Source: a bacterium (GTDB lineage Bacteria; Patescibacteriota; Minisyncoccia; UBA6257; JAUSGH01). Taken from it: DNA of 64,000 bases. Within the stretch, counting starts at the first letter, position 1; each line of letters begins with the position of its first letter. The notes below the pieces were generated by a model. The model was given only the letters and a program-made list of their open reading frames with translations. It did no database searches and was not told the origin of the DNA. The stretch spans positions 1,854-65,853 of the forward strand of contig JAUSGH010000007.1 of assembly GCA_030649055.1 (NCBI GenBank), read 5' to 3'. Below, in pieces: positions 1-64,000 of the stretch. Both the position numbers and the translations under genes were made by a program.

Positions 1-545
1 CCTGAGTTCGGAATGTTGCAGAAACCCGTCACAATACCCGAAATGGTTGAACCGCCGCCGACAAGCAAGTTTGTGGTGCTTGCGGTGCCAACAACCGTCA
101 CGTTGCCCTCCGTATTGATGTTACCCGTTAATCCCGTCACTGTTGCCATGCCGCCAACCGTAAGCGCGCTGGCTTGAGTGAGCGAGACACCGGTGGTGGA
201 TGCGTAGACAAGAGACGTAAGACCGGTAGCAGTCAGCGTTCCCTGTGTCGCAATGTTACCCGTTGATCCTGTCACAGTGGCCATTCCGCCGATCATCAAA
301 GTTCCGGCGTAAGCAAGCGACTGGCTCGTTGACGATGCGTAAACCATCGTCGTGAGACCGGTGACCGAGAGCGTGCTGCTCAACGTTGCGGCGCCTGTAA
401 CCGTAAGCGAACCGCCCGTAGTAATGTCCGTGCTGATAGTCGTCGCGCCAAACACTGCGCCGACGGTTAGCATCACCGACAGACCAACTGATGTCGCGAT
501 CGCAGCAATCTGCTGCTTGCGACTTATAACTCTACTCTTCTCCAT
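1..545 (-). CDS. Partial CDS (C-terminal part beyond window start): Thr/Gly/Ser/Val-rich tandem-repeat putative secreted or surface protein with N-terminal hydrophobic signal/anchor
   Basis: Reverse-complement frame opens with ATG at 545 and has no stop through position 1. The N-terminus MEKSRVISRKQQIAAIATSVGLSVMLTVGAVFGA is signal-peptide-like. About 45-aa periodic repeats (L.VGGMATVTG.TGNI.T.G..T) are also visible as ~135-bp DNA repeats (121-175 vs 255-310). Confidence 0.5.
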   Translation of the reverse strand, partial: MEKSRVISRKQQIAAIATSVGLSVMLTVGAVFGATTISTDITTGGSLTVTGAATLSSTLSVTGLTTMVYASSTSQSLAYAGTLMIGGMATVTGSTGNIATQGTLTATGLTSLVYASTTGVSLTQASALTVGGMATVTGLTGNINTEGNVTVVGTASTTNLLVGGGSTISGIVTGFCNIPNS

Positions 546-620
546 AGAGATTTTTTTAATTAATTTTAATTTATAAAGCGACCTAATGTTGAACTCACCT
601 CAAAAGTACCTCCCTCGACC

Positions 621-703
621 AGAACCTATCTCAAAAATATCTCCAGTCGCGATACGAGCAAATCGCGACGAACGCGGCTTGGAGATATTTTGAGATAGGT
701 TCT
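621..703. repeat. Long imperfect palindrome (~24-bp arms AGAACCTATCTCAAAAATATCTCCA / TGGAGATATTTTGAGATAGGTTCT) enclosing an inner 8-bp inverted repeat; cruciform/hairpin in an intergenic region
   Basis: Read directly: arms at 621-645 and 680-703 are reverse complements with a one-base bulge. The loop contains GTCGCGAT...ATCGCGAC. Confidence 0.6.
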
Positions 704-819
704 AAATACTTCTGAGATGGATTCTTTGCATGCGCAGAATACGCACGCAATTCTCCTTATTTTTTTAGTATAGCAGACCAAATCACGGAGCAACTGTGGA
801 TAACTATAAAAGGTTTCGT

Positions 820-860
820 AATCAAAAATCAGCCCCACAATGCGGGGCTGATTTTTGATT
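820..860 (-). terminator. Rho-independent terminator-like hairpin downstream of the ligase-TPR gene
   Basis: Perfect 16-bp stem ATCAAAAATCAGCCCC / GGGGCTGATTTTTGAT (821-836 / 844-859) with a 7-nt loop, 40 bp past the stop of the minus-strand gene ending at 900. U-rich stretch follows on the minus strand. Confidence 0.5.
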
Positions 861-899
861 CTTGCTTCTCTGCTTTCTTGCTTTTATGCTTCGTTTATT

Positions 900-3203
900 C
901 TAAAACTCCACCGCCTCCCCTCTCCGAAGTTTTGCGATGATGTCATTCCCCGCTTGCGCGAAGTCCGGCTGCTTTGCGATGATCGTTTCAAGTTCACGAA
1001 TCGCGTCAGCATTCCGCCCAAGCGTATGATACGTTGACGCGAGCTGAAGCCGATGACCAATATCGTCCGGGTTAACAATGATAAATGCTTTAAGCGTACC
1101 GGCGATGCGCGCCTGATTACCGGTTACTCTATACACTCGAAGCAGAAGTTCATCGGCAACATCAACTGTTCCAAGATGTTCCTTGAGCAACGCATCAACA
1201 ATGTCCTGATCGCCGTTTAATATATGCACCGCGGCAAGATTCATTCCGACCGCGCCGAAGTTTTTCGTTTTCTGATAAATAAACTCCATCGTCTCAACGG
1301 CTTTTGCTGTATTTCCCATCTGCAAATACGCGTCCGCGAGCTCAAAATACACCTGATGCTTCATCGGGGCGAGCTTCAACGCGGCGTCAAACGCCTCTAA
1401 CGCCTTGTCATACATGCCGACTTTGGAAAGAATAATCGCGAGGAAAAGCCGCGATCGTGGATCTGACGGATTCTCTGTCACCACTCGATCGGCGAGCTCA
1501 ATCGCCTGCCGCAACATTTGCGAACGAAACTCCGGAGTGAGGGAAGGTGCTACGCCTGCCGCGAGTGCAAAACGCGAATATTGCTCGGCAATTTCCATCC
1601 TCCCCAACGCCGCATCATAGGAAAGCGCGTTATTATATTCATCATACGCGCCCTGGATGTCTTGCGCGCTCTGCAGCTTCAATGCATTAAGGAGGTGCAA
1701 ATTCACAAGTAGCGGCCGGATGTTTAACGCGTACAGCGTAAGCGTGAATCCCACGACAAGAATCGCGGAAACCATTCCAATGGCTTCAATACTCGCGCTT
1801 GCTCGTTGCGCCACTAAAGGAGCGCCAGCCGTTCGCCGCTCGTCAAAACTTTCAGCATGCGCGAATGCTGTGCTTTGGATAAACGCGAGTAAAGCGAAAA
1901 ACACGGTGTAGGTCGCGATATTGTCAAACACAAAAAAGTTCTGCAGGACGTACGCGAAAAGAAGCCCAGAAATCACAATGCCTGCATGAAGTTCTCGCGA
2001 TGCTTCATATTCTATCGCGGTTGTATGCTGCTTGTCCGCCGCTTCACGCGCAAGCGCGAAGTTTTTCCATAACATCCCGACGCCGGTCACGAACATCGCG
2101 AAATACGAGATAAGTCCAAGAATACCCGCGTTGATCAGCCAATCAAAAACAATATTGTGCGAGCGGTCAAACCACGGCTCCTGCTGCCAAAGTTCCGTCT
2201 TATAGTATTTTGAGAATACAACGAGATAATTTTCCGGCCCCCAGCCCAACAATGGATGTTCCTTAAAACCTTCCCAGCTCATGTTCCAAATAGTGAAACG
2301 CGACGTAATCGTCCGCTCCCTGAAGGACATTGACGTGAGGCGTATCAACACGTCGCTTCCGCGCACGAAAGATGTATTCCTCGCCATCCAAAGTCCCGCG
2401 GGAACGATGATGAGCAACGCGAGAGCGGAAAAAATAGCGCGCCTCATGCGTTTTGAAACGGTGATATCCGTTCGCATAAAGATAAGGAAAAGTCCGCCAG
2501 CGAAAATGCTACCGAGAAGCAAAGCAAGTGTCGGGCCACGGCTTGCGGTAAAGTAGATGATGAGCAACGTGAAAAACGTCGCGGCAAGCAGGTAGTATCT
2601 CGTCCATTTGTTACGCGCGTATATCCAAAGCAACAGCGCGAACGCGACAACAAACATCAAATATGCGGCAAGATATGTCGGATTACCGATGGTTCCGTCG
2701 GTGCGGAATCCGCCCTGCGGAGAAATCAAATATCCGAGTTTTTGGAATAACGCGTACACGCCCTGCAGAAGTCCGGCAACAAGCGAACAGTGCAAGAACA
2801 CCATCCAATCTTTGCGCCGGAGTATATGCGAAAGCACAACGAAATACATTGCGAGATGAAGATAAGCAATCGCTCCTTCCATGCGCTCAAAGTTAGACCA
2901 AAAACTCCGCGTTGGGTTCTCGCCGAACACGGTCGCGAGAAGCACAACAACGACCCAGAGAAGCACGCTCCACATAAGTGGCGTCATGCGCGGCCGGTAT
3001 TTCGGATTAAATATCGCGAGCCAAATCCACGCAAAAAATGCAACTTCCACGAGCGCGCGGAATACAAACGCTTTTCCCGTGATGTACGGGAAAAACATAT
3101 TTTGGGCGATGAGGAGCGGAACAAAGGGAACGACGAATAAGGCTATCTTCGTAATCCAGAGCAAAACACGTTCAGTGGTTGATTGCATAATATTCAAAGA
3201 CAT
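900..3203 (-). CDS. O-antigen ligase-like (Wzy_C family) polytopic membrane protein fused to C-terminal TPR repeats
   Basis: 767 aa. N-terminal ~420 aa has about 10-12 hydrophobic helices with the Wzy_C/O-antigen-ligase-like pattern. C-terminal ~330 aa is tetratricopeptide-like (repeating A..Y...G....A motifs). Confidence 0.6.
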   Translation of the reverse strand: MSLNIMQSTTERVLLWITKIALFVVPFVPLLIAQNMFFPYITGKAFVFRALVEVAFFAWIWLAIFNPKYRPRMTPLMWSVLLWVVVVLLATVFGENPTRSFWSNFERMEGAIAYLHLAMYFVVLSHILRRKDWMVFLHCSLVAGLLQGVYALFQKLGYLISPQGGFRTDGTIGNPTYLAAYLMFVVAFALLLWIYARNKWTRYYLLAATFFTLLIIYFTASRGPTLALLLGSIFAGGLFLIFMRTDITVSKRMRRAIFSALALLIIVPAGLWMARNTSFVRGSDVLIRLTSMSFRERTITSRFTIWNMSWEGFKEHPLLGWGPENYLVVFSKYYKTELWQQEPWFDRSHNIVFDWLINAGILGLISYFAMFVTGVGMLWKNFALAREAADKQHTTAIEYEASRELHAGIVISGLLFAYVLQNFFVFDNIATYTVFFALLAFIQSTAFAHAESFDERRTAGAPLVAQRASASIEAIGMVSAILVVGFTLTLYALNIRPLLVNLHLLNALKLQSAQDIQGAYDEYNNALSYDAALGRMEIAEQYSRFALAAGVAPSLTPEFRSQMLRQAIELADRVVTENPSDPRSRLFLAIILSKVGMYDKALEAFDAALKLAPMKHQVYFELADAYLQMGNTAKAVETMEFIYQKTKNFGAVGMNLAAVHILNGDQDIVDALLKEHLGTVDVADELLLRVYRVTGNQARIAGTLKAFIIVNPDDIGHRLQLASTYHTLGRNADAIRELETIIAKQPDFAQAGNDIIAKLRRGEAVEF

Positions 3204-3239
3204 AGGACTTATAGGTCCTATAAGACTTATAAGTCCTAT
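3203..3239. promoter_or_regulatory. Near-palindromic tandem motif TAGGACTTATAGGTCCTAT / AAGACTTATAAGTCCTAT directly upstream of the ligase-TPR gene start; second copy at 59506-59540
   Basis: Read directly. Contains a TATAAG -10-like hexamer in minus-strand orientation ~25 nt upstream of the ATG at 3203. The 14-bp perfect palindrome GGACTTATAAGTCC recurs at 59515-59528 in the same position relative to another minus-strand gene start. Confidence 0.3.
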
Positions 3240-3244
3240 GTGTT

Positions 3245-3979
3245 CTATTTGTCAATAACTTCCGGTCCGTCGTACTCAACTTCATCATCGGTGAGCCGCC
3301 GGTACGGCTTCTCCCGCTCCAACTCCTCACCGACATGCGCGATGAGTCCCGGAAGGCGGGCAAGCACAAACACGCCGTTCCCCATGCGCGCCTGAATACC
3401 GAGCTCGGAAAGCAATACGGCAAACGCACCGTCAATGTTTAACGGAAGCAACTTGCCGGACTTCTTATTGAGCTCTTGGCCAAGCTCACCTGCCAGCGCC
3501 GCATATTTTCCCAAAAGCCCCAATGCTTTAGCGCGCTCAAATAATGCAGTAGTACGGGGGTCCGCGTCTTTATACACCTTATGCCCATAACCCGGCAATC
3601 GCTCGCCCTTAGCGGATAATTCGGCAACGATGGTTGCCGCATTCTTTCCGGATTGCAACAATTCGGCAAGCGCTTCAATAGCTCCGCCGTGATGTTTTCC
3701 AATCGTGAGAATCCCAGCCGCGAGCGCGGCGGTAAACGAAGCACCGGTGGATGCGGTGGTGCGCGCAACAAACGTTGAGGGCGCCTCAACGCCGTGCTCA
3801 GAGGCGGCAACAAGCATCGCGCCCAAAAGTTCCGCCTGTGGTTTCTCCGGCATTTTCCCCGTAAGCAACAAAAATATAATTTCCGGAAACGTCTTTGTGG
3901 CAATAAGCTCCGTCAGCTTGTAGCCGCGGATGTAGAGCTCGCCGTTCTTGTGAACGCTGATTGAAGTTTTCCATTTCAT
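3245..3979 (-). CDS. Small citrate-synthase-family protein (citryl-CoA lyase-like, ~27 kDa)
   Basis: 244 aa with the citrate synthase active-site region motif GYGHKVYK (compare GFGHRVY). Lacks the large N-terminal domain of true citrate synthases. Size matches citryl-CoA lyase / the ATP-citrate-lyase C-terminal module. Confidence 0.55.
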   Translation of the reverse strand: MKWKTSISVHKNGELYIRGYKLTELIATKTFPEIIFLLLTGKMPEKPQAELLGAMLVAASEHGVEAPSTFVARTTASTGASFTAALAAGILTIGKHHGGAIEALAELLQSGKNAATIVAELSAKGERLPGYGHKVYKDADPRTTALFERAKALGLLGKYAALAGELGQELNKKSGKLLPLNIDGAFAVLLSELGIQARMGNGVFVLARLPGLIAHVGEELEREKPYRRLTDDEVEYDGPEVIDK

Positions 3980-4035
3980 GGCATTTATTCAAGTATAGAG
4001 TATTGAGTATTAAGAAGACAGTATACACGCAGGGA

Positions 4036-4422
4036 CTAACTGTTATCGCGAGAACTTTTGACTAACCCAGTGATGAGTTTGTGGACGATAACGGTTTGCT
4101 GAGCAATGCTGCTAAAATCAAATTTGGAAATATATCCGACGTCGCGCGCTACAAGAAGCTGATTCTGAACTTCAGTGAGAGAACCTTGCGCCATGTCATA
4201 AAAACGGTTCTTTTCTATTCGACTCCGCCGAGAAAAACCCTCCGCGATGTTTGACGAAACCGAAACTGCTGCGCGCCGTAGCTGATTACTCAAACCAAAA
4301 AGTTCTTCCTTCGGAAAACTTTTCGTAAGACGGTAGACGATTACTACAAGCTCATGGGCCTTACGCCACGCCACCAAATCGGTGAATGACTGAATTTTCT
4401 CTTGAGATTTTTGCGATTCCAT
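4036..4422 (-). CDS. Four-helix-bundle protein (23S rRNA intervening-sequence-type protein family)
   Basis: 128 aa. Pattern W.KA..L.V.VY.....FPKEE.FGL..QLRRAA.S...NIAEG is characteristic of the TIGR02436-type four-helix bundle proteins. Confidence 0.6.
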   Translation of the reverse strand: MESQKSQEKIQSFTDLVAWRKAHELVVIVYRLTKSFPKEELFGLSNQLRRAAVSVSSNIAEGFSRRSRIEKNRFYDMAQGSLTEVQNQLLVARDVGYISKFDFSSIAQQTVIVHKLITGLVKSSRDNS

Positions 4423-4437
4423 ACTGTCTTCTCAATA

Positions 4438-5358
4438 CTATATACTCAATACCTTCTTAATGAGTCCCGGCACCTCATCCAAAATATCCGCCACCATGAC
4501 TCCCGCCGCACGAAGCGCCTTTACTTTTGACGCGTAACTCCCGCGGCCTTTGGAAACAATCGCGCCCGCGTGGCCGAGCACGGTTCCTTGCGGCAGGGTT
4601 TCCGTAAACTTTCCGGCGACAAGCGCGACAACAGGCTTCGTAAACTTTTTTTTGCGAATGAATTCGGCCGCAAGTTCTTCATAAGTTCCGCCAACCTCGC
4701 CGAAAAGCACCACCGCTTTGGTCTCCGGATCTTTTTCAAAAAGCTCCAACAGGTCGGCAAAGTCCGAACCGATAATCGCATCTCCTCCGATTCCGATGAC
4801 AGTGCTTTGTCCTAATTTTTCGCGCGAAAGCGTTGAAGAAATCTCCGCCGTCATTCCCCCGCTTTTTGAAATAACGCCGATATGGCCGGGCGTGAATACG
4901 TTTTTAATTTCGCCGCTTCCGATGCTTCCAATTTTCCCGAGTCCGGGTGAAATAATGCCGACCGACGACGGGCCGACGACGCGCACGCCGACACGACGCG
5001 CCGCCGCAACAATGTATGCCGCATCTTGTGCCGTCACATGCTCGGTCAGAATATCAATAAGCGGAATACCCGCGTCAATGGCTTCCAACGCGGCGTCTTT
5101 TACAAACGCAGCCGGCACCGTGATGAGCGAGGTGTTGATTTCGGGATGTTGTTGAAGCGCCTCAAACACGGCGTTATACACCGGAATTCCCTCCACGCTT
5201 TGCCCGCCCTTGCCCGGCGTTACTCCGGCAACAACCGCCGTGCCATAAGCCAGCATCTCCTTGCACGCGCGCGAACCCTCGTTGCCGGTTATTCCTTGTA
5301 CAAGCACACTCGTTTTTTTATCAATAAGTATTGCCATAGTTATTTTTTTCATTGTCAT
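4438..5358 (-). CDS. sucD: Succinyl-CoA synthetase alpha-subunit family protein (CoA-binding; could be citryl-CoA synthetase small subunit)
   Basis: 306 aa. Near-colinear with SucD: ILIDKKT.V.VQGITG, GVTPGKGG, SKSGGMT, GIGGD, and the phosphohistidine loop GHAGAIV. Confidence 0.85.
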   Translation of the reverse strand: MTMKKITMAILIDKKTSVLVQGITGNEGSRACKEMLAYGTAVVAGVTPGKGGQSVEGIPVYNAVFEALQQHPEINTSLITVPAAFVKDAALEAIDAGIPLIDILTEHVTAQDAAYIVAAARRVGVRVVGPSSVGIISPGLGKIGSIGSGEIKNVFTPGHIGVISKSGGMTAEISSTLSREKLGQSTVIGIGGDAIIGSDFADLLELFEKDPETKAVVLFGEVGGTYEELAAEFIRKKKFTKPVVALVAGKFTETLPQGTVLGHAGAIVSKGRGSYASKVKALRAAGVMVADILDEVPGLIKKVLSI

Positions 5359-5470
5359 CCTGAGTTCGCCAGCAGGCCGGTTGATTGATTATAAATAATA
5401 TATCCGAAGAGGTGCCCGCGGCCGACGAAGGATCTCTCGGAGATTCTTCGGCTCATCGCCTCAGAATGAC
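5354..5470. repeat. Palindromic repeat element, family B (GTCATYCTGAG ... GAAGGATCTC-GAGATTCTTCG ... TCAGAATGAC)
   Basis: Read directly. Terminal inverted repeats GTCATCCTGAG / CTCAGAATGAC. Internal palindrome GAAGGATCTCTCGGAGATTCTTCG. Related copies at 34274-34342 and 60624-60687. Confidence 0.6.
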
Positions 5471-5484
5471 ACTGTAGTCTTACT

Positions 5485-6594
5485 TTATTGTTTCGATGCT
5501 TTATTGCTTCGATACGCCAATGCTACGACGCGCTTCGCGCTCTCCGCCATTGATGTTTTTCCGTCAAACACAGTGAACCGATATCCTTCTTTTTTTGCGA
5601 CTTCTCGCAACATCCGGAACGCTTGCTGCCCCCGCGGACCGTCACGACGGATAACAATCGGAAATGTCGGCTTCGGTTTCACTTCGCGCAGCCCCTCAAT
5701 AAACCCAACCATGGTTTCGTAAATATCGGTGAAATTCGCCGTACCGCCGATGACCCACAGCCCCTTCAAGCCGTGGCGCGCGAGCACACGCTTTGTTAAA
5801 TCACGCACCACTTCCTTCGGCGGATTTCCGGAATATTCGGTATAGTTCGCCGGCCATCCGTTATATTTCAAGAGCGCGTCAATGTTTAAAAGCGACGCTC
5901 CGCCTCCCGAAGCCAAAATCGCGATGTCCCCATCCATATCAATAAACCTGCGTTCACCGGGTTTTATTTTTTCGTCATCCAAAACAACCTTCGCGTCCGC
6001 CGCAACAAACTTTCCGTCTGGGGTCTTCATCAGCGGATTAATTTCGGCAAGCAAGGCATATTCGCCGAAGAAACAATTCCATAAACTTTTGACAATCGGC
6101 ACGAGGCCGCCGACATCGGCAAACGGGATGCCGGCGCGGAGCAACGCGCTACGGATAAAAAATGGGTGCAATCCTCCGATGACGTCAACCGGAAACACCT
6201 CCGCTTTCTTTGTGCCTGTGCCGCCGGAAACGGTTGCGGCCAAAACCGGCGCGCGATGATCTGTGGAGTAACTGAAACTTATATAATATTCCGCCACTGC
6301 CGCAATTTTTTGCTCAACCAACACTTTTTTCACGCGCTCACCGCGCAGCGTTTTGGAGAGTAAATCGGCGACTGCCGTTTTTGCCGCGCGCTCATCATCG
6401 GCAAAAAGAATTCCGCCACTGCGCGCGCGATCGCCAAAAGTAACCTGCGCCTTCACCGCGTATGGGCCGGAAAACTTCGGCCCGACACCAGGACGGGAAA
6501 CAAGCATGCCCTCCGGCACCAAAATTCCATACTTTTTGAATAACTTTTTTCCTTCGTGTTCGAATAAATTCATAAGGTATTCCTTCGATTTCAC
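5485..6594 (-). CDS. sucC: Succinyl-CoA synthetase beta-subunit family ATP-grasp protein (could be citryl-CoA synthetase large subunit)
   Basis: 369 aa. N-terminal ATP-grasp (NL.E.EGK.LF..YGI.VP...) and C-terminal CoA-ligase domain (DGDIAILASGGGASLLNIDAL) as in SucC. Confidence 0.8.
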   Translation of the reverse strand: MKSKEYLMNLFEHEGKKLFKKYGILVPEGMLVSRPGVGPKFSGPYAVKAQVTFGDRARSGGILFADDERAAKTAVADLLSKTLRGERVKKVLVEQKIAAVAEYYISFSYSTDHRAPVLAATVSGGTGTKKAEVFPVDVIGGLHPFFIRSALLRAGIPFADVGGLVPIVKSLWNCFFGEYALLAEINPLMKTPDGKFVAADAKVVLDDEKIKPGERRFIDMDGDIAILASGGGASLLNIDALLKYNGWPANYTEYSGNPPKEVVRDLTKRVLARHGLKGLWVIGGTANFTDIYETMVGFIEGLREVKPKPTFPIVIRRDGPRGQQAFRMLREVAKKEGYRFTVFDGKTSMAESAKRVVALAYRSNKASKQ

Positions 6595-6641
6595 TCAGGA
6601 AATATTATTCGCTGAGTTTGTCGAAGCGATACATGCACGTT

Positions 6642-8123
6642 TTACACAATCGTCCGCATAATCATGCGTAGCGTGTGATACGGACCGGTCGCGAACCGCC
6701 GGCCGATAAAAATGATTCCGGCAATGTATGCAAGCGCCGGAACGCCAAGCAACGCAATGAAGAGCGGCGCGCTCAACTTCGCGCCATACATATATAACGG
6801 CGCGGCAGCGAGCATAGTCATCAGTGTTGCGCCGAAGATGACCGCGATCGGAATCTTCACGTCGGCAAACCGCAGCCCTAAATAGCGGAAAGACCAGTAA
6901 CTCGCGATAAGCGCCAAGGCGAAACCGTTGATAAGCATAGCAACCGCCGCTCCGTAAATACTGAAGTACCGCGTGAGCACCAAAAGCAGCGGCGCGGAAA
7001 TGAAAAATTGCGCGACCGACATTTTGAACCGCACATCAGGAAATCCCGCGCCGTCAAGCAATGGATACGTAATCACCGCGAATCCTTCAAACGTGAGCGC
7101 AACAACGAGCACCTTCATCGCCGCAACCATACCCAGCCACTTCGCTCCCAAAAGAATCTGCGCGAGCGGTTCACCAAAAAGTAAAATAATCACGAGAAAC
7201 GGAATCATCGTGAGGAGCGCGATATCAAAACTCCGCAAAAATCCTTCGCGCAGTTTTTGCATGTCCCCTTGAATGCGCGCGTATGCCGGAAATCCGACTT
7301 TCGTCACGATCGTAAAAAGCGCCGAGGACGGCAATGAAGCGATGCTGTTCGCGCGAGAATACAATCCCAAATTCGCCGGACCGGAAAAACGGCCGACAAT
7401 AGACGATTCAACAAGATAATTGATTTGCCCCAAGGCATTTTGCGCCATGACCCACCCGCCGTACGAACTCAAGTCCCGCAAGCGCCCGAATTGGAAAGAA
7501 AACTTTGGCCGGTGCGGATGCCCCGCGTATTGCACTACAACCCCCGCAATGTACTGCGCGACGTAACCAAAAAAAAGCGCGGCGGCAGTTGGATGCAGAA
7601 ACGCGAAAGGTATCGCCGTCGCCGTAAACGCAAGCTGACCGGCAATGTCGCGCATAAACAGCGTCCGGAAATTCATCTCCTTAAAAAAGAACATGTTGCC
7701 GAGGTTGCTCAAGGACTGGATGACCGTAAGAATTCCGCCGTAACGCAACAGCGCAAGCGCGGTCGGATCAGTGATGTGAAAAAATATCGCGACAAACGGA
7801 GCGGCGAGATAAATAAGGACGGCGATGCCGATAGCTCTCAAAAAATTAAACGTCCAGTACACGTCAAGATAGGCACGAATATCTCCCTGCCGCTGGATGA
7901 TCGCGTTTTCAAACCCCGGCATTGAAGCGGTGTTCAAAATGCCGACGAACATCAGAATGATGGTGATGATACCGTAGTCATCGGGCGCAAGCGTCCGCGC
8001 CAAAACAAAAAAAGTCCCGAAGCCGACGATCTTCTGGGCAACGAGTCCCAACCCCGACCACTTCCCTCCTTGTATTGCTTTATGAAGCGTCCCTTCGGTT
8101 GATTCCATTGAGATAGATATCAA
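6642..8123 (-). CDS. wzx: Wzx-type oligosaccharide flippase (MOP/polysaccharide biosynthesis protein family)
   Basis: 493 aa, ~12-14 TM helices. N-terminal K..I.GG.WSGLG....K..GF.T..VLAR.L.P.DYG pattern is typical of Wzx/RfbX. Confidence 0.7.
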   Translation of the reverse strand: MISISMESTEGTLHKAIQGGKWSGLGLVAQKIVGFGTFFVLARTLAPDDYGIITIILMFVGILNTASMPGFENAIIQRQGDIRAYLDVYWTFNFLRAIGIAVLIYLAAPFVAIFFHITDPTALALLRYGGILTVIQSLSNLGNMFFFKEMNFRTLFMRDIAGQLAFTATAIPFAFLHPTAAALFFGYVAQYIAGVVVQYAGHPHRPKFSFQFGRLRDLSSYGGWVMAQNALGQINYLVESSIVGRFSGPANLGLYSRANSIASLPSSALFTIVTKVGFPAYARIQGDMQKLREGFLRSFDIALLTMIPFLVIILLFGEPLAQILLGAKWLGMVAAMKVLVVALTFEGFAVITYPLLDGAGFPDVRFKMSVAQFFISAPLLLVLTRYFSIYGAAVAMLINGFALALIASYWSFRYLGLRFADVKIPIAVIFGATLMTMLAAAPLYMYGAKLSAPLFIALLGVPALAYIAGIIFIGRRFATGPYHTLRMIMRTIV

Positions 8124-8242
8124 TATAACCGATTTTTCACTCTAATGGTAACCATCCGGCCGTTTGACTAAAAAACTAAAAAGATTTAGTATATCGCTAG
8201 TACCGAAACAGATTTGCTAGAACCTTTTGAAAGGGTAGGCCT

Positions 8243-9199
8243 ATGTCTTGGCAGGTACCGGTGGTGCTGCGGCTCGTGGTCGCATACGTCATCGCGCAGC
8301 CGCTCATCAAGAAACTCACAAAGGAGAACGATGAGTCCCGGACGCAGAAGTTCCTGTTGCAATTCCTCGTCTGTCTGCTGCTTGCGTCCGCATTCGCCAT
8401 CTGGAGCGGCGACTGCAACTTCGACAGAAACGCCCGCGTCCTCTTCGCCGTCGGCATCGCAAATGCCTTCGGCGCGTTCTGTCAGTGGAAGTCCATCGGA
8501 TACTCGCTCTCCAAGAACGCGCTCTTCACGGTGTGGGATGACATCATCGCGATGACACTCTGTTTCACGGTGCTCCACGAAGGTAAATTCCTAAACCCGT
8601 GGATCATCGCGGGAATCGTCACGAGCTTCATCGCGATCGTCTGCTTCTTCCGGCATGGATGGCGGAAAATGCAGAAAGCGGAGACATCGGGAAGCGCAGA
8701 AAGCAACTCGTCAACTCCTCCGGCCTTCTACGCATGCGTCGCCGGCTACAGCATCATCTGGGGAGTAGCGGTGTTCCTTATGCGCAAGTTCGCGGTGGAG
8801 GGCGTGTCACTTGGAACGTTCCTCGTCGGTTGGTACGGCGGTGCGGCAACAGGGGCTATGCTCATCTTCCTCGCGGGAGTGGAGCTGAACCCCAAATGCA
8901 CGCAGCCGCTCACAAAAAAGAGCATCCAATGGACGTGTGTGCTCTCCGTCTCCATCATCGCATCACTACTGCTCCAATACTGGTCGCTGAGGAAGGCGCC
9001 GCTCGTCATCGTACAGCCGATCTTCCTTACCGGGGAAATGATCATCCCGGCGCTCATCGGCCTCTACTTCTTCAAGGAAAAGAAAGATCTGGACAAGGCC
9101 GAACGCTGGTACTTCGCAATCGGCATCACCGGCGGCATACTGCTCTTTGCGCACGACGCGCTGCAGCAACTTGCAACGCGGCTCATCGCCTGGTTCTAG
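8243..9199 (+). CDS. Polytopic membrane protein, DMT/EamA-like transporter candidate
   Basis: 318 aa, ~10 predicted TM helices arranged as two similar halves. No decisive motif. Confidence 0.35.
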   Translation: MSWQVPVVLRLVVAYVIAQPLIKKLTKENDESRTQKFLLQFLVCLLLASAFAIWSGDCNFDRNARVLFAVGIANAFGAFCQWKSIGYSLSKNALFTVWDDIIAMTLCFTVLHEGKFLNPWIIAGIVTSFIAIVCFFRHGWRKMQKAETSGSAESNSSTPPAFYACVAGYSIIWGVAVFLMRKFAVEGVSLGTFLVGWYGGAATGAMLIFLAGVELNPKCTQPLTKKSIQWTCVLSVSIIASLLLQYWSLRKAPLVIVQPIFLTGEMIIPALIGLYFFKEKKDLDKAERWYFAIGITGGILLFAHDALQQLATRLIAWF

Positions 9200-9207
9200 G
9201 CGACCGA

Positions 9208-9252
9208 TGACCGGCCCCAGAGAGTTTCTCTCTGCGGGCCGGTTTCATTTTT
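9208..9252. terminator. GC-rich hairpin plus T-run between convergent genes (bidirectional terminator candidate)
   Basis: GACCGGCCCCAGAGAG-TTTC-TCTCTGCGGGCCGGT followed by TTCATTTTT, between the + gene ending at 9199 and the - gene ending at 9257. Confidence 0.5.
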
Positions 9253-9256
9253 GATT

Positions 9257-9931
9257 CTAATACTTCCTTATCTTCGCGATGAGATCGCGATGTTCCGGAT
9301 ACAGCGCGCGAAGCTCGCGAAGTGCGTCCTCCTGCCAGCCAGTTTCTTTCGTCACGCTTTCGGGCCTGCGGATATAAGTGAATAGCGGCTTTGGAATCCG
9401 AAAGCCCTTCCAGCGGCCGAGCGTCCGCAGCAGCAAATCATATTCGGGAAATTTCAGACCTTCACGGTAACATCCTTCCGCGGCTAACCGCTCCCTGCGA
9501 TACATCATCCCGATGGCGATGCTTGAAAATATATTTTCGGTGCTGACGACACGCGTAACGTCGCCCATGCGCTCCTCGTAATCGGAATACACGAAATCAA
9601 TCTCGGGATTGGCGTCAAGCACATCGGTTGTCTCACGCAAAAGGTCCGGCCCGAACGCATCGTCGCTATCAAGCTTGGTGACATAGGTGCCAACCGCCGC
9701 GCGGAACCCGGCATTCGCCGCGCCGACAAAACCGCGGTTCGCCTGCCGGATGACGCGGATAGCATTGCCGAACCGCGCGAGTATCTGCGGCGTCTCATCG
9801 GTGGAGCCGTCGTCAATAACGACGATCTCGTAATCGCTTTTCGGAAACTGCTGCGTGAGCGCACTCTGTAACGAGCGTTCAATAAACGCAGCGGAGTTAT
9901 ATGCCGTAATGACGATTGATGCTTTTATCAT
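9257..9931 (-). CDS. Glycosyltransferase family 2 (soluble, short)
   Basis: 224 aa. VITAYNSA...L.S...Q, DYEIVVIDDGSTD, and a DXD-type KLDSDD motif. Confidence 0.8.
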   Translation of the reverse strand: MIKASIVITAYNSAAFIERSLQSALTQQFPKSDYEIVVIDDGSTDETPQILARFGNAIRVIRQANRGFVGAANAGFRAAVGTYVTKLDSDDAFGPDLLRETTDVLDANPEIDFVYSDYEERMGDVTRVVSTENIFSSIAIGMMYRRERLAAEGCYREGLKFPEYDLLLRTLGRWKGFRIPKPLFTYIRRPESVTKETGWQEDALRELRALYPEHRDLIAKIRKY

Positions 9932-11031
9932 AAGCCCCCTTGTATATGGTCGCGCTGTAACGGCGTCCCGAACGCAATATCGCTCGCGGCTTTTTTGCCG
10001 ATGACCTTATCGTAAAACTTCGTTTCAAGACCGAACGCCGGCCGCACATCCCGGACATTTTCTTTGGTGAACAGTTCACCTTTTTTGATATCCTTCCCCG
10101 CAAACAGCGACCGGCGCCACCGTTTATTGTATTCTTCCAACTTATTATTCGGCCCATAATGCACCTCGCCAAGCATCGTAGCCGGAACCGTTTCCTTCTC
10201 GCCGCGTTTTTCTAAGTCACGAATTTTTGCAATCATTTCTTTAAGTTCGTGCGGCTCCAAAGAAAACTCAGCATCCGGCCCGCCGGTTTTTCTATCTAAA
10301 ATCAAGTGCTTCTCAACAATAGACGCGCCCGCACGCACCGCCATCACTGGGATCTCAACGCCTGCGTTGTTATCGGAAAATCCGCTGACGACCCCGAAAC
10401 GTTCGCGGATGTCCTGAATGGTTTTCAAATTCATATCTTCCCACTTCGGATTGCCGGAGTATCCCGTCACGCAATGCAGTATCGCGATATCCTTCGCGCC
10501 ATACGCGCGGAGCGTATCAATGGCAAACCGCGCCTCGTCTTCCGATGCGTAACCGATGGATATAATCACGGGCTTTCCGGTACGCGCGACTTTTTTGAGC
10601 AACACAAAATCCGTCGCCTCGTATGACGCGATTTTGAACGCCGGCACATCCATTTTGGTCAAAAAATCCACGGCGGTTTCGTCAAACGGAGTTGAAAAAA
10701 GCATGACGCCAAGTTTATCCGCAAGCTTTTTCAACTTCGGTTGCCATTCCCAAGGCGTATACGCGGTTTGATACAGCTGATATAACGTCTTACCTTTCCA
10801 CAATTCCGGATTATCTTCGCCACCGACTCTAAACCACTCTTTGTCACAGTTTAAGGTCATCGTATCCGGCGTATATGTTTGGAGTTTTACTGCGTCAACG
10901 CCCGCCGCTGCGGCGGCCTCCACCAGGCGCACGGCCTCTTCATATTTTTGATGATGATTACCCGAAAGCTCCGCAACGATAAAACACGGATTCCCCGGAC
11001 CGATTTTTTTATTGCCGATGTTCATAGTCAT
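9928..11031 (-). CDS. pseI: Nonulosonic acid synthase (pseudaminic/legionaminic/N-acetylneuraminic acid synthase family, NeuB/PseI-like) with C-terminal SAF domain
   Basis: 367 aa. IGPGNPCFIVAELSGNHH motif, TIM-barrel NeuB pattern, C-terminal SAF-like domain. 4-nt overlap with the downstream GT2. Confidence 0.85.
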   Translation of the reverse strand: MTMNIGNKKIGPGNPCFIVAELSGNHHQKYEEAVRLVEAAAAAGVDAVKLQTYTPDTMTLNCDKEWFRVGGEDNPELWKGKTLYQLYQTAYTPWEWQPKLKKLADKLGVMLFSTPFDETAVDFLTKMDVPAFKIASYEATDFVLLKKVARTGKPVIISIGYASEDEARFAIDTLRAYGAKDIAILHCVTGYSGNPKWEDMNLKTIQDIRERFGVVSGFSDNNAGVEIPVMAVRAGASIVEKHLILDRKTGGPDAEFSLEPHELKEMIAKIRDLEKRGEKETVPATMLGEVHYGPNNKLEEYNKRWRRSLFAGKDIKKGELFTKENVRDVRPAFGLETKFYDKVIGKKAASDIAFGTPLQRDHIQGGL

Positions 11032-11042
11032 GTATATAACAC

Positions 11043-11537
11043 CTACCGCGACGCGATCATTTCAATACATTCGTGGCCTTCGTAATCAACGATGCCGCGA
11101 TTTTCATATCCTGCTTTTTGAAATGTCTTCACGGATGCAAAGTTATCGGTTTTGATGTGCGCAAAAATCTTTTTGATGTTCGGAAAGTCTTTAAACAATG
11201 ATTGACCCGCGGAACGCAAAGCTTCGCTACCGATCCCCTTTCCACGAAAACGCTCCGTAACAGAAACACTGACCTCGGCGGATTCTCCGCCGTCATCAAC
11301 ATCAAATCGCACCTGACCCGCTGACGTGCCGTCCGCCTCAACGACGTACAATACGCGTTTAGGATTTCGCAAAGAGCTCTTGAACCACGCGTCGTGTGTG
11401 GACGCATCAACGCGCTCCGTATGCCAAGATTGCGCGCGAACGCTGTCCTCGTTGCGGAGTTGGAACAAAAAATCCTTGTCACGTTCTTCCGCGCGACGCA
11501 CGCGTATCGTTTGCGGCATGTTATCACTAGACCTCAT
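11043..11537 (-). CDS. GNAT family N-acetyltransferase (PseH-like candidate)
   Basis: 164 aa. GNAT acetyl-CoA binding motif RFRGKGIGSEAL, lying between the synthase and the HisF-like gene. Confidence 0.75.
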   Translation of the reverse strand: MRSSDNMPQTIRVRRAEERDKDFLFQLRNEDSVRAQSWHTERVDASTHDAWFKSSLRNPKRVLYVVEADGTSAGQVRFDVDDGGESAEVSVSVTERFRGKGIGSEALRSAGQSLFKDFPNIKKIFAHIKTDNFASVKTFQKAGYENRGIVDYEGHECIEMIASR

Positions 11538-11691
11538 GTATAATTATTTTCGTTATGCAGGAGGACCATCATTTTTTAAGGAGGAACATTGCATCCTTCT
11601 TGGTCGGGTCGTTTACTCAAACGCTTTGGCCGCGAACATGCTGCGGATATTACTTGACCACAATTCTACACCGTAACGGATTATATCCTTT

Positions 11692-12450
11692 TTAAACCAT
11701 CCTCACCGGAATGCCGGCATCCCACATCCGCTGCTTAATGCTGTTGGCGGTATGGCCGGAATAATGAAACATACTTGCCAAAGAAACCGCATCCGCATGA
11801 CCGACCAAAACCGCGTCAATAATATCCTGCACCTTCCCCGCTCCGCCAGAAGCAATGACCGGAACGGAAACGGCGCCAGCCACCGCCTTAATGAGATCTA
11901 AGTCGTAACCCTCCATGGTGCCATCCTTATCGATGGAAGTAAGCAAAATTTCTCCCGCTCCGCGACACTCCATTTCCCTTGCCCAGTGAACCGCCGATAT
12001 TCCGGAATTTTCCAGTCCACGATTTTTAAAGACAACATAATCGTTACCGACCTTTTTTGCGTCCATGGATAATACTACGCATTGACTGCCGAAAGTTCTC
12101 GCCGCCAAAGCGACGAATTCCGGGTTTTGCAACGCCTCGCTGTTCACGGCTATTTTATCCGCCCCTATTTTCAATAACATTCCGATGTCATCCAAGGAAT
12201 GAATGCCACCGCCGATAGTCAGCGGCATAAAACATTCCTTCGCGATTCCCTGAACAATTTCAAAAGCCGGTGGGCGGTGTTCTTCGGTAGCCTTTAAATC
12301 AATAAAAATTAATTCATCCACGTTCCGGCTGTTATAAACTCTCGCCATCTGTATGGGATTGCCAAGATTCCTTAATCCATCGAATTTGATTGTTTTGACA
12401 AGATTAATCCCATTAAACAGCATGCATGGGATAACTCTGGTTTTAAGCAT
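11692..12450 (-). CDS. Imidazole glycerol phosphate synthase cyclase-subunit homolog (HisF-like, WbuZ/PseA-partner type)
   Basis: 252 aa. HisF TIM-barrel motifs (RVIPC.....G..VK, IASGGAG). 8-nt overlap with the HisH-like gene. Confidence 0.85.
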   Translation of the reverse strand: MLKTRVIPCMLFNGINLVKTIKFDGLRNLGNPIQMARVYNSRNVDELIFIDLKATEEHRPPAFEIVQGIAKECFMPLTIGGGIHSLDDIGMLLKIGADKIAVNSEALQNPEFVALAARTFGSQCVVLSMDAKKVGNDYVVFKNRGLENSGISAVHWAREMECRGAGEILLTSIDKDGTMEGYDLDLIKAVAGAVSVPVIASGGAGKVQDIIDAVLVGHADAVSLASMFHYSGHTANSIKQRMWDAGIPVRMV

Positions 12451-13081
12451 ACTCAGTAATTTGTTTTAAAAAATTTTCTAAAAACTTCCATCCGCTATGT
12501 TGGCTTTTCTCCGGATGAAACTGCGCGGCGAAAATATTATCGCGTTGAATGCCGGCGGCAAACCTTTCTCCGTAATCGCAGGTTGCGGAAATAATCGCGA
12601 TGTCGTCGGGGCGGACACAATAACTGTGGACAAAATAAAAATTTTTATCCTCAATACCGTCAAAAAGACGGCTGTTCCCATTAACCGGTTCAACATTGTC
12701 CCAGCCGACATGAGGTAGCCGCAAACTTCCGGCATCCAGCTTAACGGTTTTGCCTTTAATAAAACCCAACCCGCGCGTTTCTCCGAACTCATAACCGACA
12801 TCTGTCAGTAGCTGCATGCCAAGACAAATGCCTAAAAACGGAACTTTCTCCTCCAGCACTCTTTGAGCTAAAATGTCCGCCAAACCGAAACGCTTAAGAT
12901 TCTCCATTCCGTCCCCAAACGCGCCTACTCCGGGAAGCACTAAGAAATCCGCGCGGGAAATTTCATCTTGTTTGCGGGAAACGACAACCGATGCGCCGAT
13001 TTTTTCGAATGTTTTCGCAACCGAAGCAACATTGCCCATCTCATAATCAATGATGATGCCGTTAAGCACTTTCATTGTCAT
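12443..13081 (-). CDS. Glutamine amidotransferase, HisH-like (WbuY-type)
   Basis: 212 aa. Class I GATase motifs: LPGVGAFG, GICLGMQLL, FHPEKS. Confidence 0.85.
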   Translation of the reverse strand: MTMKVLNGIIIDYEMGNVASVAKTFEKIGASVVVSRKQDEISRADFLVLPGVGAFGDGMENLKRFGLADILAQRVLEEKVPFLGICLGMQLLTDVGYEFGETRGLGFIKGKTVKLDAGSLRLPHVGWDNVEPVNGNSRLFDGIEDKNFYFVHSYCVRPDDIAIISATCDYGERFAAGIQRDNIFAAQFHPEKSQHSGWKFLENFLKQITEYA

Positions 13082-14222
13082 AATTTACTTTAACTAAATT
13101 CCCGGCAATATCCCGTAAAAACTTTCCGTGAGAATCCTTTTTGAAAATCTGCGGATTGGTAAAAGAATCCATAACGGCATCAATCTCCTCCTTGCTCATG
13201 CCGGAATATTCCGAAAATTCTTTAACTCCGTAATACGGATACTTGCCGTCATACTTTCGGACCAACTCCATTCCCTCTTCCCTGGTAATCCGGCCATTCC
13301 TAATGTCCAAGCAGGCATGATCCGTAGCCCTGCAAAAACCGTATTTGAGAAATTTCAAATAATCGTGGACGCCAACCGTACCCTCATCCAGATTTTCATA
13401 ATTGGTGTATGTTCCCTCAACCGGTCCGTCTTCCTTAACGGCAAATCCGTATCGCTTGACGATTTCATTTTGCTTTCTTGCGTCCCACTTAAAGTAATAG
13501 CCCAGGAATAGCCCGGTCGCGCCGACCCGTTTTAACTCATTGTCGCTCGGGTAAGAATACGCGAGCAGATCTTTTTTGGTAATCCCGCCGACGCCAATCA
13601 TGTCATCCACTCTGTTTCCCAAAAGTCCGCCGAATTCCTCAAGCCAGCGCCGGTCAAGATAATTTTTCTCGGTGGCGGACGCCGGTCCCCCATATTCCAA
13701 CTGGGAATTTTCCCCCCAAATAATCAGAGGGACATTATACTGGACAGCGGTCCGGACCGGAATCGTAAAAATACCGATGTGATTGGGCCATTCGTTGTCG
13801 CCGACCCGTTTAAAGGCCTCGATGGCCATTTTCTTGTATACATCCGGATTTTTTTTGAAATAAACGAAGTCGCAGCCGAATGTCCGGATATTCTCCCGAT
13901 TTTTTCTTCCCAATTCCGTAATATGGGTCTGCTCGAAAGAAACCAGCAGTGGATTCAGACCGTACACTTTTTTCATCACATAAACCTGGTAATGGCTATC
14001 CTTGCCGCCACTGACCGGAATAATGCAATCGTAATTGCTGCCGTCTTTGGAGCGGTATGTTTCAATAATGGCTTCAAATTCTTTTTTCCTCGCTTCCCAG
14101 TCAATGCCGGTTTCTTTCTTTACAGCCGACAGGCAGGCATCGCAAACTCCGGCCTGATCAAAAAATAAATCCGGCTTTGTATTGGGCATGACGCATTTTT
14201 TGCAGTAGGTGATTTTAGTCAT
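13062..14222 (-). CDS. N-acetyl sugar amidotransferase (PP-loop ATP pyrophosphatase; WbuX/PseA/LegX family)
   Basis: 386 aa. N-terminal Cys cluster CKKCVMPNTKPD...CDAC and PP-loop SGGKDS. Forms a trio with the HisH/HisF-like genes. Confidence 0.8.
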   Translation of the reverse strand: MTKITYCKKCVMPNTKPDLFFDQAGVCDACLSAVKKETGIDWEARKKEFEAIIETYRSKDGSNYDCIIPVSGGKDSHYQVYVMKKVYGLNPLLVSFEQTHITELGRKNRENIRTFGCDFVYFKKNPDVYKKMAIEAFKRVGDNEWPNHIGIFTIPVRTAVQYNVPLIIWGENSQLEYGGPASATEKNYLDRRWLEEFGGLLGNRVDDMIGVGGITKKDLLAYSYPSDNELKRVGATGLFLGYYFKWDARKQNEIVKRYGFAVKEDGPVEGTYTNYENLDEGTVGVHDYLKFLKYGFCRATDHACLDIRNGRITREEGMELVRKYDGKYPYYGVKEFSEYSGMSKEEIDAVMDSFTNPQIFKKDSHGKFLRDIAGNLVKVNYDNESA

Positions 14223-14279
14223 ACGATTTTTGCATGCCTCTCTAGTAACCAGATACTCACGCCTACGTTCACGACGAGC

Positions 14280-14981
14280 TTATATTTTCTTCAATAAAAA
14301 CATCTCGTCCACATTATTACCATTCACGTATTTATATTTTTCTCTTTTTACCAATCTGAGATTTGGAAACAAATCCAGATACATTTGGACGAAATCTCTT
14401 TTCCAAAGCCGGTCCTTATGGCCGCGGTAATCAATCGCCTGAGGTTTTTCCGAAAAATACTCCATCCCCCAGATATATTTCTTGCTGGTCCGATAAATTT
14501 CCCGCATGGCTTTTTTGAGATCCTTCGGAGCAATATGAATCAAAACTCCGGAGGTGAATACCAAATCAAAATAATCATCCTTAAAAGGAATATCAAAAGC
14601 GCTTCCCTGGATAATATTGATTCCTTTCGTGTGCGTTTGAGCTATCGCAACGGCGACGTTAAAAATTTCCACTCCGTAAAGATTTTGATGGCCTTGTGAT
14701 TGCAAAAGTGCCAATTGGTTTCCGACGCTGCTCCCAACCTCCAGGATATTATTCAACTTCAATGTACCCAAAAACCGGGTATTCATTACCGATCTGGACA
14801 GCCCGTATTCTTTCATATAAAGGTCGTCTAATTCCCTGTTGGTGAACAGGTTCCTTTCTATGTACCCTTTGTCAAAATCCGATTGCCAAAATTTTTCCTG
14901 GTCAGTGAATTTTCTATTTTTCATATAATACGATGATAACCAACAATTGCCCGCAATGCAAAATTCTACCGCATCACGCAT
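14280..14981 (-). CDS. Class I SAM-dependent methyltransferase (possibly nonulosonic-acid-associated methylase)
   Basis: 233 aa. Motif I LEVGSSVGNQL and a DLVFTSGVLIHI motif. Confidence 0.6.
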   Translation of the reverse strand: MRDAVEFCIAGNCWLSSYYMKNRKFTDQEKFWQSDFDKGYIERNLFTNRELDDLYMKEYGLSRSVMNTRFLGTLKLNNILEVGSSVGNQLALLQSQGHQNLYGVEIFNVAVAIAQTHTKGINIIQGSAFDIPFKDDYFDLVFTSGVLIHIAPKDLKKAMREIYRTSKKYIWGMEYFSEKPQAIDYRGHKDRLWKRDFVQMYLDLFPNLRLVKREKYKYVNGNNVDEMFLLKKI

Positions 14982-15042
14982 CGGACTTTTTTATAACGAT
15001 TTCATATATGACGGCGCCATACTCAACGCGATAGTCCTCTTT

Positions 15043-15609
15043 TTACTTACTATCAATCTCAGCTTCGAGTACTGACCAACAATCAACGTCCCGATAGCCG
15101 CGCGGCATCCGGAACGCGTCGCGGCGACGCCCTTCAAAAACCCAGTTTAGTTTACGCATGATGGCGTTAAAGACCGGGTGCGCCGATTCAGCCCATAACC
15201 GATGAAGCTTTAAAACTTTAAATGCCAGCTTGGTCGCGAGAATAATTGCTTCAGTCGCATAGCCCTTGCCCCAGACGCTCCGATCGCCAATCATAATCGA
15301 AAGCTCGGCGCTCTTGTTTTCCTTGTCGATAGCGATAATAAAGATATTCCCAATATGTTTCTCCCCATCTTTAATGAACACGGCAAAATGGCGATCGGGC
15401 GACTGTCGCGTTGACGCGATAAAATCCCTTACGTCCTTAAGCGAAAATTTTTTTCCTCGCCGTCGGGTGTAAAGCTGAACCTTGGCGTCGTTTAACCAGT
15501 GAACATACCTCAGTGTCGCCTCAGCCGGTGATAATTCCCTTAACCCGAGCCGCTCACTGGCAATAAGATACGTTGAATGCTTTTTCATTTTTTGGACGAC
15601 GCCTCGCAA
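15043..15609 (-). CDS. GNAT family N-acetyltransferase (RimL-like)
   Basis: 188 aa. GNAT core VWGKGYATEA. Confidence 0.7.
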   Translation of the reverse strand: MRGVVQKMKKHSTYLIASERLGLRELSPAEATLRYVHWLNDAKVQLYTRRRGKKFSLKDVRDFIASTRQSPDRHFAVFIKDGEKHIGNIFIIAIDKENKSAELSIMIGDRSVWGKGYATEAIILATKLAFKVLKLHRLWAESAHPVFNAIMRKLNWVFEGRRRDAFRMPRGYRDVDCWSVLEAEIDSK

Positions 15610-15635
15610 GAAGACAAGGCAGTAATGAAGATTAC

Positions 15636-16313
15636 TTATTTCCGCAGAATCGCTTCCGCGCGATCAAAATCTTCAGGGTAATCAATATCAACATTTTCAT
15701 CATTGTCCATGATGAGCGGCAGTAACTTATCGGCGACAACCTGCCGCATCAGGATATTGGTGCGCGTCAAATATATCGCCCCGTTTTCTTTGAACAGCGG
15801 CTTTGACATTTGGCGGTTTTCCAACTTTCGCGGATACAGACGCTCGTAGCCACCCTCAACCTCAACCCAAAAATGTCCCTTATCGTATGTGCCGCTGACA
15901 ACCGAGTCGGCATCGTTTGCCAGCGCCAGATCCACGGCTTGCTGTATCCGCTCGGTTTTCAATAAGGGCGAAGTCGGATACACCAAGAGGACGTAATCCG
16001 GACTATATCCTTCCTTACGCTTCAGCTCTTTCACCGCGTGCTGCAACACCGGCAGCGTCGCGACCTCATCGGTCGCAAGTTCCATCGGACGGATAAAGGG
16101 TACCTCGGCACCGAACTTTTTTGCCACCTCGGCAATTTCCTTGTCTTCGGTGCTCACAATGACCCGGTCAATGCCTTTCACTTTTTTTACGGAGGCGATG
16201 ATGTAGCTGATCATCGGTTTTCCGGCGAGCAGCTTGATATTTTTTCTCGGCACCCCTTTTGAACCTCCCCGGGCCGGAATAACAACAATTATTTTCTTTT
16301 TATTTTTTTCCAT
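15636..16313 (-). CDS. pseF: Acylneuraminate cytidylyltransferase family (CMP-nonulosonic acid synthetase, NeuA/PseF-like)
   Basis: 225 aa. IIVVIPARGGSKGVPRKN motif and the rest of the CMP-NeuAc synthetase fold pattern. Confidence 0.85.
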   Translation of the reverse strand: MEKNKKKIIVVIPARGGSKGVPRKNIKLLAGKPMISYIIASVKKVKGIDRVIVSTEDKEIAEVAKKFGAEVPFIRPMELATDEVATLPVLQHAVKELKRKEGYSPDYVLLVYPTSPLLKTERIQQAVDLALANDADSVVSGTYDKGHFWVEVEGGYERLYPRKLENRQMSKPLFKENGAIYLTRTNILMRQVVADKLLPLIMDNDENVDIDYPEDFDRAEAILRK

Positions 16314-17344
16314 ATTTTAGTGATAAAGGTAATAATATTTTGAGTTGCGTTCATATTCGCATACTGTTTCTTCAGCACCGAGAGCGTACGCGCCGGCGGC
16401 GACCACTGTTTCCGGCGATAATACTCATCTAAGTAATCATATAAATCTTTTTTATGATAGATTGCCCGGCTCAATCCTCTTCGGTTACTCACCAACACAT
16501 CATCCTTCGGATGAAGTCCCGGCTGATAGCTGATAACCGGCTTACCGGCAATGCTTGCTTCAAGCAGCACAATAGAATTTGTTCCGACAATCAGCGTTGC
16601 TTCGCTAAGTAATCGGTAAAGATCGGCATCCTTCACCACGCGAACCGGAACTTCGGGATAACGGGCGATAAGTTCATCGTACTTCCCTTCCTCTTCCTTC
16701 GGATGCAACTTCACGATAACAGGTCCGTAATCCTTCCATTGTGCGTATCCGAGCACGTCTTCCAGCACCTGAAATTCGTTGAAGGGATACGGATTGGGAT
16801 GCAACGAAGAAAACGGTGTTGAAATATATAACAAATTTTTCGGGTGTTTTGTTTTTGTACGGATTTTTTTTATGCTTGCCTCAAGAGCCGGGTTTCCTGT
16901 AATCGCGATTGCCCCGGCGGGAACGCCGAGTTCCAATAATTCGCGCTTCATCACGCGGTCAATCACGCAAATGTCATCCGGAAGATAACGGTGGCGTTTA
17001 TTTATTTTTTCTCCGAAGCGGTCGTCGTAACCGCTCCAATAATCAATCACGGAAACGGTTCGTATGCCGCGCGCCCGGGCAATAAGCGTGAACCGTTTTT
17101 CGATACTCAGTCCGGCGCTTGCCCCCAGCACCATGATGTCCGGCTTCCACGCAACAACAACATCCGCAAGCTGCGCGTCCGAATAAGAAGTGCAGTCCGT
17201 AGCACGAATCTTCTCCCGCGCGAACATCGGAACGGCGTATTTCGCTCCAAGCACCTTAACCGAAGCTTTTGCAGATAACTTTTTGATCACCGGCGCGAGC
17301 GCGTTCGCGCTGCCCGGATCCTGCGCCGCGAAAAGAACTCTCAT
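16289..17344 (-). CDS. GT-B fold protein, PseG-like UDP-sugar hydrolase / MurG-like candidate
   Basis: 351 aa. N-terminal MRVLFAAQDPGSANALAPV resembles the PseG/MurG Rossmann start. Position in the operon between the CMP-transferase and the aminotransferase. No decisive motif. Confidence 0.4.
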   Translation of the reverse strand: MRVLFAAQDPGSANALAPVIKKLSAKASVKVLGAKYAVPMFAREKIRATDCTSYSDAQLADVVVAWKPDIMVLGASAGLSIEKRFTLIARARGIRTVSVIDYWSGYDDRFGEKINKRHRYLPDDICVIDRVMKRELLELGVPAGAIAITGNPALEASIKKIRTKTKHPKNLLYISTPFSSLHPNPYPFNEFQVLEDVLGYAQWKDYGPVIVKLHPKEEEGKYDELIARYPEVPVRVVKDADLYRLLSEATLIVGTNSIVLLEASIAGKPVISYQPGLHPKDDVLVSNRRGLSRAIYHKKDLYDYLDEYYRRKQWSPPARTLSVLKKQYANMNATQNIITFITKIWKKIKRK

Positions 17345-17347
17345 ATA

Positions 17348-18691
17348 TTACTTATTTCCATTAAACTCCTGCCGGTTGGCGTAAACTTTTTTAACGGCGC
17401 TAACAAAAAGATCTATATGTTTTTTTGTCCTCGGATATTGACACACCGTCGTGAACGTAAATTCTTTTTCATACATCCGTTCAACCACGGGACAAATGCC
17501 CTTCGTATAATCAACGCGTCCCCCGTAATGGCTTCCCACAAACGGAAAGTTAGTGTTATTAAATACCTTTTGCTCCTGAAATACGCGCAGGAGATATAAA
17601 GGTTTGGTATATCCGAGGGACATGGGGAACCCTTCGGCGGTCATCGCCCGCGCAAAGTTATCACGAGAAATCTCCAGTTTCGATTCGTCAATTTTCATCG
17701 GGTACACATAAAACACGTGGCTCGAACCCTTGGGAACATACGGCAATACAAGGCCGGGAATGACGGACAACTGTTTTGTAAGATATGTTACCAACTCCAG
17801 CCGCTTCTTGTTCAAAAAATCCAGTTTGCGAAGCTGCTCATACGCGATCGCCGCCTCAAGTTCGGTCATGCGATAATTGCTTCCGATGATAGGACCGTCG
17901 GCGTAACCCGGATCCTGGTCAACATATGCTTCCCCGTGATTCCGCGCCAACTGCGCACGGAACGCGTAATGCGCGTTGTTCGTTACGAGAACTCCGCCCT
18001 CGCCGCTCTGGATAGTTTTATGCACATTGAAACTAAAGACGCCGATGTCGCCGATGGTTCCGGTGAACTTTCCTTTATACGTTGCGCCGGGTGACTGCGC
18101 GTTATCTTCAATAATTTTAATATTGAACTCTTTGGCAATCTTCAGCAGCTCGTCGAAATCAGATGATCCTCCGAAAATATTCACCGCCATAATCGCCTTC
18201 GTGCGCGGGGTAATACATTTTCTGACCGATGCCGGATCAATGCAAAATGTTTTCTCATCAATATCGGCGAATACCGGCACCGCTCCGTTCATCAAAATCG
18301 CGGTGGCCGAGGCACACATGGAGTACGGCGACACGATCACCTCATCACCGGGACCGATACTAAGCGCCGCAACCGCCGCATGTAGCGCAGTCGTCGCCGA
18401 GTTAAATGAAACCGCGTGCTTCACGCCGAATTTTTTACAAAACAGCGCTTCAAGTTTTTTGACCTGTTTGCCGCCCAAAAAATACGGGCCATTCGCGCCC
18501 ACAAAATCCGACAGCGGTCCGTTTTTTATTACTTGCGTCGCCGCGCGCAATTCTTCCTTGCCGATGTTGTACACCGGCGGAAATGGTTTCTTTAATATCG
18601 GCTTCCCTCCAAATAATGCGAGTTTTTTCATATGATTTAGCGAAATTATGTGATTCCCCAGAATCATCCTGGGGATAGGCGCAACGTCCAT
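17348..18691 (-). CDS. DegT/DnrJ/EryC1/StrS-family PLP-dependent sugar aminotransferase (second copy; WbpE-like candidate)
   Basis: 447 aa. GKEEL.A...V...G.LS, IEDNAQS, and FSFNVHKTIQSGEGGVL with the Schiff-base lysine. Confidence 0.85.
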   Translation of the reverse strand: MDVAPIPRMILGNHIISLNHMKKLALFGGKPILKKPFPPVYNIGKEELRAATQVIKNGPLSDFVGANGPYFLGGKQVKKLEALFCKKFGVKHAVSFNSATTALHAAVAALSIGPGDEVIVSPYSMCASATAILMNGAVPVFADIDEKTFCIDPASVRKCITPRTKAIMAVNIFGGSSDFDELLKIAKEFNIKIIEDNAQSPGATYKGKFTGTIGDIGVFSFNVHKTIQSGEGGVLVTNNAHYAFRAQLARNHGEAYVDQDPGYADGPIIGSNYRMTELEAAIAYEQLRKLDFLNKKRLELVTYLTKQLSVIPGLVLPYVPKGSSHVFYVYPMKIDESKLEISRDNFARAMTAEGFPMSLGYTKPLYLLRVFQEQKVFNNTNFPFVGSHYGGRVDYTKGICPVVERMYEKEFTFTTVCQYPRTKKHIDLFVSAVKKVYANRQEFNGNK

Positions 18692-18707
18692 TGAGCGCCG
18701 ACGCTTT

Positions 18708-19745
18708 TTATTTTTTCACATCCCCGCCCGGTTGAGGCAACTTCTTCACCTTCCCCCGAAACGACAAGCGGACATTCACCCCATTATGCTCAGAAGAATA
18801 CAACAATGCATGCATAATTTCGAGTGAAGCTAACGCCGTCTTCCCCGACGAACGCGGTTCGCGATTTTTCCCGACGCTACCCAAGAGATCCTGAAGCGCG
18901 GAATCCATATAATTGCGCGGCAAATCTTTCGAAATCGGATTCCGGGCATCATTGGCGATAAACTGCGACCCGAGCACCGGATCTTTTTGTTTCAGATAAT
19001 ACCGGTAGTCATATACGCCGAACGGCTTGTTGATGGTATCAAGCCGCGCGTCGGATCCGAAGATGTTCATCTCCAGAATGCTGTACTGTTTCGTCGCGAG
19101 TGGCATGATGGTGGCGAACACCGAACCGAATCGCAGTCGGCCGATTAATCCGTTCTTCGCATTCGTCGCCGACACTTCATCGCATGGTCCGAACAAAAAT
19201 ACTAAGAGATCCAGGAGATGCGAGCCAGTCGTTACAATACCGCCGCTATAATAACAGCCAACCGCCTGCACATCCCCTACCAGTTCCGCCATGTGTTCTT
19301 TAATAAACTCATAGAAAGGATCATAGCGGCGAATAAAATTCACGAGCAGTTTGACGCCGCGCCGTTCGCACGCAGCCGCCATTTTTTTCGCTTCGGTTAA
19401 AGAAATCGCCAGCGGTTTCTCGCACCAAATTCCGCGGACCGAAGCATGCTTCAACACCTCCCGCAAAATCGGGAAGTGGGTTTGGTCCGGAGTGCAGATA
19501 CTGACAAGCTCCGGCTTTTCTTGCCGAAACATTTCGCGATAATCGGAGTACGGTCGGCCGCGGAACAAGGCACTTGCCGATTGCAAGGCGCGCTGATCGG
19601 AATCGGCGATTGCGACAAGATTGATTTCCTGGTTAGCCAGGTATGCTTCCATATGCGTTGTATGGAACGGAAGTTGATATCCGCTGAACTTCACGCCGAT
19701 ATTGCCGGCTCCGATAATTGCGGCGCGTTTTTTTGTTTGTGCCAT
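18708..19745 (-). CDS. Gfo/Idh/MocA-family NAD(P)-dependent oxidoreductase (WbpB-like sugar 3-dehydrogenase candidate)
   Basis: Rossmann motif AIIGAGNIGVKF and EKPLA motif. The annotated start is the internal Met (MAQTKKRAAIIGAG) at 19745, which abuts the upstream gene. The longer ORF to 19985 would overlap PseC by 236 nt. Confidence 0.8.
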   Translation of the reverse strand: MAQTKKRAAIIGAGNIGVKFSGYQLPFHTTHMEAYLANQEINLVAIADSDQRALQSASALFRGRPYSDYREMFRQEKPELVSICTPDQTHFPILREVLKHASVRGIWCEKPLAISLTEAKKMAAACERRGVKLLVNFIRRYDPFYEFIKEHMAELVGDVQAVGCYYSGGIVTTGSHLLDLLVFLFGPCDEVSATNAKNGLIGRLRFGSVFATIMPLATKQYSILEMNIFGSDARLDTINKPFGVYDYRYYLKQKDPVLGSQFIANDARNPISKDLPRNYMDSALQDLLGSVGKNREPRSSGKTALASLEIMHALLYSSEHNGVNVRLSFRGKVKKLPQPGGDVKK

Positions 19746-19749
19746 AAAA

Positions 19750-20883
19750 TTAAGAGAGAGCGGTCCGCAATGTTTTAATAACATGCGCTTGATCAGCTTT
19801 TGAAAGGCCGGGGAAGATTGGGATGGAAATTTCCGAAGCGTAAAATGCTTCGGCATTAGGGCAACTACCCTTTGTATATCCCAACTTCCGGTAATACGGC
19901 TGGAGGTACACCGGAATATAATGCACCTGGCACCAAATACCGGCAGCGCGCAGCTGCGCGAAAACTTCTGCGCGTTTCTTCGCAAAAGCTCCGCGGAGCC
20001 GCACCGGGTATAAATGCCAACTGGACGTCACGCCCTTCTCCTCGGTCGGCAATTGCAAAACCTTTTGAAGGCCACCGAGTTCCTTCGCATAACGCGCGGC
20101 AACGGACCGCCGCAGCGCCATAAATCGGTCAATTTTTTTGAGCTGGCTCAACCCGAGCGCCGACTGAATATCGGTCAAGCGATAATTGAAACCGAGCTGC
20201 TGCATTTCATAGTACCACGCGCCCTCCGACTTTCTTTTGAGCAACGCCGCGTCTTTGGTGATGCCGTGCGTGCGGAATACCCGCAACGCATCCGCATACT
20301 GCTTGTTGTTGGTAAGCACCGCGCCGCCCTCGCCGGTAGTAATAGACTTCACCGGATGAAAACTGAAGGCCGTCATGTCCGCAATGCTACCGATGCGTTT
20401 CCCGCGGAGCGTTGCGCCAAGCGAATGGCAGGCATCCTCAACCAACACTACGCCGTGGCGTTTCGCTATTTTTTTGAACGCGGGAAGATTAGCAGGGTGT
20501 CCCCCGTAGTCAACAACGGAAATCAATTTTGTTTTCTTGTTGATTTTTTTCGCCGCCGCAATGGGATCAAGATTGCCTCGATCGTCAACGTCGGCAAAGA
20601 TGGGCTTTGCGCCAAGATACAACCCGGCGTTCGCGGTTGCAACGAAGGTGAGCGGACTCGTAATGAACTCATCCCCGCGCCCAAGTCCGGCCGCGAAGTA
20701 CGCGCCGTGCAGCGCCGCCGTGCCGTTTGAAAAAACAACGGCGTACTTCACGCCGCAGTATTTCGCCAATGCCTCCTCAAATGCTTCAACCTCCGGTCCT
20801 TGCGTCAAATACGGCGACCGGAGCACCTTCACGACCGCTCGGATATCGTCTTCATCAATGAATTGATGGCCATAGGGAATCAT
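19750..20883 (-). CDS. pseC: UDP-4-amino-4,6-dideoxy-N-acetyl-beta-L-altrosamine transaminase-like (PseC)
   Basis: 377 aa. IPYGHQ.I...D, FSFHPVKSITTGEGG, SALGLSQLKK, QVHYIPVYLQPYY closely follow the PseC pattern. Confidence 0.85.
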   Translation of the reverse strand: MIPYGHQFIDEDDIRAVVKVLRSPYLTQGPEVEAFEEALAKYCGVKYAVVFSNGTAALHGAYFAAGLGRGDEFITSPLTFVATANAGLYLGAKPIFADVDDRGNLDPIAAAKKINKKTKLISVVDYGGHPANLPAFKKIAKRHGVVLVEDACHSLGATLRGKRIGSIADMTAFSFHPVKSITTGEGGAVLTNNKQYADALRVFRTHGITKDAALLKRKSEGAWYYEMQQLGFNYRLTDIQSALGLSQLKKIDRFMALRRSVAARYAKELGGLQKVLQLPTEEKGVTSSWHLYPVRLRGAFAKKRAEVFAQLRAAGIWCQVHYIPVYLQPYYRKLGYTKGSCPNAEAFYASEISIPIFPGLSKADQAHVIKTLRTALS

Positions 20884-20899
20884 AGGGCTAGAACTAAAA

Positions 20900-21907
20900 C
20901 TAGACTTCAGTTATCCCGCTCATCAGAGCCTGTAATTCTTTTTTTGTGATCCACTTCGTATTGTGATCGCTCGTCAGCAAAAATTTGTTCTTTATTGCTT
21001 TTCCCGCGCGCGCGTACTTTGCGTAGGCCTCCCGGGGCAAAAATTCGGACTCCGGAATCACAACATAATAATCGCCGAAATCAACGGTATGCGCCGCTTC
21101 CTCCGCGGTTAAAAGCACTTCATGAATCTTTTCGCCCGGCCGCATGCCGATGATTTTTTTCTCCGCGTCCGGAGCAATGGCATTCACAAGATCAACAAGC
21201 TTCATGCTGGGAATTTTAGGGATGAAAATCTCTCCGCCCTCCATCTGCCGAAGCGCGAACATGACGAGCGCCGCTGCCTGTTCCAGATTAATCCAAAACC
21301 GCGTCATATTCGGGTCAGTGATATGGACTGTTTTCCCGCGGTTCTGCAACAGCGTTTCAACAATGCTGCCGCGGCTCCCCAGCACATTGCCATAACGCAC
21401 CGCCGCAAATTTTGTTTTATTACCGGACAATGCATTGCCGGCAACAAAAAGTTTTTCCGCGCACAATTTTGTTGAACCATACAAATTCGCCGGATACGCC
21501 GCTTTATCAGTTGAAATAAGTAGCGCGTGGGAGACACCGCAATCAATCGCCGCCTCAACCACGTTCTGGGATCCCAACACGTTTGTCTTCACCGCTTCCA
21601 TCGGGTTGTACTCTAACGCCGGCACCTGCTTTAACGCGGCGGCATGCACTACCACATCAACCCCGGAAAATGCGCGCTGCAAACGCGGAAGGTCGCGTAC
21701 ATCGCCCAAAAAAAACCGGAGCCGGTCATCGTGAAGCTCACGGCTCATGTGGTATTGCTTCAACTCATCGCGGCTGAACACAATAACTTTCTTCGTCGCG
21801 GTGTTGGCAAGCAAATACTTCACGAAACTCTTACCGAACGAGCCGGCGCCGCCGGTCACAAGAACTGTTTTTCCCTTCAAAATGTCGGTATTTTTCGTTG
21901 ATGCCAT
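20900..21907 (-). CDS. pseB: UDP-N-acetylglucosamine 4,6-dehydratase (inverting), PseB/FlaA1-like
   Basis: GKTVLVTGGAGSFG, STDKA, YGSTK, and the PseB-type C-terminal region. Start set at the internal Met (MASTKNT). The alternative start at 21967 adds 20 aa. Confidence 0.85.
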   Translation of the reverse strand: MASTKNTDILKGKTVLVTGGAGSFGKSFVKYLLANTATKKVIVFSRDELKQYHMSRELHDDRLRFFLGDVRDLPRLQRAFSGVDVVVHAAALKQVPALEYNPMEAVKTNVLGSQNVVEAAIDCGVSHALLISTDKAAYPANLYGSTKLCAEKLFVAGNALSGNKTKFAAVRYGNVLGSRGSIVETLLQNRGKTVHITDPNMTRFWINLEQAAALVMFALRQMEGGEIFIPKIPSMKLVDLVNAIAPDAEKKIIGMRPGEKIHEVLLTAEEAAHTVDFGDYYVVIPESEFLPREAYAKYARAGKAIKNKFLLTSDHNTKWITKKELQALMSGITEV

Positions 21908-21976
21908 AGGTTCTGAATATAACCGCCAATTGACTAGAATAGTAACCCATCGCGCCTGAAAAAGCAATGCGGCGCG

Positions 21977-22110
21977 GTATACCCCGTGCTACAACTTCGA
22001 TCATCATATTGTTTTGTATTATGATGACGATTGCGTTTTATTTGGACATTTTGTGTATGCAAAACATCTTAATTATTAATAAGCAATCGAAGTTGTAGCA
22101 CGGGGTATAC
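21977..22110. repeat. Perfect 25-bp inverted repeat (GTATACCCCGTGCTACAACTTCGAT / ATCGAAGTTGTAGCACGGGGTATAC) flanking an 84-bp AT-rich spacer
   Basis: Read directly: arms at 21977-22001 and 22086-22110, in the divergent region between pseB and the + gene at 22281. Confidence 0.7.
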
Positions 22111-22160
22111 TTTTGAGCTGGGATTCAGTTATACTATAATAACTTCGCCGTACATATATG

Positions 22161-22279
22161 CCGGGTAGTGAAAGTGCGATCGCTACGCGACTACGGCAAG
22201 AGTCGAAATTAGTATAAACGCAACGCTTAAATCGTAACAATATTATACGTAAGTAACTCATCGCACTTCTACTACCCGG
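22161..22279. repeat. Perfect 20-bp inverted repeat (CCGGGTAGTGAAAGTGCGAT / ATCGCACTTCTACTACCCGG) flanking a 79-bp spacer; right arm ends 1 nt before the ATG at 22281
   Basis: Read directly: arms at 22161-22180 and 22260-22279. Confidence 0.7.
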
Positions 22280-22280
22280 T

Positions 22281-23807
22281 ATGAAAGGCTGTTTATTACT
22301 ACAACGACGGTTTGCAACCATCAGCCACGCGATTGCGCTTGCGCTGAAAGAAAAATACGGCATAACCGAATTCTGCGGCTACGTTTGCGTCCGCTCGGGT
22401 TTTGATTTCCTGAAATCCCAAAAAGACATCAACTACGGAACCTTACTGCTCGATGACGAACTTCAAAAAGATTACGTCAAAGAAAAACTTGATCCCGAGT
22501 ACCTCCACCACCTGGAAAAAGAATATGGCATCCCCAACCTGTGGCCGTACATTGCCTGCGACCGCGTCATCATGTTTAAACAACTGTTGCGCGAGTATCC
22601 GTACAACACGCCGATGTATACCCACGAAGAAATGTTGCGCATGCTCCAGGTGAAGGCGCGCGCGATCATTCATATGCTTGAGGAGGAAAAACCCGATTTC
22701 CTTTTCGCGAGCGTCGTCGGTTCCATGGGAGGAATGCTCCTCTATCACATCGCCAAAAAGAAAAACATCAAGGTTATTATTGCCGATATCGCCCGCATCG
22801 GCGAACTGTTTACGGTAAGCGATCATTACGCATATCACACATGGACTGAACAAATTTTTCAAGAACTAAAACGCACGGAACGACACAGCCCCCGTGAACA
22901 CGACGCGCAAACCTTCCTGAAAAATTTCCGGAAAGAGCCGGCGCCGTTCTTCGGAAAACTTTACGAAAAAGACCAGTTAGTTGACCGCCGTAGGAAGCTC
23001 CAATTTTTGAAACCTACTCATATATTCCGATCGCTCGCGTGGGTTTTACAGCTCACGATCGGCTATCTCAAAAATCCTCATCGCGACGACTATGAGGAAA
23101 TCAAACCCTGGCATTACATAATTGATCGGCTCAAAAACAAAGCGCGCCTACTCCGCGGCTTCCGCGATCTCTACAGTAATCCGGAACCGAATGAAGATTA
23201 TGCCTTTTTCCCGTTACAATATGAACCGGAAATTTCTATGCTGCTCTATGCTCCATTTTTTTCCGACCAATCGTACGTGATCCGACAAATCGCCCGCTCG
23301 CTTCCCGTCACATATAAACTTTATGTTAAGGACCATCCTTCAATGGTCGGATTCCGGACGAGAAGTTATTACAAGGAACTGCTGAAAATACCGAATGTCC
23401 GACTCATCAACCCTGTTATCAAAAGTTTCCCGTTAATCCAAAATTCAAAAATTGTGACAACAATTACGGGCAGTGCCGGCTGGGAAGCGGTATTGCTCAA
23501 AAAACCCGTCATCACGTTCGGTGATGTGTTTTACAACGCGTTAAGTACCGTGAAACACTGTCGGACTATTGACGAACTTCCTTATTTGATTAAAGAACAA
23601 CTCGAGTCAACGCGTTATAACGAACAAGAGCTGATCAATTACATTGCCGCCACGATGGAAGTTTCCGTTGAGGTGTCACTGCTCCGGCTTTGGGAACGGG
23701 AAATAGGAGATTTTGAAAAAGTGAAAAAAGGCATGGAGCCTGCGGCGGACTTGATTGCAAGAAGACTCGGCGTGAAGGCCGTACCGAGTGTTACCCCAAG
23801 AAATTAA
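22281..23807 (+). CDS. Capsule-polysaccharide-biosynthesis-family protein (KpsC/KpsS-like fold) candidate glycosyltransferase
   Basis: 508 aa. The C-terminal third (YVKDHPSMVGF...IVTTITGSAGWEAVLLKKPVITFGDVFY) resembles capsule-synthesis / CDP-glycerol-transferase-like retaining transferases. Sits next to the nonulosonic acid operon. Confidence 0.4.
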   Translation: MKGCLLLQRRFATISHAIALALKEKYGITEFCGYVCVRSGFDFLKSQKDINYGTLLLDDELQKDYVKEKLDPEYLHHLEKEYGIPNLWPYIACDRVIMFKQLLREYPYNTPMYTHEEMLRMLQVKARAIIHMLEEEKPDFLFASVVGSMGGMLLYHIAKKKNIKVIIADIARIGELFTVSDHYAYHTWTEQIFQELKRTERHSPREHDAQTFLKNFRKEPAPFFGKLYEKDQLVDRRRKLQFLKPTHIFRSLAWVLQLTIGYLKNPHRDDYEEIKPWHYIIDRLKNKARLLRGFRDLYSNPEPNEDYAFFPLQYEPEISMLLYAPFFSDQSYVIRQIARSLPVTYKLYVKDHPSMVGFRTRSYYKELLKIPNVRLINPVIKSFPLIQNSKIVTTITGSAGWEAVLLKKPVITFGDVFYNALSTVKHCRTIDELPYLIKEQLESTRYNEQELINYIAATMEVSVEVSLLRLWEREIGDFEKVKKGMEPAADLIARRLGVKAVPSVTPRN

Positions 23808-24483
23808 ACCGCGCGATGTGCCAAAGCGCGGCGACTCCGTCTTTCCAGCCGATCTTTTTTCCCTCCGCGTAACTGCGGCCCGCGTAAGAAACCGCGACTT
23901 CGTAAATGCGGAAGTGGTGCTTGGCAACGCGTGCGGTGAGCTCCACCTCAATACCGAATCGCCGCGATTTCAAACGCGGCGCGATTGCATCAACTACGTT
24001 TCGCGTAAACACTTTATATCCGACTTCCACATCGGAAAGGTTCAAGTTTGTGCATAGATTGGAAAAAAACGTAATAAAACGGTTGGCGAGATAATGATGA
24101 AAGTTGAAAATCCGGTGCGGCTTATTGCCTAAAAATCGCGTTCCGTACACGACATCAGCCAAACCGGAGCGTATTGGGGCGAGCAAATCCGGGTAGTCAT
24201 TTGGGTCATACTCCAAATCCGCGTCTTGGATAAGGACAATGTCGCCGCTCGCGTGTTCAAAGCCGGTTTTAACAGCGCCGCCCTTGCCGAAATTTTTCTC
24301 ATGAAAAATTACAACGATCTCCGGAATGCTTTTTAGAATTTCCCTCGTTTTGTCGGTTGAACCGTCATCAACAACGATGATTTCTTTTTCAATGTCCGCC
24401 AACGGAACTGCCTGAACGCGGCGAATAATTTCCGCGATGGTTTTTTCTTCGTTGTATGCCGGGATAATAACCGAGAGCTTCAT
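23791..24483 (-). CDS. GT2 polyprenyl-phosphate sugar synthase-like glycosyltransferase (DPM1/ArnC-like)
   Basis: 230 aa. LSVIIPAYNEE, IIVVDDGSTD, and the DXD motif IQDADLEYDP. Confidence 0.8.
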   Translation of the reverse strand: MKLSVIIPAYNEEKTIAEIIRRVQAVPLADIEKEIIVVDDGSTDKTREILKSIPEIVVIFHEKNFGKGGAVKTGFEHASGDIVLIQDADLEYDPNDYPDLLAPIRSGLADVVYGTRFLGNKPHRIFNFHHYLANRFITFFSNLCTNLNLSDVEVGYKVFTRNVVDAIAPRLKSRRFGIEVELTARVAKHHFRIYEVAVSYAGRSYAEGKKIGWKDGVAALWHIARFNFLG

Positions 24484-24491
24484 GAGAAAAT

Positions 24492-24677
24492 TTAGTTCCT
24501 GAGTTTATCGAAGGACAACCATAATGAGAAGTCCAAATTTCTAATATCTAATGTCTATTATTGTATCCCTTCGACTTCGCTCAGGGAATAAAGATCTTAG
24601 TTCCTGAGTTTATCGAAGGACAACCTTTTCGCTCAGGGAATAAAGATCTTAGTTCCTGAGTTTATCGAAGGACAACC
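24492..24677. repeat. Tandem array: three copies of 29-bp TTAGTTCCTGAGTTTATCGAAGGACAACC (24492, 24597, 24649), the last two inside 52-bp direct repeats with CGCTCAGGGAATAAAGATC
   Basis: Read directly. The CCTGAGTTTATCGAAGG core is the reverse complement of CCTTCGATAAACTCAGG found at 30134 and 58696. Family C of the dispersed elements. Confidence 0.7.
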
Positions 24678-24695
24678 TTAACACGATGCATGGTA

Positions 24696-25280
24696 TCACT
24701 TCGTAACAAAAATCGTGAATCCCGAAGTTTGGTTTTTGCTTGGCACGAGCCAGTCCAATAATCGCGCAACTGGCGCAAAAACGCGGACGTAGGGCAAAAG
24801 GTACGCCACGGTCTCAAAAAATCCGCGCACCTTCACCATCTCTACCGACGAAAAATCTTTGAAGAGCATTTTTACTCCGTCTCCGGTGAACCGCCAATAG
24901 TCCGCGTAAAATCCCTTCTCCGCGTGATACGGAAAAAGAAACGGTACATAGATGAGCCCCAACCCTCCGGGCTTTAACACCCGTCGGAGCTCCGCGACAA
25001 CCCGAAAAGGATCTTCCACGTGCTCCAGCACCGACTTGCAAATCACGGCATCAAAACTTTCATCCTGAAACGGCAGGTTGTGCGCGTCGCCTTTGACTAC
25101 TCCAGCGGACTCATAATTCTTATCAATCACCACGTACTCGGTTTCCTTAAAAAGCTCGCGGTACGCCCCAAGCTGTTTTTGGAGCGGCGTTCCGCCGCCG
25201 ACGTCCAAAATCCGTTTCCTTTTCGCAATAAGCCGGATCTTCTCTTCAAAAAATTTTTCCCACGGGGCCATAGATTTCAT
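24696..25280 (-). CDS. Class I SAM-dependent methyltransferase
   Basis: 194 aa. Motif I ILDVGGGTP and the Methyltransf_11-like core. Confidence 0.7.
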   Translation of the reverse strand: MKSMAPWEKFFEEKIRLIAKRKRILDVGGGTPLQKQLGAYRELFKETEYVVIDKNYESAGVVKGDAHNLPFQDESFDAVICKSVLEHVEDPFRVVAELRRVLKPGGLGLIYVPFLFPYHAEKGFYADYWRFTGDGVKMLFKDFSSVEMVKVRGFFETVAYLLPYVRVFAPVARLLDWLVPSKNQTSGFTIFVTK

Positions 25281-25461
25281 TACAATAACTCACCACAAAG
25301 AAAACAGCAAATATCTCTCATTCCACCATTCGCGCGAATGAGGGTATAAGCTACACATCACAACATCCTTACAAACTGGAGTTTGTAAGGATGTTGTGTG
25401 ACGGTATAAATAATTTTGTCGATAACTTTACGATAGCGGCGCGGCACGATATGCTCATAAC

Positions 25462-26778
25462 ATGATGCTCACGCGCGAAGGAAAAATTATCCTGCTTCTT
25501 TTTGCGCTCGCGCTTCTCGTGCGCGTCGCGCTTTTTGGGGCGAACATTGCGGCACACGAAGGCGAACTGCTCCCGACAATTCTGAACTCTGAAGGATATT
25601 ACGAACTTGCGAATAACATCCTCGCCGGGCACGGATTCTCACAAAGCCCCGCGGCGCCATATGTGCCGGATTCGCTCCGCCCTCCGCTCTATCCGCTCTT
25701 CATCGCCGCATTCGTTGGACTTTCCGGAAGTTATTGGCCGGTCATCATCGCCCAAATACTGCTTGCGAGCGTTTTGCCGCTCCTCGCGCGGCGCATCGGT
25801 TTCCGCCTCACGCAAAATACGTTTGCCGGGAACGCGGTAGGCGTTCTGTTTGCCGTGGAGCCGGTGCTTGTGCGGCTCTCCGGGATTCTTCTCACCGAAA
25901 CGCTATTCCTCGCGTTGTTTCTGTCTTCCGTTATCACGTTCTTCAATTATCTTGATCGCGAAAAATTATCCGATCTTGCGGCAAGCGCGGCACTCCTCGG
26001 GCTCGCCACGCTCACGCGGCCGGTCACGCAATATCTTCCCGTTGTTATTATCGCGTTTCTCTTGTGGCATTTCCGTGGCGCGCTATCCCGGCGTGCCATG
26101 CTACATGTCGCCACATTCATCGCCGTCTTCGTTGTGGCGCTTTTGCCATGGCTCTACCGGAACGCTATCGTGTTCGGAAATCCGAGCGTCGCGAACACGC
26201 GCATCAGTAACTTTTACGGCTATTTTGCACCATCCGTTTTGGCGCTGGAACGCCATATCGGTTTTACCGAAGCACAACGCCAACTGTTCGCGGAAGACGG
26301 CGTACAGGATTACGGCGCGGTGACGCTCAAAGACGCGGAACATTTCACAAACCGGGCAAAAGCGATTATCAAAACCCATCCGAAGGAAACCGCAAAACTC
26401 CTCGGCATCACCACGTTTGCCTTTTTCACGCACGACGGGTACCTGGATGTACTTCAAGATCTCGGCTACATGAAGAATTTCTCGCGCACAATCCGCGCGC
26501 TCATCACAGGCCCCGGCATCATAATCCTCGCGGGAAGAATGTTTTGGACGCTCACAGCACTCCTCGCATTCCTCGGCACGTATCTCTTTTTCAAACGCGA
26601 AAAATTTCAGCCGAAGGCGCTTTTCGCCCTTCTCCTCATCACCTACTTCGCCGCAACCGCCGCAATTGTGGGCTTAGGCATCACCGCCCGCTACAGAGTC
26701 CCCGCAAACGTATTTATTGCCGCATTCGCGTTTTATGCTATCGCGCGCTGGCGTAAAACTCCGGAAGCCGCGAAATAA
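25462..26778 (+). CDS. GT-C membrane glycosyltransferase, family 39/83-like (ArnT/PMT-like), paralog 1
   Basis: 438 aa, ~11 TM helices. N-terminal periplasmic-loop pattern (G..Y.DS.RPPLYP) as in ArnT/PMT-type polyprenyl-phosphate-sugar-dependent transferases. Confidence 0.7.
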   Translation: MMLTREGKIILLLFALALLVRVALFGANIAAHEGELLPTILNSEGYYELANNILAGHGFSQSPAAPYVPDSLRPPLYPLFIAAFVGLSGSYWPVIIAQILLASVLPLLARRIGFRLTQNTFAGNAVGVLFAVEPVLVRLSGILLTETLFLALFLSSVITFFNYLDREKLSDLAASAALLGLATLTRPVTQYLPVVIIAFLLWHFRGALSRRAMLHVATFIAVFVVALLPWLYRNAIVFGNPSVANTRISNFYGYFAPSVLALERHIGFTEAQRQLFAEDGVQDYGAVTLKDAEHFTNRAKAIIKTHPKETAKLLGITTFAFFTHDGYLDVLQDLGYMKNFSRTIRALITGPGIIILAGRMFWTLTALLAFLGTYLFFKREKFQPKALFALLLITYFAATAAIVGLGITARYRVPANVFIAAFAFYAIARWRKTPEAAK

Positions 26779-26785
26779 AGTGCGG

Positions 26786-27144
26786 TGTCATTCCGGGCTT
26801 GACCCGGAATCCAGAGGATCTATGAAATCGTTATATAAATCTCTCCATTGCGGATTTTGGCGCTCAATAAGCTGAAGTTTCCACACACGGTGCCATTGTT
26901 TAACTTGTTTCTCTCGGGCAAGCGCCGTTCGCACGTCTGACGTTTCTTCGTAATAGACAAGCATATGTACTTTGTAGCGTTTCGTGAATCCATCAATCGC
27001 ATCGCTTTTGTGCTGTCCGACGCGCTTTACGAGATCGTTCGTGACGCCCGCATAGAGCGTACCGTTCCGCTTACTCGCCATTATGTACACATAATATGCG
27101 TTCATTATTGCGGCGTACTGGATTCCCGCTTTCGCGGGAATGAC
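26786..27144. mobile_element. GIY-YIG nuclease gene bracketed by the two halves of a palindromic element (GTCATTCCGGGCTTGACCCGGAATCCAG ... CTGGATTCCCGCTTTCGCGGGAATGAC)
   Basis: Half-sites at 26786-26813 and 27116-27144. The same two halves occur contiguously, without an ORF, at 35049-35147 and 43395-43479. Confidence 0.65.
26788..27105 (-). CDS. GIY-YIG nuclease superfamily small protein (UPF0213-like)
   Basis: 105 aa. N-terminal YYVYIMASKRNGTLYAGVTNDL..R..QH motif. The C-terminal ...LDSGSSPE is encoded by the element terminus. Confidence 0.8.
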   Translation of the reverse strand: MNAYYVYIMASKRNGTLYAGVTNDLVKRVGQHKSDAIDGFTKRYKVHMLVYYEETSDVRTALAREKQVKQWHRVWKLQLIERQNPQWRDLYNDFIDPLDSGSSPE

Positions 27145-27177
27145 AAAAAAATATATACAGAAGACACAAAACCAAAT

Positions 27178-28593
27178 CTAAAAAAACTTCATCTTCAGCA
27201 ACGAAAACGCCGTCATTTTGAGCAGTAGCCAGCCATGACGCCACCGGCTGATGTTGGTGCTGCCGTAGGTGCGCGCCTCATAACGAATAGGGAGGTCAAT
27301 GATTTTCAATCCCAATTTCGCCGCGCCGAACAATAAATCAAAATCACCGAACGGGTCAAAGTCGCCGAAAAAGGCCCGGCCTGCCGCGATGCGCTCATAG
27401 TCCGTCCGCAACAGCACCTTTGTTCCGCATAAGGTGTCCTTGACACGCTGGCCCAAAATCCACGAAAAACTCACACCAAAAAATTTATTGGCGATGTGGT
27501 TCAGCGTTTGCATTGCCTGGCGCTGCATCTGATACACCAGCCGCGAACCGTTAATGAACTCCCCCGCTCCCGAGGCGATCGCGGCATAAAACTTCGGCAA
27601 GTCCTCCGGAGGAACGGTTAAATCCGCGTCAAGAATAAACAACACGTCGCCCTTCGCCGCCGCAAACCCTTTCCGCACCGCGTCTCCCTTGCCTTTTCCG
27701 TCCTGGATGAGCAGCGTGATGTCTTTTTCTTTGTGCGCCGCAATCACGCGCTGAATTTCTTCCCGTGTGCCGTCTTTAGAACCGCCCTCAACGAAAATAA
27801 TTTCCGTGTGTGATCCCAGCTGCGGAGTCCGCAGCACCGCCGCTTCAATATTTCCTTTTTCGTTCCGCGCCGGAATAATAACCGACGTCGTATATTCGCG
27901 CACGGCCAATTGCCTCGGCTTCGCGATCACGTAACGCAAAAGGCACAGCCGCCGCAAAAGCGGAAGCCGGGCAATAAATCGGTTCACGAGATACGAAAGC
28001 AAGGGGATGTTTACCGGAATGAGTACCTCTTCGCCGCGCTTCACCACTTCAAACCCCGCAAGGTGGAGAAAATTTTCAAGATCGCCCGCGGAAAGCCAGT
28101 TTTGCGCCGGAGAAGACATTTTGAGATGCGCGAATTCCGCAAATCGTAGCAACGGCTCCCACAAAAAATTTGTGTAGGTGATAAGGATTTTCGTGTGGTC
28201 ATGTGTCACCTTTTTCAACTCCATAAACGCGCGCTGCACGTCGGGCAAATAGCTTACGAGGTCCGAACAGATGATATAGTCAAATTTCTCCGCAAGCGTA
28301 AGAGATTCCGCGTCCATAGTGAAAAAGGCGAGGTCAGAATGACGCTTTGCCGCGAGCGCGGTCATCTTTGGACTCATATCAACGCCCACGCCGCGTTTCG
28401 GCGCGACCGATGCGAGCAAATCCCCGGTGCCGGACCCCACGTCCAATACCGCGCTTCCTTTGGGAATGAAAAACTGCGCCACCTTGCGAATCGCTCCGTG
28501 ATAATAGCGGTGCCGCGTTTGCCACGCCCCACGTTTCGACGCGACGTCATCAAAAAACTTTTTAAGCTCCTCACCCGATGTCAGTTTTGTCAT
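27178..28593 (-). CDS. Bifunctional protein: N-terminal class I SAM methyltransferase fused to a C-terminal GT2 glycosyltransferase
   Basis: 471 aa. Motif I VLDVGSGTGDL in the N-terminal half. VIIPARNE, DGSKDGT, and DXD ILDADL in the C-terminal half. Confidence 0.75.
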   Translation of the reverse strand: MTKLTSGEELKKFFDDVASKRGAWQTRHRYYHGAIRKVAQFFIPKGSAVLDVGSGTGDLLASVAPKRGVGVDMSPKMTALAAKRHSDLAFFTMDAESLTLAEKFDYIICSDLVSYLPDVQRAFMELKKVTHDHTKILITYTNFLWEPLLRFAEFAHLKMSSPAQNWLSAGDLENFLHLAGFEVVKRGEEVLIPVNIPLLSYLVNRFIARLPLLRRLCLLRYVIAKPRQLAVREYTTSVIIPARNEKGNIEAAVLRTPQLGSHTEIIFVEGGSKDGTREEIQRVIAAHKEKDITLLIQDGKGKGDAVRKGFAAAKGDVLFILDADLTVPPEDLPKFYAAIASGAGEFINGSRLVYQMQRQAMQTLNHIANKFFGVSFSWILGQRVKDTLCGTKVLLRTDYERIAAGRAFFGDFDPFGDFDLLFGAAKLGLKIIDLPIRYEARTYGSTNISRWRHGWLLLKMTAFSLLKMKFF

Positions 28594-28606
28594 GCGATGA
28601 ATTCTA

Positions 28607-30115
28607 TCACGCCGTCTCTGTCTTTAGCAATCGCATTTTTTCCGTCAACAGCACCAATCCCGCCGCGACAAAAATGAAATAGATCGGCTCAAATGCCATT
28701 CTCATCCGCGCGTCAATCGCGGCGCCAATAGGCAGCGTGACGACAACAAAGAAAAGGATAAGTGCCGCAAAGAAAAACGCAGAAATCCTCCGCCTTTCAG
28801 GCACCTCCTTTAAGAAAGGAGGAATCGGGGGCACTTCTCCCTTTCCTAAAGGGAGTACCCGAAGGCCGGTGAATTTTAAAAAACGAATCCAAAAAGGTGC
28901 CCGTGGGCTTGAGGGATTTGCAAAAAGCACCCAAGTGCCGCAGATGGCGCAAAACAACAAAAATGACCAAATGGCTCGCATAACGAATGGAATCACATAC
29001 GTCCCGCGTATATACGGAATAATCTCGCCGATTGCGCGCAACGGATGCTCTTGCAATAGCGCCATGGAAAGCGGAATCGGCGGCCGCTTCGGGTACGGTA
29101 GCAACCGCATTTCATTCAGCATCGTCAACAGATTGTCATGCGTAAAAATTGTATAGACGGAGAGCGGCTGAAGCAGCATCATTTGCAGCGGGTATTGTTT
29201 GAAAATCGCAAGCGCGCGTTTTTTAAGTTCCGGCGCGACCCGCGGGTCATACAACTCTTCGTCGGTACCGCGTGCCGTCACTCCATCGCGTCCGAGTTGT
29301 GTGAGAAAGTTATTAAATACGGGGTTAAATTGCTGATTCGTTGCCGCGGCGTATACCGTCGCCCCGAGGCGCGTGTACACGTTGTACCAACCCGACGTTG
29401 AAAGCGTAAACACGCCGAACACGCGTTCGTTGCGCATCATCCACGGGAAAATAATGAGGAATGAGGGGATGAGGAACAGCACGCAAGCCGCTATCGCACT
29501 TTTCCAATTGCGCCACGCAAGTGGAAAAATAAGGAAGATGATCACGATCGGCAAAAAATAAAGAAAGTACGGCCTCGTGATTGAGGAAATTGCGAAAAGC
29601 GCTCCCGCAACAACCGCGCGGCCGGGTGTTGGGATGTCCAAGTAGCGCACAACTGCCACCGCAAACAACGCAAGAAGAAAAATAAAAATGCCCTCGGTCG
29701 CGATACCGACTTGATGATAAATAAGATGCGGTTCAACGGCGGTCAAAAACCCCGCAACATACGCAACGCTCCTGCTCCCCGACGCCTTCCACGCGAGCCA
29801 GAGTATCATAACCGGCACGAGCGCGTTCAGAAATACTTGGAAAAGATTTGCCGGCCAAAACGTCCCGAACACTTTATAAAACACGGCGAGGAAAACAGGA
29901 TAACCGGGTGTGCGGTACGCATCCGGCGCGTACGGCGCGACAGCGCTCAACGAAAACCCGTGACCCTCGACGATATTTTTCGCAAGCGTCGTGTAATGCG
30001 TCGCGTCAACGAGATATAACCCCTCGGGTCCCGAACGCCAGATAAAAAAATCGAATGCGGCAAGGCGCAGGATGAATGCGAAAAGAAAAATGGTGATGAG
30101 CGCACGTTTATCCAT
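28607..30115 (-). CDS. GT-C membrane glycosyltransferase, family 39/83-like (ArnT/PMT-like), paralog 2
   Basis: Polytopic, ~13 TM helices, with the ArnT-like loop (Y.TLAKN...GHGFS...P.A...YRTPGYP). Start set at the internal Met (MDKRALI) because the longer ORF runs into repeat element 30134-30205. Confidence 0.7.
   Translation of the reverse strand: MDKRALITIFLFAFILRLAAFDFFIWRSGPEGLYLVDATHYTTLAKNIVEGHGFSLSAVAPYAPDAYRTPGYPVFLAVFYKVFGTFWPANLFQVFLNALVPVMILWLAWKASGSRSVAYVAGFLTAVEPHLIYHQVGIATEGIFIFLLALFAVAVVRYLDIPTPGRAVVAGALFAISSITRPYFLYFLPIVIIFLIFPLAWRNWKSAIAACVLFLIPSFLIIFPWMMRNERVFGVFTLSTSGWYNVYTRLGATVYAAATNQQFNPVFNNFLTQLGRDGVTARGTDEELYDPRVAPELKKRALAIFKQYPLQMMLLQPLSVYTIFTHDNLLTMLNEMRLLPYPKRPPIPLSMALLQEHPLRAIGEIIPYIRGTYVIPFVMRAIWSFLLFCAICGTWVLFANPSSPRAPFWIRFLKFTGLRVLPLGKGEVPPIPPFLKEVPERRRISAFFFAALILFFVVVTLPIGAAIDARMRMAFEPIYFIFVAAGLVLLTEKMRLLKTETA
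28783..28856. repeat. Palindromic element, family D (AAATCCTCCGCCTTTCAGGCACCTCCTTTA-NN-AAAGGAGGAAT plus a second hairpin CTCCCTTTCCTAAAGGGAG), located inside the coding sequence of paralog 2
   Basis: Read directly. Copies at 56479-56522 and 57260-57337. Carries Shine-Dalgarno-like AAAGGAGGA. Translates in-frame as FLKEVPERRRIS here and as KSSAFQAPPLAKEE in 55928..57304. Confidence 0.65.
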
Positions 30116-30133
30116 AATATTTTCTATATGTAG

Positions 30134-30205
30134 CCCTTCGATAAACTCAGGGACTATTATTTCCTGAGCAAAGGTCCGATGAACATCGGACCGCAATCGA
30201 AGGAA
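30134..30205. repeat. Palindromic element, family C (CCCTTCGATAAACTCAGGG ... TCCTGAG-N27-TCGAAGGA)
   Basis: Read directly, between two minus-strand membrane protein genes. Confidence 0.6.
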
Positions 30206-30211
30206 TACCTT

Positions 30212-31978
30212 TTATAACTGATAAAGATAAATATCGTTATCAAAATCCCCGATAAGCAGCGGGCGATGAAGCGACTCATAGACCCAATCTTTCAATGGCC
30301 CGTCGGAGGCAACGTAATCAACGCGATAGCGCCGCAATGCCTCAAGAAAATCCTCATTCATAAACTCCGTAAAATCCTGTTCGCGCGCGCGAAGCAACCC
30401 ATCAATCCATCGCTCGTCAAAAAATACAAGATCGCGCCAATCCCGGCGAAAATGATCGCGGATCCACGTGCGATGTTCTATTAAAAACGCGCGGACGGTA
30501 CGCGACGTCACACCGTTCACGCGCATGAGCGTCAAAATATTATGCAGCACGCGCGCTTCCGCGTTATAACTCGCTTGCATCCACCCGTTCGCGTAGTCAT
30601 TGCACTGCGTAAATGCGGGTATGAGCCGCGTCAGCTTTTCCTCCACGCCTTCAGCGGAAAGCACGACGCAATCGTCAGGAGCATTCGCACGAAGCCACGA
30701 AAGCACGCCGTCGTATGTTTGAATGGAACGGAACTCCGGAATTTGATACGCGTATGTCCGCGCCGCCATAACGCCGTAGAAAAGCGCGAACGCCGAAACG
30801 CCGAGCATGCCCGCGGCCCATAATCTCGGAAGCCGCGGCCGAAACACGAAAGCGAGCGCCGCCATAACGGCAACAACGGCAAGCGGCGTGGTGTATTGCA
30901 CGAAGTGGTACGGCCAGATCGTTTTTCCGGTTATGATCTGCTGATTCAAGGCCCAAAGTCCGCCCAAAATAAGCGCGGAGCAAAACCACCACCGGTGAGG
31001 AAGCGCTACTCCCTCTCGTTTGCTCTTGCGGTACGCGGCGATAAGACATGAGATGAATATGAGCAACGCGAGAAATAACACCTTGTTCGCAATGGGCGCG
31101 TGCGTCAAGAGCAACCCGTTCTGCGCGTATATCCGGTCAGCTTCAGGAATCGCCGCCACCGCGCGCATGTTGTACCAATACGGAGCGGCAAGCATGAACC
31201 CGACGGCAACGGCGAGCGCGAGCCGTTTAAGAAATGTGTAGTCACGCAAGACAAACGCAATGGCGCCGAGAACTCCGGCAACCGAAAGCGCCATCCCCCA
31301 TGTAAAAAAATATCCGAACATCAGCGCGAACACGGCACCCGCGGCAACAACGACGCCAACGCTCGGGCGGCGCATCAGTTGCCACAACAAAAGCAAGAAT
31401 GTAAAAAGCAGTATCGCGCCCGTCACGGGATTCACCGGCCTGGCCCAAAGCGACCACGCGAAAAATTGCGCCTTGCCGTTTAAAACCGGCAAAAGACTAT
31501 TGTAGTCCACAAGACCGTAGCCGGTAGTCGCGAGCAATCCTCCGGCAACGCTGGCGAGCTTTCGCGCGTACTCCGGTTCCGCATCGGTCAGTCGGTAAAG
31601 CAATATATAAATCAAAAAAAACAAAACCGCGGGAAAGAAAAATTTCGCGAAAATAAGCGCGGAGACAAACGATGCGCCAAAGAACACCGGCCACATATAC
31701 GCATATTCGCCGATGGGATACAAGAATGGCGGGGCGTTTTTGTATTCATATATAAATGGCGAGCTCACCCAACCATGGCCATCCAGAATCTCGTGCATGC
31801 GCGCGACATAAAAACTGTTGTCATCCAGCGTCAAAAGATGAGCGCCTTTATAATCAGCGCCTAACGCGCGGATGGCCAACAGTTGTGGAGCAACCGCAAG
31901 TCCACCGACGACAACAGCAAAAAGAAGCGCGATCCAATGGCGCTGAAAGAAAAATTTTATACGTGCAGCGTAACTCAT
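30212..31978 (-). CDS. Large polytopic membrane protein with a C-terminal soluble domain; putative GT-C-type glycosyltransferase or glycan polymerase
   Basis: 588 aa, ~14 hydrophobic helices in the first 400 aa, then a ~180-aa hydrophilic domain. No named motif recognised. Confidence 0.4.
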   Translation of the reverse strand: MSYAARIKFFFQRHWIALLFAVVVGGLAVAPQLLAIRALGADYKGAHLLTLDDNSFYVARMHEILDGHGWVSSPFIYEYKNAPPFLYPIGEYAYMWPVFFGASFVSALIFAKFFFPAVLFFLIYILLYRLTDAEPEYARKLASVAGGLLATTGYGLVDYNSLLPVLNGKAQFFAWSLWARPVNPVTGAILLFTFLLLLWQLMRRPSVGVVVAAGAVFALMFGYFFTWGMALSVAGVLGAIAFVLRDYTFLKRLALAVAVGFMLAAPYWYNMRAVAAIPEADRIYAQNGLLLTHAPIANKVLFLALLIFISCLIAAYRKSKREGVALPHRWWFCSALILGGLWALNQQIITGKTIWPYHFVQYTTPLAVVAVMAALAFVFRPRLPRLWAAGMLGVSAFALFYGVMAARTYAYQIPEFRSIQTYDGVLSWLRANAPDDCVVLSAEGVEEKLTRLIPAFTQCNDYANGWMQASYNAEARVLHNILTLMRVNGVTSRTVRAFLIEHRTWIRDHFRRDWRDLVFFDERWIDGLLRAREQDFTEFMNEDFLEALRRYRVDYVASDGPLKDWVYESLHRPLLIGDFDNDIYLYQL

Positions 31979-32043
31979 AACCGGCGTCCTGCGCCATTCG
32001 CATTATTTACCCTCATTCGCATTACAGTTCGACAGTGCTCACT

Positions 32044-32099
32044 GTCATTATACCCTGAGCTTGTCGAAGGGTTCGCGATTACTCCTCCCGTTAATGACT
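32044..32099. repeat. Short palindromic element with GTCATTA...TAATGAC termini and a CCCTGAGCTTGTCGAAGGG core (family B/C hybrid), overlapping the 3' end of the GT2 gene
   Basis: Read directly. Confidence 0.5.
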
Positions 32100-33013
32100 T
32101 CCGACACAATCCCGATGGGCCGATGTTTCACTTCTTCATAAATCCTCGCCAAGTATTCCGCGATAACCGAAAGCGAGAGTAGCTGTACCGCGCCCAAAAA
32201 TAACATGAATACGAACATGGTGAGGTATCCTCGCGGCGCCGGGAAAAAGAAATACAACGCGGTATAGACGACAATCGCAATGCCCGCGAGAACCGTCACG
32301 ATTGCCGCGACATACGAAATAAGCTCCAGCGGTTTATACGAAAATGCGACAATCATCCGCTTCGCCCATTTGAAAAGCTCAAAAAAACTGTTAGTGCTTA
32401 CTCCCGAATACCGTTCATCACGAGTATACGGAACTCCGATAGAACGGAAGCCAACATACGCACGCATACCGCGAATATAACGATCAACTTCGCCAAAGCC
32501 ATTGATGACGTCGAGCGCCTTCCGGCCAATGAGCGAAAACTCGCCCGCATCCAATGGAATGTCGATGTAAGACATCTTGCGGAACACGCGGTAAAACGCT
32601 TTATAGAAAAACCGCATGAGCAAACTCGCCTTCCGCCGCGTCCGACGCCCATACACGATGGTGTATCCCGCAAGCCATTGCTTCACAAATTCCGGAAAAA
32701 GCTCCGGCGGGTCCTGAATGTCACCGTCCAAAAGAATCACCGCGTCGCCGTCCGCGTAACGCATGCCGGTGGTATACGCCACCTGTCCGCCGAAATTGCG
32801 CGAATGATTCAATACAATGAGATGTTTGTCTTTTGCCGCGATCTCGCGAAGTACGTCCAGGGCGTTATCCGGACTCGCATCGTTCACGTAAATAAGCTCC
32901 CAATTCGGCGTAATGCCGCGCATCACTTCCGTGACACGCCGGTGCATTTCTTTGACACTCCCCTCGTCATTCCAGCAAATAACGATGATGGAAATTTTTT
33001 TATCGGTGAGCAT
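32048..33013 (-). CDS. GT2 polyprenyl-phosphate glycosyltransferase with C-terminal membrane anchor (GtrB/ArnC-like)
   Basis: 321 aa. ISIIVICWNDEGSV, DXD motif LLDGDIQDPP, two C-terminal TM helices. Confidence 0.8.
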   Translation of the reverse strand: MLTDKKISIIVICWNDEGSVKEMHRRVTEVMRGITPNWELIYVNDASPDNALDVLREIAAKDKHLIVLNHSRNFGGQVAYTTGMRYADGDAVILLDGDIQDPPELFPEFVKQWLAGYTIVYGRRTRRKASLLMRFFYKAFYRVFRKMSYIDIPLDAGEFSLIGRKALDVINGFGEVDRYIRGMRAYVGFRSIGVPYTRDERYSGVSTNSFFELFKWAKRMIVAFSYKPLELISYVAAIVTVLAGIAIVVYTALYFFFPAPRGYLTMFVFMLFLGAVQLLSLSVIAEYLARIYEEVKHRPIGIVSEVINGRSNREPFDKLRV

Positions 33014-33099
33014 AGTTTTATTACCTAGTCATCATAGCGGCTTTATACGGTTGCCGTATGCGGCACATGAACCAATGATGCCGCAAAAATTGCAAGAAA

Positions 33100-34263
33100 T
33101 CAAACACAAGCGATGCGTTGGAGAAGTTGCTCAAACGCCTTTGCCGGCTCATGATAATCAAGCTCTTCGACGCGCGCGAATCCTTTTTCGATCAACGCGC
33201 CGGCAAGCGCTTCGTCATTCATCAACGACCCGATTTTTTTTGCCAAGTCATCAGCATTCTGATCCTCAAAGGCGAATCCCGCGTCACCCGTAAACCATTG
33301 TAACGCTCCGCCCCGTGGAACAATCGTCGGCACGCCGACGCCCATGGAATACACCACGAGCGCCGAGGCGATTTCCGGACGCCAGCACGGCAGAATAAAA
33401 CAATCGGCACGCTGCAACTGCGCGTACAATTCATCCATAGAAAGCCAGCCGGGAAATTCAACCTTGTCCGCGACGCCAAGATCGTGGGCAAGTTTTTGAA
33501 GTGGCCGGAGCTCCGGTCCGTCGCCGGCGACGACAACGCGAACGCGCTTGCGTTCCGGCATTTTTGCGACCGCGGTGAGCACAAGGTCAAACCCCTTCTC
33601 CCACACCATCCTGCCTCCGGTAAAAATAGTGAACTCGCCTTCTTGTCGCGCGCGGACAGCGCGTTTATGCCGAAGTATGTCTTCCGCGTCAAGAAAATCA
33701 AAGATAAAAAAAGATTTTTTCACGTCAAGCCCGAATCGGATATAACGATCACGGAGCATTGGCGAACAATATACGAAACCGTCAATATGATTCGCGAGAT
33801 AAATGCCGATTGTTTTTTCAATAACATATCGGATATTTCGCCGTAGCTCTGCGAACGTCCGCGTCACGGAAAACTTCTCTCTTCTTTTACGAAAAGGTGG
33901 GAAGGAAGTTTGTTCCCGGTTCAAGCCCGCTACAACCGGAGTTCGCCCCCCGAGCATGCGGTACAGCCCCGCGCCATACAAAGACACTGTACCATCAACG
34001 TGAAATACGTCCGCGCGTTTCTCGTATTTTTTAAGCATTCCGTACACACCATAATGGATGGCGAGCTGCCCCGAAGTGCCGATACGCTCCTCAATAACGG
34101 GGTATGCCGAAGGAATTGCCCCGCGGTTAATTCCGGGAAAAAGCGTGACGACAGTCACGTTGTGACCAAGCGCTTTCAATGCCCGCAATTTCAGATCAAG
34201 TTCCGGCGTTGAGTATCCTCCGGTTTCAAAATTAAGTTTTGTGGTAAAAAAGATGATGCGCAT
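33100..34263 (-). CDS. GT4 family glycosyltransferase (GT-B, group 1)
   Basis: 387 aa. C-terminal EGFDLVLTA...VVAGDGPE...VEFPGW..........D.FILPC..E.......YSMGVGVPTIV pattern of GT4. Confidence 0.8.
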   Translation of the reverse strand: MRIIFFTTKLNFETGGYSTPELDLKLRALKALGHNVTVVTLFPGINRGAIPSAYPVIEERIGTSGQLAIHYGVYGMLKKYEKRADVFHVDGTVSLYGAGLYRMLGGRTPVVAGLNREQTSFPPFRKRREKFSVTRTFAELRRNIRYVIEKTIGIYLANHIDGFVYCSPMLRDRYIRFGLDVKKSFFIFDFLDAEDILRHKRAVRARQEGEFTIFTGGRMVWEKGFDLVLTAVAKMPERKRVRVVVAGDGPELRPLQKLAHDLGVADKVEFPGWLSMDELYAQLQRADCFILPCWRPEIASALVVYSMGVGVPTIVPRGGALQWFTGDAGFAFEDQNADDLAKKIGSLMNDEALAGALIEKGFARVEELDYHEPAKAFEQLLQRIACV

Positions 34264-34273
34264 ATGCGTGCCG

Positions 34274-34342
34274 TCATTCTGAGCAGGACGAAGAATCTCT
34301 AAGAGATCCTTCGGCCCCGTTTAGCGGGGCCTCATGATGACC
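34274..34342. repeat. Palindromic element, family B (GTCATTCTGAGCAGGACGAAGAATCTC ... GAGATCCTTCGG ... CTCATGATGAC); its terminus supplies the last codons and stop of the GT2 gene
   Basis: Read directly. Confidence 0.55.
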
Positions 34343-35042
34343 GCGAGAAAAATTTCCACCAAATAATCTTCAGCAGCAACACCGCGTGGCGACGGAACTC
34401 GCGCGCGTAATTAAGCTTGGATACGCCGAATTGCCGCGCCGTGAGCTCCGCGGGGATTTCAACAAACGTCCTGCCTTTGAATACCAGTTTGAACAAAATC
34501 TCCGCGTTAATTTCGTATCCCTTACTCGTTAAATGCAACTCCTTCAACTGCGGCGTCTTGTAGAGCCGAAGAATTTGATTAATGGAGGTAACCGGTTTCC
34601 CTAAAAGCGTTGCGTACACTAAATTCGCCATTTTACTCACAAACAAACGGTACGCCGGAATGTCTTTGGCGTAACCGCCCAGCTTAGGCGAACCAATGAC
34701 AAAATCAACATCATTCGCCTCAAGCGCACTAAGAAGCGCGGGGATAAGTTTGGGGTGGAACGTCAGGTCGGAATCAAGAAAAACAATGAGATCGCCCGTT
34801 GCGCCCGCAATCCCCGTCCGCATCGCGGCGGAAAGTCCCTGATTTTTTTCGTGCGCGACAAGACGGACGCGTGCGTCGTGAATATTTTTTATTTCTCGCG
34901 CAGTACCATCAGCTGAACCGTCATCAACAAGCACCACTTCACTATCCATACCTAAGACATCAAGCACTGGCAAAAGCTCCGGCGCGAAACGTCGCACGTT
35001 CTCTTCTTCGTTAAAGCACGGGATGATGACGGATAATTTCAT
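34332..35042 (-). CDS. GT2 polyprenyl-phosphate sugar synthase-like glycosyltransferase (DPM1-like)
   Basis: LSVIIPCFNEEENV, VLVDDGSADGT, DXD LDSDLT. Start set at MKLSV; the 4 upstream codons come from the adjacent element terminus. Confidence 0.8.
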   Translation of the reverse strand: MKLSVIIPCFNEEENVRRFAPELLPVLDVLGMDSEVVLVDDGSADGTAREIKNIHDARVRLVAHEKNQGLSAAMRTGIAGATGDLIVFLDSDLTFHPKLIPALLSALEANDVDFVIGSPKLGGYAKDIPAYRLFVSKMANLVYATLLGKPVTSINQILRLYKTPQLKELHLTSKGYEINAEILFKLVFKGRTFVEIPAELTARQFGVSKLNYAREFRRHAVLLLKIIWWKFFSRSS

Positions 35043-35048
35043 GGTATG

Positions 35049-35147
35049 TGTCATTCCGGGCTTGACCCGGAATCCAGTACACCTAACTTTATAATCATAT
35101 TCTGGATTCCCGCTGGAGTTTATCCGCCTTCGGCGGGCGGGAATGAC
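35049..35147. repeat. Family A palindromic element, ORF-less copy (GTCATTCCGGGCTTGACCCGGAATCCAG - 24 bp - CTGGATTCCCGCTGGAGTTTATCCGCCTTCGGCGGGCGGGAATGAC)
   Basis: Both halves match the termini flanking the GIY-YIG gene at 26786-27144. Confidence 0.65.
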
Positions 35148-35165
35148 AGATGAAACGAAACCGCG

Positions 35166-36248
35166 CTATAACCCGATGTTCTTTTCTAATATATCCAGCA
35201 TATTCTTCGCGACATTTTTTCCATACGGATGCCGCCAATTCGGCTTTTTCTTCGCCATAAGCTTGGTCTTCTGCAAAATAGATTTCGGCTCATAGCCGGA
35301 AAGCATGTTTGATCCGAGAGCAAGCGTCTCCTGCCGTTCGGTGTTCGGCCGAAGCGAAACAACCGGAACATGCAAAATGCATCCTTCTTCCTGTAACCCC
35401 CCGGAGTCCGTGAGAATAACTTTCGCGTGCGCGAGCAGCGCCAAGAAGTCAAAATAACCGGCCGGCTCAATAAGCGTTACTCCGCGCGGGACAGTCAACC
35501 CGAACTCGGCCATATTCTTTTTTGCCCGCGGATGCATCGGATAAATCACCGGGAGTTTGAAGTGCGCCGCGACTTGCCCCAAGCCCGCGAGAATGTTTGA
35601 GAAGTTTTTCGGGTCGTCCACCGCGCCTGCGCGATGCACCGTCGCGAGAAAATATTTTCCTTTCTCCAATCCCAACGTCTGGTGTATCACGCTCTCACGC
35701 TCGGAACGCGGGAGCATTTCCGCGACAACATCCGCAATAAGGTTTCCGGTGACAAAAACGTTCTTTGTGATACCCTCTTTCTTTAAATGCGCGCGCTGAA
35801 GTTTCGTCGGCGCAAAAATATAATTCGCGAGCCGGTCCACCACAAGCCGATTTATCTCCTCGGGCATGGTCCGATCATAGGAGCGCAGCCCTCCCTCAAG
35901 CTGGATAATCGGAATGTTCAGTTTTGCGGCGGTGAGGGCCCCAGCAATGGCGCTGTTCGGGTCCGCATACACAACAACGGCATCCGGCTTCTCTTTCATA
36001 AGCACAGCTTCAATCCCGATCATCATATTGCCCACTTGCAAGCCTTGCGTGCCCGAACCGACGCCAAGATTATATGCGGCTTGCGGCAACGCGAAGTTTT
36101 CCCAGAACACCCTGTCCATTTGCGCCGAATAATGCTGGCCCGTATGGATAATAAAAAAATCGCGCTCCCGCGCTTCAAGGCCCTTGATGAACGGAGACAT
36201 CTTGATAATCTCCGGCCGCGTTCCGAAAATAAGTGCGAGTTTCGTCAT
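35166..36248 (-). CDS. wecB: UDP-N-acetylglucosamine 2-epimerase (non-hydrolysing), WecB/MnaA family
   Basis: 360 aa. FGTRPE.IKM, HTGQHY, DSGG.QEE motifs. Confidence 0.85.
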   Translation of the reverse strand: MTKLALIFGTRPEIIKMSPFIKGLEARERDFFIIHTGQHYSAQMDRVFWENFALPQAAYNLGVGSGTQGLQVGNMMIGIEAVLMKEKPDAVVVYADPNSAIAGALTAAKLNIPIIQLEGGLRSYDRTMPEEINRLVVDRLANYIFAPTKLQRAHLKKEGITKNVFVTGNLIADVVAEMLPRSERESVIHQTLGLEKGKYFLATVHRAGAVDDPKNFSNILAGLGQVAAHFKLPVIYPMHPRAKKNMAEFGLTVPRGVTLIEPAGYFDFLALLAHAKVILTDSGGLQEEGCILHVPVVSLRPNTERQETLALGSNMLSGYEPKSILQKTKLMAKKKPNWRHPYGKNVAKNMLDILEKNIGL

Positions 36249-36266
36249 CTTCTTACTCCATACTTC

Positions 36267-37181
36267 TTACTTCTTCCCACGCCATGCAATATAACGGTCA
36301 ATACCCTCATAAATGTTTACTGCCGACTCCCAACCAAGCAACCGCTTTGCTTTAGATGAATCCGCGATCATGTTGGACGCCTCTCCAGGCCTACCGTCGG
36401 CGTAAATCACTTTTCCATTCAATTTTTTCGCGACGTACTCGGCGATGTCTTTGATACGCGTCGCGTGACCGCTCCCAAAATTTACAACCTCGCCACGAAG
36501 CTCGGGGTGGTCCAAAAGCATTTCATACGCGCGAACGACGTCGGAAATATATACATAATCACGCGTCTGCTCCCCCGTACCGAACACGGTAATCGGTTTG
36601 CCCGCCAACGCGCGGCCGACAAAAATCGGAATCACGGCGCCGAATGTCCCCTCCTTCTGTCGCTCACCAAAGATATTAAAAAATCGGGCGATGGTCACCG
36701 GCGTTTTATACGTTTGCGCGTACGCGAAACACAGCCGGTCAGCGGCAGCTTTTGAAGCGGCGTACGGGCTCATCGGACGGAGTTCGGCATTTTCCGCGAC
36801 CGGCGCCCGTTCCGGCAAACCATACACCTCGCACGAAGACGTGAGGATCATCCGCGTTCCGGTTTTTTTGACTGCTTCAAGCACGTTGTATGTGCCGCGC
36901 ACATTCACCTCCATCGTCTCCCACGGGTGGGCAATTGACTCGTCCACGTTGACTCTAGCGCCAAGATGAAAAACAACATCCTTCCCGCGCATAGCCTTTT
37001 CGGTCACTTCGGCATCGGTGATTGAACCCCAAAGCACGCGACAACCTTCAAGATATTGTTCGTTGCCGGAGGCCTGCGGCGTAAGGGTGTTTAACACCGT
37101 CACCGCGTGCCCTAAACCAAGCATCTTTTGCGCCAAATGCGTCCCCTGAAACCCAGCCCCACCGGTGATAAGAATGTTCAT
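36267..37181 (-). CDS. NAD-dependent epimerase/dehydratase (SDR, GalE/UDP-sugar 4-epimerase-like)
   Basis: 304 aa. ILITGGAGFQG Rossmann motif and catalytic YAASK. Confidence 0.8.
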   Translation of the reverse strand: MNILITGGAGFQGTHLAQKMLGLGHAVTVLNTLTPQASGNEQYLEGCRVLWGSITDAEVTEKAMRGKDVVFHLGARVNVDESIAHPWETMEVNVRGTYNVLEAVKKTGTRMILTSSCEVYGLPERAPVAENAELRPMSPYAASKAAADRLCFAYAQTYKTPVTIARFFNIFGERQKEGTFGAVIPIFVGRALAGKPITVFGTGEQTRDYVYISDVVRAYEMLLDHPELRGEVVNFGSGHATRIKDIAEYVAKKLNGKVIYADGRPGEASNMIADSSKAKRLLGWESAVNIYEGIDRYIAWRGKK

Positions 37182-37220
37182 AAAAATGCAACAAATATCA
37201 TATAGACAAGAGTTATACAG

Positions 37221-38141
37221 ATGTATATACTATATACATTATCCATGCCTAACGTCAACAAATTGAAGGTCGGAATCATCGGAACCGGCAACATCGGGAG
37301 CGATTTGCTCATGAAAGTCATGCGCTCGCCGTTTTTGACGTGTGGCATGTTCACCGGACGAGATAAAGACTCCGCCGGCATCGCACGCGCGAAAAAACTC
37401 GGCGTGCCAACCTCGCACGAATCCATTAAGGCGATCATTGACGACCCTGCGTGTTGCGACATCGTATGCGACGCGACCTCGGCCGCGGTACACGCCGAGC
37501 ACGCCGCGATATTAAAAAAACTAGGGAAATTCACCATTGACCTTACCCCGTCGCGCATCGGCGTGCCCTGCATTCCCATTTTAAACCTTGACGAAGCGTT
37601 GGAAGCCGATAACGTGAGCTTAATCACGTGCGGAGGACAAAGTGTCATCCCCATCGCGCGAGCGATCATGGAGGTCCACCCCGAGACCGAATACATTGAG
37701 CTCGTCGGAAGCATCGCGTCCAAATCCGCGGGTCCGGGAACACGCGCGAACATTGAGGAATACATCCGGACGACCCGCAGCGCGCTCGAAAAGTTTTCCG
37801 GCGTGCCGCGCGGCAAAGTCATTCTTATCTTGAACCCCGTGGAACCGCCAATTCATATGCACAATACGGTGTACGCGCAGATTCCGCATCCGGACATTCC
37901 CGCATTGCGTAAAAAAATTATGGCCGTCGTGAAACGCATCCAAGCATATGTGCCCGGTTATCGTTTGTCGGTAGGACCTATCGCGCGGCAAGACAGAGTC
38001 ACCGTTGTGACGGAAGTTGTTGGTGCCGAAGATTTTTTGCCGGCGTACGCGGGCAATCTTGATATCATCACCTGCGCGGCCGTCAAAGTCGCCGAAGCGT
38101 ACGCCGAAAAGCACGTGGCTGGGCGACGCAAAAAGCGGTAA
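37221..38141 (+). CDS. Acetaldehyde dehydrogenase (acetylating), DmpF/MhpF family
   Basis: 306 aa. LKVGIIGTGNIGSDL start, catalytic Cys in ITCGGQS, overall colinear with DmpF. True start may be the Met at 37245 (MPNVNKLKV). Confidence 0.8.
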   Translation: MYILYTLSMPNVNKLKVGIIGTGNIGSDLLMKVMRSPFLTCGMFTGRDKDSAGIARAKKLGVPTSHESIKAIIDDPACCDIVCDATSAAVHAEHAAILKKLGKFTIDLTPSRIGVPCIPILNLDEALEADNVSLITCGGQSVIPIARAIMEVHPETEYIELVGSIASKSAGPGTRANIEEYIRTTRSALEKFSGVPRGKVILILNPVEPPIHMHNTVYAQIPHPDIPALRKKIMAVVKRIQAYVPGYRLSVGPIARQDRVTVVTEVVGAEDFLPAYAGNLDIITCAAVKVAEAYAEKHVAGRRKKR

Positions 38142-38158
38142 CTTCAAACACTGACGCC

Positions 38159-39193
38159 ATGAACGACATCAAAATTTTTGATTCAACCCTGCGCGACGGC
38201 TCGCACGCCATCGCGCACACCCTAACACCGGAAAACGTCGCTCGGTACTGCCGGGCGATTGACGGCTCCGGCGTGCACGTGGTCATCGTCGGGCACGGGA
38301 ACGGTCTTGGCGCCTCATCACTTCAAGTGGGACTTTCTTCCGCGTCAGACGAGGCACTGCTCAAAGCCGCGCGCAAAGAATTAAAACACACAAAGCTGGG
38401 TGTCCTTATTTTCCCGGGCTTTGGCACCATCGAAGACGACCTGAAACCGGCGCTCGCGCTCGGCACGGACGTCATACTTGTCGCGGCGCACTGCACCGAG
38501 GCAGACCTCACCGCGCAATACATTTCTTACGCGAAGACGCAAAAAAAAGAGGTGTACGGAATGCTGATGATGTATCACATGACGACCAAAGAGCGCTTGC
38601 TTACGGAAGCTAAAAAAATGGAAGGGTATGGCGCGCAAGGGCTGCTGTTAATGGACTCCGCCGGCGCCTCAACTCCCGCGCTGGTCAAAGAAACCGTTTC
38701 CCATCTCGTAGGAAACCTCTCTATTCCCGTGGGGTTCCACGCGCACAATAATTTGGGGATGGCGGTCGCGCACACATGGATCGCTCTCGAAGCCGGGGCG
38801 CGTATCGTTGACGGCACCGTCAAGGGTTTTGGCGCGGGCGCGGGCAATTGCGCGCTTGAAGTCTTAACCGCGCTGCTGCAGAAAATGGGTTATAAAACGC
38901 CGACGAATCTCTATAAACTCATGGACGCGGGCGATGAACTGGAGCGCTCCATTATGAAAAAACCGCAGGAGATCAGCTCCATCAGCATCGCAAGCGCTCT
39001 CGCCGGTGTATTTTCCGGCTTTGCGCGGCCAGTGAAACGCGCGGCGGAGATCTATGGCGTTGATCCGCGCGACATCTTTAAGATATTGGGCGAGCGCCGC
39101 ATTATCGTCGGGCAGGAAGACATGGTGTTTGAAATCGCCATGGAGCTGGCTAAACTGAAGAAGGGCAAAAGCAATAAAGCAATAAAGCAATAA
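38159..39193 (+). CDS. 4-hydroxy-2-oxovalerate aldolase family (DmpG/MhpE-like, HMGL-like TIM barrel)
   Basis: 344 aa. IFDSTLRDGSHA motif, HAHNNLGMAVA metal site, C-terminal DmpG communication domain. Confidence 0.8.
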   Translation: MNDIKIFDSTLRDGSHAIAHTLTPENVARYCRAIDGSGVHVVIVGHGNGLGASSLQVGLSSASDEALLKAARKELKHTKLGVLIFPGFGTIEDDLKPALALGTDVILVAAHCTEADLTAQYISYAKTQKKEVYGMLMMYHMTTKERLLTEAKKMEGYGAQGLLLMDSAGASTPALVKETVSHLVGNLSIPVGFHAHNNLGMAVAHTWIALEAGARIVDGTVKGFGAGAGNCALEVLTALLQKMGYKTPTNLYKLMDAGDELERSIMKKPQEISSISIASALAGVFSGFARPVKRAAEIYGVDPRDIFKILGERRIIVGQEDMVFEIAMELAKLKKGKSNKAIKQ

Positions 39194-39202
39194 AACGCTA
39201 CC

Positions 39203-41038
39203 ATGAATGTTGCCGATTTTCTCTTAAAATATTTCAGCGACCGCGGCGTCACGCACGCGTTCCTCTTGCCCGGCGGGCATGCCATGTTTTTAAATGATGC
39301 GCTCGCAAAAAATAAACAACTGAGCTACACCTGCCTGCTTCATGAACAAGGCGTCGCAATGGCGGCAGAGGCCTACGGACGCGCATGCGGAAAACCCGCA
39401 ATCGCGATGGTAACCGCCGGCCCCGGAGCGACAAACGCCATCACGGGGGTTGTTGGCGCGTGGGTGGACTCTTCCCCTATGATCATCATCACAGGCCAGT
39501 CCGATCTGAATATTGTGCGACGCGCCGAAAAAACAGGCATACGCCAGCTTGGCGCGCAAGGCATTAGTATCCGCGCCATGGTCACGCCAATCACCAAATA
39601 TTTTGTAACAGTGGACAGTCCCGCAAAGGCCGGCGCATATGCCGCGAAAGCGTGGGAAGCGCTCCACGTCGGACGTCCCGGCCCGGTGTGGCTTGAGGTG
39701 CCGCTGGACATCCAGCGCTCCGAAGTTCCGCCGGCGGTCGTTCGCGCGGCAGAACACATCACCGCGCCACGCGACGTGCATCGCGTGACACCAACGCTCG
39801 CCAAATATGCAGCTGAGGTGTACAAAAAAATCACGGAGGCAAAGCGACCGCTTTTCATCTTCGGCCAAGGCGTGCGCCTTTCAGGCGGCGTTTCGGAATT
39901 TGAATCGGTAATCAAAAAAATAAAAATTCCTCTTATCACCTCCCGCCTGGGGCTGGATATTATCCCAAGCGACCATCCCGCCTTCATCGGCCGCCCGGGC
40001 ACATATGGCGACCGCGCCGCAAATTTAGCCGTACAAAACGCTGACCTTATTGTGGCCGTCGGCTCGCGCCTTGCGACTTCAATGACGGGATACAACGTAA
40101 AGGATTTTGGCAGGAACGCGGGCATTATTCTTGTGGACATTGACGAAAAGGAATTAAAAAAACCCGATCTCCGCCTCGTTATGCCAATCAAAGCCGACGC
40201 GAAAGCGTTTCTTGCGGCACTCGCAAACGAAGCAGGCGCGAAGGGCGACATTGAGCGCGCATCTTGGCTCGCCATCGCCAAGGGTTGGAGAAAAAAATAC
40301 CCTGTGGTGCTTCCGGAATATAAAACACAAAATCCGGTAAACACATATTACTTCGTGGATCGGCTCTCCGCGCTGGCGCCCGAAGGAGCGCAAATTCTTA
40401 CGGACACCAGTTCAATCTTCCACGTAAGCGCGCAAGCGTGGAAGATTAAAAAGGGTCAACGCTATATCACGACCGGCGGCATTTCCACTATGGGCTACTG
40501 GGTGGCGAGCGTGGGCATGTGCATTGCGAACAACAGGAAACCCACGATCGTACTTGTCGGTGACGGCAGTTTGGAAATGAACATCTACGGATTCGCAACC
40601 GTAAAAGGAAGCAACCTTCCGATTAAGATATTTGTCTTAAATAACAACGGCTACCTGCTCATCCGCCACACGCAAAAAAACTTTTTTGAAGGACGCATGA
40701 TCGGCGAAAGCCCTGCCTCGGGCGTCACGCTCCCCGATGTGCGAAAAGTCGCCGAAGCGTATGGCCTAAAAACCATGCGCATCAACTCAGCGAGCGAGGT
40801 AGATCAAAAAATCAAAGAAATGCTCGCCTACGACGGCCCCGTGGTGTGTGAAGTCATGACCCCCGAGTGGCAATTTATTATGCCGAGAGTCGGCGGGATG
40901 AAACAAGCGGACGGAAAAGTTGTGCCGAACAGGTACGAGAACATGTCTCCCCCGCTTCCGCCGGAGGAATTAAAAGCGAATATGATCGCGGAGTCGGGGC
41001 GATCGTCATTGCGAGCAAAGCGAAGCAATCTTACATAA
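39203..41038 (+). CDS. Thiamine-diphosphate-dependent enzyme of the acetolactate-synthase large-subunit family (YerE-like sugar-branching enzyme candidate)
   Basis: 611 aa. Three-domain AHAS-like layout; ThDP-binding GDGS...NN motif (LVGDGSLEMNIYG...NNNGY). Confidence 0.85.
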   Translation: MNVADFLLKYFSDRGVTHAFLLPGGHAMFLNDALAKNKQLSYTCLLHEQGVAMAAEAYGRACGKPAIAMVTAGPGATNAITGVVGAWVDSSPMIIITGQSDLNIVRRAEKTGIRQLGAQGISIRAMVTPITKYFVTVDSPAKAGAYAAKAWEALHVGRPGPVWLEVPLDIQRSEVPPAVVRAAEHITAPRDVHRVTPTLAKYAAEVYKKITEAKRPLFIFGQGVRLSGGVSEFESVIKKIKIPLITSRLGLDIIPSDHPAFIGRPGTYGDRAANLAVQNADLIVAVGSRLATSMTGYNVKDFGRNAGIILVDIDEKELKKPDLRLVMPIKADAKAFLAALANEAGAKGDIERASWLAIAKGWRKKYPVVLPEYKTQNPVNTYYFVDRLSALAPEGAQILTDTSSIFHVSAQAWKIKKGQRYITTGGISTMGYWVASVGMCIANNRKPTIVLVGDGSLEMNIYGFATVKGSNLPIKIFVLNNNGYLLIRHTQKNFFEGRMIGESPASGVTLPDVRKVAEAYGLKTMRINSASEVDQKIKEMLAYDGPVVCEVMTPEWQFIMPRVGGMKQADGKVVPNRYENMSPPLPPEELKANMIAESGRSSLRAKRSNLT

Positions 41039-41045
41039 ACTATTT

Positions 41046-41924
41046 ATGAAAATTTTTCTTACCGGCGGCGCCGGATTCATCGGAAAAAACATCATTGAAC
41101 AGCTCGGCAAAGTGCACGAGATTATTGCGCCCACGCGCGAGGAGCTTGACCTCACGAACTCCGAGGCGGTATTCACGTTCCTCAAGAAACATCCGGTGGA
41201 TGTCGTGATTCATGCCGCAAACATCGGCGGTACGCGCAAGCAACAGCACGTCTTCGGCATCACGCACACGAACCTCAAAATGTTTTTCAATATTATCCGC
41301 GCGAAACCATTTTTCAAACGCATGATCACGCTCGGATCCGGCGCGGAATACGGCAAGCAACACCCCATCATGAACGTGAACGAAAACAATTTCAGCACCC
41401 ACGTTCCCGACGACGAGTACGGCCTCTATAAATACGTTTGCGCGGAGTACGCGTCAAAGGTGGACTACATCACGCACGTGCGACTCTTCGGAGTGTTCGG
41501 AAAATACGAGGATATCCAAATCCGCTTTATTTCCAACGCCATCTGCAAGGCGCTTTCGGGCATGCCCATCACCATTCGCCAGAACGTCGTGTTTGATTAC
41601 ATTTTCGTTGACGACCTCGTGCGGATACTGGACGCGTTTGTCCGCCGCAAACCGAAAGAAATATTTTTCAACACCGGCCGCGGTGAAGGCGTAGATCTTC
41701 GGACCATCGCGAAAAAAGTCATTCACGAAGTCGGCACGAAAGTACCCGTGCTCGTGCAGACGCCGGGACGCGCGAAGGAATACACCTGTTCAACCGCGCG
41801 CCTCAAAAAAACGTTGACGCACTTCTCATACACGCCGCTCGATATCGCCATCGCGAAACTTGTCGCGTACTACCAAACTATCCTCCCCACGATTGACCGC
41901 GAACTACTCACGCGCGACATTTAA
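41046..41924 (+). CDS. NAD(P)-dependent sugar epimerase/reductase (SDR; RmlD/YerF-like ketoreductase candidate)
   Basis: 292 aa. IFLTGGAGFIGKN Rossmann motif, YGLYK catalytic motif. Confidence 0.75.
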   Translation: MKIFLTGGAGFIGKNIIEQLGKVHEIIAPTREELDLTNSEAVFTFLKKHPVDVVIHAANIGGTRKQQHVFGITHTNLKMFFNIIRAKPFFKRMITLGSGAEYGKQHPIMNVNENNFSTHVPDDEYGLYKYVCAEYASKVDYITHVRLFGVFGKYEDIQIRFISNAICKALSGMPITIRQNVVFDYIFVDDLVRILDAFVRRKPKEIFFNTGRGEGVDLRTIAKKVIHEVGTKVPVLVQTPGRAKEYTCSTARLKKTLTHFSYTPLDIAIAKLVAYYQTILPTIDRELLTRDI

Positions 41925-43381
41925 CTTTCGTCAGAACACGCACGAGCGCTATCGCGCCGATACATAAAGATTTTCCCGACGTCGCCCTGAAATGCGTAGC
42001 ATGGTGGGATTCTTTCTATTTCAGGTCCGGAATTCCTCGGGACAAAAATTGTTGAAAAAACACCCCGCAGGAGCTTTGCCTCATTTTCTTGCCCCACAAT
42101 AAACCGGTCGCTCATGCGGATGTATTGGTAAAACGCGCTTGACTGGTGCCGCGCGGCAATCTGCGGCAAATTGTAGAAAAACACGTTATTGTCGCTGCGT
42201 AACGCTTCAAGGTGTGACCCTATCGTTACCGGCAACACGTCCCGGACACGGCTCCCCTCCTTCCAAAGCGGAACAAGCTGCGCTCCAATAAATACGGCGA
42301 TGAGCGCCGCAAAAAACTTAAGACGCAACCCGTCACGTTTCAGCGCAACGCCAAGCATCGCATCAATGCCGGGCGCGAGGAAAAGAAAAAGCATGATGTG
42401 CGCGGGATAAAAATAACGATACCATCCTTCGGTGCGCACATAGAACGCGAGCGTCAGGAGCGCGAAAAGAAATGCCGCGATTTCCGCCATCGACACTCCT
42501 CTCTGCTGCCATATTTTTTTAACAAGAAACGCGAATGCGACGAGGAACAATACAAGCAAATGTGCAGGTGTTGATTCAGTAAAAAAACGCGCTATATTCG
42601 CCGCAATAAGCGGAACAAAATCCGCGACGTAATACGGATTCGCGTAATGCCCGAAAATTCGCGCGAGGGAGGACGCCCCGCCAAACTGCGTGAATATCCA
42701 CCACAAAATGGCCCCAACGCATCCTAACGCAAGCCAGAGCGTTTGCCGCCGGCCCTCGGGCGTAAGTACCATACGGCGCGCATTAAAAAGCAGTGCAAGA
42801 AATAACGCGGGTAGTATAACGAGAAACGTCGGCTTCGCGCTTGCCGCGAACCCCAACACAACACCGGAGGCGGCAAAAAGTACCGACGATGCCTTTGCGG
42901 ATTGCTCGGCGTACAGAAGTAACAGCAAGCCAGCCACTAAAAAGAACAGCGCGGGCGTTTCCCCGGCAAAGCTTTTTCCGTTGCCATAGAGCGGCGTAAA
43001 AGTTGTAAGCAATGCCGTTCCAACGCATGCGATCCGATTCCCGTAGAGTTTCCGCGACAGAAAGAAGAAAGCCACGACAAGTCCAAGCGCGAAAAGCACC
43101 GCGACAATGTGAAACACCGTAACGGAAAATCCGAAGATCAAGATTGCCGCGACCGCGGGGTAAATCGTCGGGTACCCCATCGTGATAAGCGCCGCGTTAT
43201 AAAACGTGCCGGGAGCGATTTCTATACCCCAAACACCCTGCTCCGCAATGTTCCGGACAAGCTGGACAAAAATCCCTTCGTCAAACCAAAATTCAGGATT
43301 CCACACGGAAAAATACAAAAACGCCGCAGCGGTGAATCCGAATAACAATGCCGCAACAAGGATGTATCGTCGATTTATCAT
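41921..43381 (-). CDS. GT-C membrane glycosyltransferase, family 39/83-like, paralog 3
   Basis: Polytopic ArnT/PMT-like pattern (FDEGIF...G.........YP). Start set at MINRRYIL; the first two codons of the longer ORF derive from element 43395-43479. Confidence 0.65.
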   Translation of the reverse strand: MINRRYILVAALLFGFTAAAFLYFSVWNPEFWFDEGIFVQLVRNIAEQGVWGIEIAPGTFYNAALITMGYPTIYPAVAAILIFGFSVTVFHIVAVLFALGLVVAFFFLSRKLYGNRIACVGTALLTTFTPLYGNGKSFAGETPALFFLVAGLLLLLYAEQSAKASSVLFAASGVVLGFAASAKPTFLVILPALFLALLFNARRMVLTPEGRRQTLWLALGCVGAILWWIFTQFGGASSLARIFGHYANPYYVADFVPLIAANIARFFTESTPAHLLVLFLVAFAFLVKKIWQQRGVSMAEIAAFLFALLTLAFYVRTEGWYRYFYPAHIMLFLFLAPGIDAMLGVALKRDGLRLKFFAALIAVFIGAQLVPLWKEGSRVRDVLPVTIGSHLEALRSDNNVFFYNLPQIAARHQSSAFYQYIRMSDRFIVGQENEAKLLRGVFSTIFVPRNSGPEIERIPPCYAFQGDVGKIFMYRRDSARACSDES

Positions 43382-43394
43382 AGTGAGGCACTTT

Positions 43395-43479
43395 GTCATT
43401 CCGGACTCGATCCGGAATCCAGTTTGCCAAGTCCTGGATTCCCGCTGGAGTTTACCCGCCTTTGGCGGGCGGGAATGAC
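43395..43479. repeat. Family A palindromic element, ORF-less copy (GTCATTCCGGACTCGATCCGGAATCCAG ... CTGGATTCCCGCTGGAGTTTACCCGCCTTTGGCGGGCGGGAATGAC)
   Basis: Read directly. Confidence 0.65.
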
Positions 43480-43482
43480 ACG

Positions 43483-44607
43483 CTAAAAACTTTCCATAAA
43501 TTTAATAATCTGCAGCGCGCGGTTTTCCCAGCTATATTCCCGAACATGGTTCTGCGCGGCAAGCGCAATCTGGTGCGCCGCATGCTCATTGTGAAGTACG
43601 GCAGCAATTCCACCGGCAAGCGCCAAAGAGTCATCGGGGTGGACAAAAATTGCCTGCGACTCATTAAGCACCTCGCGAATCGACGGGAGATCAGAGGCGA
43701 CAATCGGCGTACCGGAGGCCATATATTCAAAAAGCTTCATCGGAGAAGTATAGCGCGCGCCGATGGCTGTTTTGCCACTGGTGGGAAGCACGAGTACGTC
43801 CGCCGCCTTGAGCCACAACGGAATCTCGGAGGAACTCCGCCATCCCAGCACGTGCAGGTTTGCCGAAGGGAACCGCCGATTAAATGCCTCCGTGTCAGCC
43901 AGTGTTCCGCCGACAACATACACATGTGTATCGGGTGGAAGTTCTGCCGCCGCGCGAGCTAAGACATCGGCTCCTTTCCAATCATACAAATGGCCGGTAT
44001 ACGCGACAATTTTTTTATCAGCCGGGAGATGCAGTTTCGCGCGACATTCATCGCGACTCGCCGTAATATAAAATTTCTTCATATCAACCGCGTCGCGCGC
44101 GAGTAAAATCTTTTGCTCCGGAACGCCAAAGGCGATAAGCGCCTTTCGCAACCCGTCGCTAATCACAACAATTCCTTTTGCGCGCCGCCAGGCGCGACGG
44201 TGCAGCCAGTTCTCACGCTCCGGCAACGAATGGATTTCGTAAAAAACCGGCACACGCGTCAACAATCCCGCCGCGACGGCAAGGTCGCGCGTATAATACG
44301 CGTCATATGTATTGAAAAGCAGATGCCACCACAAGGCCTTTATAAAACTCATGCTCTCTAATACAAATCCGAGTTGTTTCAAAAAAGGCAACGCTAAAAA
44401 ATCCGCAACAAAAATCTTACGGATTGAAAAGTTGCGCGGGACACCGTAGAAAACAAAAGGGTCGTCTTTGAGCATATTCAGGCGCCGCGGAACCACAAGC
44501 GTCACAGCATTTCCTGCAGCCGCAAACGCCGCACACATATGCACCACCTGGATGCCGTGCGCCTTTTCGGTCGGAAGGCGGATATTTGCAAGATAAGCGA
44601 TTTTCAT
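43483..44607 (-). CDS. GT4 family glycosyltransferase
   Basis: GT4 C-terminal motif (VGG....E.......LKAADVLVLPT...E.......EYMASGTPIVASD). Start set at MKIAYLANI, giving an ATGA-type 4-nt overlap with asnB. Confidence 0.8.
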   Translation of the reverse strand: MKIAYLANIRLPTEKAHGIQVVHMCAAFAAAGNAVTLVVPRRLNMLKDDPFVFYGVPRNFSIRKIFVADFLALPFLKQLGFVLESMSFIKALWWHLLFNTYDAYYTRDLAVAAGLLTRVPVFYEIHSLPERENWLHRRAWRRAKGIVVISDGLRKALIAFGVPEQKILLARDAVDMKKFYITASRDECRAKLHLPADKKIVAYTGHLYDWKGADVLARAAAELPPDTHVYVVGGTLADTEAFNRRFPSANLHVLGWRSSSEIPLWLKAADVLVLPTSGKTAIGARYTSPMKLFEYMASGTPIVASDLPSIREVLNESQAIFVHPDDSLALAGGIAAVLHNEHAAHQIALAAQNHVREYSWENRALQIIKFMESF

Positions 44608-46463
44608 GATGTTGGTTGCCGGCGGATAAATTGTTCGTACCATAACTCCCACATAACAATCGCCCAAATCATATTAAGATTATACCGCTCTCCCGTAACA
44701 TGCGCCTCAAACATCCGCCGGACTTCTTCACGATTGAAAAACTCTTGCGGAATGTTCGCGAGGATATCTCGAACCCTATCTTTCAGCTCGCCGCGCATCC
44801 ACTTTGCCATAGGCGTAAACCAGCCGCGCTTCGGCTCACGCGCCACATGCGGCGGCAGATAGTCCGCGATCGCATCGCGCCAAATGCGCTTGCCCTGGAA
44901 ATGCCTTCCGGTATTCCCTAAAAGCGAAAACTTCCATCGCGTGGGAATCTTCGCGGCAAGCTCCGCGAGCCGATAATCCAGCATAGGTACTCGACACTCA
45001 AGTCCATGACCCATCGTCATTTTATCCGACCGCATCAGCGACTCGTCCACCAGCCAGCTCTGCCGATCAATGTTCATGAATACTTTCTCAAAATCGCGCG
45101 GTTGCGCCGATGCAAAATACCGCTCGCTAAAATGCCTCGTGATTGTCTCGGGGTCGCTGACGTCACGCGAAAGCACGCCGACTACATTATTCTCTTTTTC
45201 CGCGAGGAACGCGACCACGCGCGACGCATCCGCCGGAAGTCGCAGCTTTTGCGCGTTGTTTTTCCCGAAACAACCCGCAAGCGCGGAGTGGAACGGCAGC
45301 CGCTGGAACGCGGTAATCGCGCGGCTGTACCAATACCGCGGATAACCGCCGAAGAGCTCGTCTCCCCCGTCGCCGCCCAAAACCACCGCCACGTTTTCCT
45401 TCGCCATTTTTGACAACAGATACATCGCGCCCGCGGTCGGGTTAAAATTTGGCTCATCCAGGTGCCACGCGATACGTTCCAAATTATCACCGATATCTTT
45501 TGCCCCGATCATAAGCTCGTGATGCTCTGCTCCGTAGTGCGCCGCGGTCATCCGCGCGAGGCGAACATCAGCATTAAATTTATCCCGCTGCACATCAACG
45601 TCAAACCCCACGGAAAATGTCTGCGCTTTGCCCGCGGCGGCAACAACCGAGCCCAACACCGCTGTGGAATCCATGCCTCCCGAAAGAAACACACCGACGG
45701 GTCTGTCGGAAATAAGCTGACGCTTTACAGAGTCGTCAAACAACCGCCGGATCTCACGCCGTGCTTCATCACGCGAGACAACATCCGTAAAATCCGTCAC
45801 CTCCCAATACTTTTCGATCGTCAGCTTTCCGTTTGTGAATACGGCGCGGCTCGCCGCGGGAAGCTTGAAAATATTTTGAAACATCGTAAGCGGCTCCGGC
45901 ACATAGTAAAGATGAAAATAAAAATTCATCGCCTCCTTGGAAACCGCCCGAGCGATATCATGCGCAAGAATCGCCTTAATCTCCGATGAAAAAATAAATC
46001 GCGCCTGCCCTGAGCTCGTCGAAGGGTCAAAGTAGTAGTACAGCGGCTTCACGCCCGCGTGATCGCGCGCGAGAAACAGTTCTTGCTTCGCCGCGTCCCA
46101 AATGGCAAACGCAAAAATGCCGTTGAACTTTTTGACGCACTCTTTCCCCCACTTCGCGTACGCCACCAAAATTACCTCGGTGTCGCTCGCCGTGCGGAAC
46201 GGATAACCGGACTTTAACTCTTCTTTCAACTCACGGTAATTGTAAATCTCACCGTTAAAAACAATAACCAGCCGCCCATCCGCGCTTTTCATCGGCTGGC
46301 TGGCGGCAGAACTCAAATCAATAATGCTCAAGCGGTCGTGGCCGAGCGAAATTCCATCTGCAACAAAAACATCGGTCCCATCGGGTCCCCGATGAACTGT
46401 GGCGGCGTTCATGCTCTTAATGAGCGCCTCGTCTTTGAAATTAAATCCATTGATGCTACACAC
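44604..46463 (-). CDS. asnB: Asparagine synthase (glutamine-hydrolysing) family amidotransferase (AsnB/WbpS-like)
   Basis: 619 aa. N-terminal MCSINGF Ntn-Cys start, PP-loop SGGMDS. Confidence 0.85.
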   Translation of the reverse strand: MCSINGFNFKDEALIKSMNAATVHRGPDGTDVFVADGISLGHDRLSIIDLSSAASQPMKSADGRLVIVFNGEIYNYRELKEELKSGYPFRTASDTEVILVAYAKWGKECVKKFNGIFAFAIWDAAKQELFLARDHAGVKPLYYYFDPSTSSGQARFIFSSEIKAILAHDIARAVSKEAMNFYFHLYYVPEPLTMFQNIFKLPAASRAVFTNGKLTIEKYWEVTDFTDVVSRDEARREIRRLFDDSVKRQLISDRPVGVFLSGGMDSTAVLGSVVAAAGKAQTFSVGFDVDVQRDKFNADVRLARMTAAHYGAEHHELMIGAKDIGDNLERIAWHLDEPNFNPTAGAMYLLSKMAKENVAVVLGGDGGDELFGGYPRYWYSRAITAFQRLPFHSALAGCFGKNNAQKLRLPADASRVVAFLAEKENNVVGVLSRDVSDPETITRHFSERYFASAQPRDFEKVFMNIDRQSWLVDESLMRSDKMTMGHGLECRVPMLDYRLAELAAKIPTRWKFSLLGNTGRHFQGKRIWRDAIADYLPPHVAREPKRGWFTPMAKWMRGELKDRVRDILANIPQEFFNREEVRRMFEAHVTGERYNLNMIWAIVMWELWYEQFIRRQPTS

Positions 46464-46465
46464 GG

Positions 46466-46500
46466 CAATATTTGCTTAATTGCTTAATTGTTTTATTGCT
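46466..46500. repeat. Short tandem octamer repeat (GCAATWAA-like units; reverse complement reads GCAATAAAACAATTAAGCAATTAAGCAA) at a gene junction
   Basis: Read directly. Similar octamer runs at 39169-39192 (GCAATAAA x3) and 50636-50672. They encode ...AIKQ termini. Confidence 0.5.
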
Positions 46501-48122
46501 TTAACGACCATCGTTGGTCCATTCGACCGAAGCGCGAACATTTTCAATAGTCCACCGCCGAAACCGTTCGTGATGTCATCGGAGTTATCCGCAGAGCCCG
46601 AAAATATTCCAACAGTTTCGCCTAAGCTCGCGAGATGGTCGGAAATGCCATACCCTGCAACAAATTCCGGACTATACAGAAGATACGCGTAATCATTCGC
46701 CTGCATATATTCGGAGAGATGGTCGGTGAATGGGCCGGGCTGCGCGGCGAAAAGATTCAGCGCGTGGTAGCGCGGCGAGGGCAGCAGCTCCTCCGGCAAC
46801 GCTTCAGTCGCCACGTCCGCGCTCCGAAGCGAGCCGGGGTCAAGGCGTCGCTGTTCTTGAACCGCATCGGCGGTCGTGGGAATCCGCATCAGGCGCGCGA
46901 ATGTAACCACTTTTTCTCCGGCTGGAACATTTGCCGCAGTCCACTCTGCCGCCTGCACGCGCGTATCATTTTTGAGAAGCAGCGAGTCAAACCGCAGCAC
47001 TCCCGCCGCCATCGTTCCAAACACAACGACACCAAGGCCATACGCAAGAAACCTTGAACGCGCCGCAATCCACATAGTTGCTTCGTGCATCCCGTACCCC
47101 GCGACAAGCGCGAACAGCGGATAAAGCATCAGGATGTACCGGTCCATGTGAAAGAAGAACAAGTAGAAGACGGCGATATAGGCGAAAGAAAAGAGCGACG
47201 CAACCGCAAAAAACCTGCGCTTGCGGAGGAATGCGTAAAGCAACCCCGCAATAATAAACACGAAAAACGCCGACTCCGTTTCAATGAGCTTTTTTGCATA
47301 AAATCCGTATCCCGCGAAAAATCCAATAATGCTCTTTGCTCCCCCAACAACATTCTCCGCGTGCACCACAAGTCCCCCGGGATAAAGCGCGTAAGCCAGT
47401 GCCACAAGTGCCGTAAAAAGCAGCGCGCTCCCGTAAACCCACCGCTCCCTCAAAGACAGCCGGTCATACAACAAAAACCACAGCGCGATAAACAACGCCG
47501 AAAGTCCGGCCTGGTAGTTGATACCGACACCTATGCCGGCAAAAAGCGTGGCGAGGAGGTAGCGCCGCCGCGCCGCAATATCAGCGCGGGAAAGCACGTA
47601 CATGACGAGCGCAAAGAAAAACGTTGCCGGAACCCAATGTCGCGCCCAATGCGAAAAATTTGCATGGAGAAAACTTAATGCCAAAAATGCGGCCGAATAT
47701 AGCGCGGGCGCTTCCGCCGCAAAAACATTCTTCCCGATTTTATAAACAAGCCAAACCGTCGCGGTGCCGAGGACGACACTCGCGAGACGCGCGGCAATAA
47801 AAAGCGCCGAGGGGTCAAGCGTTGTTGCGGAAATAAACTGCGGGAACGTCCCGGAAAACAGCAAATATTTTATCACGAGCACGGGAATAAAAAGTACAAG
47901 GTAGATGTAGGAAAGATATGGCGGAAAATAGAGAATGCGCCCGAACTCCGCGGCATGAAGCGCCGGCACTAGGCTACGGAGCTCCATCATCTTTAGCGCT
48001 CCAAAAATAAACGGCGGCTCGTCCGAGACAAGCCACATCGGCAAACCGTAAGAAATCCCCGCAAGACGCACGAAAAACGCAACCGCGATAATCAAAAGTA
48101 ACGCGATTTTGAAGCGAGACAT
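46476..48122 (-). CDS. GT-C membrane glycosyltransferase, family 39/83-like, paralog 4
   Basis: 548 aa polytopic. N-terminal SYGLPMWLVSDEPPF and ArnT/PMT-like helices. Confidence 0.65.
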   Translation of the reverse strand: MSRFKIALLLIIAVAFFVRLAGISYGLPMWLVSDEPPFIFGALKMMELRSLVPALHAAEFGRILYFPPYLSYIYLVLFIPVLVIKYLLFSGTFPQFISATTLDPSALFIAARLASVVLGTATVWLVYKIGKNVFAAEAPALYSAAFLALSFLHANFSHWARHWVPATFFFALVMYVLSRADIAARRRYLLATLFAGIGVGINYQAGLSALFIALWFLLYDRLSLRERWVYGSALLFTALVALAYALYPGGLVVHAENVVGGAKSIIGFFAGYGFYAKKLIETESAFFVFIIAGLLYAFLRKRRFFAVASLFSFAYIAVFYLFFFHMDRYILMLYPLFALVAGYGMHEATMWIAARSRFLAYGLGVVVFGTMAAGVLRFDSLLLKNDTRVQAAEWTAANVPAGEKVVTFARLMRIPTTADAVQEQRRLDPGSLRSADVATEALPEELLPSPRYHALNLFAAQPGPFTDHLSEYMQANDYAYLLYSPEFVAGYGISDHLASLGETVGIFSGSADNSDDITNGFGGGLLKMFALRSNGPTMVVKAIKQLSN

Positions 48123-48141
48123 ATGATAACTATAACATCCC

Positions 48142-49419
48142 CTATCTCACCTTTCCCGGCTTTTTGGAGTCCAAAAACTTCTTGAACGTGGCCTTCACGT
48201 AGCTGAGCATCTTTGGCGTGATGCATTGGTGCGCGCCGATGACAAACGAGTCGCGCATGATCTTATCCGCGTTCGCGAGTGTCCCGACAATGCGCCGCGG
48301 CGTGTCTTTGTATCCCGGCTGGCGCAAGATGTTTCCCGCGAACAAAAGACGTGTCTGGATATTTGCCGCCTCAAGATAACTCACCAGCTCAAGACGCGTA
48401 AACGGAACATTGTCCTTGAGCGTCAGCGGAAACGCGAGCCATGCCACCTTCGCCTTCGGATGCTCTTTCGGCAAAATAAAGTAGTCCTCGTACCCGCTGA
48501 AAAAGTTGTAGAGCCCGTCAAACACCGCGCGACGCATACCGATAAACTTATTCAGTTTCTTGAGCTGCACCAACCCGAACGCGAACATCATCTCCACGGG
48601 CTTTAAGTTGTGGCCCATGTGCGTGTAGGTGAACTTGCGGTCATAAGATATACCGGTCAACTCCGTCGTGAAACGCTCGCTGATATCCTCGTTATTATCC
48701 AGCGCCGCTCTTCCCCATTCGCGGAACGCATACGCAGTCCGCCAAAACTCCGGTTTTGACATGCAAAGAATTCCGCCGCCTCCGCCCGCGGTCGTGATGT
48801 GCGAGGCGTAAAAACTGGAGGTCGTCATGTCGCTATAGGCGCCGGTCGGCTTTCCGTTGAATGTCCCGCCAATGGTGTCACAGCTGTCCTCAACAAGATA
48901 CAGGTTATGTTTTTTACAGAACGCGCTCAGCACTTCCATATCATTCAAATTGCCGAGCGTGTGCGGAATCATCACCGCGCGCGTCTTGGGCGAAAGCATC
49001 TTCTCCAAATTTTTGAGGTCAAGATTGTAACTACCAATCTCTGAGTCCCCGACCACCGGCATGCATCCGGCGAGCAATATCGCGCTATAGGTTGTGGGGA
49101 AAGTACAGGCCGGAGTAATCACCTCGCTTCCTTCAGGCAAGCCCAGCACTTTAAACGCAAGATAATCCGCCGAAGAACCGGAATTGACCACCAATCCGTG
49201 CGTGTGCCCAAAAATGCCCGAAACTTTTTGTTCAAACTCCGCGACATATTTTCCCATCCCCAGCCACCCTTCTTCTAAGCACTTCACAACGGCGTTAATC
49301 TCCTCTTTGCCGTACGACGCCTGCGCGTAATACACCTTGTCCTTTCCGGGTTGAAAAGTTTTTTTCATATTAAAAATGCCGTAATACTGCTTCGCCGCGG
49401 ATTTTTTAGAGGGTTTCAT
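48142..49419 (-). CDS. DegT-family PLP/PMP-dependent sugar 3-dehydrase-like enzyme (E1/DdhC/RfbH-type)
   Basis: 425 aa. VNSGSSADYLAF, TFPTT, MIPHTLGN, EDSCDTIGG match the CDP/TDP-4-keto-6-deoxyglucose-3-dehydrase (E1) pattern. The site of the usual Schiff-base Lys lies in the E1-type region. Confidence 0.7.
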   Translation of the reverse strand: MKPSKKSAAKQYYGIFNMKKTFQPGKDKVYYAQASYGKEEINAVVKCLEEGWLGMGKYVAEFEQKVSGIFGHTHGLVVNSGSSADYLAFKVLGLPEGSEVITPACTFPTTYSAILLAGCMPVVGDSEIGSYNLDLKNLEKMLSPKTRAVMIPHTLGNLNDMEVLSAFCKKHNLYLVEDSCDTIGGTFNGKPTGAYSDMTTSSFYASHITTAGGGGGILCMSKPEFWRTAYAFREWGRAALDNNEDISERFTTELTGISYDRKFTYTHMGHNLKPVEMMFAFGLVQLKKLNKFIGMRRAVFDGLYNFFSGYEDYFILPKEHPKAKVAWLAFPLTLKDNVPFTRLELVSYLEAANIQTRLLFAGNILRQPGYKDTPRRIVGTLANADKIMRDSFVIGAHQCITPKMLSYVKATFKKFLDSKKPGKVR

Positions 49420-49706
49420 ATTGTTGAATTATAGAATAACAATATAACAAAAGACAAGGCGGACGGGTCACACGTCGCCACCATCAATAAGGATAAGTCA
49501 CCGTACTCATTTTTTGCAGCATATTGGAGCGATGCGTGAAATTCCCGAGTAAAGAAATCACGAAGTCGGAACAATGGCGCTGTATGAATCCCGAAGTCCG
49601 CCTAAGGCGGGCGGAGGTTGAGTTCGCCTTGTTCCGTCACCTTCGCGATTTTTTACGAGGAGAATTTCCGCAAGCGGAAATCGTTGCAAAAAATGGGCGC
49701 GGTGAC

Positions 49707-50639
49707 CTATCCGGACAACTTCTTGTATGCCTCGATAACCCGCGACAATCCCGTTTTATAATCTATCTTCGCCTTCCATCCCAACGCATTGATTTTGGAA
49801 GTGTCGGCGATAAAGTTACCAACGCCCACCGCGCGGTGAAACGCCGGCGGTTCCATTTGCACAAGCTTAGAACGCCGTCCGGTATACTCCAACACATAGT
49901 CCATCATTGTCCTAAACTTCACCGGCGAACCATATCCGATCAAAAACGTGTCGTTCTTGGCATGTGACTCCAGAAATCGCAGGGCGTCAATAACATCATT
50001 CACATAAATATAGTCGCGGTAAAAACTTCCGTCGCCATACATGGTCACCTCCTCGCCCTTCACCGCGCTCATAATAAGAAAACTCAAGGCGCCCTTCTTC
50101 TTTTGCGTAAAATCCTCCCCTTCGGCATACACATTCGTGAGACGCGTAATGAGGTACGGGATGTCGTACAGCCGCGCGTAGAGCTTGATAATGCTTTCGG
50201 CGCAAAGTTTTGTCGCGGGGTAGAGCGCCCGCGGGTCCGTCGCGCTTTCTTCGTTCACGGGTTTGCCCCCGCTTTTATCGCACGTGTTACCGTACACAAA
50301 AAACGTGGAGGGATAGATGACGAGCGGTTTTTTTGCCATATCCTTCACCAGCTCCAGCAGCCGAATGGTCCCTTTGAGGTTGGTGTCAACGTCAATATAC
50401 GGGTTATCAAGCACATGATAATTGTGCACCGTGCTCGCGCAGTGATAGATGACGTCCGCACTGTCTATGTCCGCGGCTTCAAGCGCGTTGAGGTCTTTCA
50501 ACACAATCCGCGCATCTTTTCGCGTCAGCCGATCTTTAGGGGCGCCGGCGCGGTCAATCACGGTCACATCCCCCTCCACGCTATTTGCAAGCAATGAGCC
50601 GATAAGCCCGAGCCCTCCGGTTATAACGTATTGCTTCAT
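49707..50639 (-). CDS. NAD-dependent epimerase/dehydratase (SDR)
   Basis: Rossmann motif YVITGGLGLIGSLL, YPATK catalytic motif. Start set at MKQYVITGG; the 13 upstream codons overlap the octamer repeat. Confidence 0.75.
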   Translation of the reverse strand: MKQYVITGGLGLIGSLLANSVEGDVTVIDRAGAPKDRLTRKDARIVLKDLNALEAADIDSADVIYHCASTVHNYHVLDNPYIDVDTNLKGTIRLLELVKDMAKKPLVIYPSTFFVYGNTCDKSGGKPVNEESATDPRALYPATKLCAESIIKLYARLYDIPYLITRLTNVYAEGEDFTQKKKGALSFLIMSAVKGEEVTMYGDGSFYRDYIYVNDVIDALRFLESHAKNDTFLIGYGSPVKFRTMMDYVLEYTGRRSKLVQMEPPAFHRAVGVGNFIADTSKINALGWKAKIDYKTGLSRVIEAYKKLSG

Positions 50640-50643
50640 TGCT

Positions 50644-51420
50644 CTATTGCTTAATTGCTTTATTGCCTTCCATTTCAAATATCGGAAACTTTTTTATGCC
50701 AAGCTTGTACAAAATATACTTCACCACCACGCGGAGCGAGTTTAATCCGTATTTCACGCTGCTTTTAAAATTCACCGATGACGCTTCCTTAAAGTACCGC
50801 GTGGGGATCGCCACCTCCGCAACGCGGAATTTGCCGATCCGCAACTGCGGAAATACCTCGGCGTCAAACATAAAGCCGTCGGAATTGTCGTTAAACGGAA
50901 TTGTCTCCAAAACTTTTCTGCTATACGCGCGGTACCCGGTGTGATATTCGGAGAGACCCAGCCGGAACACCGAATTCTCAACAAGCGAAAGGACGATATT
51001 GGGAATAAATTTCCAGATCGGCATTCCCCCTTTTAGGGCATTGCGCTTCACCGCCATACGCGAACCGAACGTCGCGTCCGCCCGGCCTTCGACAATCGGC
51101 CGAACCATTTCCGGAATAAGCGACGGGTCATACTGATAATCCGCGTGGAGCATCACCACAATATCGGCGCCATCCTTCAACGCCTCGTTGTAACACGTCT
51201 TTTGGTTTGCGCCGTACCCGCGATTCACCTCATGTACGATGGTCTTGATACCCAGCGATCGGGAAATCTCCGCGGTGCGGTCACCCCCACCATCGTCGCA
51301 CAAAATCACCTCATCCACCCAATCAAGAGGAATGGCGCGGTACGTTTTTTCAACGGTTTTCTCGGCGCGGTACGCGATCATACATACCACGACTTTTTTG
51401 CCATTTGCGAGGCGGGTCAT
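50644..51420 (-). CDS. GT2 polyprenyl-phosphate sugar synthase-like glycosyltransferase
   Basis: 258 aa. VVCMIAYRAE, ILCDDGGGD, MLHADYQYDP DXD region. Confidence 0.8.
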   Translation of the reverse strand: MTRLANGKKVVVCMIAYRAEKTVEKTYRAIPLDWVDEVILCDDGGGDRTAEISRSLGIKTIVHEVNRGYGANQKTCYNEALKDGADIVVMLHADYQYDPSLIPEMVRPIVEGRADATFGSRMAVKRNALKGGMPIWKFIPNIVLSLVENSVFRLGLSEYHTGYRAYSRKVLETIPFNDNSDGFMFDAEVFPQLRIGKFRVAEVAIPTRYFKEASSVNFKSSVKYGLNSLRVVVKYILYKLGIKKFPIFEMEGNKAIKQ

Positions 51421-51423
51421 ATT

Positions 51424-52284
51424 CTAAATAGGCTTCCTTTTACCATCAATTTTTTTCTTCTCCATCCTCTCTAGTTGTTTCACCTCTTTCTTCACTTCTT
51501 TAATGTGTTTTTCTGTTGGCAGATACTCTGGCGTCGTCCCACCAATTTCCTTAATGGTCTGCCGGACTTTTCCGCCCACCATAAAATGTGTTTGGGCGGC
51601 CAAACTTTCTCCTTGTATGTTATCCTTTTTTAATTTCTCATCGGTTTGAGTAATACGAAACAAATTAGCCGCCAACTCGGTAGAACCAGCCCTATCTAAT
51701 AATTCTCCCTTGTTTATTCCCTTTCTACGTTCAATCTCCGATAATGGCATCCCATAAAGACCTCTATATCCAGCATCATTAAACAACCCGAACTTGCTCA
51801 CCCCAGCTTGCCTTGCCGTCTTGAAAAGTTTCTTGTTGTAGTCAGATACTTCGCTGCGAATGAATAATCTCTTTTCGGCATCGGGTAACTGTTCAAAAAC
51901 TTCCTGCCTTCTTGTCTGAATAGCAAAATAGGTCTGAGCCATCGCTATTTCGATTTTTTTAGGGTCTCCATTCTGAGCAATAAGATAGCAGGCGTAGCGA
52001 TCGAGTTTATAATTGACCACTTCTCGAACCGTATTTGAGCCAATATTGACCATTTTACTGAGCTTAGTAAAATGGTTATCCACATCCTGACCGCTGTTAA
52101 TACAAGCTCTAGCCGCTCTCGCAATCACATCCTCTGCATTTTGCCATTTTTCATAACCCAAAATAGGCAACAACTCCCGCGCATCCCAATACTCAACCCC
52201 ATTCTCGTCAACATTTTTGATGCCCTCAAAATCCTTATGAATGCTTGGCGGCGCTATTTCATTGGTCATAAGTTTATTTTGCAC
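51424..52284 (-). CDS. dinD: DNA-damage-inducible protein D homolog (DinD family)
   Basis: 286 aa, colinear with E. coli DinD: RYACYLIAQNGDP, AQTYFAIQTRRQE, EKRLFIR.E, GSTELAANLFR.TQTDEKLK, VGGKVRQTI.E.GGT.PE.LPT. GC ~43%, well below its neighbours. Confidence 0.8.
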   Translation of the reverse strand: MQNKLMTNEIAPPSIHKDFEGIKNVDENGVEYWDARELLPILGYEKWQNAEDVIARAARACINSGQDVDNHFTKLSKMVNIGSNTVREVVNYKLDRYACYLIAQNGDPKKIEIAMAQTYFAIQTRRQEVFEQLPDAEKRLFIRSEVSDYNKKLFKTARQAGVSKFGLFNDAGYRGLYGMPLSEIERRKGINKGELLDRAGSTELAANLFRITQTDEKLKKDNIQGESLAAQTHFMVGGKVRQTIKEIGGTTPEYLPTEKHIKEVKKEVKQLERMEKKKIDGKRKPI

Positions 52285-52304
52285 ATTAAAAAGAAAATTT
52301 GCAA

Positions 52305-52346
52305 TGTATAAAAGGATCGGCCGCGGAGAGATTCTCTCCGCGGCCG
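52305..52346 (-). terminator. GC-rich hairpin (CGGCCGCGGAGAGA / TCTCTCCGCGGCCG) with adjacent U-tract; terminator candidate after the RHH gene
   Basis: Read directly: arms at 52318-52331 and 52333-52346. AT-rich tract 52307-52316. Confidence 0.45.
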
Positions 52347-52354
52347 TACGCTAC

Positions 52355-52567
52355 TTACGTCACGATGACGAGCTCCTTCAGGATGGACTTGGCATCCCGC
52401 GAAGAGATGACGAGACGCTTGCCCTCGTCCTTCGCCTTCTTCGCTTCGTTGAGAAGCGCGATCGCCATCCGGAAGACTGCTGCCTTGGACTTCTTTCCGA
52501 ACGCTACGCGGAGCTCTTCGAGCAGAGCGTCCACCTTGTCATCCACCTGCATCGTAAACATCTTCAT
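52355..52567 (-). CDS. Small ribbon-helix-helix-like DNA-binding protein (CopG/Arc family candidate)
   Basis: 70 aa from MKMFTMQVDDKVDALLEELR. Beta-strand then two helices. Good RBS GGAAGGAG 8 nt upstream. The longer ORF to 52834 is a GC-rich read-through artefact. Confidence 0.45.
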   Translation of the reverse strand: MKMFTMQVDDKVDALLEELRVAFGKKSKAAVFRMAIALLNEAKKAKDEGKRLVISSRDAKSILKELVIVT

Positions 52568-52635
52568 CGTATTCTCCTTCCAATACTGGCCCGGACAATA
52601 TCCGCCGCAACAAAGTGCTGCGAGCGGCCCCGTAG

Positions 52636-53160
52636 CTACAGGTTTCCCTTCACGCGCCGACTCTCCAACCGCCGCCTGAACCATCCGCGCAGCCCGAGGA
52701 TATCCAGGATCGGAAACGCGATGGTGAGGATGAGGTCCGCCACCGCGAGCGACGGCCTCGGGATTCCCCACGCAATGTGGTGCTTGACGCCCCGCTCGCG
52801 GCAGAGCCACCACACGCGCGGGAAATGAAGCCACGTAGAGATGACGACGAGCATCAACCGTTCACGTCTCGCCACATCCAACGCGTAGTCTAATTGCCCC
52901 ATGGTCTCGTACGCCTCGCGCACTACGACGAGATTGCTGATGCCAAGCTCCTCCGCCGCCGCAACGTAGATGTCCTCCTCGTGCCGCTCTCCGGCAACCT
53001 GGAGGTTGCTCAAGATAAGCACGGGTGCCTGTCCGTACCGTGGCTGGAGTCGCTTGGCCAGCACCATACTCCTGTACCAGTCCTGCCACGTCCTCGGCCC
53101 GACACGTCCTTTCGCGCAAGGCCCCTTGGTCAACGGAAGAAGAACAAAATTCTCTTTCAA
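52636..53160 (-). CDS. DUF218 (YdcF/ElyC/SanA-like) domain protein with C-terminal hydrophobic segment
   Basis: 174 aa. APVLILSNLQVAGE...EDIYVAAAEELGIS..NLVVVREAYETMGQLDYA...RLMLVVISTWLHFPRV matches the DUF218 core pattern. Confidence 0.5.
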   Translation of the reverse strand: MKENFVLLPLTKGPCAKGRVGPRTWQDWYRSMVLAKRLQPRYGQAPVLILSNLQVAGERHEEDIYVAAAEELGISNLVVVREAYETMGQLDYALDVARRERLMLVVISTWLHFPRVWWLCRERGVKHHIAWGIPRPSLAVADLILTIAFPILDILGLRGWFRRRLESRRVKGNL

Positions 53161-53266
53161 CGCGCACCTCCTTTTGTTGGCTTGATTCCTCTACAAGTGC
53201 TGACAAGAGGATAGCATTTTAGAATAACGGGGTCAACATCTTTGCCATATGACATCAAAATGAAAC

Positions 53267-53298
53267 GGACCGTACACCTCCGAAGAGATGTACGGTCC
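53267..53298 (-). terminator. Hairpin (GGACCGTACA-N12-TGTACGGTCC) downstream of the Ubl gene
   Basis: Read directly; followed on the minus strand by GTTTCATTTTGAT. Confidence 0.35.
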
Positions 53299-53322
53299 GT
53301 GCTGGTTCTGACTTCCGGCTCG

Positions 53323-53571
53323 CTATGAGCCCCGCGGGCGCTCCGACACGGCGACGACGGGCTTGTCCTTCGCCTCCAGCGCGTCCTTCGGACCCACGTG
53401 GGTCGTGAGCTTGGCCGGCTTGCCGTTCATCGTGAGGTCCATGTTCTTCACGTCGATCCCCGCGGCCTCGCACACCTCCGCGACAGAGGCGCCGCTCTCC
53501 TCGACCTCGACGTCCTTCGTGGTGCTCTTGCCTTGCGTCGGTACCACCTTCACTTTGATCTTCATCGTCAT
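53323..53571 (-). CDS. Small beta-grasp ubiquitin-like (MoaD/ThiS-like) protein, C-terminus ...ERPRGS (no terminal GG)
   Basis: 82 aa. MKIKVKVVP....K.VEVEE..SVAEV....GID.....L..NGKPA pattern of Ubl/ThiS-fold proteins. Directly upstream is an E1-like gene. Confidence 0.45.
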   Translation of the reverse strand: MTMKIKVKVVPTQGKSTTKDVEVEESGASVAEVCEAAGIDVKNMDLTMNGKPAKLTTHVGPKDALEAKDKPVVAVSERPRGS

Positions 53572-53636
53572 CTCCTTCCGATAATGAAACGGAACTACCG
53601 GTCTCCGATGCGTTTCCTCCTTTCATTCTCACAGAC

Positions 53637-54299
53637 CTAGTCAATCATCTCCATGACGCCGGTCAGCGCCTTGTGATGGCGCTTCTTCTTTCCATGCTGC
53701 CACCAATATACCAGATCCGCGGCAACTGCGGAAGCAGCACTCATTGATGCGTACACGATGCCATGTCTCCCGCACATCGGATGCGCGGTTTCCTTGGTCG
53801 TATACGCAAGATGATGTTCGTAGTACGCAATGTCGTCCGGATCGCACGGAGCGATAGCAAAAACCCAGACGAGCTCCTCGGCAGTCCGCGTGTCGATCAA
53901 AATGTCCACCCTGGGTTGCATCTTGACGTTACGCCAAACCGCCTGCCGAGCTTCCATGGTATCCACACAGCACACCACTGCGTCGCGCAGCGGCTCGTTC
54001 TCGTAGAACTGCCGACGGGCATCAATGACGACACCCGACGCTTCCAGAACGATGTCGCGCAACGCTTCCACCTTCGGCCGGCCAAGGTCACACGGCCGGT
54101 AGACGGACATCGGAATGTTGTGCGATTCAACGTAGTCGTCGTCGATGACCGTGAGTTTCGTTACTCCCATCTTGGCCAAGGTGACGGCAACGTATCCGCC
54201 GACGGCACCCGCGCCGATGATGGTTACGCTTCTCGCAGTCATCGCGTTGAAGAGGTTGTGCTGTCCCGAGAGATTCATCGTCGGTTCTACCACGGTCAC
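53637..54299 (-). CDS. ThiF/MoeB/HesA-family E1-like adenylyltransferase (minimal, ~220 aa)
   Basis: VTIIGAGAVGGYVAVTLAKMGV..LTVIDDDYVE.HN nucleotide-binding motif, GRPKVEAL; candidate Cys in HPMCGRHG. Confidence 0.75.
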   Translation of the reverse strand: MTVVEPTMNLSGQHNLFNAMTARSVTIIGAGAVGGYVAVTLAKMGVTKLTVIDDDYVESHNIPMSVYRPCDLGRPKVEALRDIVLEASGVVIDARRQFYENEPLRDAVVCCVDTMEARQAVWRNVKMQPRVDILIDTRTAEELVWVFAIAPCDPDDIAYYEHHLAYTTKETAHPMCGRHGIVYASMSAASAVAADLVYWWQHGKKKRHHKALTGVMEMID

Positions 54300-55771
54300 C
54301 TCCTTTCGTCAGGTTCGGCCAGCCACTCCTCCAACGGATGCAGTGTGGTCTCCGGCGTATAGGTGTTAAGCCAACGCATGACGACGAGCGCCGCCTCCGC
54401 GAAACGGAACTCACTCATGTACTTCGCGATGGCAACCGTCGCATTTCCGAAGCAAGCCAAACTAATCCGGCTGACGTGCGGATGATGGTGCCCAAGCGAA
54501 TGCCTCGGCGCCTCGCTCCACACTCCGATCTTGCCGTTCGGGTCCAGACGGATCGTAAACGGTCCCAGATTGTACCGGCGGCCGTTGTCTTCCAGGATGA
54601 TGTCCGTGGTCACAATGTGCACGCCACTATCGACAATGCGCACTGCCGCCACGCCATCCATCTTCGTAATCTCGTCAAGTTCCATCGGAAGACGCTTGTG
54701 CAAGCCACGGACGAATTCCGAATCCTGCATCGTCTTCACGCGGAGGGTGAACAGCTGTTGTTTGCGCGACTCATCCGCCAATTTATCCTCCGCGTCCTGA
54801 ATATCGGCGGACGTCACCTGCATCGCCTCGAGAAGAACAGCAAGCACCTTCTGATCGTGCAGCTTGTCTGCCAGCTCGTTTTCCTCGCTCCGAATCAAGG
54901 CATTAATGCGTTCCAGCGTTGTCTGAAGCTCTCCCAGAATCGCAGCGGCTTGGATAATGACAAACCCCGAAAAGTCCTCGGCGTTCGTCTCCACGATCGG
55001 TTCCGTTTTTCTGTCGGACGCTTTCACGAGATCACGATACATGCAGCCGAGCAGCTTGCGGAAGATCGTCTCACGCGCCGCCTCGCCGTGAAAAGCGGTA
55101 TGCGTAAGACAGAGCTGATAATAGTTGGATCCGAGCACCTGGAAGATTGGGGTTACGCCATCAATGATGAGCCGTCCCCGTCCGCGAGTAGGCATGTTCA
55201 CAAGACGCGTCTGCCCGTCCTCCCACACCTGAACTCCGAAAAGCGTTTCCACCACCATGCCGGAATTGTAAACACCGGGCGGACGGGCCTGGCAGAAGAG
55301 ATGCACCGTTCCAGCTTTCTCCGAGAACGGCGGGTTGCTAATGGTGGTACTGTAACAGTAGACGAAGTGCAGACCGGCAAAACGCGAGAGCGCCTCCACC
55401 TGCCGCATGTCGGACTCCACCATCGGCTTCGCTTGGATGAACCCGCCGGACGTAGGTGTTTCGTCCACGTTGAGCAGCTCGGCATTCGGCTCTTTTGCCA
55501 CGAGCAACGCGAATGATGCGACATCAATCTCGCAGGATTCGAGCACCAACTCACGTCCCTGCTCGCGGCCGCGCCGCTGCAACATCTCCACCGCTTCGTT
55601 GCTGGCCGCCTCACCGGTGAAGGTGAGAAGGTCCACGATGATGTCAAAGTCATTGGAAACCACCGTCACGCGCTTCGTCGCAGTAGCCGTCGGCAGCTCA
55701 ACCCCGAGCCACCGCATGATGAGCACCGGCACCGCGAAGGCGTACCCGGATTCAAACAGTGGGCTTGTCAT
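54296..55771 (-). CDS. Large protein of unknown function with a C-terminal E2/UBC-like active-site motif (HPHVSRISLAC); candidate E2-like conjugating enzyme fusion
   Basis: 491 aa. C-terminal GHHHPHVSRISLACFGNAT resembles the UBC HPN(V/I)...G.ICL catalytic loop. Start codon overlaps the E1-like gene by 4 nt. The antisense 392-aa ORF is Arg-rich junk. Confidence 0.35.
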   Translation of the reverse strand: MTSPLFESGYAFAVPVLIMRWLGVELPTATATKRVTVVSNDFDIIVDLLTFTGEAASNEAVEMLQRRGREQGRELVLESCEIDVASFALLVAKEPNAELLNVDETPTSGGFIQAKPMVESDMRQVEALSRFAGLHFVYCYSTTISNPPFSEKAGTVHLFCQARPPGVYNSGMVVETLFGVQVWEDGQTRLVNMPTRGRGRLIIDGVTPIFQVLGSNYYQLCLTHTAFHGEAARETIFRKLLGCMYRDLVKASDRKTEPIVETNAEDFSGFVIIQAAAILGELQTTLERINALIRSEENELADKLHDQKVLAVLLEAMQVTSADIQDAEDKLADESRKQQLFTLRVKTMQDSEFVRGLHKRLPMELDEITKMDGVAAVRIVDSGVHIVTTDIILEDNGRRYNLGPFTIRLDPNGKIGVWSEAPRHSLGHHHPHVSRISLACFGNATVAIAKYMSEFRFAEAALVVMRWLNTYTPETTLHPLEEWLAEPDERR

Positions 55772-55927
55772 TTCAAACTCTCCTTCATGTCAAAGGGCTG
55801 TTTCATCGCCGCGAGTACACCTCGCACGATGCTGGCTAAATAATAATGAAATAAAAGGCGGGCGTCAAGCCGCTGCAGAGTTGCTCGCACCTTCGCCATT
55901 CACACGATATTCGTTATACTGAAAGCG

Positions 55928-57304
55928 ATGAAAAGCCGCGCTATCCTCTATATCCTCCTCGCCGCCGCGATCCTTGTCGCAGTCGCGGGATTTGTTGCTG
56001 ACTTCAAAAATACCGCCTTTTATGGCGGCGTGGACCTGCGTAACCGCGTCACCGCCGCGCGTGTCGCTCAAGAGTTAAAACAAGACCCGTATTTTTATAA
56101 ATGGTCGCCCAAAGAAAGCGACCGCTATCTTGATCCATCAGACAACACAGCAATCCCCGTCGCGCGCGTGACGGTGCCTCCGACCGTATTGCTTTTCCAA
56201 AACCTCATCTCGGCGCTCCCCTACGGCACCCAACGGTGGATTTGGTTTGCATTCCAATGGGCCGCGCTTATTGCGTCGCTCGCACTCCTCGCACAATACG
56301 TCTATCGCGTCAGCGAAGAATCATGTGCAAAGCGCAACCGTTTACTCGTCATAACGCTTGGATTGCTATTCATTTCCGGAAGTTCTTTTTGGCGGCTCCA
56401 TGTTGAACGCGGACAAATATATGTGTGGTATGTATCGCTCTTCAGCGCAGCGCTTTATTTATACAGTCGAGCAGAAGAAAAATCCTCCGCCCTTCAGGCA
56501 CCTCCTTTAACAAAGGAGGAATATGAGTGGCTTCCGCTCGCCGCGAGCGGACTCATTCTCGGCTACCTCATCAGCTTGCGCCCGCCGTTTATTTTTGCAA
56601 TTATCCCGTTTCTGCTTTATAAAAAATTCAAATTTGTATCATTCGTCGCTGCCGGCGCGCTAACAAGCGTCCTTATCACCGGATTATTTTTCCCGTTCGC
56701 GCTATGGAAAAGCTACGAACAATCGGCCACGTTTCAAGGCGCGATGCGTACGGATGCGGCAACGAACTTCACATCAGTTGGCGTTGATGTCGCCGAAGGC
56801 ATGAACATTCACGAATTCTTGAGCGTGCCCGGAGAAGACAGCTCGCTCCAACGCATCATCCGTGGTGCAACAGGACAATGGGTAGGAAGCGCGACGCTGG
56901 CGCTGCTGCTTGTTATCACAACCGCGCTTCTTGCGTTTTTTATGTATCGTTTCCATCCGTCGCTTTCTGTAGGGACAAATGATTTATTTCTTGCCGGCAT
57001 CGCATTTACCATGCTCGCGGAATTATTCATTCCCGCTCCGCGCTGGCCGTACGCGGACGTCATCTGGCTTATTCCTTTGGCATTGCTCGTACAAAAACTA
57101 AGCACAACGACACGCGGCACGTTACGCAGCACCGTGCTCGGCCTCATGCTTACGGGACTCATGCTTAATACCGGAGTACATGGCATCTCCCGGCTTACAC
57201 TCCTTGGCGAAGGTCTGTTTATCGGGGCATTGCTTCTTGCGCTTTTGAGTAAGGAAAAGAAATCCTCCGCCTTTCAGGCACCTCCTTTAGCAAAGGAGGA
57301 ATAA
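55928..57304 (+). CDS. Polytopic membrane protein (DUF2029/GT87-like or other GT-C-type candidate), containing two in-frame family-D element copies
   Basis: 458 aa, ~12 TM helices. Family-D element translated as EEKSSALQAPPLTKEE (internal) and EKKSSAFQAPPLAKEE (C-terminus). Confidence 0.45.
   Translation: MKSRAILYILLAAAILVAVAGFVADFKNTAFYGGVDLRNRVTAARVAQELKQDPYFYKWSPKESDRYLDPSDNTAIPVARVTVPPTVLLFQNLISALPYGTQRWIWFAFQWAALIASLALLAQYVYRVSEESCAKRNRLLVITLGLLFISGSSFWRLHVERGQIYVWYVSLFSAALYLYSRAEEKSSALQAPPLTKEEYEWLPLAASGLILGYLISLRPPFIFAIIPFLLYKKFKFVSFVAAGALTSVLITGLFFPFALWKSYEQSATFQGAMRTDAATNFTSVGVDVAEGMNIHEFLSVPGEDSSLQRIIRGATGQWVGSATLALLLVITTALLAFFMYRFHPSLSVGTNDLFLAGIAFTMLAELFIPAPRWPYADVIWLIPLALLVQKLSTTTRGTLRSTVLGLMLTGLMLNTGVHGISRLTLLGEGLFIGALLLALLSKEKKSSAFQAPPLAKEE
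56479..56522. repeat. Family D element copy (AAATCCTCCGCCCTTCAGGCACCTCCTTTAACAAAGGAGGAAT) inside the coding sequence
   Basis: Read directly. Confidence 0.65.
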
Positions 57305-57337
57305 CAACAGGACGCATTCTCCCTTTTCTAAAGGGAG
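57260..57337. repeat. Family D element copy with second hairpin (CTCCCTTTTCTAAAGGGAG), spanning the stop of 55928..57304 and the 3' end of 57328..58689
   Basis: Read directly. Confidence 0.65.
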
Positions 57338-58689
57338 GGAACCGCTTGCGGTGAGGGATTTTTTCGCGTCCAACAAAGTAGCGTAATCGAATAAATCGCA
57401 AGCGTAAACAATATCGGATTCAACGGAATCCGCAGACGCGCGCCGCTGATGGGCGAAGAAAGCAACGCGTAAAGGAGAATTGCCACGACAAAAAATATCG
57501 TGGTTTTTTTGATTCTCCCTTCACGACGCCATTCAACAAACGGACTCACAATTGCGAGTAGCGCGACGATAATAAAAAAGAAGTTTGCAATCAGCGCGAG
57601 TAAAAGTACCGGATGCGCGGCAACGCGCCCCGCTGCGATAACAAAACGAAACGCACCGATGTCGTCGTAAAGTGCCTGCTCATCTTCATATCTAAACCCC
57701 AGCTGCGGGATAGAATAAAAAAAGTTATTATACGCCGCGTTTGTGAAAAGGCTCGGCATGTGCGTCACGTGAAACACCCCATAGGCGAAGGGGTATGCGC
57801 CGATAAACCGCACCGCCTTTGCTTGTATCTCGGGAATGCGCGATACGTCATAGCGGAAATTTACATCCAAAAGATCGTCGGGCGCAAGCGCCACCCCGCG
57901 CTCTGCAAAAAGTTTTGGGAAGTGCGCCTGAAGCCACAGAGAAAAATCCCCGGCGTTATACGCGTAAAGGTTGTATCCGGATTGCGAAGAAAAATCCCAC
58001 GTGTGAAGCGTGAGCCGATTGCGGATAATCCAGGGCGAAAGTATGACGAAGAAAACCGTAAGCGGCACAAGAAGCGCCCTCCATTCGCGCAACCGCGATC
58101 CCGCGAGCACATACGCGAACGGAATCATCACGACAAAAAACAAGGCGAATTGTTTTAAGAGTGCCGCAATCGCAAGTGCTACGGCGCCAACGAGAAGATC
58201 GCGAGGTTTCGCGCGCTGCACATAGAACGCAAAATTAAACATCGCAACAATAAACAGCAAACTAAAAAATGACTCGGTCATAATTTGTCCTCCGATAAGC
58301 GCGCCAAAAGGCTCAATGGCGAACATGAGCGCCGCGGCAAACACGATTTTTTCCGGAAAAATCCGCCGGCCAAGGAGAAATACGAGTACCGCGGCGCCGG
58401 ACATCACAATTGCCTGAATTGCCGCAAGGACATACCAGGAAATCCCAAACTTTACGAACGGCAAAAGTATCAGCGGATAAAGTGGCGTCCGGAAACTGTC
58501 GGGGCTCGGCGGCACGTCATAGCCCATAGAGTAAATGCCGTGGGTCAAAAGATTTTTTGCCGCCTGGATGTACGTGTAGCTATCGTGGTAGAGTAAAGAA
58601 TTTTCATCGGAAAAGGCAAAAAGAAAAACAACACGCGTGAGGAGCGCAATGGAAAAGATAAGTATGGCGGCGCGTTTCATGAGAAACAA
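57328..58689 (-). CDS. GT-C membrane glycosyltransferase, family 39/83-like, paralog 5
   Basis: 453 aa polytopic. Y.DS..Y...A.NLL.HG.YS......P...RTPLYP loop typical of ArnT/PMT-like enzymes. Confidence 0.65.
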   Translation of the reverse strand: MFLMKRAAILIFSIALLTRVVFLFAFSDENSLLYHDSYTYIQAAKNLLTHGIYSMGYDVPPSPDSFRTPLYPLILLPFVKFGISWYVLAAIQAIVMSGAAVLVFLLGRRIFPEKIVFAAALMFAIEPFGALIGGQIMTESFFSLLFIVAMFNFAFYVQRAKPRDLLVGAVALAIAALLKQFALFFVVMIPFAYVLAGSRLREWRALLVPLTVFFVILSPWIIRNRLTLHTWDFSSQSGYNLYAYNAGDFSLWLQAHFPKLFAERGVALAPDDLLDVNFRYDVSRIPEIQAKAVRFIGAYPFAYGVFHVTHMPSLFTNAAYNNFFYSIPQLGFRYEDEQALYDDIGAFRFVIAAGRVAAHPVLLLALIANFFFIIVALLAIVSPFVEWRREGRIKKTTIFFVVAILLYALLSSPISGARLRIPLNPILFTLAIYSITLLCWTRKNPSPQAVPSL

Positions 58690-58695
58690 GGTTAG

Positions 58696-58753
58696 CCTTC
58701 GATAAACTCAGGCAATAAATTTTAACATTAGTTCCTGAGCCGGTCGAAGGACT
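58696..58753. repeat. Family C palindromic element (CCTTCGATAAACTCAGG - 15 bp - TTAGTTCCTGAGCCGGTCGAAGGAC)
   Basis: Read directly. Confidence 0.6.
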
Positions 58754-58755
58754 AC

Positions 58756-59496
<741 letters not shown>

Positions 59497-59505
59497 AGTG
59501 GTATT

Positions 59506-59540
59506 GGTCCTATTGGACTTATAAGTCCTATTAATCCTAT
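59506..59540. promoter_or_regulatory. Second copy of the GGTCCTAT / GGACTTATAAGTCC motif, just upstream of the rmlA-like start
   Basis: Perfect 14-bp palindrome GGACTTATAAGTCC at 59515-59528, flanked by GGTCCTAT-type repeats. Same arrangement as 3203-3239. Confidence 0.3.
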
Positions 59541-60550
59541 ACAAGCTTCTTCGCAACCGCCTTCACCCAATCACCATTCTTTATATACCATTCTACGGTT
59601 TTTTGCAAGCCATCTTCAAAATTATGCGCCGGCTTATAGCCCAGTTCGCTCGCGGCCTTGGTGTAGTCAATAGCATAACGGAGATCGTGGCCCAGGCGGT
59701 CATTCACGTACGTGATGAGCGACTCGTCCTTCCCTACATGCCGCAAAATGGTTTTTACCACATCAATATTCGCCCGCTCCGCCCCTCCGCCGATGCAATA
59801 CGTCTCACCGACCCGTCCCTTAGTAATGATCAGCTCAACGCCACGGGAATGATCCTCCACATGCACCCAATCGCGTACATTCACGCCCCTACCATACACC
59901 GGCAAAGGTTTCCCTTGAAGCGCGTAAGTAATCATCAGCGGGATAAGTTTTTCCGGCGTCTGATACGGTCCATAGTTGTTACTGCAATTAGAAATAGTGA
60001 GCGGCAATCCGTAGGTATGCGCGTACGCGCGCGCGAGCATGTCAGATGCCGCCTTGGACGCGGCGTAGGGGCTGCTTGGTTGGTATGGTGATTGTTCATT
60101 AAACTTGCGCGTATCATCCAACGCCAAACTGCCGAACACCTCATCGGTTGAAACATGGTGAAAACGCGCTACCTTTGCCTCAAGCGCCGCCTGAAGCAGC
60201 ACTTGCGTACCCAACACATTCGTCACCACGAAGGGTGCCGCATCCGCAATGGAGCGGTCCACGTGGCTTTCCGCGGCAAAGTGCACCACGGTGTCCGCGC
60301 CTTTCATCGCCTCGCGGACAGTCGCGGGGTCGCAAATATCGCCATGTATAAATGCGTAGTTCGGATGCTTGGCGATCGCCTCAAGATTTTCCAAATGTCC
60401 GGCGTACGTCAGTTTATCAAGATTGACAATCTTGTCCTCGGGGTGGTGCTTCATCCAGTAATGGATGAAGTTGCTCCCGATAAACCCTGCACCACCCGTA
60501 ACAAGTATTTTCTTTTCTTTTTTTGTCGCCATCAACGTGTTCATAAACAC
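59537..60550 (-). CDS. rmlB: dTDP-glucose 4,6-dehydratase
   Basis: 337 aa. ILVTGGAGFIGSNF, HVSTDEVFG, YAASKAASD; colinear with RmlB. Confidence 0.9.
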   Translation of the reverse strand: MFMNTLMATKKEKKILVTGGAGFIGSNFIHYWMKHHPEDKIVNLDKLTYAGHLENLEAIAKHPNYAFIHGDICDPATVREAMKGADTVVHFAAESHVDRSIADAAPFVVTNVLGTQVLLQAALEAKVARFHHVSTDEVFGSLALDDTRKFNEQSPYQPSSPYAASKAASDMLARAYAHTYGLPLTISNCSNNYGPYQTPEKLIPLMITYALQGKPLPVYGRGVNVRDWVHVEDHSRGVELIITKGRVGETYCIGGGAERANIDVVKTILRHVGKDESLITYVNDRLGHDLRYAIDYTKAASELGYKPAHNFEDGLQKTVEWYIKNGDWVKAVAKKLV

Positions 60551-60623
60551 AAGTATGACCTCATACGTGGTGCGGGGTAAATCCAGCTCCGCCGGTAACT
60601 AAAAGTTTCATATGGTTTTTGTT

Positions 60624-60687
60624 GTCATTCTGAGTACAGCGAAGGATCTCCGGAGATTCTTCCTCGCTTATGGCGAGTCAGAATGAC
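60624..60687. repeat. Family B palindromic element (GTCATTCTGAGTACAGCGAAGGATCTCCGGAGATTCTTCCTCGCTTATGGCGAGTCAGAATGAC)
   Basis: Read directly. Confidence 0.6.
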
Positions 60688-60702
60688 CGTGTGTACATAT
60701 AA

Positions 60703-61557
60703 CTATGCCACCACGGATGCGGTTTTCCCCTTCCGCACCAGTTCCCGCGCATGTGCAATCATAAGCGCAAGGAAATACACGTGCTGCCACATAGTAAAAA
60801 ATTCATAGCGGAACGGGGTAGTTTCCTTGAAACCGTGGAGTAAATACAGCCGCGGAATGCGCCAGAACAAAAAACCAAAAATAACGCGCAAACGGTAATA
60901 GATGCCCCAGCGGAAAAACGATGCCCATGAATCAAACGCCAATGTCTCAAACTCCCAGCGGGTATATTTTTTTTGATATTGCCAGTAGTTCCTGACGCGC
61001 TCCGACGAAATCCGGAAATCGTAAAAACTTTTCGTGGTGCCGACCCGATACTTCGTTTTGTCATACACGATATGATCGTGCACTTTCCCCTTAAAAAACG
61101 CGCCGGTTTTCCGGTTAAACAGTCGCAACTGATACGCGGGGTACACCGAGGCGTACTTCACGAGCTTGTCATCAATAAAAATCCTGCTCGGCATACGGTA
61201 TAGGAGATACGAGGGGTTGGGGTTCTCCACGATACTGCGGATTTCTTCAGCGGTATCGGGCAAGAGCGCATCGTCGGCGTCCATAAAAAAATACCAATCG
61301 TATGTCGCCGCGGCCATGTTCCGCATACGCACATTCGCCTTGTCCTTCACACAGGGCAAGTTCGGCTCGTCGGAATCATATTGCTTAATGATTTTCGCGC
61401 CGTATCTCCGCGCAACTTCAAGCGTATCATCAGTGCTGTTGCCGTCGCACACAATAATCTCGGCAAAATCCTTAAATGATTCAAGACACCGGCCAAGCGT
61501 TTTGCCGGCATTCAGCGTCAGGACTCCTACTGAACATGGGATTTTCTTAGAGCTCAT
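60703..61557 (-). CDS. GT2 family glycosyltransferase
   Basis: VGVLTLNAGKTL, IVCDGNSTDDT, DXD motif FMDADD. Start set at MSSKKIP; 61581 is also possible. Confidence 0.7.
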   Translation of the reverse strand: MSSKKIPCSVGVLTLNAGKTLGRCLESFKDFAEIIVCDGNSTDDTLEVARRYGAKIIKQYDSDEPNLPCVKDKANVRMRNMAAATYDWYFFMDADDALLPDTAEEIRSIVENPNPSYLLYRMPSRIFIDDKLVKYASVYPAYQLRLFNRKTGAFFKGKVHDHIVYDKTKYRVGTTKSFYDFRISSERVRNYWQYQKKYTRWEFETLAFDSWASFFRWGIYYRLRVIFGFLFWRIPRLYLLHGFKETTPFRYEFFTMWQHVYFLALMIAHARELVRKGKTASVVA

Positions 61558-61772
61558 AGTGTATAAAGTATTGTGTATCAAGAAGTGAGTATGGGCGCAA
61601 GGAGTGCATACAGCCTTCTTGATACTCTATACTTGATACCTCCCCACTTACAACCTCTTGACTTTCGTTGGCGTTTCAACTATACTAGTCGTAGCACGAA
61701 TCGGCAATCAAACGCTTGTTTTCACTGCGGTGACGCGGTGCAAGCGTGGGTTCCATTTCAAAGAGGTGAAAC

Positions 61773-62501
61773 ATGCGCGGACAGCCGCTATCCTACGACG
61801 AGTGGGTGCTCGCACTCACCGAGATGGCCAAGGGGCGCGGGACATACGACAGGATCGGAGACGCCATCCCTCTCGCGCTCTCGGAGAACGAGGCAAAGCT
61901 CGCTGGGGAATTACTCTGCCGGGCAACGCCAACGCCAACACTCGAATGGCCGATTCTGAAGGCCATCTGGGATCACCGACTCATTCGGATGAATCCGATG
62001 GAGCTCTGGATCCTCGACAAGTCAATGTTCGAAACTGAAACTGACGAAACGCCGCGCGTTCTGCTCTCCCGCCGTCCCGACAACGATCCCTACTTCCCCG
62101 GCCAATGGCATAACCCGGGTGGCTACGTCGGGGGAGGAGAATCTACCGATAAGGCATGCGAACGAGTCGCACTCAAGGAGACCGGTGCGTCGCTCGAGAA
62201 CTGTGTGCTGATCGGAGTTGGCGACTTCGTGAATCTGAGTCGTGATCCCGAACTCTCGCTCATCTTCCTCTGCACGCTGGGTGACGCGCCGAAGCTTAGC
62301 GATACGCTTCGATGGTTCCCGGTCAACGAACTCCCGGAGAGCATGATGGAACATTCCAGGGCGATGCTCGAACAGCGCATAGTCCCTTATGTACAGATTG
62401 GGAGAAGGTACAGCACACACCAAGGCGCCTTACAAGCGCTGATGGAGATGGCTACGCTCATGCAACCACTCCAGATGCCGGACAACAAAAAAGTAAGGTA
62501 A
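61773..62501 (+). CDS. NUDIX hydrolase with ~90-aa N-terminal extension of unknown function
   Basis: 242 aa. Nudix box GGYVGGGESTDKACERVALKETGA. GC ~60%, higher than surrounding genes. Confidence 0.7.
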   Translation: MRGQPLSYDEWVLALTEMAKGRGTYDRIGDAIPLALSENEAKLAGELLCRATPTPTLEWPILKAIWDHRLIRMNPMELWILDKSMFETETDETPRVLLSRRPDNDPYFPGQWHNPGGYVGGGESTDKACERVALKETGASLENCVLIGVGDFVNLSRDPELSLIFLCTLGDAPKLSDTLRWFPVNELPESMMEHSRAMLEQRIVPYVQIGRRYSTHQGALQALMEMATLMQPLQMPDNKKVR

Positions 62502-62523
62502 CCGTACAAGTACGCGAACGCGC

Positions 62524-62565
62524 GAAGCCCCGAGACCCACAAGGTCTTGGGGCTTCTACATTTTC
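62524..62565. terminator. Hairpin GAAGCCCCGAGACC-CACAA-GGTCTTGGGGCTTC plus T-run between convergent genes
   Basis: Read directly. 14-bp stem with one G-U pair, followed by ACATTTTC. Confidence 0.5.
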
Positions 62566-62579
62566 ACCACCAACCACAA

Positions 62580-63368
62580 CTAATCCTTTGTCGCGAGCGC
62601 GAATAACATCTCTCGCATGTTTGGAAACGGTATCGCAAGCAACATCGCGATATGCCCCAATGCCTTTCGCGGATGAAGCAACCTCCGCCAGCTGAAAAAC
62701 GAATTTTGCGTGGTGATGGATACGGCAGAAAATCCGGTCCATTCAAGCATCGCGCGGAGTTCGGAAACAGTGAACTCTCTCCGATGTCCGGTAAAGTGCT
62801 CCCCACGGTCAAAATAATCTTTGATGTCCCACATAGGGCTCCGTCCGAACATAAACCGTGCTCTCCGCAACAGATTCGCAAGGTTCGGCGTCGTCACCAA
62901 AAACACACCTCCGGGTGTTAATACTCGTTGCACCTCAGCAAATAAACCTTTTGGCGAATGTAGCAAATGCTCAATAGTGGCGTCGGAGTTCACCGCGTCA
63001 AAGGCGCTGTTCTCAAACGGCAGCCGTGAAAGAATGTCGTGTTCAATGACGGTAATGCCGTACGCGTCCCAAACGCGCCGCAACGCCTTAAAATCCGCGA
63101 TGCGATACGGATTGTCGCTCGCGCTCGGAAAAATAAACTTATCAACGCCCGTTACTTTGCCCCCGAGTTTTTGGAGCGCAAGCGCCATAATACCGACGCC
63201 GCACCCGAGGTCAAGAATACGCTTGCCCCGAATAGCGTCACGGCTTCCTAAAAGTTCCAGCGAATATAAAAATCGCTTAAAATCCACCGCGTATGGAACG
63301 GAAAAATCGCCGAGGTCGCGATAAACCTCGCGCAACACCTTAGCGTACGTTTGCGAGGTACCATTCAT
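62580..63368 (-). CDS. Class I SAM-dependent methyltransferase
   Basis: 262 aa. Motif I ILDLGCGVGIMA and a Methyltransf_11-type core. Confidence 0.75.
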   Translation of the reverse strand: MNGTSQTYAKVLREVYRDLGDFSVPYAVDFKRFLYSLELLGSRDAIRGKRILDLGCGVGIMALALQKLGGKVTGVDKFIFPSASDNPYRIADFKALRRVWDAYGITVIEHDILSRLPFENSAFDAVNSDATIEHLLHSPKGLFAEVQRVLTPGGVFLVTTPNLANLLRRARFMFGRSPMWDIKDYFDRGEHFTGHRREFTVSELRAMLEWTGFSAVSITTQNSFFSWRRLLHPRKALGHIAMLLAIPFPNMREMLFALATKD

Positions 63369-64000
63369 AAGTCATCTTGAGCCCTTGCGGCAAATCAATG
63401 CGGTGCTTCCAGCCCAGCCCGTGGAGCCGACCGACATCCAAAAGCTTCCTCGGTGTGCCGTCAGGCTTTGTAGTGTCCCACAAAATCTTGCCCTCGTAAC
63501 CGACAACACCCCCCACCAACTCGGCCAGCTCTTTAATGGACACGTCCTCTCCTGTTCCGATATTCACGATCTCAGGTTTGTCGTAATTATTCATGAGGAA
63601 TACGCAGGCGCCCGCGAGGTCGTCAACGTGCAAGAATTCCCGCTTCGGACTGCCCGTCCCCCACAATGTAAGCTCCGGCTTTTTGCCAAGCTTCGCCTCA
63701 TGAAACTTCCGAATCATCGCCGGAAGCACATGTGAAGTTTCCAAATCAAAATTGTCATTCTCGCCATACAAATTCGTCGGCATCACGGAAATGAAGTTTG
63801 CTCCATACTGCTCATGAAGTGATTGGCACAACACGATGCCCGCGATTTTTGCCACCGCGTACGCGCGGTTGGTCGGTTCAAGATCGCCGGTCAATAAATA
63901 CTCCTCCTTAATCGGCTGCGGGCACATCCGCGGATAAATGCACGAGCTCCCCAAAAACAAAAGTTTTTTGACGCCGTTCGCGTACGCTCCGTGAACGACA
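63340..64000 (-). CDS. fcl: GDP-L-fucose synthase-like epimerase/reductase (Fcl/WcaG family), partial: N-terminus beyond window end
   Basis: LFLGSSCIYP, YAVAK, NLYG.ND.F....SHV.PA.I.K motifs. The frame is open to the window end. Confidence 0.8.
   Translation of the reverse strand, partial: VVHGAYANGVKKLLFLGSSCIYPRMCPQPIKEEYLLTGDLEPTNRAYAVAKIAGIVLCQSLHEQYGANFISVMPTNLYGENDNFDLETSHVLPAMIRKFHEAKLGKKPELTLWGTGSPKREFLHVDDLAGACVFLMNNYDKPEIVNIGTGEDVSIKELAELVGGVVGYEGKILWDTTKPDGTPRKLLDVGRLHGLGWKHRIDLPQGLKMTYEWYLANVR

Follow-up and report, generated by a model that had tools for sequence, protein, structure and literature searches.

A glycan island of a Patescibacteria genome encodes seven GT-C glycosyltransferases and five polyprenyl-phosphate-sugar synthase-like proteins

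Glycosylation outside the membrane with lipid-linked monosaccharides has been described in several bacterial systems. In the GtrA/GtrB/GtrC systems of Shigella and Salmonella and in the GT136 three-component systems for pentofuranose (PMC11127046), a GT2 or other synthase produces the polyprenyl-phosphate sugar, which a GT-C enzyme then transfers, outside the membrane, to a finished glycan. In monoderm streptococci, the pairs GtrB/PgtC2 and PgfS/PgfM1 glycosylate the Ser/Thr-rich regions of extracytoplasmic proteins (PMC12041528). The mycobacterial PpgS/Rv3779, Ppm1/PimE and Emb/Aft/Mpt enzymes include short GT2 proteins without transmembrane (TM) helices and many GT-C enzymes, among them GT87, with the GT-C enzymes working on a single envelope glycan at the outer side of the membrane. 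ArnT (GT83) of the Arn pathway and the PMT enzymes (GT39) have the GT-C_A fold, PMT_2 Pfam family membership, an acidic loop-1 motif and the same lipid-monophosphate donor logic. No paper on biochemical work with any CPR homolog of the enzymes described below was found in the literature search.

The stretch of DNA analysed here (the window, 64,000 nucleotides) comes from a CPR/Patescibacteria genome and covers the distal part of a glycan island that spans at least 64 kb. Pfam, structure prediction, profile comparison and PDB and NCBIfam matches identify seven GT-C enzymes and five GT2 proteins resembling polyprenyl-phosphate-sugar synthases in this island, while a Gtr system has one of each. 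The genes and family types listed by the initial annotation were confirmed, all genes being real and intact. The island looks like the known machinery of extracytoplasmic surface decoration, present here in unusual number. It probably encodes several lipid-monophosphate-sugar glycosylation modules that decorate a surface acceptor from outside. The host, unlike those of the Gtr systems, is a CPR bacterium without outer membrane or O antigen; CPR, the likely host phylum, is not known to have LPS or lipid A. The GT-C genes, named below by their first coordinate, are the following.

25462..26778, forward strand: GT-C of PMT_2 type, subgroup 1, 438 residues, without a large soluble domain (PMT_2, 44.9 bits)
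28607..30196, reverse strand: GT-C of PMT_2 type, subgroup 1, 529 residues (PMT_2, 26.7 bits, marginal)
30212..31978, reverse strand: predicted GT-C whose family has neither a Pfam nor an NCBIfam model, 588 residues, about 13 TM helices and a C-terminal alpha/beta domain
41921..43399, reverse strand: GT-C of PMT_2 type, 492 residues, W-x-D-E-G loop-1 motif (PMT_2, 37.0 bits)
46476..48122, reverse strand: GT-C of PMT_2 type, 548 residues, C-terminal soluble domain (PMT_2, 43.6 bits)
55928..57304, forward strand: GT-C of family GT87, 458 residues (PF09594, 38.4 bits)
57328..58689, reverse strand: GT-C of PMT_2 type, subgroup 1, 453 residues, adjoining RmlA/RmlB (PMT_2, 34.9 bits)

The five proteins first annotated as GT-C paralogs (25462, 28607, 41921, 46476 and 57328) all score above the PMT_2 gathering score of 26.1 (PF13231), 28607 marginally. 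The latter was accepted because of its BLASTP match to 25462 (27.5% over 414 residues, E 2e-38), which 57328 also matches (E 3e-21). Gene 28607 lies immediately downstream of the methyltransferase-GT2 fusion gene described below, and a 74% identical ortholog occupies the same position in the relative L002. Two further polytopic proteins had been set apart from the GT-C proteins; both are real, but they belong to the same class, since 55928 is a GT87 member (cutoff 25) and 30212 a predicted GT-C enzyme, which brings the total to seven. Gene 55928 is convergent with 57328, and this pair is kept in a relative. The set consists of PMT_2-type enzymes, a GT87 enzyme and one unnamed GT-C family, and contains neither GtrC nor GT136 members.

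The label "GT39/ArnT-like" holds for the GT-C_A fold and the PMT_2 family only. Membership in GT39 or ArnT was rejected: the PMT model PF02366 stays below cutoff in all five PMT_2 proteins, the MIR domain is absent from all five, none of the GT-C proteins has a sequence-level match in the PDB, solved ArnT and PMT included, and the host phylum is thought to be without LPS. The aminotransferase-like gene beside 46476, once considered ArnB-like, encodes instead an RfbH-like PLP enzyme (a 3-dehydrase), and ArnA and ArnD of the Arn pathway are absent.

It is important to consider the 30212 protein separately. It has no Pfam match even at E<=5 and no NCBIfam match. In a Foldseek search with its AlphaFold2 model (pLDDT 91.4, pTM 0.91), the leading hits are all GT-C_A structures, namely STT3/OST, AftA, PglB and ArnT (E 8e-7 to 2e-4, TM about 0.47-0.50), and comparison of its family with that of 25462 by hhalign gives Prob 96.3% and E 1.9e-9. 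Structure prediction and profile comparison thus make 30212 a GT-C enzyme. The model of 25462 (pLDDT 90) likewise matches GT-C structures, the best being PglB, AglB, STT3, ArnT and Pmt4 (E 2e-6 to 5e-3), so that the structure prediction proposed by the initial annotation supports the fold for both proteins. In the 30212 family E78, K80, W178, R180, N183 and P184 are invariant, and its named homologs all come from CPR. It is a new, previously unrecognised GT-C family of CPR, and the other transferases are new representatives of a kind already known.

The best structural matches of 30212, STT3 and PglB, and its C-terminal soluble domain, a feature also of OSTs, raise the question of whether 30212 acts not on monosaccharides but as an oligosaccharyltransferase or ligase, transferring a glycan already assembled on lipid diphosphate to protein or cell wall in a single step. 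Elsewhere in CPR the family is found in glycan clusters beside GT4 and Capsule_synth-like genes, and the GT2 neighbour is not constant; in the genome L006 there is no GT2 within 8 kb. However, the WWDxG motif occurs in 0 of 51 family members, there is no STT3 Pfam match, and ArnT and AftA give the same TM-scores as the oligosaccharyltransferases. The profile kinship to the PMT_2-type 25462 family and the position of the gene next to the GtrB-type synthase 32048, both in the window and in L002, also argue against this role, which we regard as unlikely.

The loop-1 Asp/Glu signature expected by the initial annotation is conserved in alignments of four families. Position 44 is D or E in 24/24 homologs of 25462, with Y46 in 23/24. 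D34 and E35 (31/31) are invariant in the homologs of 46476, as are R161 and W163, and W38, D40 and E41 in the 40 homologs of 41921 (40/40 for D40/E41), down to 23% identity. The 30212 family has E78 and K80 in 51/51 members and an acidic residue at 52-54 in 51/51. The acidic residues are therefore invariant in three families (as D/E in one), with at least one per member in the fourth. In the models of 25462 and 30212 they immediately precede the short helix that comes first after TM1, where PimE, ALG6, ArnT and PglB carry their catalytic Asp (PMC12041525). The motif D53-x-x-x-Y57 of 55928 resembles D58/Y62 of PimE (PMC12041525); similar motifs are D36-x-x-x-Y in 57328 and D64-x-x-x-Y, after TM1, in 28607. 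The four families are linked profile-to-profile with their acidic motifs aligned, for example 46476 with 41921 (hhalign Prob 96.2%, DE motifs aligned).

The "expansion of paralogs" is not recent. Pairwise identities are at most 28%, while each paralog has a 70-80% identical ortholog in a syntenic relative. Judged from these comparisons, the GT-C genes form at least four anciently separated subfamilies, related at the profile level only.

The donors would be supplied by five GT2 proteins.

23791..24483, reverse strand: synthase-like GT2, 230 residues, without TM helices
27178..28593, reverse strand: fusion of an N-terminal methyltransferase and a C-terminal synthase-like GT2, 471 residues (Pfam domains)
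32048..33013, reverse strand: GtrB/PgfS-type synthase, 321 residues, two C-terminal TM helices
34332..35054, reverse strand: synthase-like GT2, 240 residues
50644..51420, reverse strand: synthase-like GT2, 258 residues, heading a block of GT2, SDR, RfbH-like gene and GT-C 46476

Their description as DPM1/ArnC-like is borne out: the best PDB and NCBIfam matches of all five are polyprenyl-phosphate glycosyltransferases (GtrB, ArnC, DPMS). Ordinary GT2 proteins align with the nucleotide-binding half only, whereas 23791, 32048 and 34332 align essentially end to end. Nearly the whole of 23791 is covered by DPMS (5MLZ, 3e-20), ArnC (1e-19) and GtrB (3e-14), and its best NCBIfam models, AglJ, ArnC, PgfS and PpgS, all score below the equivalog cutoff. 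The full-length matches of 32048 are GtrB sll0501 (5EKP, 4e-64) and ArnC (6e-33); those of 34332 are DPMS (1e-23) and ArnC (7e-20), near full length. Only three PDB entries, DPMS and two of ArnC, match 50644, over about two-thirds of the protein; its best NCBIfam models are PpgS, AglJ and dolichyl-phosphate hexose transferase. The methyltransferase fusion noted in 27178, a feature unlike the Gtr systems, was confirmed. Its GT2 domain matches AglJ (93 bits, residues 237-468) and is 30.7% identical to 23791 over the full domain, with DPMS and ArnC as best PDB matches covering just the N-terminal half. Because all five GT2 proteins stay under the NCBIfam equivalog cutoffs, none of them can be given a specific sugar.

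The initial annotation had each GT-C gene paired with a synthase. Strict adjacency is found for 27178/28607 and 32048/30212. Two more pairs are near neighbours: 23791 and 25462 are divergent with a methyltransferase gene in between, and 50644 and 46476 point the same way, separated by two sugar-modifying genes. However, no GT-C gene adjoins 34332, and no synthase-type GT2 adjoins 41921, 57328 or 55928. With five synthases for seven GT-C enzymes the relationship is not one-to-one. The transfer of GT2-made donors by GT-C enzymes on the outer face is supported in another way, by natural fusions in the 41921 family, in addition to the conserved loop-1 acids. Six members are single GT2+PMT_2 polypeptides (P0246, P0252, P0254, P0262, P0278 and P0294) and three are GtrA_DPMS_TM+PMT_2 polypeptides (P0210, P0258 and P0269). 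In five of the six synthase-like fusions the best window match of the GT2 domain is 34332 (27-29% identity, full length); in P0254 it is second, behind 23791. These domain architectures connect synthase, flippase and GT-C functions and are consistent with the mechanism proposed below.

The other genes of the island bear on the origin of the sugars and on the acceptor.

1..545, reverse strand: Thr/Ser/Gly-rich repeat protein, secreted or anchored, N-terminal 181 residues; the gene extends past the window
900..3203, reverse strand: polytopic Wzy_C protein (O-antigen ligase / O-OTase type) with C-terminal TPR repeats (Wzy_C, 74.5 bits; many TPR families)
6642..8123, reverse strand: Wzx/MOP-family flippase, the only flippase candidate of the window (Polysacc_synt_3, 213 bits)
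24696..25280, reverse strand: SAM-dependent methyltransferase, 194 residues, between GT2 23791 and GT-C 25462 (Methyltransf_11, 66 bits)
33100..34263, reverse strand: cytoplasmic GT4 glycosyltransferase (Glycos_transf_1, 93 bits)
35166..41924, block without assigned strand: sugar-precursor genes, namely WecB-type 2-epimerase, SDR, DmpF/DmpG, ALS/YerE-like ThDP enzyme and second SDR
43483-44667, reverse strand: GT4 glycosyltransferase, between GT-C 41921 and GT-C 46476
44604-46463, reverse strand: AsnB-type amidotransferase, between the same two GT-C genes
48142-49419, reverse strand: RfbH-like PMP-dependent dehydrase for sugar-nucleotide tailoring (RfbH, 395.8 bits; cutoff 423)
49707-50678, reverse strand: SDR for sugar-nucleotide tailoring (weak matches, dTDP-glucose dehydratase class)
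58756..60550, reverse strand: RmlA-like nucleotidyltransferase and RmlB-like 4,6-dehydratase

We infer the following scheme for the donors, their flipping, the acceptor and the sequence in which the sugars are added. In the cytoplasm, RmlA/B, the WecB-type 2-epimerase, the SDRs, the RfbH-like dehydrase, the ThDP enzyme, the amidotransferase and the methyltransferases would produce unusual nucleotide sugars. At the inner membrane face, each of the five GtrB/ArnC/DPMS-class GT2 proteins would load one sugar onto polyprenyl phosphate. The lipid-linked sugars would then be flipped by some transporter. The window, unlike the Gtr systems, contains no GtrA gene, with no small GtrA-like ORF of four TM helices anywhere in it, and has the MOP/Wzx protein. 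Outside, the seven GT-C enzymes would use these donors to add sugars stepwise to the acceptor. The first juxtamembrane helix would carry the base, an acidic residue, at its tip. The same logic has been characterised experimentally in the Gtr-type and pentofuranose systems (PMC11127046) and in streptococci, where GtrB/PgfS and a GT-C enzyme modify Ser/Thr-rich regions (PMC12041528); PgfS is also the best NCBIfam match of 32048. The most likely acceptor would be the nonulosonic-acid-containing glycan that the Wzx/Wzy_C genes of the island build, surface proteins rich in Ser/Thr, or both. The Wzy_C-TPR protein (900-3203) is a candidate ligase or oligosaccharyltransferase for the island glycan, and for it and the Ser/Thr-rich protein (545->1) the roles of acceptor or machinery suggested earlier are plausible. 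No initiating phosphoglycosyltransferase was seen within the window.

Behind a signal-anchor, the Ser/Thr-rich protein, encoded at the island end, has a stretch in which Ser+Thr make up 35%, compared with 10% in the proteins of the window overall. Some or all of the GT-C enzymes might act in the manner of PMT or PgfM1/PgtC2 directly on such secreted or surface proteins, placing the first as well as later sugars; this differs from decoration of the glycan in the acceptor only. The PMT_2 membership with PMT-like DE loop-1 motifs agrees with direct O-glycosylation, as does the closeness of 32048 to PgfS, which partners a GT-C enzyme on Ser/Thr-rich regions (PMC12041528). The GT2 protein 60703, which has homologs fused to GT-C enzymes, is also similar to SunS and GmaR, both of which glycosylate proteins. 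However, the transferases of Pgf and PgtC2 type are members of YfhO, a family other than PMT_2 (PMC12041528), and the 222 bits that 32048 reaches with PgfS, its best NCBIfam model, fall far short of the 500 required as equivalog cutoff. The PF02366 and MIR results above and the complete Wzx/Wzy_C pathway, an obvious source of a glycan acceptor, make direct protein glycosylation the less likely choice.

The excess of GT-C enzymes (7) over donors (5) is shared with mycobacteria, as is the presence of GT87, to which PimE, a PPM-dependent mannosyltransferase, belongs (PMC12041525). The best structural matches of 30212 include AftA, and the short TM-less GT2 proteins resemble PpgS- and Ppm1-type synthases. 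This might suggest that the seven GT-C enzymes polymerise, building and branching a polymer outside from lipid-linked monosaccharides in the style of lipomannan, lipoarabinomannan or arabinogalactan, instead of adding single side-branch sugars. Orthology is not supported, since the PpgS model, whose cutoff is 370, gives the island GT2 proteins 56-83 bits. The island also has no arabinan, mannan or lipid-anchor genes (none of PimA type was seen) and belongs to another phylum. There is no processivity signal in the sequences, and the two cytoplasmic GT4 enzymes, a GT2, Wzx and Wzy_C suffice for a conventional repeat-unit pathway. Extracytoplasmic polymerisation is thus a doubtful explanation, and modular decoration of a surface acceptor is preferred.

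The conservation of the locus agrees with such modules. All 12 enzymes (7 GT-C and 5 GT2) are intact with zero frameshifts; the frameshifted or pseudogenised paralogs considered by the initial annotation were not found, and each of the genes is matched by a full-length ortholog in a relative. The seven GT-C enzymes and five synthases are kept in identical order in a relative at approximately 70-93% amino-acid identity. The methyltransferase 24696 is 92% identical and in the same position in a relative, the order of the GT4 and AsnB-type genes (43483..46463) is the same, and the sugar-precursor block 35166..41924 is kept in the relative L009. Together with the conserved catalytic residues, this makes it very improbable that the genes have no common function and are independent modules, some decaying, gathered in a recombination-prone glycan island. 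The island is nevertheless a mosaic, and its inserted non-glycan genes are not alike between island and relative. Inserts of mobile or defence type vary between relatives, with GIY-YIG versus NYN, and BRO-N/PDC-S13 with an E1-like gene versus ParE; a transketolase pair is found only in L002.

The GT-C genes of the window, named by their start positions, are as follows:

25462, plus strand, PMT_2 protein
28607, minus strand, PMT_2 protein
30212, minus strand, 588-aa membrane protein
41921, minus strand, PMT_2 protein
46476, minus strand, PMT_2 protein
55928, plus strand, GT87 protein
57328, minus strand, PMT_2 protein

All genes listed in the initial annotation are present as intact open reading frames at the coordinates it assigned. 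Its five GT-C paralogs were confirmed by Pfam, since each of them exceeds the gathering score of PMT_2 (PF13231), with 28607 as a marginal case (26.7 against 26.1 bits). The total is different. Protein 55928 belongs to GT87 (PimE-like), with PF09594 above its gathering score (38.4 bits, cutoff 25). Protein 30212 has no NCBIfam match and no Pfam match even at E<=5. Its AlphaFold2 model, built with 51 homologs, has a pLDDT of 91.4 and a pTM of 0.91. Foldseek against the PDB gave 16 significant matches for this model, every one of them a GT-C_A enzyme, namely STT3 of yeast, human and dog, AftA, PglB and ArnT (E 8e-7 to 2e-4; TM approximately 0.42-0.50, except one weaker match at 0.35). The profiles of the 30212 and 25462 families align over 236 columns (hhalign Prob 96.3%, E 1.9e-9). 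The Pfam results, the models of 30212 and 25462 and this profile match together show that there are seven GT-C enzymes in the window, not five.

The model of 25462 has a pLDDT of 90 and its top Foldseek matches are exclusively GT-C; at E<=1e-3 the models of 25462 and 30212 matched nothing but GT-C_A structures. Profile links to the 25462 family were found for 41921 (hhalign Prob 96.8%) and 46476 (Prob 79%). Family alignments were used because single sequences against a broad alignment gave too weak a signal (Prob 0.5-4%). When the 25462-family profile and the sequences of 46476 and 41921 were searched against the PDB, no meaningful match was obtained, so that evidence of the fold was required. 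The GT-C set has the GT-C_A fold, defined by 8-13 TM helices and an N-terminal TM1-7 module that can be superposed, together with the juxtamembrane helices, on solved enzymes of this fold; the modelling and the Foldseek comparison covered two proteins, 25462 and 30212, and for 55928 the sole basis is the Pfam GT87 match.

The family names proposed initially were not retained. For GT39, PF02366 is either absent from the PMT_2 proteins or scores 16.4-19.8 bits against a cutoff of 22.7; Pfam found no MIR or PMT_4TMC domain in the GT-C proteins, and there was no PDB sequence match to PMT. The description as ArnT-like, understood as membership of ArnT/GT83, also fails, with no NCBIfam match and no PDB sequence match to ArnT. 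An Arn-like operon at 46476-51420 was rejected because the PLP enzyme 48142 is RfbH-like (RfbH 396 bits, ArnB 101 bits); neither the formyltransferase nor the deformylase of an Arn operon is present.

The initial annotation would have been abandoned if the membrane proteins lacked the catalytic signature of GT-C enzymes in loop 1. In this superfamily the catalytic base is an acidic residue that is conserved in the first extracytoplasmic loop, where JM1 has its tip. Acidic residues are conserved there in the four GT-C families aligned. In the 25462 family, position 44 is Asp or Glu in 24 of 24 sequences and Tyr46 occurs in 23 of 24. Residues Asp34 and Glu35 are invariant in the 46476 family (31/31), as are Trp38, Asp40 and Glu41 in 40 sequences of the 41921 family, with identity down to 23%. 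In the 51 members of the 30212 family, Glu78, Lys80, Trp178, Arg180, Asn183 and Pro184 are invariant, position 66 is Asp in 49 and Glu in two, and at least one acidic residue lies at 52-54 in every member. For 28607, 57328 and 55928, a DxxxY motif at the loop-1 site was read from one sequence each; by inspection, D53xxxY57 of 55928 resembles Asp58/Tyr62 of PimE. In both models, 25462 and 30212, the conserved acidic residues are located immediately before the first short helix after TM1. PimE Asp58 occupies this position, as do its aspartate counterparts in ALG6, ArnT and PglB (PMC12041525).

The appearance of STT3 and PglB among the structural matches of 30212 raises the alternative that this protein is an OST-like ligase, a reading which changes the role of one enzyme. 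Assignment to the STT3/PglB/AglB-type oligosaccharyltransferases is not supported, because the WW[DE]xG motif is found in none of the 51 family members and Pfam is silent, and a ligase role seems quite improbable.

The synthase-type GT2 genes are 23791, 27178 (fused to a methyltransferase), 32048, 34332 and 50644, and the best curated and structural matches of all five are polyprenyl-phosphate glycosyltransferases. Protein 32048 carries two C-terminal TM helices and matches the solved GtrB sll0501 (4e-64) and ArnC (6e-33) over its full length. For 23791 and 34332, the matches to P. furiosus DPMS and ArnC (1e-19 to 1e-23) extend over almost the complete protein. In the PDB, 50644 matches nothing but DPMS and two entries for ArnC, over residues 9-177 of its 258 (about two-thirds). 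The PDB match of 27178 is weaker and covers half of the domain; its full-domain matches are NCBIfam AglJ and, by BLAST, 23791. Membership of the class is judged by a GT-A domain whose acceptor-side half also matches solved polyprenyl-phosphate glycosyltransferases. On this sequence evidence all five are predicted members, 27178 over the full domain through AglJ and 23791 alone. The pattern is absent from the control GT2s 9257 and 60703. No GT2 reaches an equivalog-level NCBIfam cutoff (best 222 against 500 for PgfS, and 121 against 325 for AglJ), and therefore no sugar can be named. The control GT2 60703-61581 (minus strand) resembles the protein-glycosylating SunS and GmaR (PDB E 1e-7 to 1e-6).

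It was claimed that each GT-C gene is paired with a synthase. This holds for 27178/28607 and 32048/30212, which are adjacent and co-directional, while 34332, 41921, 57328 and 55928 have no direct partner. A methyltransferase gene lies between the divergently oriented 23791 and 25462, and 50644 and 46476 flank an SDR and the RfbH-like enzyme. The term expansion is also misleading, as the paralogs are linked to each other at the profile level only, with a maximum pairwise identity of 28% (BLASTP). BLASTP places 25462 in one subgroup with 28607 (E 2e-38) and 57328 (E 3e-21), at approximately 27% identity, and leaves 41921 and 46476 separate. A related metagenomic contig contains orthologs of each paralog with 70-80% identity, and orthologs from other CPR lineages show 40-50%. 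Judged from these comparisons, the paralogs are ancient.

A library-wide HMMER search with 41921 returned 788 cluster representatives, several of them longer than 41921. Six of these homologs carry an N-terminal GT2 domain, for which 34332 is the best match in the window in five of six (27-29% identity, full length). Two have a 60703-like GT2 domain (P0232 and P0236, also N-terminal) and three have an N-terminal GtrA/DPMS_TM domain. A cluster look-up of the fusion proteins yielded hardly any taxonomic information. These fusions unite synthase, flippase and GT-C functions in single polypeptides of the family. Since a 34332-like GT2 is fused with a 41921-type GT-C, the two locally unpaired genes are tied together. 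A lipid-phosphate-linked sugar as the putative GT-C donor is supported indirectly by the GT2 and GtrA fusions. Concrete enzyme pairs for testing are available: 27178/28607, 32048/30212, 34332/41921 (via the fusions) and 50644/46476. Domain fusions could be used more widely for matching orphan synthases to orphan GT-Cs.

The entire window is a glycan island, with the following components:

900-3203, Wzy_C-TPR protein
6642-8123, Wzx, a MOP-family protein and candidate flippase
9928-23807, complete-looking nonulosonic-acid pathway: PseB-like protein, DegT aminotransferases, GNATs, NeuB, CMP-transferase, WbuX/HisH/HisF amidotransferase
16289 and 22281, two putative transferases of TIGR04396/BFO_1060/Capsule_synth type
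37221-41924, plus strand, DmpF/DmpG (acetaldehyde dehydrogenase, aldolase), ALS/YerE-like ThDP enzyme, SDR
48142-49419, minus strand, RfbH-like 3-dehydrase, near the DmpF/DmpG block
elsewhere, two GT4s, WecB-type 2-epimerase, RmlA/B, several SDRs, AsnB-type amidotransferase

The WbuX/HisH/HisF amidotransferase suggests an acetamidino group. The DmpF/DmpG block and the RfbH-like enzyme may together lead to a branched-chain 3,6-dideoxy (yersiniose-like) sugar; a relative shares this conserved gene set, and a Magasanikbacteria locus likewise contains the ThDP enzyme.

The relative is JGI Ga0209514_10000454. It keeps the complete set of seven GT-Cs and five synthases in the same order at approximately 70-93% identity, and its non-glycan inserts are not the same as in the window. 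Retention of the ordered set with differing inserts indicates selection on the set and argues against pseudogenisation, in agreement with the initial annotation. All named homologs belong to CPR/Patescibacteria: Harrisonbacteria (46476, 78%), Magasanikbacteria, Giovannonibacteria, Portnoybacteria and Niyogibacteria. A GTDB genome scan with a narrow alignment matched a single genome, a Candidatus Magasanikbacteria MAG.

These observations allow us to propose, as the probable reading, several Gtr-like modules. Cytoplasmic synthases would charge polyprenyl phosphate with tailored sugars, the lipid-sugars would be flipped across the membrane, and the GT-Cs would attach them outside to the presumed acceptors, the island's own glycan and/or Ser/Thr-rich proteins. 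The system would work like known three-component glycosylation systems, except that a local GtrA gene is absent: PF04138 matched none of the window proteins scanned, and a search of all frames for a GtrA-like ORF (<=260 aa, >=3 TM segments) gave two spurious overlapping ORFs, although a GtrA domain is fused to 41921 homologs. In pentofuranose systems, a MOP/MATE flippase performs the flipping of lipid-sugars (PMC11127046).

A signal-anchor and a Ser+Thr content of 35%, against a background of 10%, characterise the protein whose minus-strand gene starts at 545. In streptococci, Ser/Thr-rich regions are glycosylated by GtrB/PgfS and GT-C systems (PMC12041528). Direct protein O-glycosylation by the GT-Cs, which differs from the Gtr-like reading mainly in the acceptor, is possible, if rather unlikely. 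The PimE-like 55928 and the number of GT-Cs bring to mind a mycobacterial-style extracytoplasmic assembly line, which taken as a rival has a low likelihood. It can be extended to a doubtful joint reading in which seven GT-Cs and at least five lipid-linked monosaccharides elaborate a nonulosonic-acid-bearing O-glycan. Some of these monosaccharides would be methylated or branched deoxy sugars, and the Wzy_C-TPR enzyme would link the O-glycan to surface proteins rich in Ser/Thr. This reading would make the 588-aa protein the founder of a new glycosyltransferase family specific to CPR, would have the lipid-sugars flipped without GtrA, and would mean that a large conserved island of an ultra-small CPR bacterium is given over to the process.

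Gtr-like modules represent a kind of system that is already known. The new features are the occurrence of this system in a CPR genome and its multiplicity there, the methyltransferase-synthase fusion, the lack of GtrA locally, and a GT-C family (30212) for which neither Pfam nor NCBIfam has a model. This family is a candidate new glycosyltransferase family with a high-confidence model and clear residues for mutation. A literature search on GT-C enzymes in CPR/Patescibacteria found nothing relevant. These bacteria are thought to live attached to other microbes, and to our knowledge their surface chemistry is essentially unknown. An island in which seven transferases acting on the outer side and five lipid-sugar synthases are conserved suggests that the surface glycan is to a large extent completed beyond the membrane.

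Some further features of these loci were observed. In three other CPR loci (L006-L008) the 588-aa family is repeatedly flanked by methyltransferases, with a GT4 beside it in all three and radical-SAM/B12 enzymes and a 500-536-aa Capsule_synth-like protein in two each; no description of this recurring glycan-cluster theme was found in the literature. The Wzy_C-TPR gene and Wzx are separated by three minus-strand genes (3245-6594) similar to those for citryl-CoA lyase and citryl-CoA synthetase (citrate-synthase C-terminal; CoA-ligase alpha; ATP-grasp and citrate-binding domains), with a 23S-rRNA-IVP protein alongside. These genes are unexpected in a CPR glycan cluster and may be the source of an acyl substituent. 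Adjoining Wzx, 8243-9199 (plus strand) encodes 318 aa with approximately seven TM segments and no family match, and its product could be a polymerase, acyltransferase or flippase; the overlapping minus-strand ORF 8186-8578 is probably spurious.

Two sites within the island hold genes of another kind. The insert at 51424-55771 (minus strand) has a higher GC content (0.55-0.57) and encodes a BRO-N protein (351 bits against the PADLOC candidate-defence model PDC-S13), a 220-aa ThiF/E1-like protein, and 129-aa and 491-aa proteins without matches. In the relative this slot is filled by a ParE toxin and a small ORF, and it therefore looks like a variable defence/mobile islet. A small GIY-YIG nuclease gene at 26788-27105 (minus strand) lies between two GT-C modules, and an NYN-domain gene (11459-12163 of locus L002) occupies its exact slot in the relative; the site looks like a hotspot of small genes of a selfish or defensive kind.

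Follow-up and report, generated by a model that had tools for sequence, protein, structure and literature searches.

We describe a new family of palindromic repeats, built from a module of ~43 nt, whose three copies in the 64-kb window (the whole stretch of DNA analyzed here) all sit inside GT-C glycosyltransferase genes of one glycan-biosynthesis locus. We consider it probable that the element is a non-autonomous repeat that is tolerated in-frame and carried along as a passenger peptide. Like the RPEs of Rickettsia, it is an in-frame palindromic repeat in conserved open reading frames (ORFs) that is missing from the orthologs. A tolerated, in-frame, peptide-encoding MITE was among the readings offered in the initial annotation of this DNA, and it is the one that the evidence favors: orthologs are without the segments at both the protein and the DNA level, and elsewhere the family is intergenic and MITE-like.

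The module, AAATCCTCCGCCyTTCAGGC-ACCTCCTTTAnnAAAGGAGG-AAT (43 nt; n = 3 within the 64-kb window), can be divided into the conserved 9-mer AAATCCyCC, a small stem-loop whose sequence varies (GCC-TTTCA-GGC in the window), and a conserved hairpin of 8 bp, CCTCCTTT-Ann-AAAGGAGG, with AAT after it. Its 30-nt core starts at 28783, 56480, and 57260, each time on the + strand and with 0 to 1 mismatch; sequence shuffles give an expectation of 0, and the three occurrences first annotated thus stand. No module copy beyond these three was found in the window, including with a hidden Markov model (HMM) of the module. Across the family, the module is found alone, in inverted doublets of both orders, or within a MITE of ~175 nt, and element sizes range from 44 to 175 nt.

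Copy 1 (28783 to 28921, + strand; 139 nt) consists of a forward module (28783 to 28825), an inverted module with hairpin B (28835 to 28876), and a partial inverted third arm (28898 to 28921) with the terminal letters GAGGGATTT (...GGGCTTGAGGGATTT). Copy 2 (56480 to 56523, + strand) is a single 44-nt module inside a 59-nt window-specific block (56485 to 56543). Copy 3 (57260 to 57362, + strand; 103 nt) is made of a forward module (57260 to 57303), a 12-nt linker, and an inverted module (57316 to 57362) that comprises hairpin B (57319 to 57337), a small hairpin (CCGCTTGCGG), and the end GGTGAGGGATTT. The three sites are those annotated initially; the extents are not, with copy 1 now reaching to 28921, copy 3 to 57362, and copy 2 placed at 56480 to 56523. 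Hairpin B (CTCCCTTTyCTAAAGGGAG) occurs only at 28837 to 28855 and 57319 to 57337. It had been described as an optional second hairpin, which is correct as to its presence at copies 1 and 3, but arm B matches the module HMM in reverse orientation and the hairpin belongs to a second, inverted and diverged, copy of the module. Copies 1 and 3 have inverted ends, AAATCCTCCGCC ... GGTGAGGGATTT; copy 2, being one module, is without the second end. Copies 2 and 3 are direct repeats 780 nt apart.

Copy 1 lies in a PMT_2/GT39 gene of the GT-C class (28607 to 30196, - strand; MDO8584853.1, a 502-aa form at NCBI), where its reading on the - strand gives NPSSPRAPFWIRFLKFTGLRVLPLGKGEVPPIPPFLKEVPERRRIS and adds 46 codons to an inter-helix loop. 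The host of copies 2 and 3 is a GT87/DUF2029 glycosyltransferase gene (55928 to 57304, + strand; 458 aa, MDO8584877.1), and the + strand translation of both copies, inside long ORFs, is KSSAFQAPPL(A/T)KEE. Copy 2 is translated within KSSALQAPPLTKEEYEWLPLA, in the loop between two transmembrane helices of GT87. Copy 3 supplies the final 14 residues of GT87 (KSSAFQAPPLAKEE) together with its TAA stop (57302 to 57304), and it likewise supplies the tail of a convergent PMT_2 gene (57328 to 58689, - strand): the final 11 residues, KNPSPQAVPSL, come from the 3' arm of copy 3, and the TAG stop (57328 to 57330) sits in the loop of hairpin B. Stop-free translation on both strands, within or at the ends of ORFs, was correctly described at the outset, as were the element-encoded peptides (KSSAFQAPPL(A/T)KEE on the + strand and, at copy 1, FLKEVPERRRIS on the - strand, both within long ORFs). 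In an AF2 model of GT87, pLDDT is 62 to 75 over the insert, 94 to 96 over its flanks, and <50 over the tail; for the GT39 host (5 sequences), the mean pLDDT of 48 is too low to use.

Whether orthologs lack the insertion was a question raised by the initial annotation, and syntenic relatives (65 to 74% protein identity) do lack it, with empty sites at 3/3 insertion positions. At copy 1, P0085 to P0088 are without 37 aa, having an 11-aa basic loop against the 46-aa element-encoded stretch, and the last two transmembrane segments of the host past the insert are still conserved with orthologs. At copy 2, P0002 to P0004 are without 18 to 19 aa, and the C-terminal tail differs in the same protein alignment; the copy 2 block amounts to a net gain of 54 nt, that is, 18 codons, relative to L003. 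DNA alignments against the loci L003, L004, L006, L026, and L027 show clean gaps of 54 to 60, ~103 to 110, and ~110 nt. In the relatives, GT87 and PMT_2 are convergent with an overlap of ~80 nt (L003, 1957 to 2039; L004, 4268 to 4347); copy 3 is placed at this overlap site, both genes of the window terminate inside it, and the PMT_2 orthologs have a different C-terminal end. Entry of the three copies into GT-C genes postdates the separation from the nearest sequenced relatives. Compared with the empty sites, none of the window copies shows a target-site duplication. At 2/3 junctions the empty site already has sequence identical to the AAATCC end (the pentamer AAATC), the single hint toward a possible recombination site, another reading offered in the initial annotation. 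At copy 1, ~18 to 20 nt of the ancestral loop are missing, and a simple cut-and-paste insertion is therefore inadequate there. A candidate homology between the stretch LKEVPERRRIS and the native loop LKAKDRLQKMY was rejected, since that stretch is 100% element consensus at the DNA level.

Could these segments instead be an ordinary conserved peptide motif of membrane proteins, or an artefact of the assembly of a metagenome-assembled genome (MAG)? The segments are stop-free and both genes, MDO8584853.1 and MDO8584877.1, are intact in the NCBI annotation, as such a reading would have it. However, the segment is missing from all orthologs, and a phmmer search with the 47-aa element peptide against 1.84 billion representative proteins returned the self match only; with no other match in that set, the peptide is not a protein motif. 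(A 396-aa concatenate of six-frame element peptides, a query of weak design, returned nothing at E ≤ 10 against 5.8 billion proteins.) Moreover, opposite strands are read in different host genes, the element is intergenic in other genomes, and frames and downstream conservation are kept over all junctions, unlike in chimeric joins. The initial annotation had noted that conservation of the peptide in distant orthologs would speak for an ordinary motif, and the peptide was found conserved nowhere else. The motif or artefact reading is thus largely ruled out, and the probability that we still allow it is negligible.

The family is found well beyond this window. Scanning collections of other genomes and metagenomes with the core yielded 2 genome and 19 metagenome loci, corresponding to 17 distinct copies; further divergent copies exist besides these exact-core ones. 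All 17 are intergenic on CPR-type metagenome contigs, and no ORF of >58 codons reads through any of them. Most are inside the ~175-nt MITE and others are REP/BIME-like mosaics; a Taylorbacteria contig (L001) has module-like repeats in several intergenic gaps. The best hits of the host, a CPR-type MAG, are Candidatus Harrisonbacteria and Taylorbacteria. The ~175-nt form has 16-nt terminal inverted repeats (TIRs; CTTTGAATTACGAAAC/GTTTCGTAATTCAAAG), folds into a long palindrome (z = -6.8), and has exact 7-bp flanking duplications at L024 (AACATAA) and at L018/L022 (ATAATTT), the flanks of the other copies being AT-rich and no more than similar. Window-type and MITE-type elements carry their arms in opposite order, and the outer MITE TIR (CTTTGAATTACGAAAC) has one match in the window, at chance level. 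There was no transposase domain or RAYT among the window ORFs (22 to 62.5 kb), no match in viral contigs by exact-core scan, and none in phage and plasmid collections by blastn. A literature search found no description of this palindromic family or of in-frame repeats in CPR.

The initial annotation also proposed that the element, which bears a Shine-Dalgarno (SD) sequence, may mark internal translation starts. Put more fully, the SD, alternately sequestered in an anti-SD hairpin, would drive or regulate initiation internally or at the downstream gene. AAAGGAGG is indeed a perfect SD, its hairpin partner CACCTCCTTT equals the 16S anti-SD, and the 5' AATCCTCC could, to judge from the letters, alternatively pair with GGAGGAAT. 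An ATG also follows copy 2 inside the gene as described (56523 to 56525, + strand), but it stands 3 nt past GGAGG, nearer than the ~5 to 10 nt of a functional ribosome-binding site; it is also out of frame with GT87 (+1), and its ORF has only 46 codons. In neither orientation does any of the other 25 hits (0/25) have, 2 to 15 nt past GGAGG, a start codon that opens an ORF of ≥40 codons. With respect to its host gene, copy 1 has the opposite orientation to copies 2 and 3. The hairpin itself is conserved: 97.5% of cells are paired, and two pairs show compensatory changes (CG/UA 16:8 and UA/CG 13:11), which represent few evolutionary events. Arm B and the CCCCC/GGGGG variants (L021, L025, and L009) are without GGAGG and retain the stem; CTCCC/GGGAG variants, in place of CCTCC/GGAGG, likewise keep the hairpin. 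Internal starts are thus not upheld, we regard a translation signal of either kind as highly improbable, and the SD/anti-SD look is most likely an incidental by-product of the CCTCC/GGAGG palindrome.

Is the element, then, a structured functional RNA, ribozyme-like or regulatory, whose circularly permuted forms represent a conserved fold? The same helices are found in two permuted orders, the small stem-loop always pairs despite sequence change (GCC/GGC, GGC/GCC, CCGC/GCGG, and CTCCGAT/ATCGGAG), and fold z-scores run from -2.3 to -6.8. Set against this, there was no Rfam match at the element in the window and 16 loci at the gathering threshold, and at E ≤ 10 the element gave noise only (miRNA and snoRNA models). 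A single module in its two possible inverted arrangements, known from REP/BIME clusters, accounts more simply for the "permutation"; the element occurs in both orientations relative to genes; and TIRs with target duplications indicate DNA-level mobility. We find a functional RNA very unlikely, and the ribozyme/circular-permutation idea was dropped, arm B being an inverted module copy. A tRNA/tmRNA scan, AAATCC being T-arm-like, returned nothing at the element.

In total, these observations are consistent with a mechanism in which a mobile palindromic repeat resides in the intergenic DNA of CPR/Patescibacteria-type genomes and would be moved by a transposase acting in trans. For the relatives with TIRs and 7-bp duplications, we posit a DDE-type enzyme; the window-type doublets, which are without a target duplication, could use a REP/RAYT- or IS200/IS605-like single-strand route, or recombination. 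Copies in genes would survive where net length changes are multiples of three, where the frames used are stop-free, and where the site is harmless, here loops between helices (two cases) and the C-terminal tails of a convergent gene pair. From these three features we infer that the copies are transcribed and translated as passenger peptide.

The presence of all three copies in a single glycan locus could mean more than neutral tolerance. For example, might the repeats reshape surface-glycan enzymes in their loops and tails, or might deletions between copies 2 and 3 switch GT87 off, providing diversity or phase variation? Consistent with an adaptive role, 3/3 copies are in GT-C genes of that locus, two insertions from another repeat family, both in-frame, are present in the sister-genome ortholog of the copy 1 host, recombination between copies 2 and 3 is predicted to leave an in-frame truncated ORF ending ...KEE*, and the element end shares sequence with the empty sites. 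However, three copies in one genome are a small sample, and at 95% coding density (coding fraction, 0.95; median intergenic gap, 21 nt) most insertions must strike genes. Furthermore, in polytopic membrane proteins, loops and tails are just the places that permit insertions, and recombination would have little to act on in a 44-nt repeat with two mismatches. We therefore judge adaptation unlikely and retain the tolerated, non-autonomous repeat as the preferred explanation. Does the finding extend further? Genomes of CPR/Patescibacteria have almost no intergenic space. We speculate, tentatively and with considerable doubt, that their palindromic repeats routinely colonize coding sequence, notably loops and termini of surface-glycan GT-C enzymes. 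Such repeats would be a recurrent source of peptides, C termini, and stops, an RPE-like mode in a second, unrelated reduced-genome lineage, and homology of the AAATCC end to the target might direct insertion.

To our knowledge, in-frame "protein-coding palindromes" have so far been treated as a Rickettsia peculiarity. Were a second case clearly established, selfish repeats would seem to be a general supplier of peptide insertions where intergenic space is scarce; the present case includes empty-site proof, one element that ends two convergent genes, and a sister genome in which the same gene is hit by another family. As summarized in PMC10969869, RPEs (Ogata et al. 2000 Science 290:347; 2002 Genome Res 12:808) are palindromic repeats in-frame within conserved genes. 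The window family shares with them a palindromic repeat of ~100 to 150 nt, in-frame in conserved genes of a reduced, gene-dense genome, inserted at structurally permissive positions such that the ORF is kept and a peptide added. In contrast to RPEs, it belongs to another phylum and another sequence family, and membership in the RPE family would be unexpected in a CPR-type host. It has 3 coding copies so far, whereas RPEs have dozens; it is mostly intergenic elsewhere, with relatives that have clear TIRs and target duplications; and it is translated in both orientations, with copy 3 giving the tails and stops of two convergent genes.

Other known systems offer partial analogies. As in REP/BIME/REPIN elements, which are usually extragenic, a short imperfect-palindrome module forms singlets, inverted doublets (head-to-head and tail-to-tail), and mosaics with variable linkers. 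Unlike REP/REPIN, the window module begins AAATCC and has no conserved 5' GTAG, no RAYT accompanies it among the ORFs between 22 and 62.5 kb, the window copies are inside genes, and one relative form has TIRs and 7-bp duplications, which REPINs lack. PATEs, which derive from IS200/IS605, resemble the window copies in their subterminal hairpins and in the missing target duplication, and the left end abuts an AAATC pentamer that pre-exists at 2/3 empty sites; however, AAATCC is also in the inverted arm and so is part of the module, not target alone, and no TnpA or TnpB is nearby. Correia and Nezha are further small MITEs with intragenic, ORF-fusing copies. The family is MITE-like in being small, non-coding, and multi-copy, with terminal inverted repeats and a fold-back structure, but in contrast to bacterial MITEs it has no known parent IS, and in contrast to their ~175-nt relatives the window copies have neither the outer TIR nor a target duplication. 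Among bacterial MITEs, occasional in-frame fusions with host ORFs are documented for ERIC/RU elements (PMC2759123) and for Coxiella QMITE1 (PMC5896051). On the practical side, such segments leave the protein families and annotations of CPR MAGs inflated and distorted, and the SD-like cores of the element can mislead gene callers.

The palindromic element occurs three times in the window, always on the plus strand, with its 30-nt core AAATCCTCCGCCTTTCAGGCACCTCCTTTA at 28783 (copy 1, 28783-28921), at 56480 with one mismatch (copy 2, 56480-56523), and at 57260 (copy 3, 57260-57362). Shuffled sequence gave no match to this core, and BLAST and nhmmer searches with all element forms as queries found no further copies within the 64 kb. 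The second hairpin, CTCCCTTTyCTAAAGGGAG, follows the core in copies 1 and 3 only; the initial annotation had described it as optional. The stop-free translations it reported are also correct: on the plus strand, copies 2 and 3 encode KSSA(F/L)QAPPL(A/T)KEE inside and at the end of a GT87/DUF2029 glycosyltransferase ORF (55928-57304, plus strand; MDO8584877.1), and copy 1 reads as ...PPFLKEVPERRRIS on the minus strand, within a PMT_2/GT39-type GT-C glycosyltransferase ORF (28607-30196, minus strand; MDO8584853.1). A second PMT_2/GT39-type GT-C gene (57328-58689, minus strand) converges on GT87 at copy 3.

Comparison with orthologs at the protein and DNA levels confirms that these are in-frame insertions, since the orthologs lack the segment at all three copies. 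At copy 2, 18 to 19 residues (SALQAPPLTKEEYEWLPLA) are missing from the nearest GT87 homologs (P0002, P0003, and P0004; 73, 65, and 66% identity), and at the DNA level the syntenic loci L003, L004, and L006 show a clean gap opposite the window-specific block 56485-56543; relative to L003, the window has gained a net 54 nt. The loop concerned also varies in length among more distant GT87 homologs, and in an AF2 model of the protein (pTM 0.85) the insert extends two helices (pLDDT 62-75; flanks 94-96). Copy 3 is neatly built, a single insertion in which two genes end. The GT87 and PMT_2 genes overlap by ~80 nt in L003 and L004; precisely there the window carries ~103 extra nt, so that GT87 ends in one arm (tail KSSAFQAPPLAKEE, modeled with pLDDT below 50; TAA at 57302-57304) and PMT_2 in the other (tail KNPSPQAVPSL; the loop of hairpin B holds its TAG, 57328-57330). 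Neither tail resembles that of the orthologs. At copy 1, between two transmembrane segments, 46 element-encoded residues stand against an 11-residue basic loop (LKAKDRLQKMY and similar) in four orthologs of 74 to 40% identity; DNA alignment with L026 and L027 shows the same insertion and a loss of ~18-20 nt of the native loop. In every case the protein sequence downstream is conserved, and the host genes therefore look intact. An ordinary conserved peptide motif, which the initial annotation had named as the finding that would refute an inserted element, is rejected: when the 47-aa element peptide was searched with phmmer against 1.84 billion representative proteins, it matched only its own protein.

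Between 22 and 62 kb the surroundings form a glycan-biosynthesis locus (GT2, GT4, six GT-C genes, and sugar-nucleotide enzymes), in whose ORFs no transposase domain was found. The window as a whole is ~95% coding, and its intergenic gaps have a median length of 21 nt. The closest homologs of the host proteins come from Candidatus Harrisonbacteria and metagenome contigs, and the source genome is therefore CPR/Patescibacteria-like. Immediately upstream of GT87, the locus is broken by an island (51424-55771) that may be mobile or defensive; it encodes a Bro-N protein, a ThiF-family protein, and three small ORFs plus a 491-aa protein without Pfam hits, and relatives carry DUF218 and a ParE toxin pair at this site.

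What kind of DNA was inserted? Exact-core scans found 2 loci among one-genome-per-species contigs (one in a MAG of Candidatus Taylorbacteria, the other in one labelled Elusimicrobiota), 19 among metagenome contigs, and none among viral contigs. With duplicate contigs removed, these give 17 distinct copies outside the window, none of which (0/17) is read through by an ORF of >58 codons. Most sit in a ~175-nt element that is a classical MITE, with 16-nt terminal inverted repeats (CTTTGAATTACGAAAC ... GTTTCGTAATTCAAAG), exact 7-bp flanking duplications (AACATAA in L024, ATAATTT in L018), and a palindromic fold over its whole length (z = -6.8). Its parts run hairpin B, GCCGAGGGATTT, a 9-nt loop, AAATCCTCCGCC, and hairpin A; in the window and Taylorbacteria copies this is reversed, and A precedes B. 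In nhmmer alignments, arm A and the reverse complement of arm B match a common 43-nt module, and the family is therefore built on one module. This module is found singly (copy 2, L002, L008, L011, L014, and L017), as inverted doublets in either of the two orders, as a doublet plus an extra partial arm (copy 1), and, in module-like form, in several intergenic gaps across 8 kb of L001, the same architecture as REP/BIME mosaics. Modules from the window, the Taylorbacteria contig, and MITE-type contigs are 93-98% identical, versus 65-74% for the nearest relatives' host proteins; either the insertions are recent or the sequence is constrained as DNA. In L007 (1576-3529; also L013), two inverted MITE cores with 107-nt, 94% complementary arms surround 1.74 kb without an ORF longer than 153 aa, which could be a composite element or noncoding cargo.

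The Shine-Dalgarno look of the element is most likely incidental. In an alignment of 26 module variants, 97.5% of the cells in the 8-bp stem are paired, and two stem positions vary on both sides (CCTCC/GGAGG, CTCCC/GGGAG, and CCCCC/GGGGG), albeit in few evolutionary events; the conserved feature is the palindrome and not GGAGG. The initial annotation had noted a Shine-Dalgarno sequence plus ATG inside a gene. An ATG does follow copy 2, at 56523, but the spacing is 3 nt, the frame is +1 relative to GT87, and only 46 codons follow. Copy 2 is the sole exception among 26 exact-core hits; the other 25 lack, in either orientation, a start codon 2-15 nt after GGAGG with at least 40 codons, and the proposal of internal translation starts is not supported. 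Rfam searches of the window and element returned noise only.

In-frame insertion is not confined to this family. A second, unrelated one (GTCATTCC-palindrome-GGAATCCAG, often inverted doublets) occupies gene ends and intergenic gaps in the window (26785-26814, 35048-35148, and 43393-43480), and the GIY-YIG ORF 26788-27105 ends in it (tail LDSGSSPE). In a sister genome (L027, 2108-2172 and 2945-3010), it is inserted twice in frame in P0085, the ortholog of the copy 1 host (LSFPRTRESRVLVEGLDSRFRGNDRK and C-terminal HSRECGNPGLMTLDPRVKPEDD), which suggests that such insertion happens repeatedly in genomes of this kind.

The repeats are inserted DNA with preserved hairpins, kin to TIR/TSD MITEs and REP-like mosaics. 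We posit that the copies are translated passengers, which would survive because they add a net length divisible by three, the frame stays open, and they sit in loops or tails. The earlier idea of a tolerated peptide-encoding MITE is supported by the insert-free orthologs and the MITE kinship, with translation and tolerance presumed. No target duplication is visible at the window-type doublets. In two of three cases, left-end element sequence already exists at the empty site (AAAAATC in L003 for copy 2; the 10-nt CGGAGGATTT in L026 for copy 1), and this identity could reflect target preference of the IS200/IS605 type, homology-assisted replacement, or a chance match within A-rich lysine codons. 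In L026, the DNA of the ortholog's native loop (~2480-2510, GTAAAGGATGGGCAACGGAGGATTTAC) has the blocks TAAAGGA and CGGAGGATTT in common with the reverse complement of the module (window 28783-28812); this may be coincidental, or it may mark a preferred target or an older insertion that has since decayed.

The nearest functional parallel is the Rickettsia palindromic element, described, in a passage of PMC10969869 citing Ogata 2000 and 2002, as palindromic repeats that lie in frame within conserved genes of a reduced genome; our family differs from it in sequence and host. Other precedents are the intragenic ERIC/RU elements (PMC2759123) and the QMITEs of Coxiella (PMC5896051). We found no account in the literature of this family, nor any of repeats inserted in frame in CPR; the family is new, but its kind is already known. 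The finding is real and explained, with only three coding copies behind it, and nothing favors a function beyond tolerance.

Other repeats were seen in the window. A 52-nt unit (TTCGCTCAGGGAATAAAGATCTTAGTTCCTGAGTTTATCGAAGGACAACCTT) is perfectly duplicated in tandem at 24576-24679, between GT2 and methyltransferase genes, with diverged copies nearby (24471-24522) and upstream of an NTP_transferase gene (58707-58758). Runs of 9-nt period (TATAGGTCC / TATAAGACT ...) lie 56 kb apart at 3201-3257 and 59502-59549; because the latter overlaps the 5' end of the NTP_transferase ORF (MRRSLYRINRTYKSNRTNTT...), that ORF may have been called too long. Runs of 8-nt period (TTGCTTnA) occur at gene junctions of the glycan locus, at 854-892, 46464-46510, and 50623-50677.

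Follow-up and report, generated by a model that had tools for sequence, protein, structure and literature searches.

What the sugar-branching genes of this locus make, and what an aldehyde dehydrogenase and an aldolase do beside them, is the question. The genes lie in a window of 64 kb (the whole stretch of DNA that was analyzed), itself a glycan locus, from an uncultured and probably ultra-small (CPR) bacterium. Four genes form an operon on the plus strand (37221-41924), encoding a DmpF-type dehydrogenase, a DmpG-type aldolase, a YerE-like ThDP enzyme, and an SDR reductase. A sequence-only reading proposed that pyruvate is the source of a two-carbon branch attached by the ThDP enzyme, as in yersiniose. 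All of the open reading frames that it named were recovered in place and in the families given when reading frames were checked and profile searches run, and the class of pathway that it proposed (a 4-keto-6-deoxy NDP-sugar, a 3-dehydrase, a YerE-like branching enzyme, and a ketoreductase) is supported. By analogy with a characterized cluster, the locus likely holds the genes to make a rare cell-surface sugar of the erwiniose type, the side branch of which has four carbons. We hold with reasonable but not firm confidence to the whole reading, in which the sugar is made via aldolase-derived 4-hydroxy-2-oxopentanoate and an Fe-S-free dehydrase and is carried as a dTDP-sugar.

The donor and the branching enzyme

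How the donor would be made is suggested by the first two genes. The first (37221..38141, plus strand) encodes a CoA-acylating acetaldehyde dehydrogenase of the ErwJ/DmpF/BphJ type (TIGR03215, PF09290) that passes the TIGR03215 equivalog cutoff (370.7 bits; cutoff, 282), matches PDB entries 7z3s (297 bits) and 1nvm_B (246 bits), and has its catalytic Cys137 in place (ITC137GGQ). Its true start is probably the second ATG, at 37245, because the family match opens at residue 12 and positions 37203-37231 look like a promoter. The second (38159..39193, plus strand) encodes a class II pyruvate aldolase of the ErwI/DmpG/BphI type (4-hydroxy-2-oxovalerate aldolase; TIGR03217, PF00682, PF07836) that likewise passes its equivalog cutoff (TIGR03217, 356 bits; cutoff, 286), and alignment to 1nvm_A and 8ih7_A indicated that the metal and catalytic residues are conserved (R12, D13, H16, H194, and H196). 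The dehydrogenase would reduce acetyl-CoA to acetaldehyde and hand it to the aldolase, which would join it to pyruvate to give 4-hydroxy-2-oxopentanoate. The two enzymes probably form a channeling complex, as the aldolase retains the DmpG communication domain (PF07836).

The 4-hydroxy-2-oxopentanoate that would be made here is probably the 4R enantiomer. A tyrosine enforces 4S stereochemistry in the catabolic enzymes DmpG and BphI; in BphI, Y290F abolishes 4S control and L87W/Y290F inverts the product to 4R. That tyrosine (Tyr291 of DmpG, Tyr290 of BphI) is replaced by Phe285 in the window's aldolase in the same alignment, and a residue survey found Phe at the position in 76 of 76 cassette aldolases in addition to the window's own. 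The stereopreference of the window's aldolase is less certain, however, since it has Leu at the position of BphI Leu87, where its relatives have Phe or Tyr.

The third gene (39203..41038, plus strand) encodes the putative branching enzyme, a YerE-like ThDP-dependent carboligase with three domains (PF02776, PF00205, and PF02775), Glu48, and a canonical ThDP motif (G453-D-G ... N480NN). Its best PDB match was JanthE of Janthinobacterium sp. HH01 (8rph, 395 bits, 35% identity; also 8rpi and 8rpj), and PpYerE (5ahk, 242 bits) matched no better than acetohydroxyacid synthase (AHAS) of Escherichia coli (241 bits). No solved structure is nearer than that of JanthE, a YerE-like carboligase whose acceptors include ketones and whose donors range from pyruvate to longer ones such as 4-hydroxy-2-oxovalerate; the ThDP motif of JanthE is an unusual CDG, whereas that of the window's enzyme is GDG. 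The window's enzyme would decarboxylate the hydroxy-keto acid, and the C4 acyl anion equivalent so formed would be joined to the sugar's ketone at C4; the adjacent SDR would then reduce the newly made side-chain ketone. That SDR (41046..41924, plus strand; PF01370, 92.7 bits), an extended-SDR NAD(P)H reductase in the YerF/ErwF position with a GGAGFIG motif and Y125xxxK129, is the predicted side-chain 1'-ketoreductase. A search of the PDB found no close solved structure for it. Its gene is directly 3' of the ThDP gene in related loci, at 92% identity in L001 and 53 to 68% in L003-L008.

A 3-dehydrase without an iron-sulfur site

The substrate for branching would be supplied from genes on the minus strand. 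RmlB, dTDP-glucose 4,6-dehydratase (59537..60550; TIGR01181, 478.8 bits; cutoff, 365; PF16363), and a short RmlA-like glucose-1-phosphate nucleotidylyltransferase, probably a thymidylyltransferase (58756..59556), would together make dTDP-4-keto-6-deoxyglucose. The pair had been named from the sequence alone; the RmlB assignment is secure by its cutoff, and the RmlA-like protein scored 260 bits with TIGR01207, under the cutoff of 360, and just 55 bits with a cytidylyltransferase model. The PF00483 match of the latter protein (207 bits) begins at residue 22, and its true start likely lies about 20 codons inside the listed reading frame. No enzyme of a CDP-glucose pathway was detected, and the sugar is probably dTDP activated rather than CDP activated.

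Removal of the 3-hydroxyl would fall to a 425-aa DegT-family protein (48142..49419, minus strand), a PMP/PLP sugar 3-dehydrase of the E1 lineage. Its best match is RfbH/E1 (NF011936, 395.8 bits, just under the cutoff of 423); it matches E1 (PDB 3bcx) at 288 bits and 37% identity and ColD at 157 bits, and a neighbor-joining tree placed ColD outside both E1-like clades. The catalytic position holds His rather than Lys (His207, equivalent to E1 His220). Cys180 corresponds to E1 Cys193, but the other three cysteines of the E1 [2Fe-2S] site (C251, C253, and C261) are missing because the loop is shortened (REWGRAALDNNEDISERF). A motif survey found the same three missing in 120 of the 120 closest homologues, those with names being mostly from CPR bacteria. 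Thus, the E1-type label of the sequence-only reading holds for lineage and for the histidine but not for the cluster, and of the two marks of a plain aminotransferase, a canonical lysine and the lack of an Fe-S motif, the protein shows only the second. No E3-like (Fer2/FNR) protein was found in the window by a regular-expression search or a Pfam scan of essentially all open reading frames of at least 150 aa (more than 100 aa in the region of the finding), in agreement with the earlier failure to recognize an E3 partner. The missing [2Fe-2S] motif explains the absence of that partner.

How the dehydrase could turn over is suggested by ColD, the GDP-4-keto-6-deoxymannose 3-dehydratase, an Fe-S-free, His-type enzyme that functions without a reductase. 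We take ColD as the mechanistic model, as in both enzymes His replaces the PLP lysine and both lack an Fe-S cluster and a partner reductase. We predict that the window's dehydrase takes the 3-OH off the dTDP-4-keto-6-deoxyglucose from RmlA/RmlB in a ColD-like, reductase-independent cycle, in which the ene-amine would be hydrolyzed and glutamate would restore PMP, neither E3 nor a ferredoxin reductase being needed. ColD works in a GDP-mannose context, however, and the window's dehydrase lies in a dTDP-glucose context and is far closer in sequence to E1. An Fe-S-free E1 relative might differ from ColD, because E1 is unable to turn over without E3, and SpnQ without its reductase has aminotransferase activity.

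Two carbons or four

Why an aldolase and a dehydrogenase should accompany a branching enzyme is best answered by Pectobacterium atrosepticum SCRI1043, the erwiniose cluster of which places enzymes of the same four types next to one another. There, ErwJ (BphJ-like) and ErwI (BphI-like) adjoin the ThDP enzyme ErwE and the reductase ErwF, and the aldolase pair makes 4-hydroxy-2-oxopentanoate as the ThDP donor (Steitz et al. 2022, PMC9306805). ErwE couples that donor, preferably in its 4R form, to a ketone and rejects pyruvate (Steitz et al. 2022, PMC9306805). The likeness, drawn by family and gene context, extends to genes for a 4-keto-3,6-dideoxy NDP-hexose and to the predicted donor logic leading to a four-carbon branch. 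The clusters differ in gene order (J-I-E-F in the window; apparently E, F, J, I in P. atrosepticum by accession order), in activation (CDP there, probably dTDP here), in the window's 3-dehydrase without an Fe-S site, lack of an E3, and GT-C (PMT_2) neighbors, and in host, a Gram-negative bacterium with lipopolysaccharide as opposed to an uncultured one whose nearest relatives are CPR/Patescibacteria. By direct analogy, both the two-carbon branch and the accessory role of the DmpF/DmpG pair in supplying pyruvate or acyl-CoA are probably wrong, and the pair instead probably makes the real ThDP donor.

Whether the branch has two carbons, as in yersiniose A of Yersinia pseudotuberculosis, deserves weight, as that pathway (YerE/YerF with E1/E3) uses the same acyl-anion addition at C4 of a 4-keto-3,6-dideoxy NDP-hexose and a subsequent ketoreduction, with a His-type 3-dehydrase of the same E1 lineage. 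YerE does so with pyruvate, the ThDP and SDR genes of the window have the YerE/YerF arrangement, and a two-carbon branch is compatible with homology because JanthE accepts pyruvate too. The SDR would then leave a hydroxyethyl branch, and the DmpF/DmpG pair would merely supply or balance pyruvate, acetaldehyde, or acetyl-CoA. YerE, however, is described without a dedicated aldolase/dehydrogenase pair (Steitz et al. 2022, PMC9306805), and the E1 of that pathway has a [2Fe-2S] cluster and needs E3, unlike the window's dehydrase. Moreover, DmpF, DmpG, and ThDP genes are contiguous in that order in every one of the 67 related species-level genomes in which the upstream DNA reaches far enough, so that the pair, previously called unusual, is invariant in the clade as well as described in the literature, and mere supply is hard to square with such constancy. 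Finally, ErwE, the only characterized ThDP enzyme with such a gene context, refuses pyruvate, and the replacement of Tyr by Phe in the aldolase throughout the clade suggests that its product is dedicated to biosynthesis and has a defined stereochemistry. We consider the pyruvate-derived branch unlikely and the four-carbon, erwiniose-type product the likely one by analogy. That the ThDP enzyme makes an acetyl branch from pyruvate, to which the aldolase later adds acetaldehyde on the sugar, is a formal alternative raised by Steitz et al. with an identical end product, but it is excluded for ErwE. In DmpG-type aldolases, pyruvate is bound by its 2-oxo-acid moiety through the metal and Arg/His residues, all conserved here, and the methyl ketone of an NDP-sugar would be an unlikely nucleophile for such a site, which makes this order of events very improbable.

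The dehydrase might instead serve another sugar, the ThDP enzyme branching a 3-hydroxylated dTDP-4-keto-6-deoxyhexose to give a 6-deoxy rather than a 3,6-dideoxy product. The E1-like gene is 6 kb from the cassette (RmlA/RmlB, 17 kb), on the opposite strand and beside other glycosyltransferases, and CPR glycan loci without the ThDP cassette also contain members of its clade. As the genes are thus distant and on the other strand in this genome, their linkage to the cassette rests on other loci. Of 43 such loci with full 8-kb flanks, 40 have an E1-like gene no more than 10 kb from the cassette, often immediately upstream of it on the same strand, and in Pseudobutyrivibrio the NTP-transferase, E1-like, DmpF, DmpG, ThDP, SDR, and GT2 genes are consecutive on one strand. 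Since the known acyl-branched sugars of the erwiniose/yersiniose class are also all 3,6-dideoxy (Steitz et al. 2022, PMC9306805), we regard a separate role for the dehydrase as quite doubtful. Ordinary metabolism brought together by chance, an acetolactate synthase beside a catabolic meta-cleavage pair, is effectively refuted already. The top NCBIfam name of the ThDP enzyme is indeed acetolactate synthase, and the DmpF and DmpG models are equivalogs for catabolic enzymes. The enzyme nevertheless falls far under every AHAS cutoff (354 bits against 538 for the top name), is only about 30% identical to genuine IlvB, and matches JanthE better than AHAS; it is not an acetolactate synthase. The same Pfam scan of the window's reading frames turned up neither an AHAS small subunit nor ilvC/ilvD, hydratase, or ring-cleavage genes, and the cassette sits in a glycan locus and keeps its synteny with sugar genes across many phyla.

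Predicted product and transfer

The product of the erwiniose-type pathway would be an NDP-activated 3,6-dideoxyhexose with a four-carbon 1,3-dihydroxybutyl branch at C4. How it reaches a glycan may be read from neighboring genes on the minus strand. A small GT2 (50644..51420; PF00535) most resembles polyprenyl-phosphate sugar synthases (best NCBIfam matches PpgS, AglJ, and dolichyl-P hexose transferase, all far under cutoff) and is a tentative candidate for the enzyme that charges a lipid carrier with the sugar. Two PMT_2 proteins (PF13231) are candidate transferases: an ArnT-like membrane glycosyltransferase of the GT-C type, the gene for which converges on the cassette (41921..43399), possibly extracytoplasmic and found at the same position in L001 (79% identity), and a second GT-C protein encoded just after the E1-like gene (46476..48122), an adjacency that recurs in L001 and L083. 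The sugar would then probably pass via a polyprenyl-phosphate carrier to a PMT_2 transferase and decorate a surface glycan. A GT4 glycosyltransferase (43483-44667) and an AsnB-like glutamine amidotransferase (44604-46463), with counterparts in L001 (86% and 91% identity, respectively), are part of the glycan locus and dispensable for the branched-sugar chemistry. A GalE-like extended SDR (49707..50678; PF01370; best PDB match UDP-glucose 4-epimerase 4zrm, 92 bits) adjoins the E1-like gene and is not conserved in L001.

Aldolase-fed branching recurs elsewhere. The caryophyllose/gastriose pathways of mycobacteria (MMAR_2332, MyGE) follow the same scheme, in which an aldolase supplies a hydroxylated 2-oxo acid to a ThDP branching enzyme that works with a reductase, but with another aldolase family (aldolase/citrate lyase for MMAR_2331), longer C6/C7 donors, and no DmpF/DmpG-type pair. 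A gene set of the erwiniose kind was first reported in 2022, from a plant pathogen (Steitz et al. 2022, PMC9306805). The kind of pathway is therefore already known; what differs here is the host, an uncultured bacterium with CPR relatives, and a dehydrase without the usual iron-sulfur center.

The branching cassette and its erwiniose precedent

Every open reading frame listed in the sequence-only reading was found in the window. The + strand operon at 37221-41924 holds four tightly packed genes with intergenic gaps of 8 to 18 nt. An acylating acetaldehyde dehydrogenase of the DmpF/BphJ type (37221-38141, + strand; TIGR03215, 370.7 bits against a cutoff of 282; PF09290) and a 4-hydroxy-2-oxovalerate aldolase with a DmpG communication domain (38159-39193, + strand; TIGR03217, 356 bits against a cutoff of 286) lie directly upstream of, and on the same strand as, the gene for a ThDP enzyme with three TPP domains (39203-41038, + strand), with gaps of 10 to 18 nt. 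The gene that follows 8 nt downstream of the ThDP gene (41046-41924, + strand) encodes an extended SDR that carries YxxxK and a Rossmann motif, and for which no close solved structure was found. The DmpF-like gene probably starts at its second ATG, at 37245, as residue 12 is the first that the family model covers and positions 37203-37231 hold a promoter-like TAGACA-17-TATACT.

The ThDP enzyme has the catalytic Glu48 and the canonical GDG...NN motif. Its best match in the PDB is JanthE (8rph; 395 bits, 35% identity), compared with 241 bits for Escherichia coli AHAS, and PpYerE (5ahk) at 242 bits does no better than the latter. JanthE is a YerE-like carboligase that acts on ketone acceptors, with donors that include 4-hydroxy-2-oxovalerate and also pyruvate. 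The DmpF-like dehydrogenase keeps the catalytic Cys137. Moreover, when the DmpG-like aldolase is aligned to DmpG (1nvm), Arg12, Asp13 and His16 are kept together with the metal ligands His194 and His196, and Phe285 stands in place of DmpG Tyr291, which is BphI Tyr290.

The same four enzyme types occur together in Pectobacterium atrosepticum SCRI1043, in which the ThDP enzyme ErwE and the reductase ErwF adjoin the BphI-like ErwI and the BphJ-like ErwJ (WP_011093010-13; Steitz et al. 2022, PMC9306805). There, ErwJ and ErwI convert acetyl-CoA and pyruvate to 4-hydroxy-2-oxopentanoate, which ErwE joins to a ketone model of CDP-4-keto-3,6-dideoxyglucose, with a preference for the 4R enantiomer and with rejection of pyruvate (PMC9306805). 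Reduction of the side chain by ErwF completes erwiniose, which has a C4 branch, and the acceptor genes are a nucleotidyltransferase, a 4,6-dehydratase, E1 and E3 for an NDP-4-keto-3,6-dideoxyhexose (PMC9306805). The aldolase/dehydrogenase pair had been called unusual for a sugar locus, but because the window operon encodes exactly these four enzyme types, with the SDR as the candidate reductase, the pair is instead the signature of an erwiniose-type pathway, with ErwI and ErwJ as precedent.

How widely the cassette occurs was assessed by a genome scan with one genome per species, which returned 80 loci from many phyla, with a best match of 67% identity and with Pectobacterium not among them. 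The comparison loci were picked by similarity to the ThDP enzyme, at least 48% identity, so the counts that follow describe that clade and not all YerE-like enzymes: DmpF, DmpG and the ThDP gene were contiguous and in that order in all 67 loci with enough upstream DNA, and an E1-like gene was present in 40 of the 43 loci flanked by 8 kb on each side. The closest database homologs (51 to 91% identity) are metagenomic proteins mostly without an organism name, and those that are named come from CPR/Patescibacteria (Harrisonbacteria at 76%, Falkowbacteria and Magasanikbacteria) and from Lachnospiraceae. From WecB through the E1-like gene, the window shares synteny with a metagenome contig, L001, at 75 to 94% amino acid identity. 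In Pseudobutyrivibrio sp. JW11, genes for an NTP-transferase, the E1-like protein, DmpF, DmpG, the ThDP enzyme, the SDR and a GT2 are consecutive on one strand; this organism, Lachnotalea glycerini DSM 28816 and Clostridium gasigenes DSM 12272 are among the cultured bacteria that carry the cassette.

Could the cassette serve ordinary metabolism, as a biosynthetic AHAS (IlvB) or as the DmpFG pair of catabolic meta-cleavage? The evidence is strongly against both. On TIGR00118, an AHAS model with a cutoff of 538 bits, the ThDP enzyme scored 354, and it failed every other AHAS model too; plasmid-borne true ilvB genes, the only matches of a tblastn search against plasmids and in effect a negative control, are just 28 to 31% identical to it. 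Supporting gene context is also missing, as neither an ACT-domain small subunit nor ilvC/ilvD was present among the window ORFs by Pfam. We therefore rejected the IlvB assignment on sub-cutoff scores, roughly 30% identity to IlvB and gene context, and the earlier placement of the enzyme as YerE-like rather than an acetolactate synthase stands. The catabolic assignment was likewise rejected, given the Tyr-to-Phe change in the aldolase and a window with no hydratase or dioxygenase genes. A true yersiniose pathway, in which a two-carbon branch is added, would be compatible with homology alone, since JanthE also accepts pyruvate. In the YerE/YerF pathway pyruvate is the donor, and the published description includes no dedicated aldolase to form a 2-oxo acid (PMC9306805), whereas the window encodes the DmpG/DmpF pair directly 5' of the ThDP gene. 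That linkage is invariant in the clade and, with the ErwE precedent, argues against a C2 branch. It is also unlikely that a branch is added first and then extended by the aldolase, an order that was excluded for ErwE (PMC9306805) and that is chemically improbable for a DmpG-type active site. In place of the two-carbon yersiniose branch first proposed, the match of the four enzyme types to the Erw cluster leads us to predict a C4-branched sugar as the product of the cassette. Its gene context and the use of 4-hydroxy-2-oxovalerate by JanthE give indirect support to 4-hydroxy-2-oxopentanoate as the predicted donor for the window ThDP enzyme.

The aldolases of the cassette may also share the stereochemical preference of ErwE. 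Stereocontrol in BphI depends on Tyr290, which keeps out the 4R enantiomer: it is lost in Y290F, and L87W/Y290F is 4R specific; Leu89 gates aldehyde length. Phenylalanine occupies the Tyr290 position in all 76 extractable cassette-linked aldolases, and the Leu87 position is Phe or Tyr in all 76 relatives, such that the clade looks like a naturally occurring version of the engineered 4R variant. We infer that the cassette aldolases match the 4R preference of ErwE, less securely for the protein of the window itself, which has Leu83 at the Leu87 position and Phe85 at the Leu89 position. Residues 82 to 86 of that protein (window 38402-38416) read VLIFP, where the relatives have Phe/Tyr followed by Ile/Leu (e.g., VFLLPG), and the aromatic residue appears to have moved two positions within the substrate pocket.

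A cysteine-free relative of the E1 dehydrase

The acceptor sugar genes of the window encode RmlB (59537-60550, - strand), which passed its equivalog cutoff at 478.8 bits against 365, an adjoining nucleotidyltransferase that is RmlA-like (58756-59556, - strand) at 260 bits against a cutoff of 360, and the E1-like dehydrase, a 425-aa DegT-family protein (48142-49419, - strand). On that strand the dehydrase gene belongs to a series that runs PMT_2 GT-C, GT4, AsnB-like amidotransferase, second PMT_2, 425-aa protein, GalE-like SDR and small GT2. The SDR (49707-50678) was rejected as the 4,6-dehydratase of the pathway, as it resembles GalE and has no conserved counterpart in the syntenic contig L001. 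No CDP-glucose enzymes were detected in the window with NCBIfam models. Whereas the erwiniose acceptor is CDP activated, the window genes are of the dTDP type and lack E3, and the sugar is probably dTDP activated.

Against Yersinia E1 the 425-aa protein scores 288 bits with 37% identity, as compared with 157 bits for ColD, and on the curated RfbH model NF011936 it reaches 395.8 bits, under the cutoff of 423. Its His207 aligns with E1 His220, at the position of the PLP-binding lysine, which makes it a dehydrase-type protein and not a plain aminotransferase; the histidine is conserved in all 60 locus homologs and in all 120 database homologs. The [2Fe-2S] motif of E1 is C193-X57-C251-X-C253-X7-C261. 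Only the first ligand is kept in the 425-aa protein (Cys180, equivalent to C193); C251, C253 and C261 are missing, and the segment that bears them in E1 is replaced by the shorter REWGRAALDNNEDISERF. Thus, the proposal of an E1-type 3-dehydrase held for the catalytic histidine and failed for three ligands of the cluster.

Among the E1-like proteins of 60 cassette loci, 54 keep the three cysteines, and the 6 that lack them are those of the window and of L001, L014, L023, L043 and L077, all from CPR or unclassified bacterial MAGs. By contrast, the 120 closest database homologs of the dehydrase (50 to 100% identity) all lack the cysteines. Where named, they come mainly from Harrison-, Taylor-, Buchanan-, Yanofsky- and Moranbacteria, Minisyncoccia and Parcubacteria, several are labeled simply "bacterium," and one, from an NCBI MAG so labeled, is 100% identical to the window protein. 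In a neighbor-joining tree rooted on ColD, cysteine-free (26 sequences) and cysteine-containing (55 sequences) proteins each formed a monophyletic group, and the two were sister clades, an arrangement that fits either loss or gain of the Fe-S cluster. Some CPR glycan loci that have neither a ThDP cassette nor an E3 neighbor carry members of the cysteine-free clade as well. Moreover, the window ThDP cassette is closest (62 to 67%) to those of comparison loci L003 to L008, in which the E1-like proteins contain the Fe-S cysteines, which means that the cassette did not share its history with the dehydrase.

Whether the E1-like gene acts in this pathway or on another sugar of the same genome must be weighed. 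The latter is possible, as the gene lies 6 kb from the cassette on the opposite strand, but its co-occurrence with the cassette in 40 of 43 loci points to participation in the erwiniose-type pathway. The sequence-only reading had recognized no E3 partner, and indeed neither Pfam scans nor a regular expression found a Fer2/FNR protein among the window ORFs. A review distinguishes the E1/SpnQ route, which uses an Fe-S cluster and a reductase, from the ColD route, which has no cluster, hydrolyzes an ene-amine and regenerates PMP from glutamate. With the cysteines missing, no E3 and two known routes, we predict that the 425-aa dehydrase acts by a ColD-like route, which would explain why no E3 was met. 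Like ColD, the dehydrase is a histidine-type protein and, to judge from its sequence, has no Fe-S cluster; the ColD lineage, however, is an outgroup to both E1-like clades and occurs in a GDP-mannose context, whereas the locus of the dehydrase has RmlA/RmlB. We give slightly less than even weight to the fuller proposal that the enzyme represents a third lineage of nucleotide-sugar 3-dehydratases, mainly in CPR/Patescibacteria so far, that is a cluster-free sister of the Fe-S E1/RfbH enzymes and works by ColD-like, glutamate-recycling hydrolysis.

A regular expression for Fer2 and RxYS returned zero E3-like ORFs in the 82 fetched loci and the window, even beside cysteine-containing E1-like proteins; across L003 to L082, most E1-like proteins keep the cysteines, yet no E3-like ORF was found within 10 kb. 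The hosts of such proteins may use general ferredoxin/flavodoxin reductases, as SpnQ does, or the expression may be too strict.

The surrounding glycan locus

The window carries other glycan genes. A complete-looking pseudaminic acid pathway (9928-21967, - strand) includes PseB (442 bits, cutoff 408), PseC (506, cutoff 423), PseI (416, cutoff 340), a CMP-sugar synthetase and GNATs. WbuX (390, cutoff 203) and partners resembling HisH and HisF are encoded in the same region, a hint that the nonulosonic acid bears an acetamidino modification. At 3245-6594 (- strand), a citryl-CoA lyase (NF004869, 255 bits against a cutoff of 212) is joined by an alpha subunit that resembles succinyl-CoA ligase and by a beta subunit of the ATP-grasp/Citrate_bind type, and the three make up a citryl-CoA synthetase/lyase set for ATP-citrate cleavage. 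The set is flanked by a Wzx flippase and a Wzy_C/TPR protein of the O-antigen ligase type, and it may be a dedicated source of acetyl-CoA for the GNAT acetyltransferases of the locus and for the DmpF-like enzyme.

Glycosyltransferases of the GT-C type are unusually dense, with five PMT_2 proteins (25462-26778, 28607-30196, 41921-43399, 46476-48122 and 57328-58689) and one GT87 (55928-57304) within 64 kb, which suggests extensive extracytoplasmic glycosylation from lipid-linked sugars. The glycan locus is broken at 51424-55771, where GC content rises to 0.55-0.57, by a Bro-N protein, a ThiF-like adenylyltransferase (53637-54299) and 129-aa and 491-aa ORFs without a Pfam match, possibly an inserted mobile or defense-like module. 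The syntenic contig L001 has, at 1138-3849, a split transketolase-like pair and an SDR between GT2 and GT4 genes that the window lacks, and a Transket_pyr gene flanks the E1-like locus of another comparison sequence, L084, so genes of the transketolase type are a repeated feature of glycan loci in CPR bacteria. Toward the end of the window, a GDP-L-fucose synthase fragment (63340-63960, - strand, toward the window end; NF047922, 343 bits, model residues 101-304) and a NUDIX protein and methyltransferase (61773-63368) indicate that the glycan locus runs on past it.

A proposed route and its implications

Beside the gene families, catalytic residues, missing Fe-S cysteines and synteny observed here, we infer a donor arm, an acceptor arm and joining steps. 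In the donor arm, the DmpF-like enzyme would reduce acetyl-CoA to acetaldehyde, which would be channeled to the aldolase and combined with pyruvate to give 4-hydroxy-2-oxopentanoate, probably 4R. In the acceptor arm, the RmlA-like enzyme and RmlB would make dTDP-4-keto-6-deoxyglucose, and the Fe-S-free dehydrase would convert it to the 3-deoxy-4-keto sugar. The ThDP enzyme would then decarboxylate the acid and place the C4 unit on the C4 ketone of the sugar, and the SDR would reduce the 1'-ketone. Transfer is the weakest step. The small GT2 (50644-51420) is most like polyprenyl-phosphate sugar synthases, with all matches far below cutoff, and together with the five PMT_2 proteins and the GT87 it suggests an ArnC/ArnT-like route via a lipid carrier.

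The core pathway is of a kind already known since 2022, and the core finding is not new biology. What differs is the host, a likely CPR bacterium without LPS, as well as the wide distribution of the cassette in uncultured and gut lineages, the probable dTDP activation of the sugar and, as read from sequence, the replacement of the E1/E3 pair by a member of a large, uncharacterized, cysteine-free E1-like clade. To our knowledge, only a few pathogens are known to contain acyl-branched sugars, among them erwiniose, caryophyllose and yersiniose. Such sugars are hard to detect chemically, and CPR bacteria have no LPS. Conservation of an erwiniose-type cassette across uncultured and gut lineages, CPR included, means that acyl-branched sugars may be common surface decorations, and the cassette provides a sequence signature by which to predict them. 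The Tyr-to-Phe aldolases are natural, possibly 4R-selective pyruvate aldolases of interest for biocatalysis, as are ThDP enzymes that form tertiary alcohols. With relatives of E1 that have no cluster, the evolution of C-3 deoxygenation between the ColD and the E1/E3 solutions can be tested directly. If the third dehydratase lineage is real, 3,6-dideoxy sugars and C4-branched sugars of the erwiniose type could be made without E3 or a ferredoxin reductase in bacteria whose redox metabolism is very reduced. Ultimately, with the cassette in at least 67 species-level genomes, gut Lachnospiraceae among them, long-branched sugars would then be far more widespread than the few LPS/LOS structures now known.
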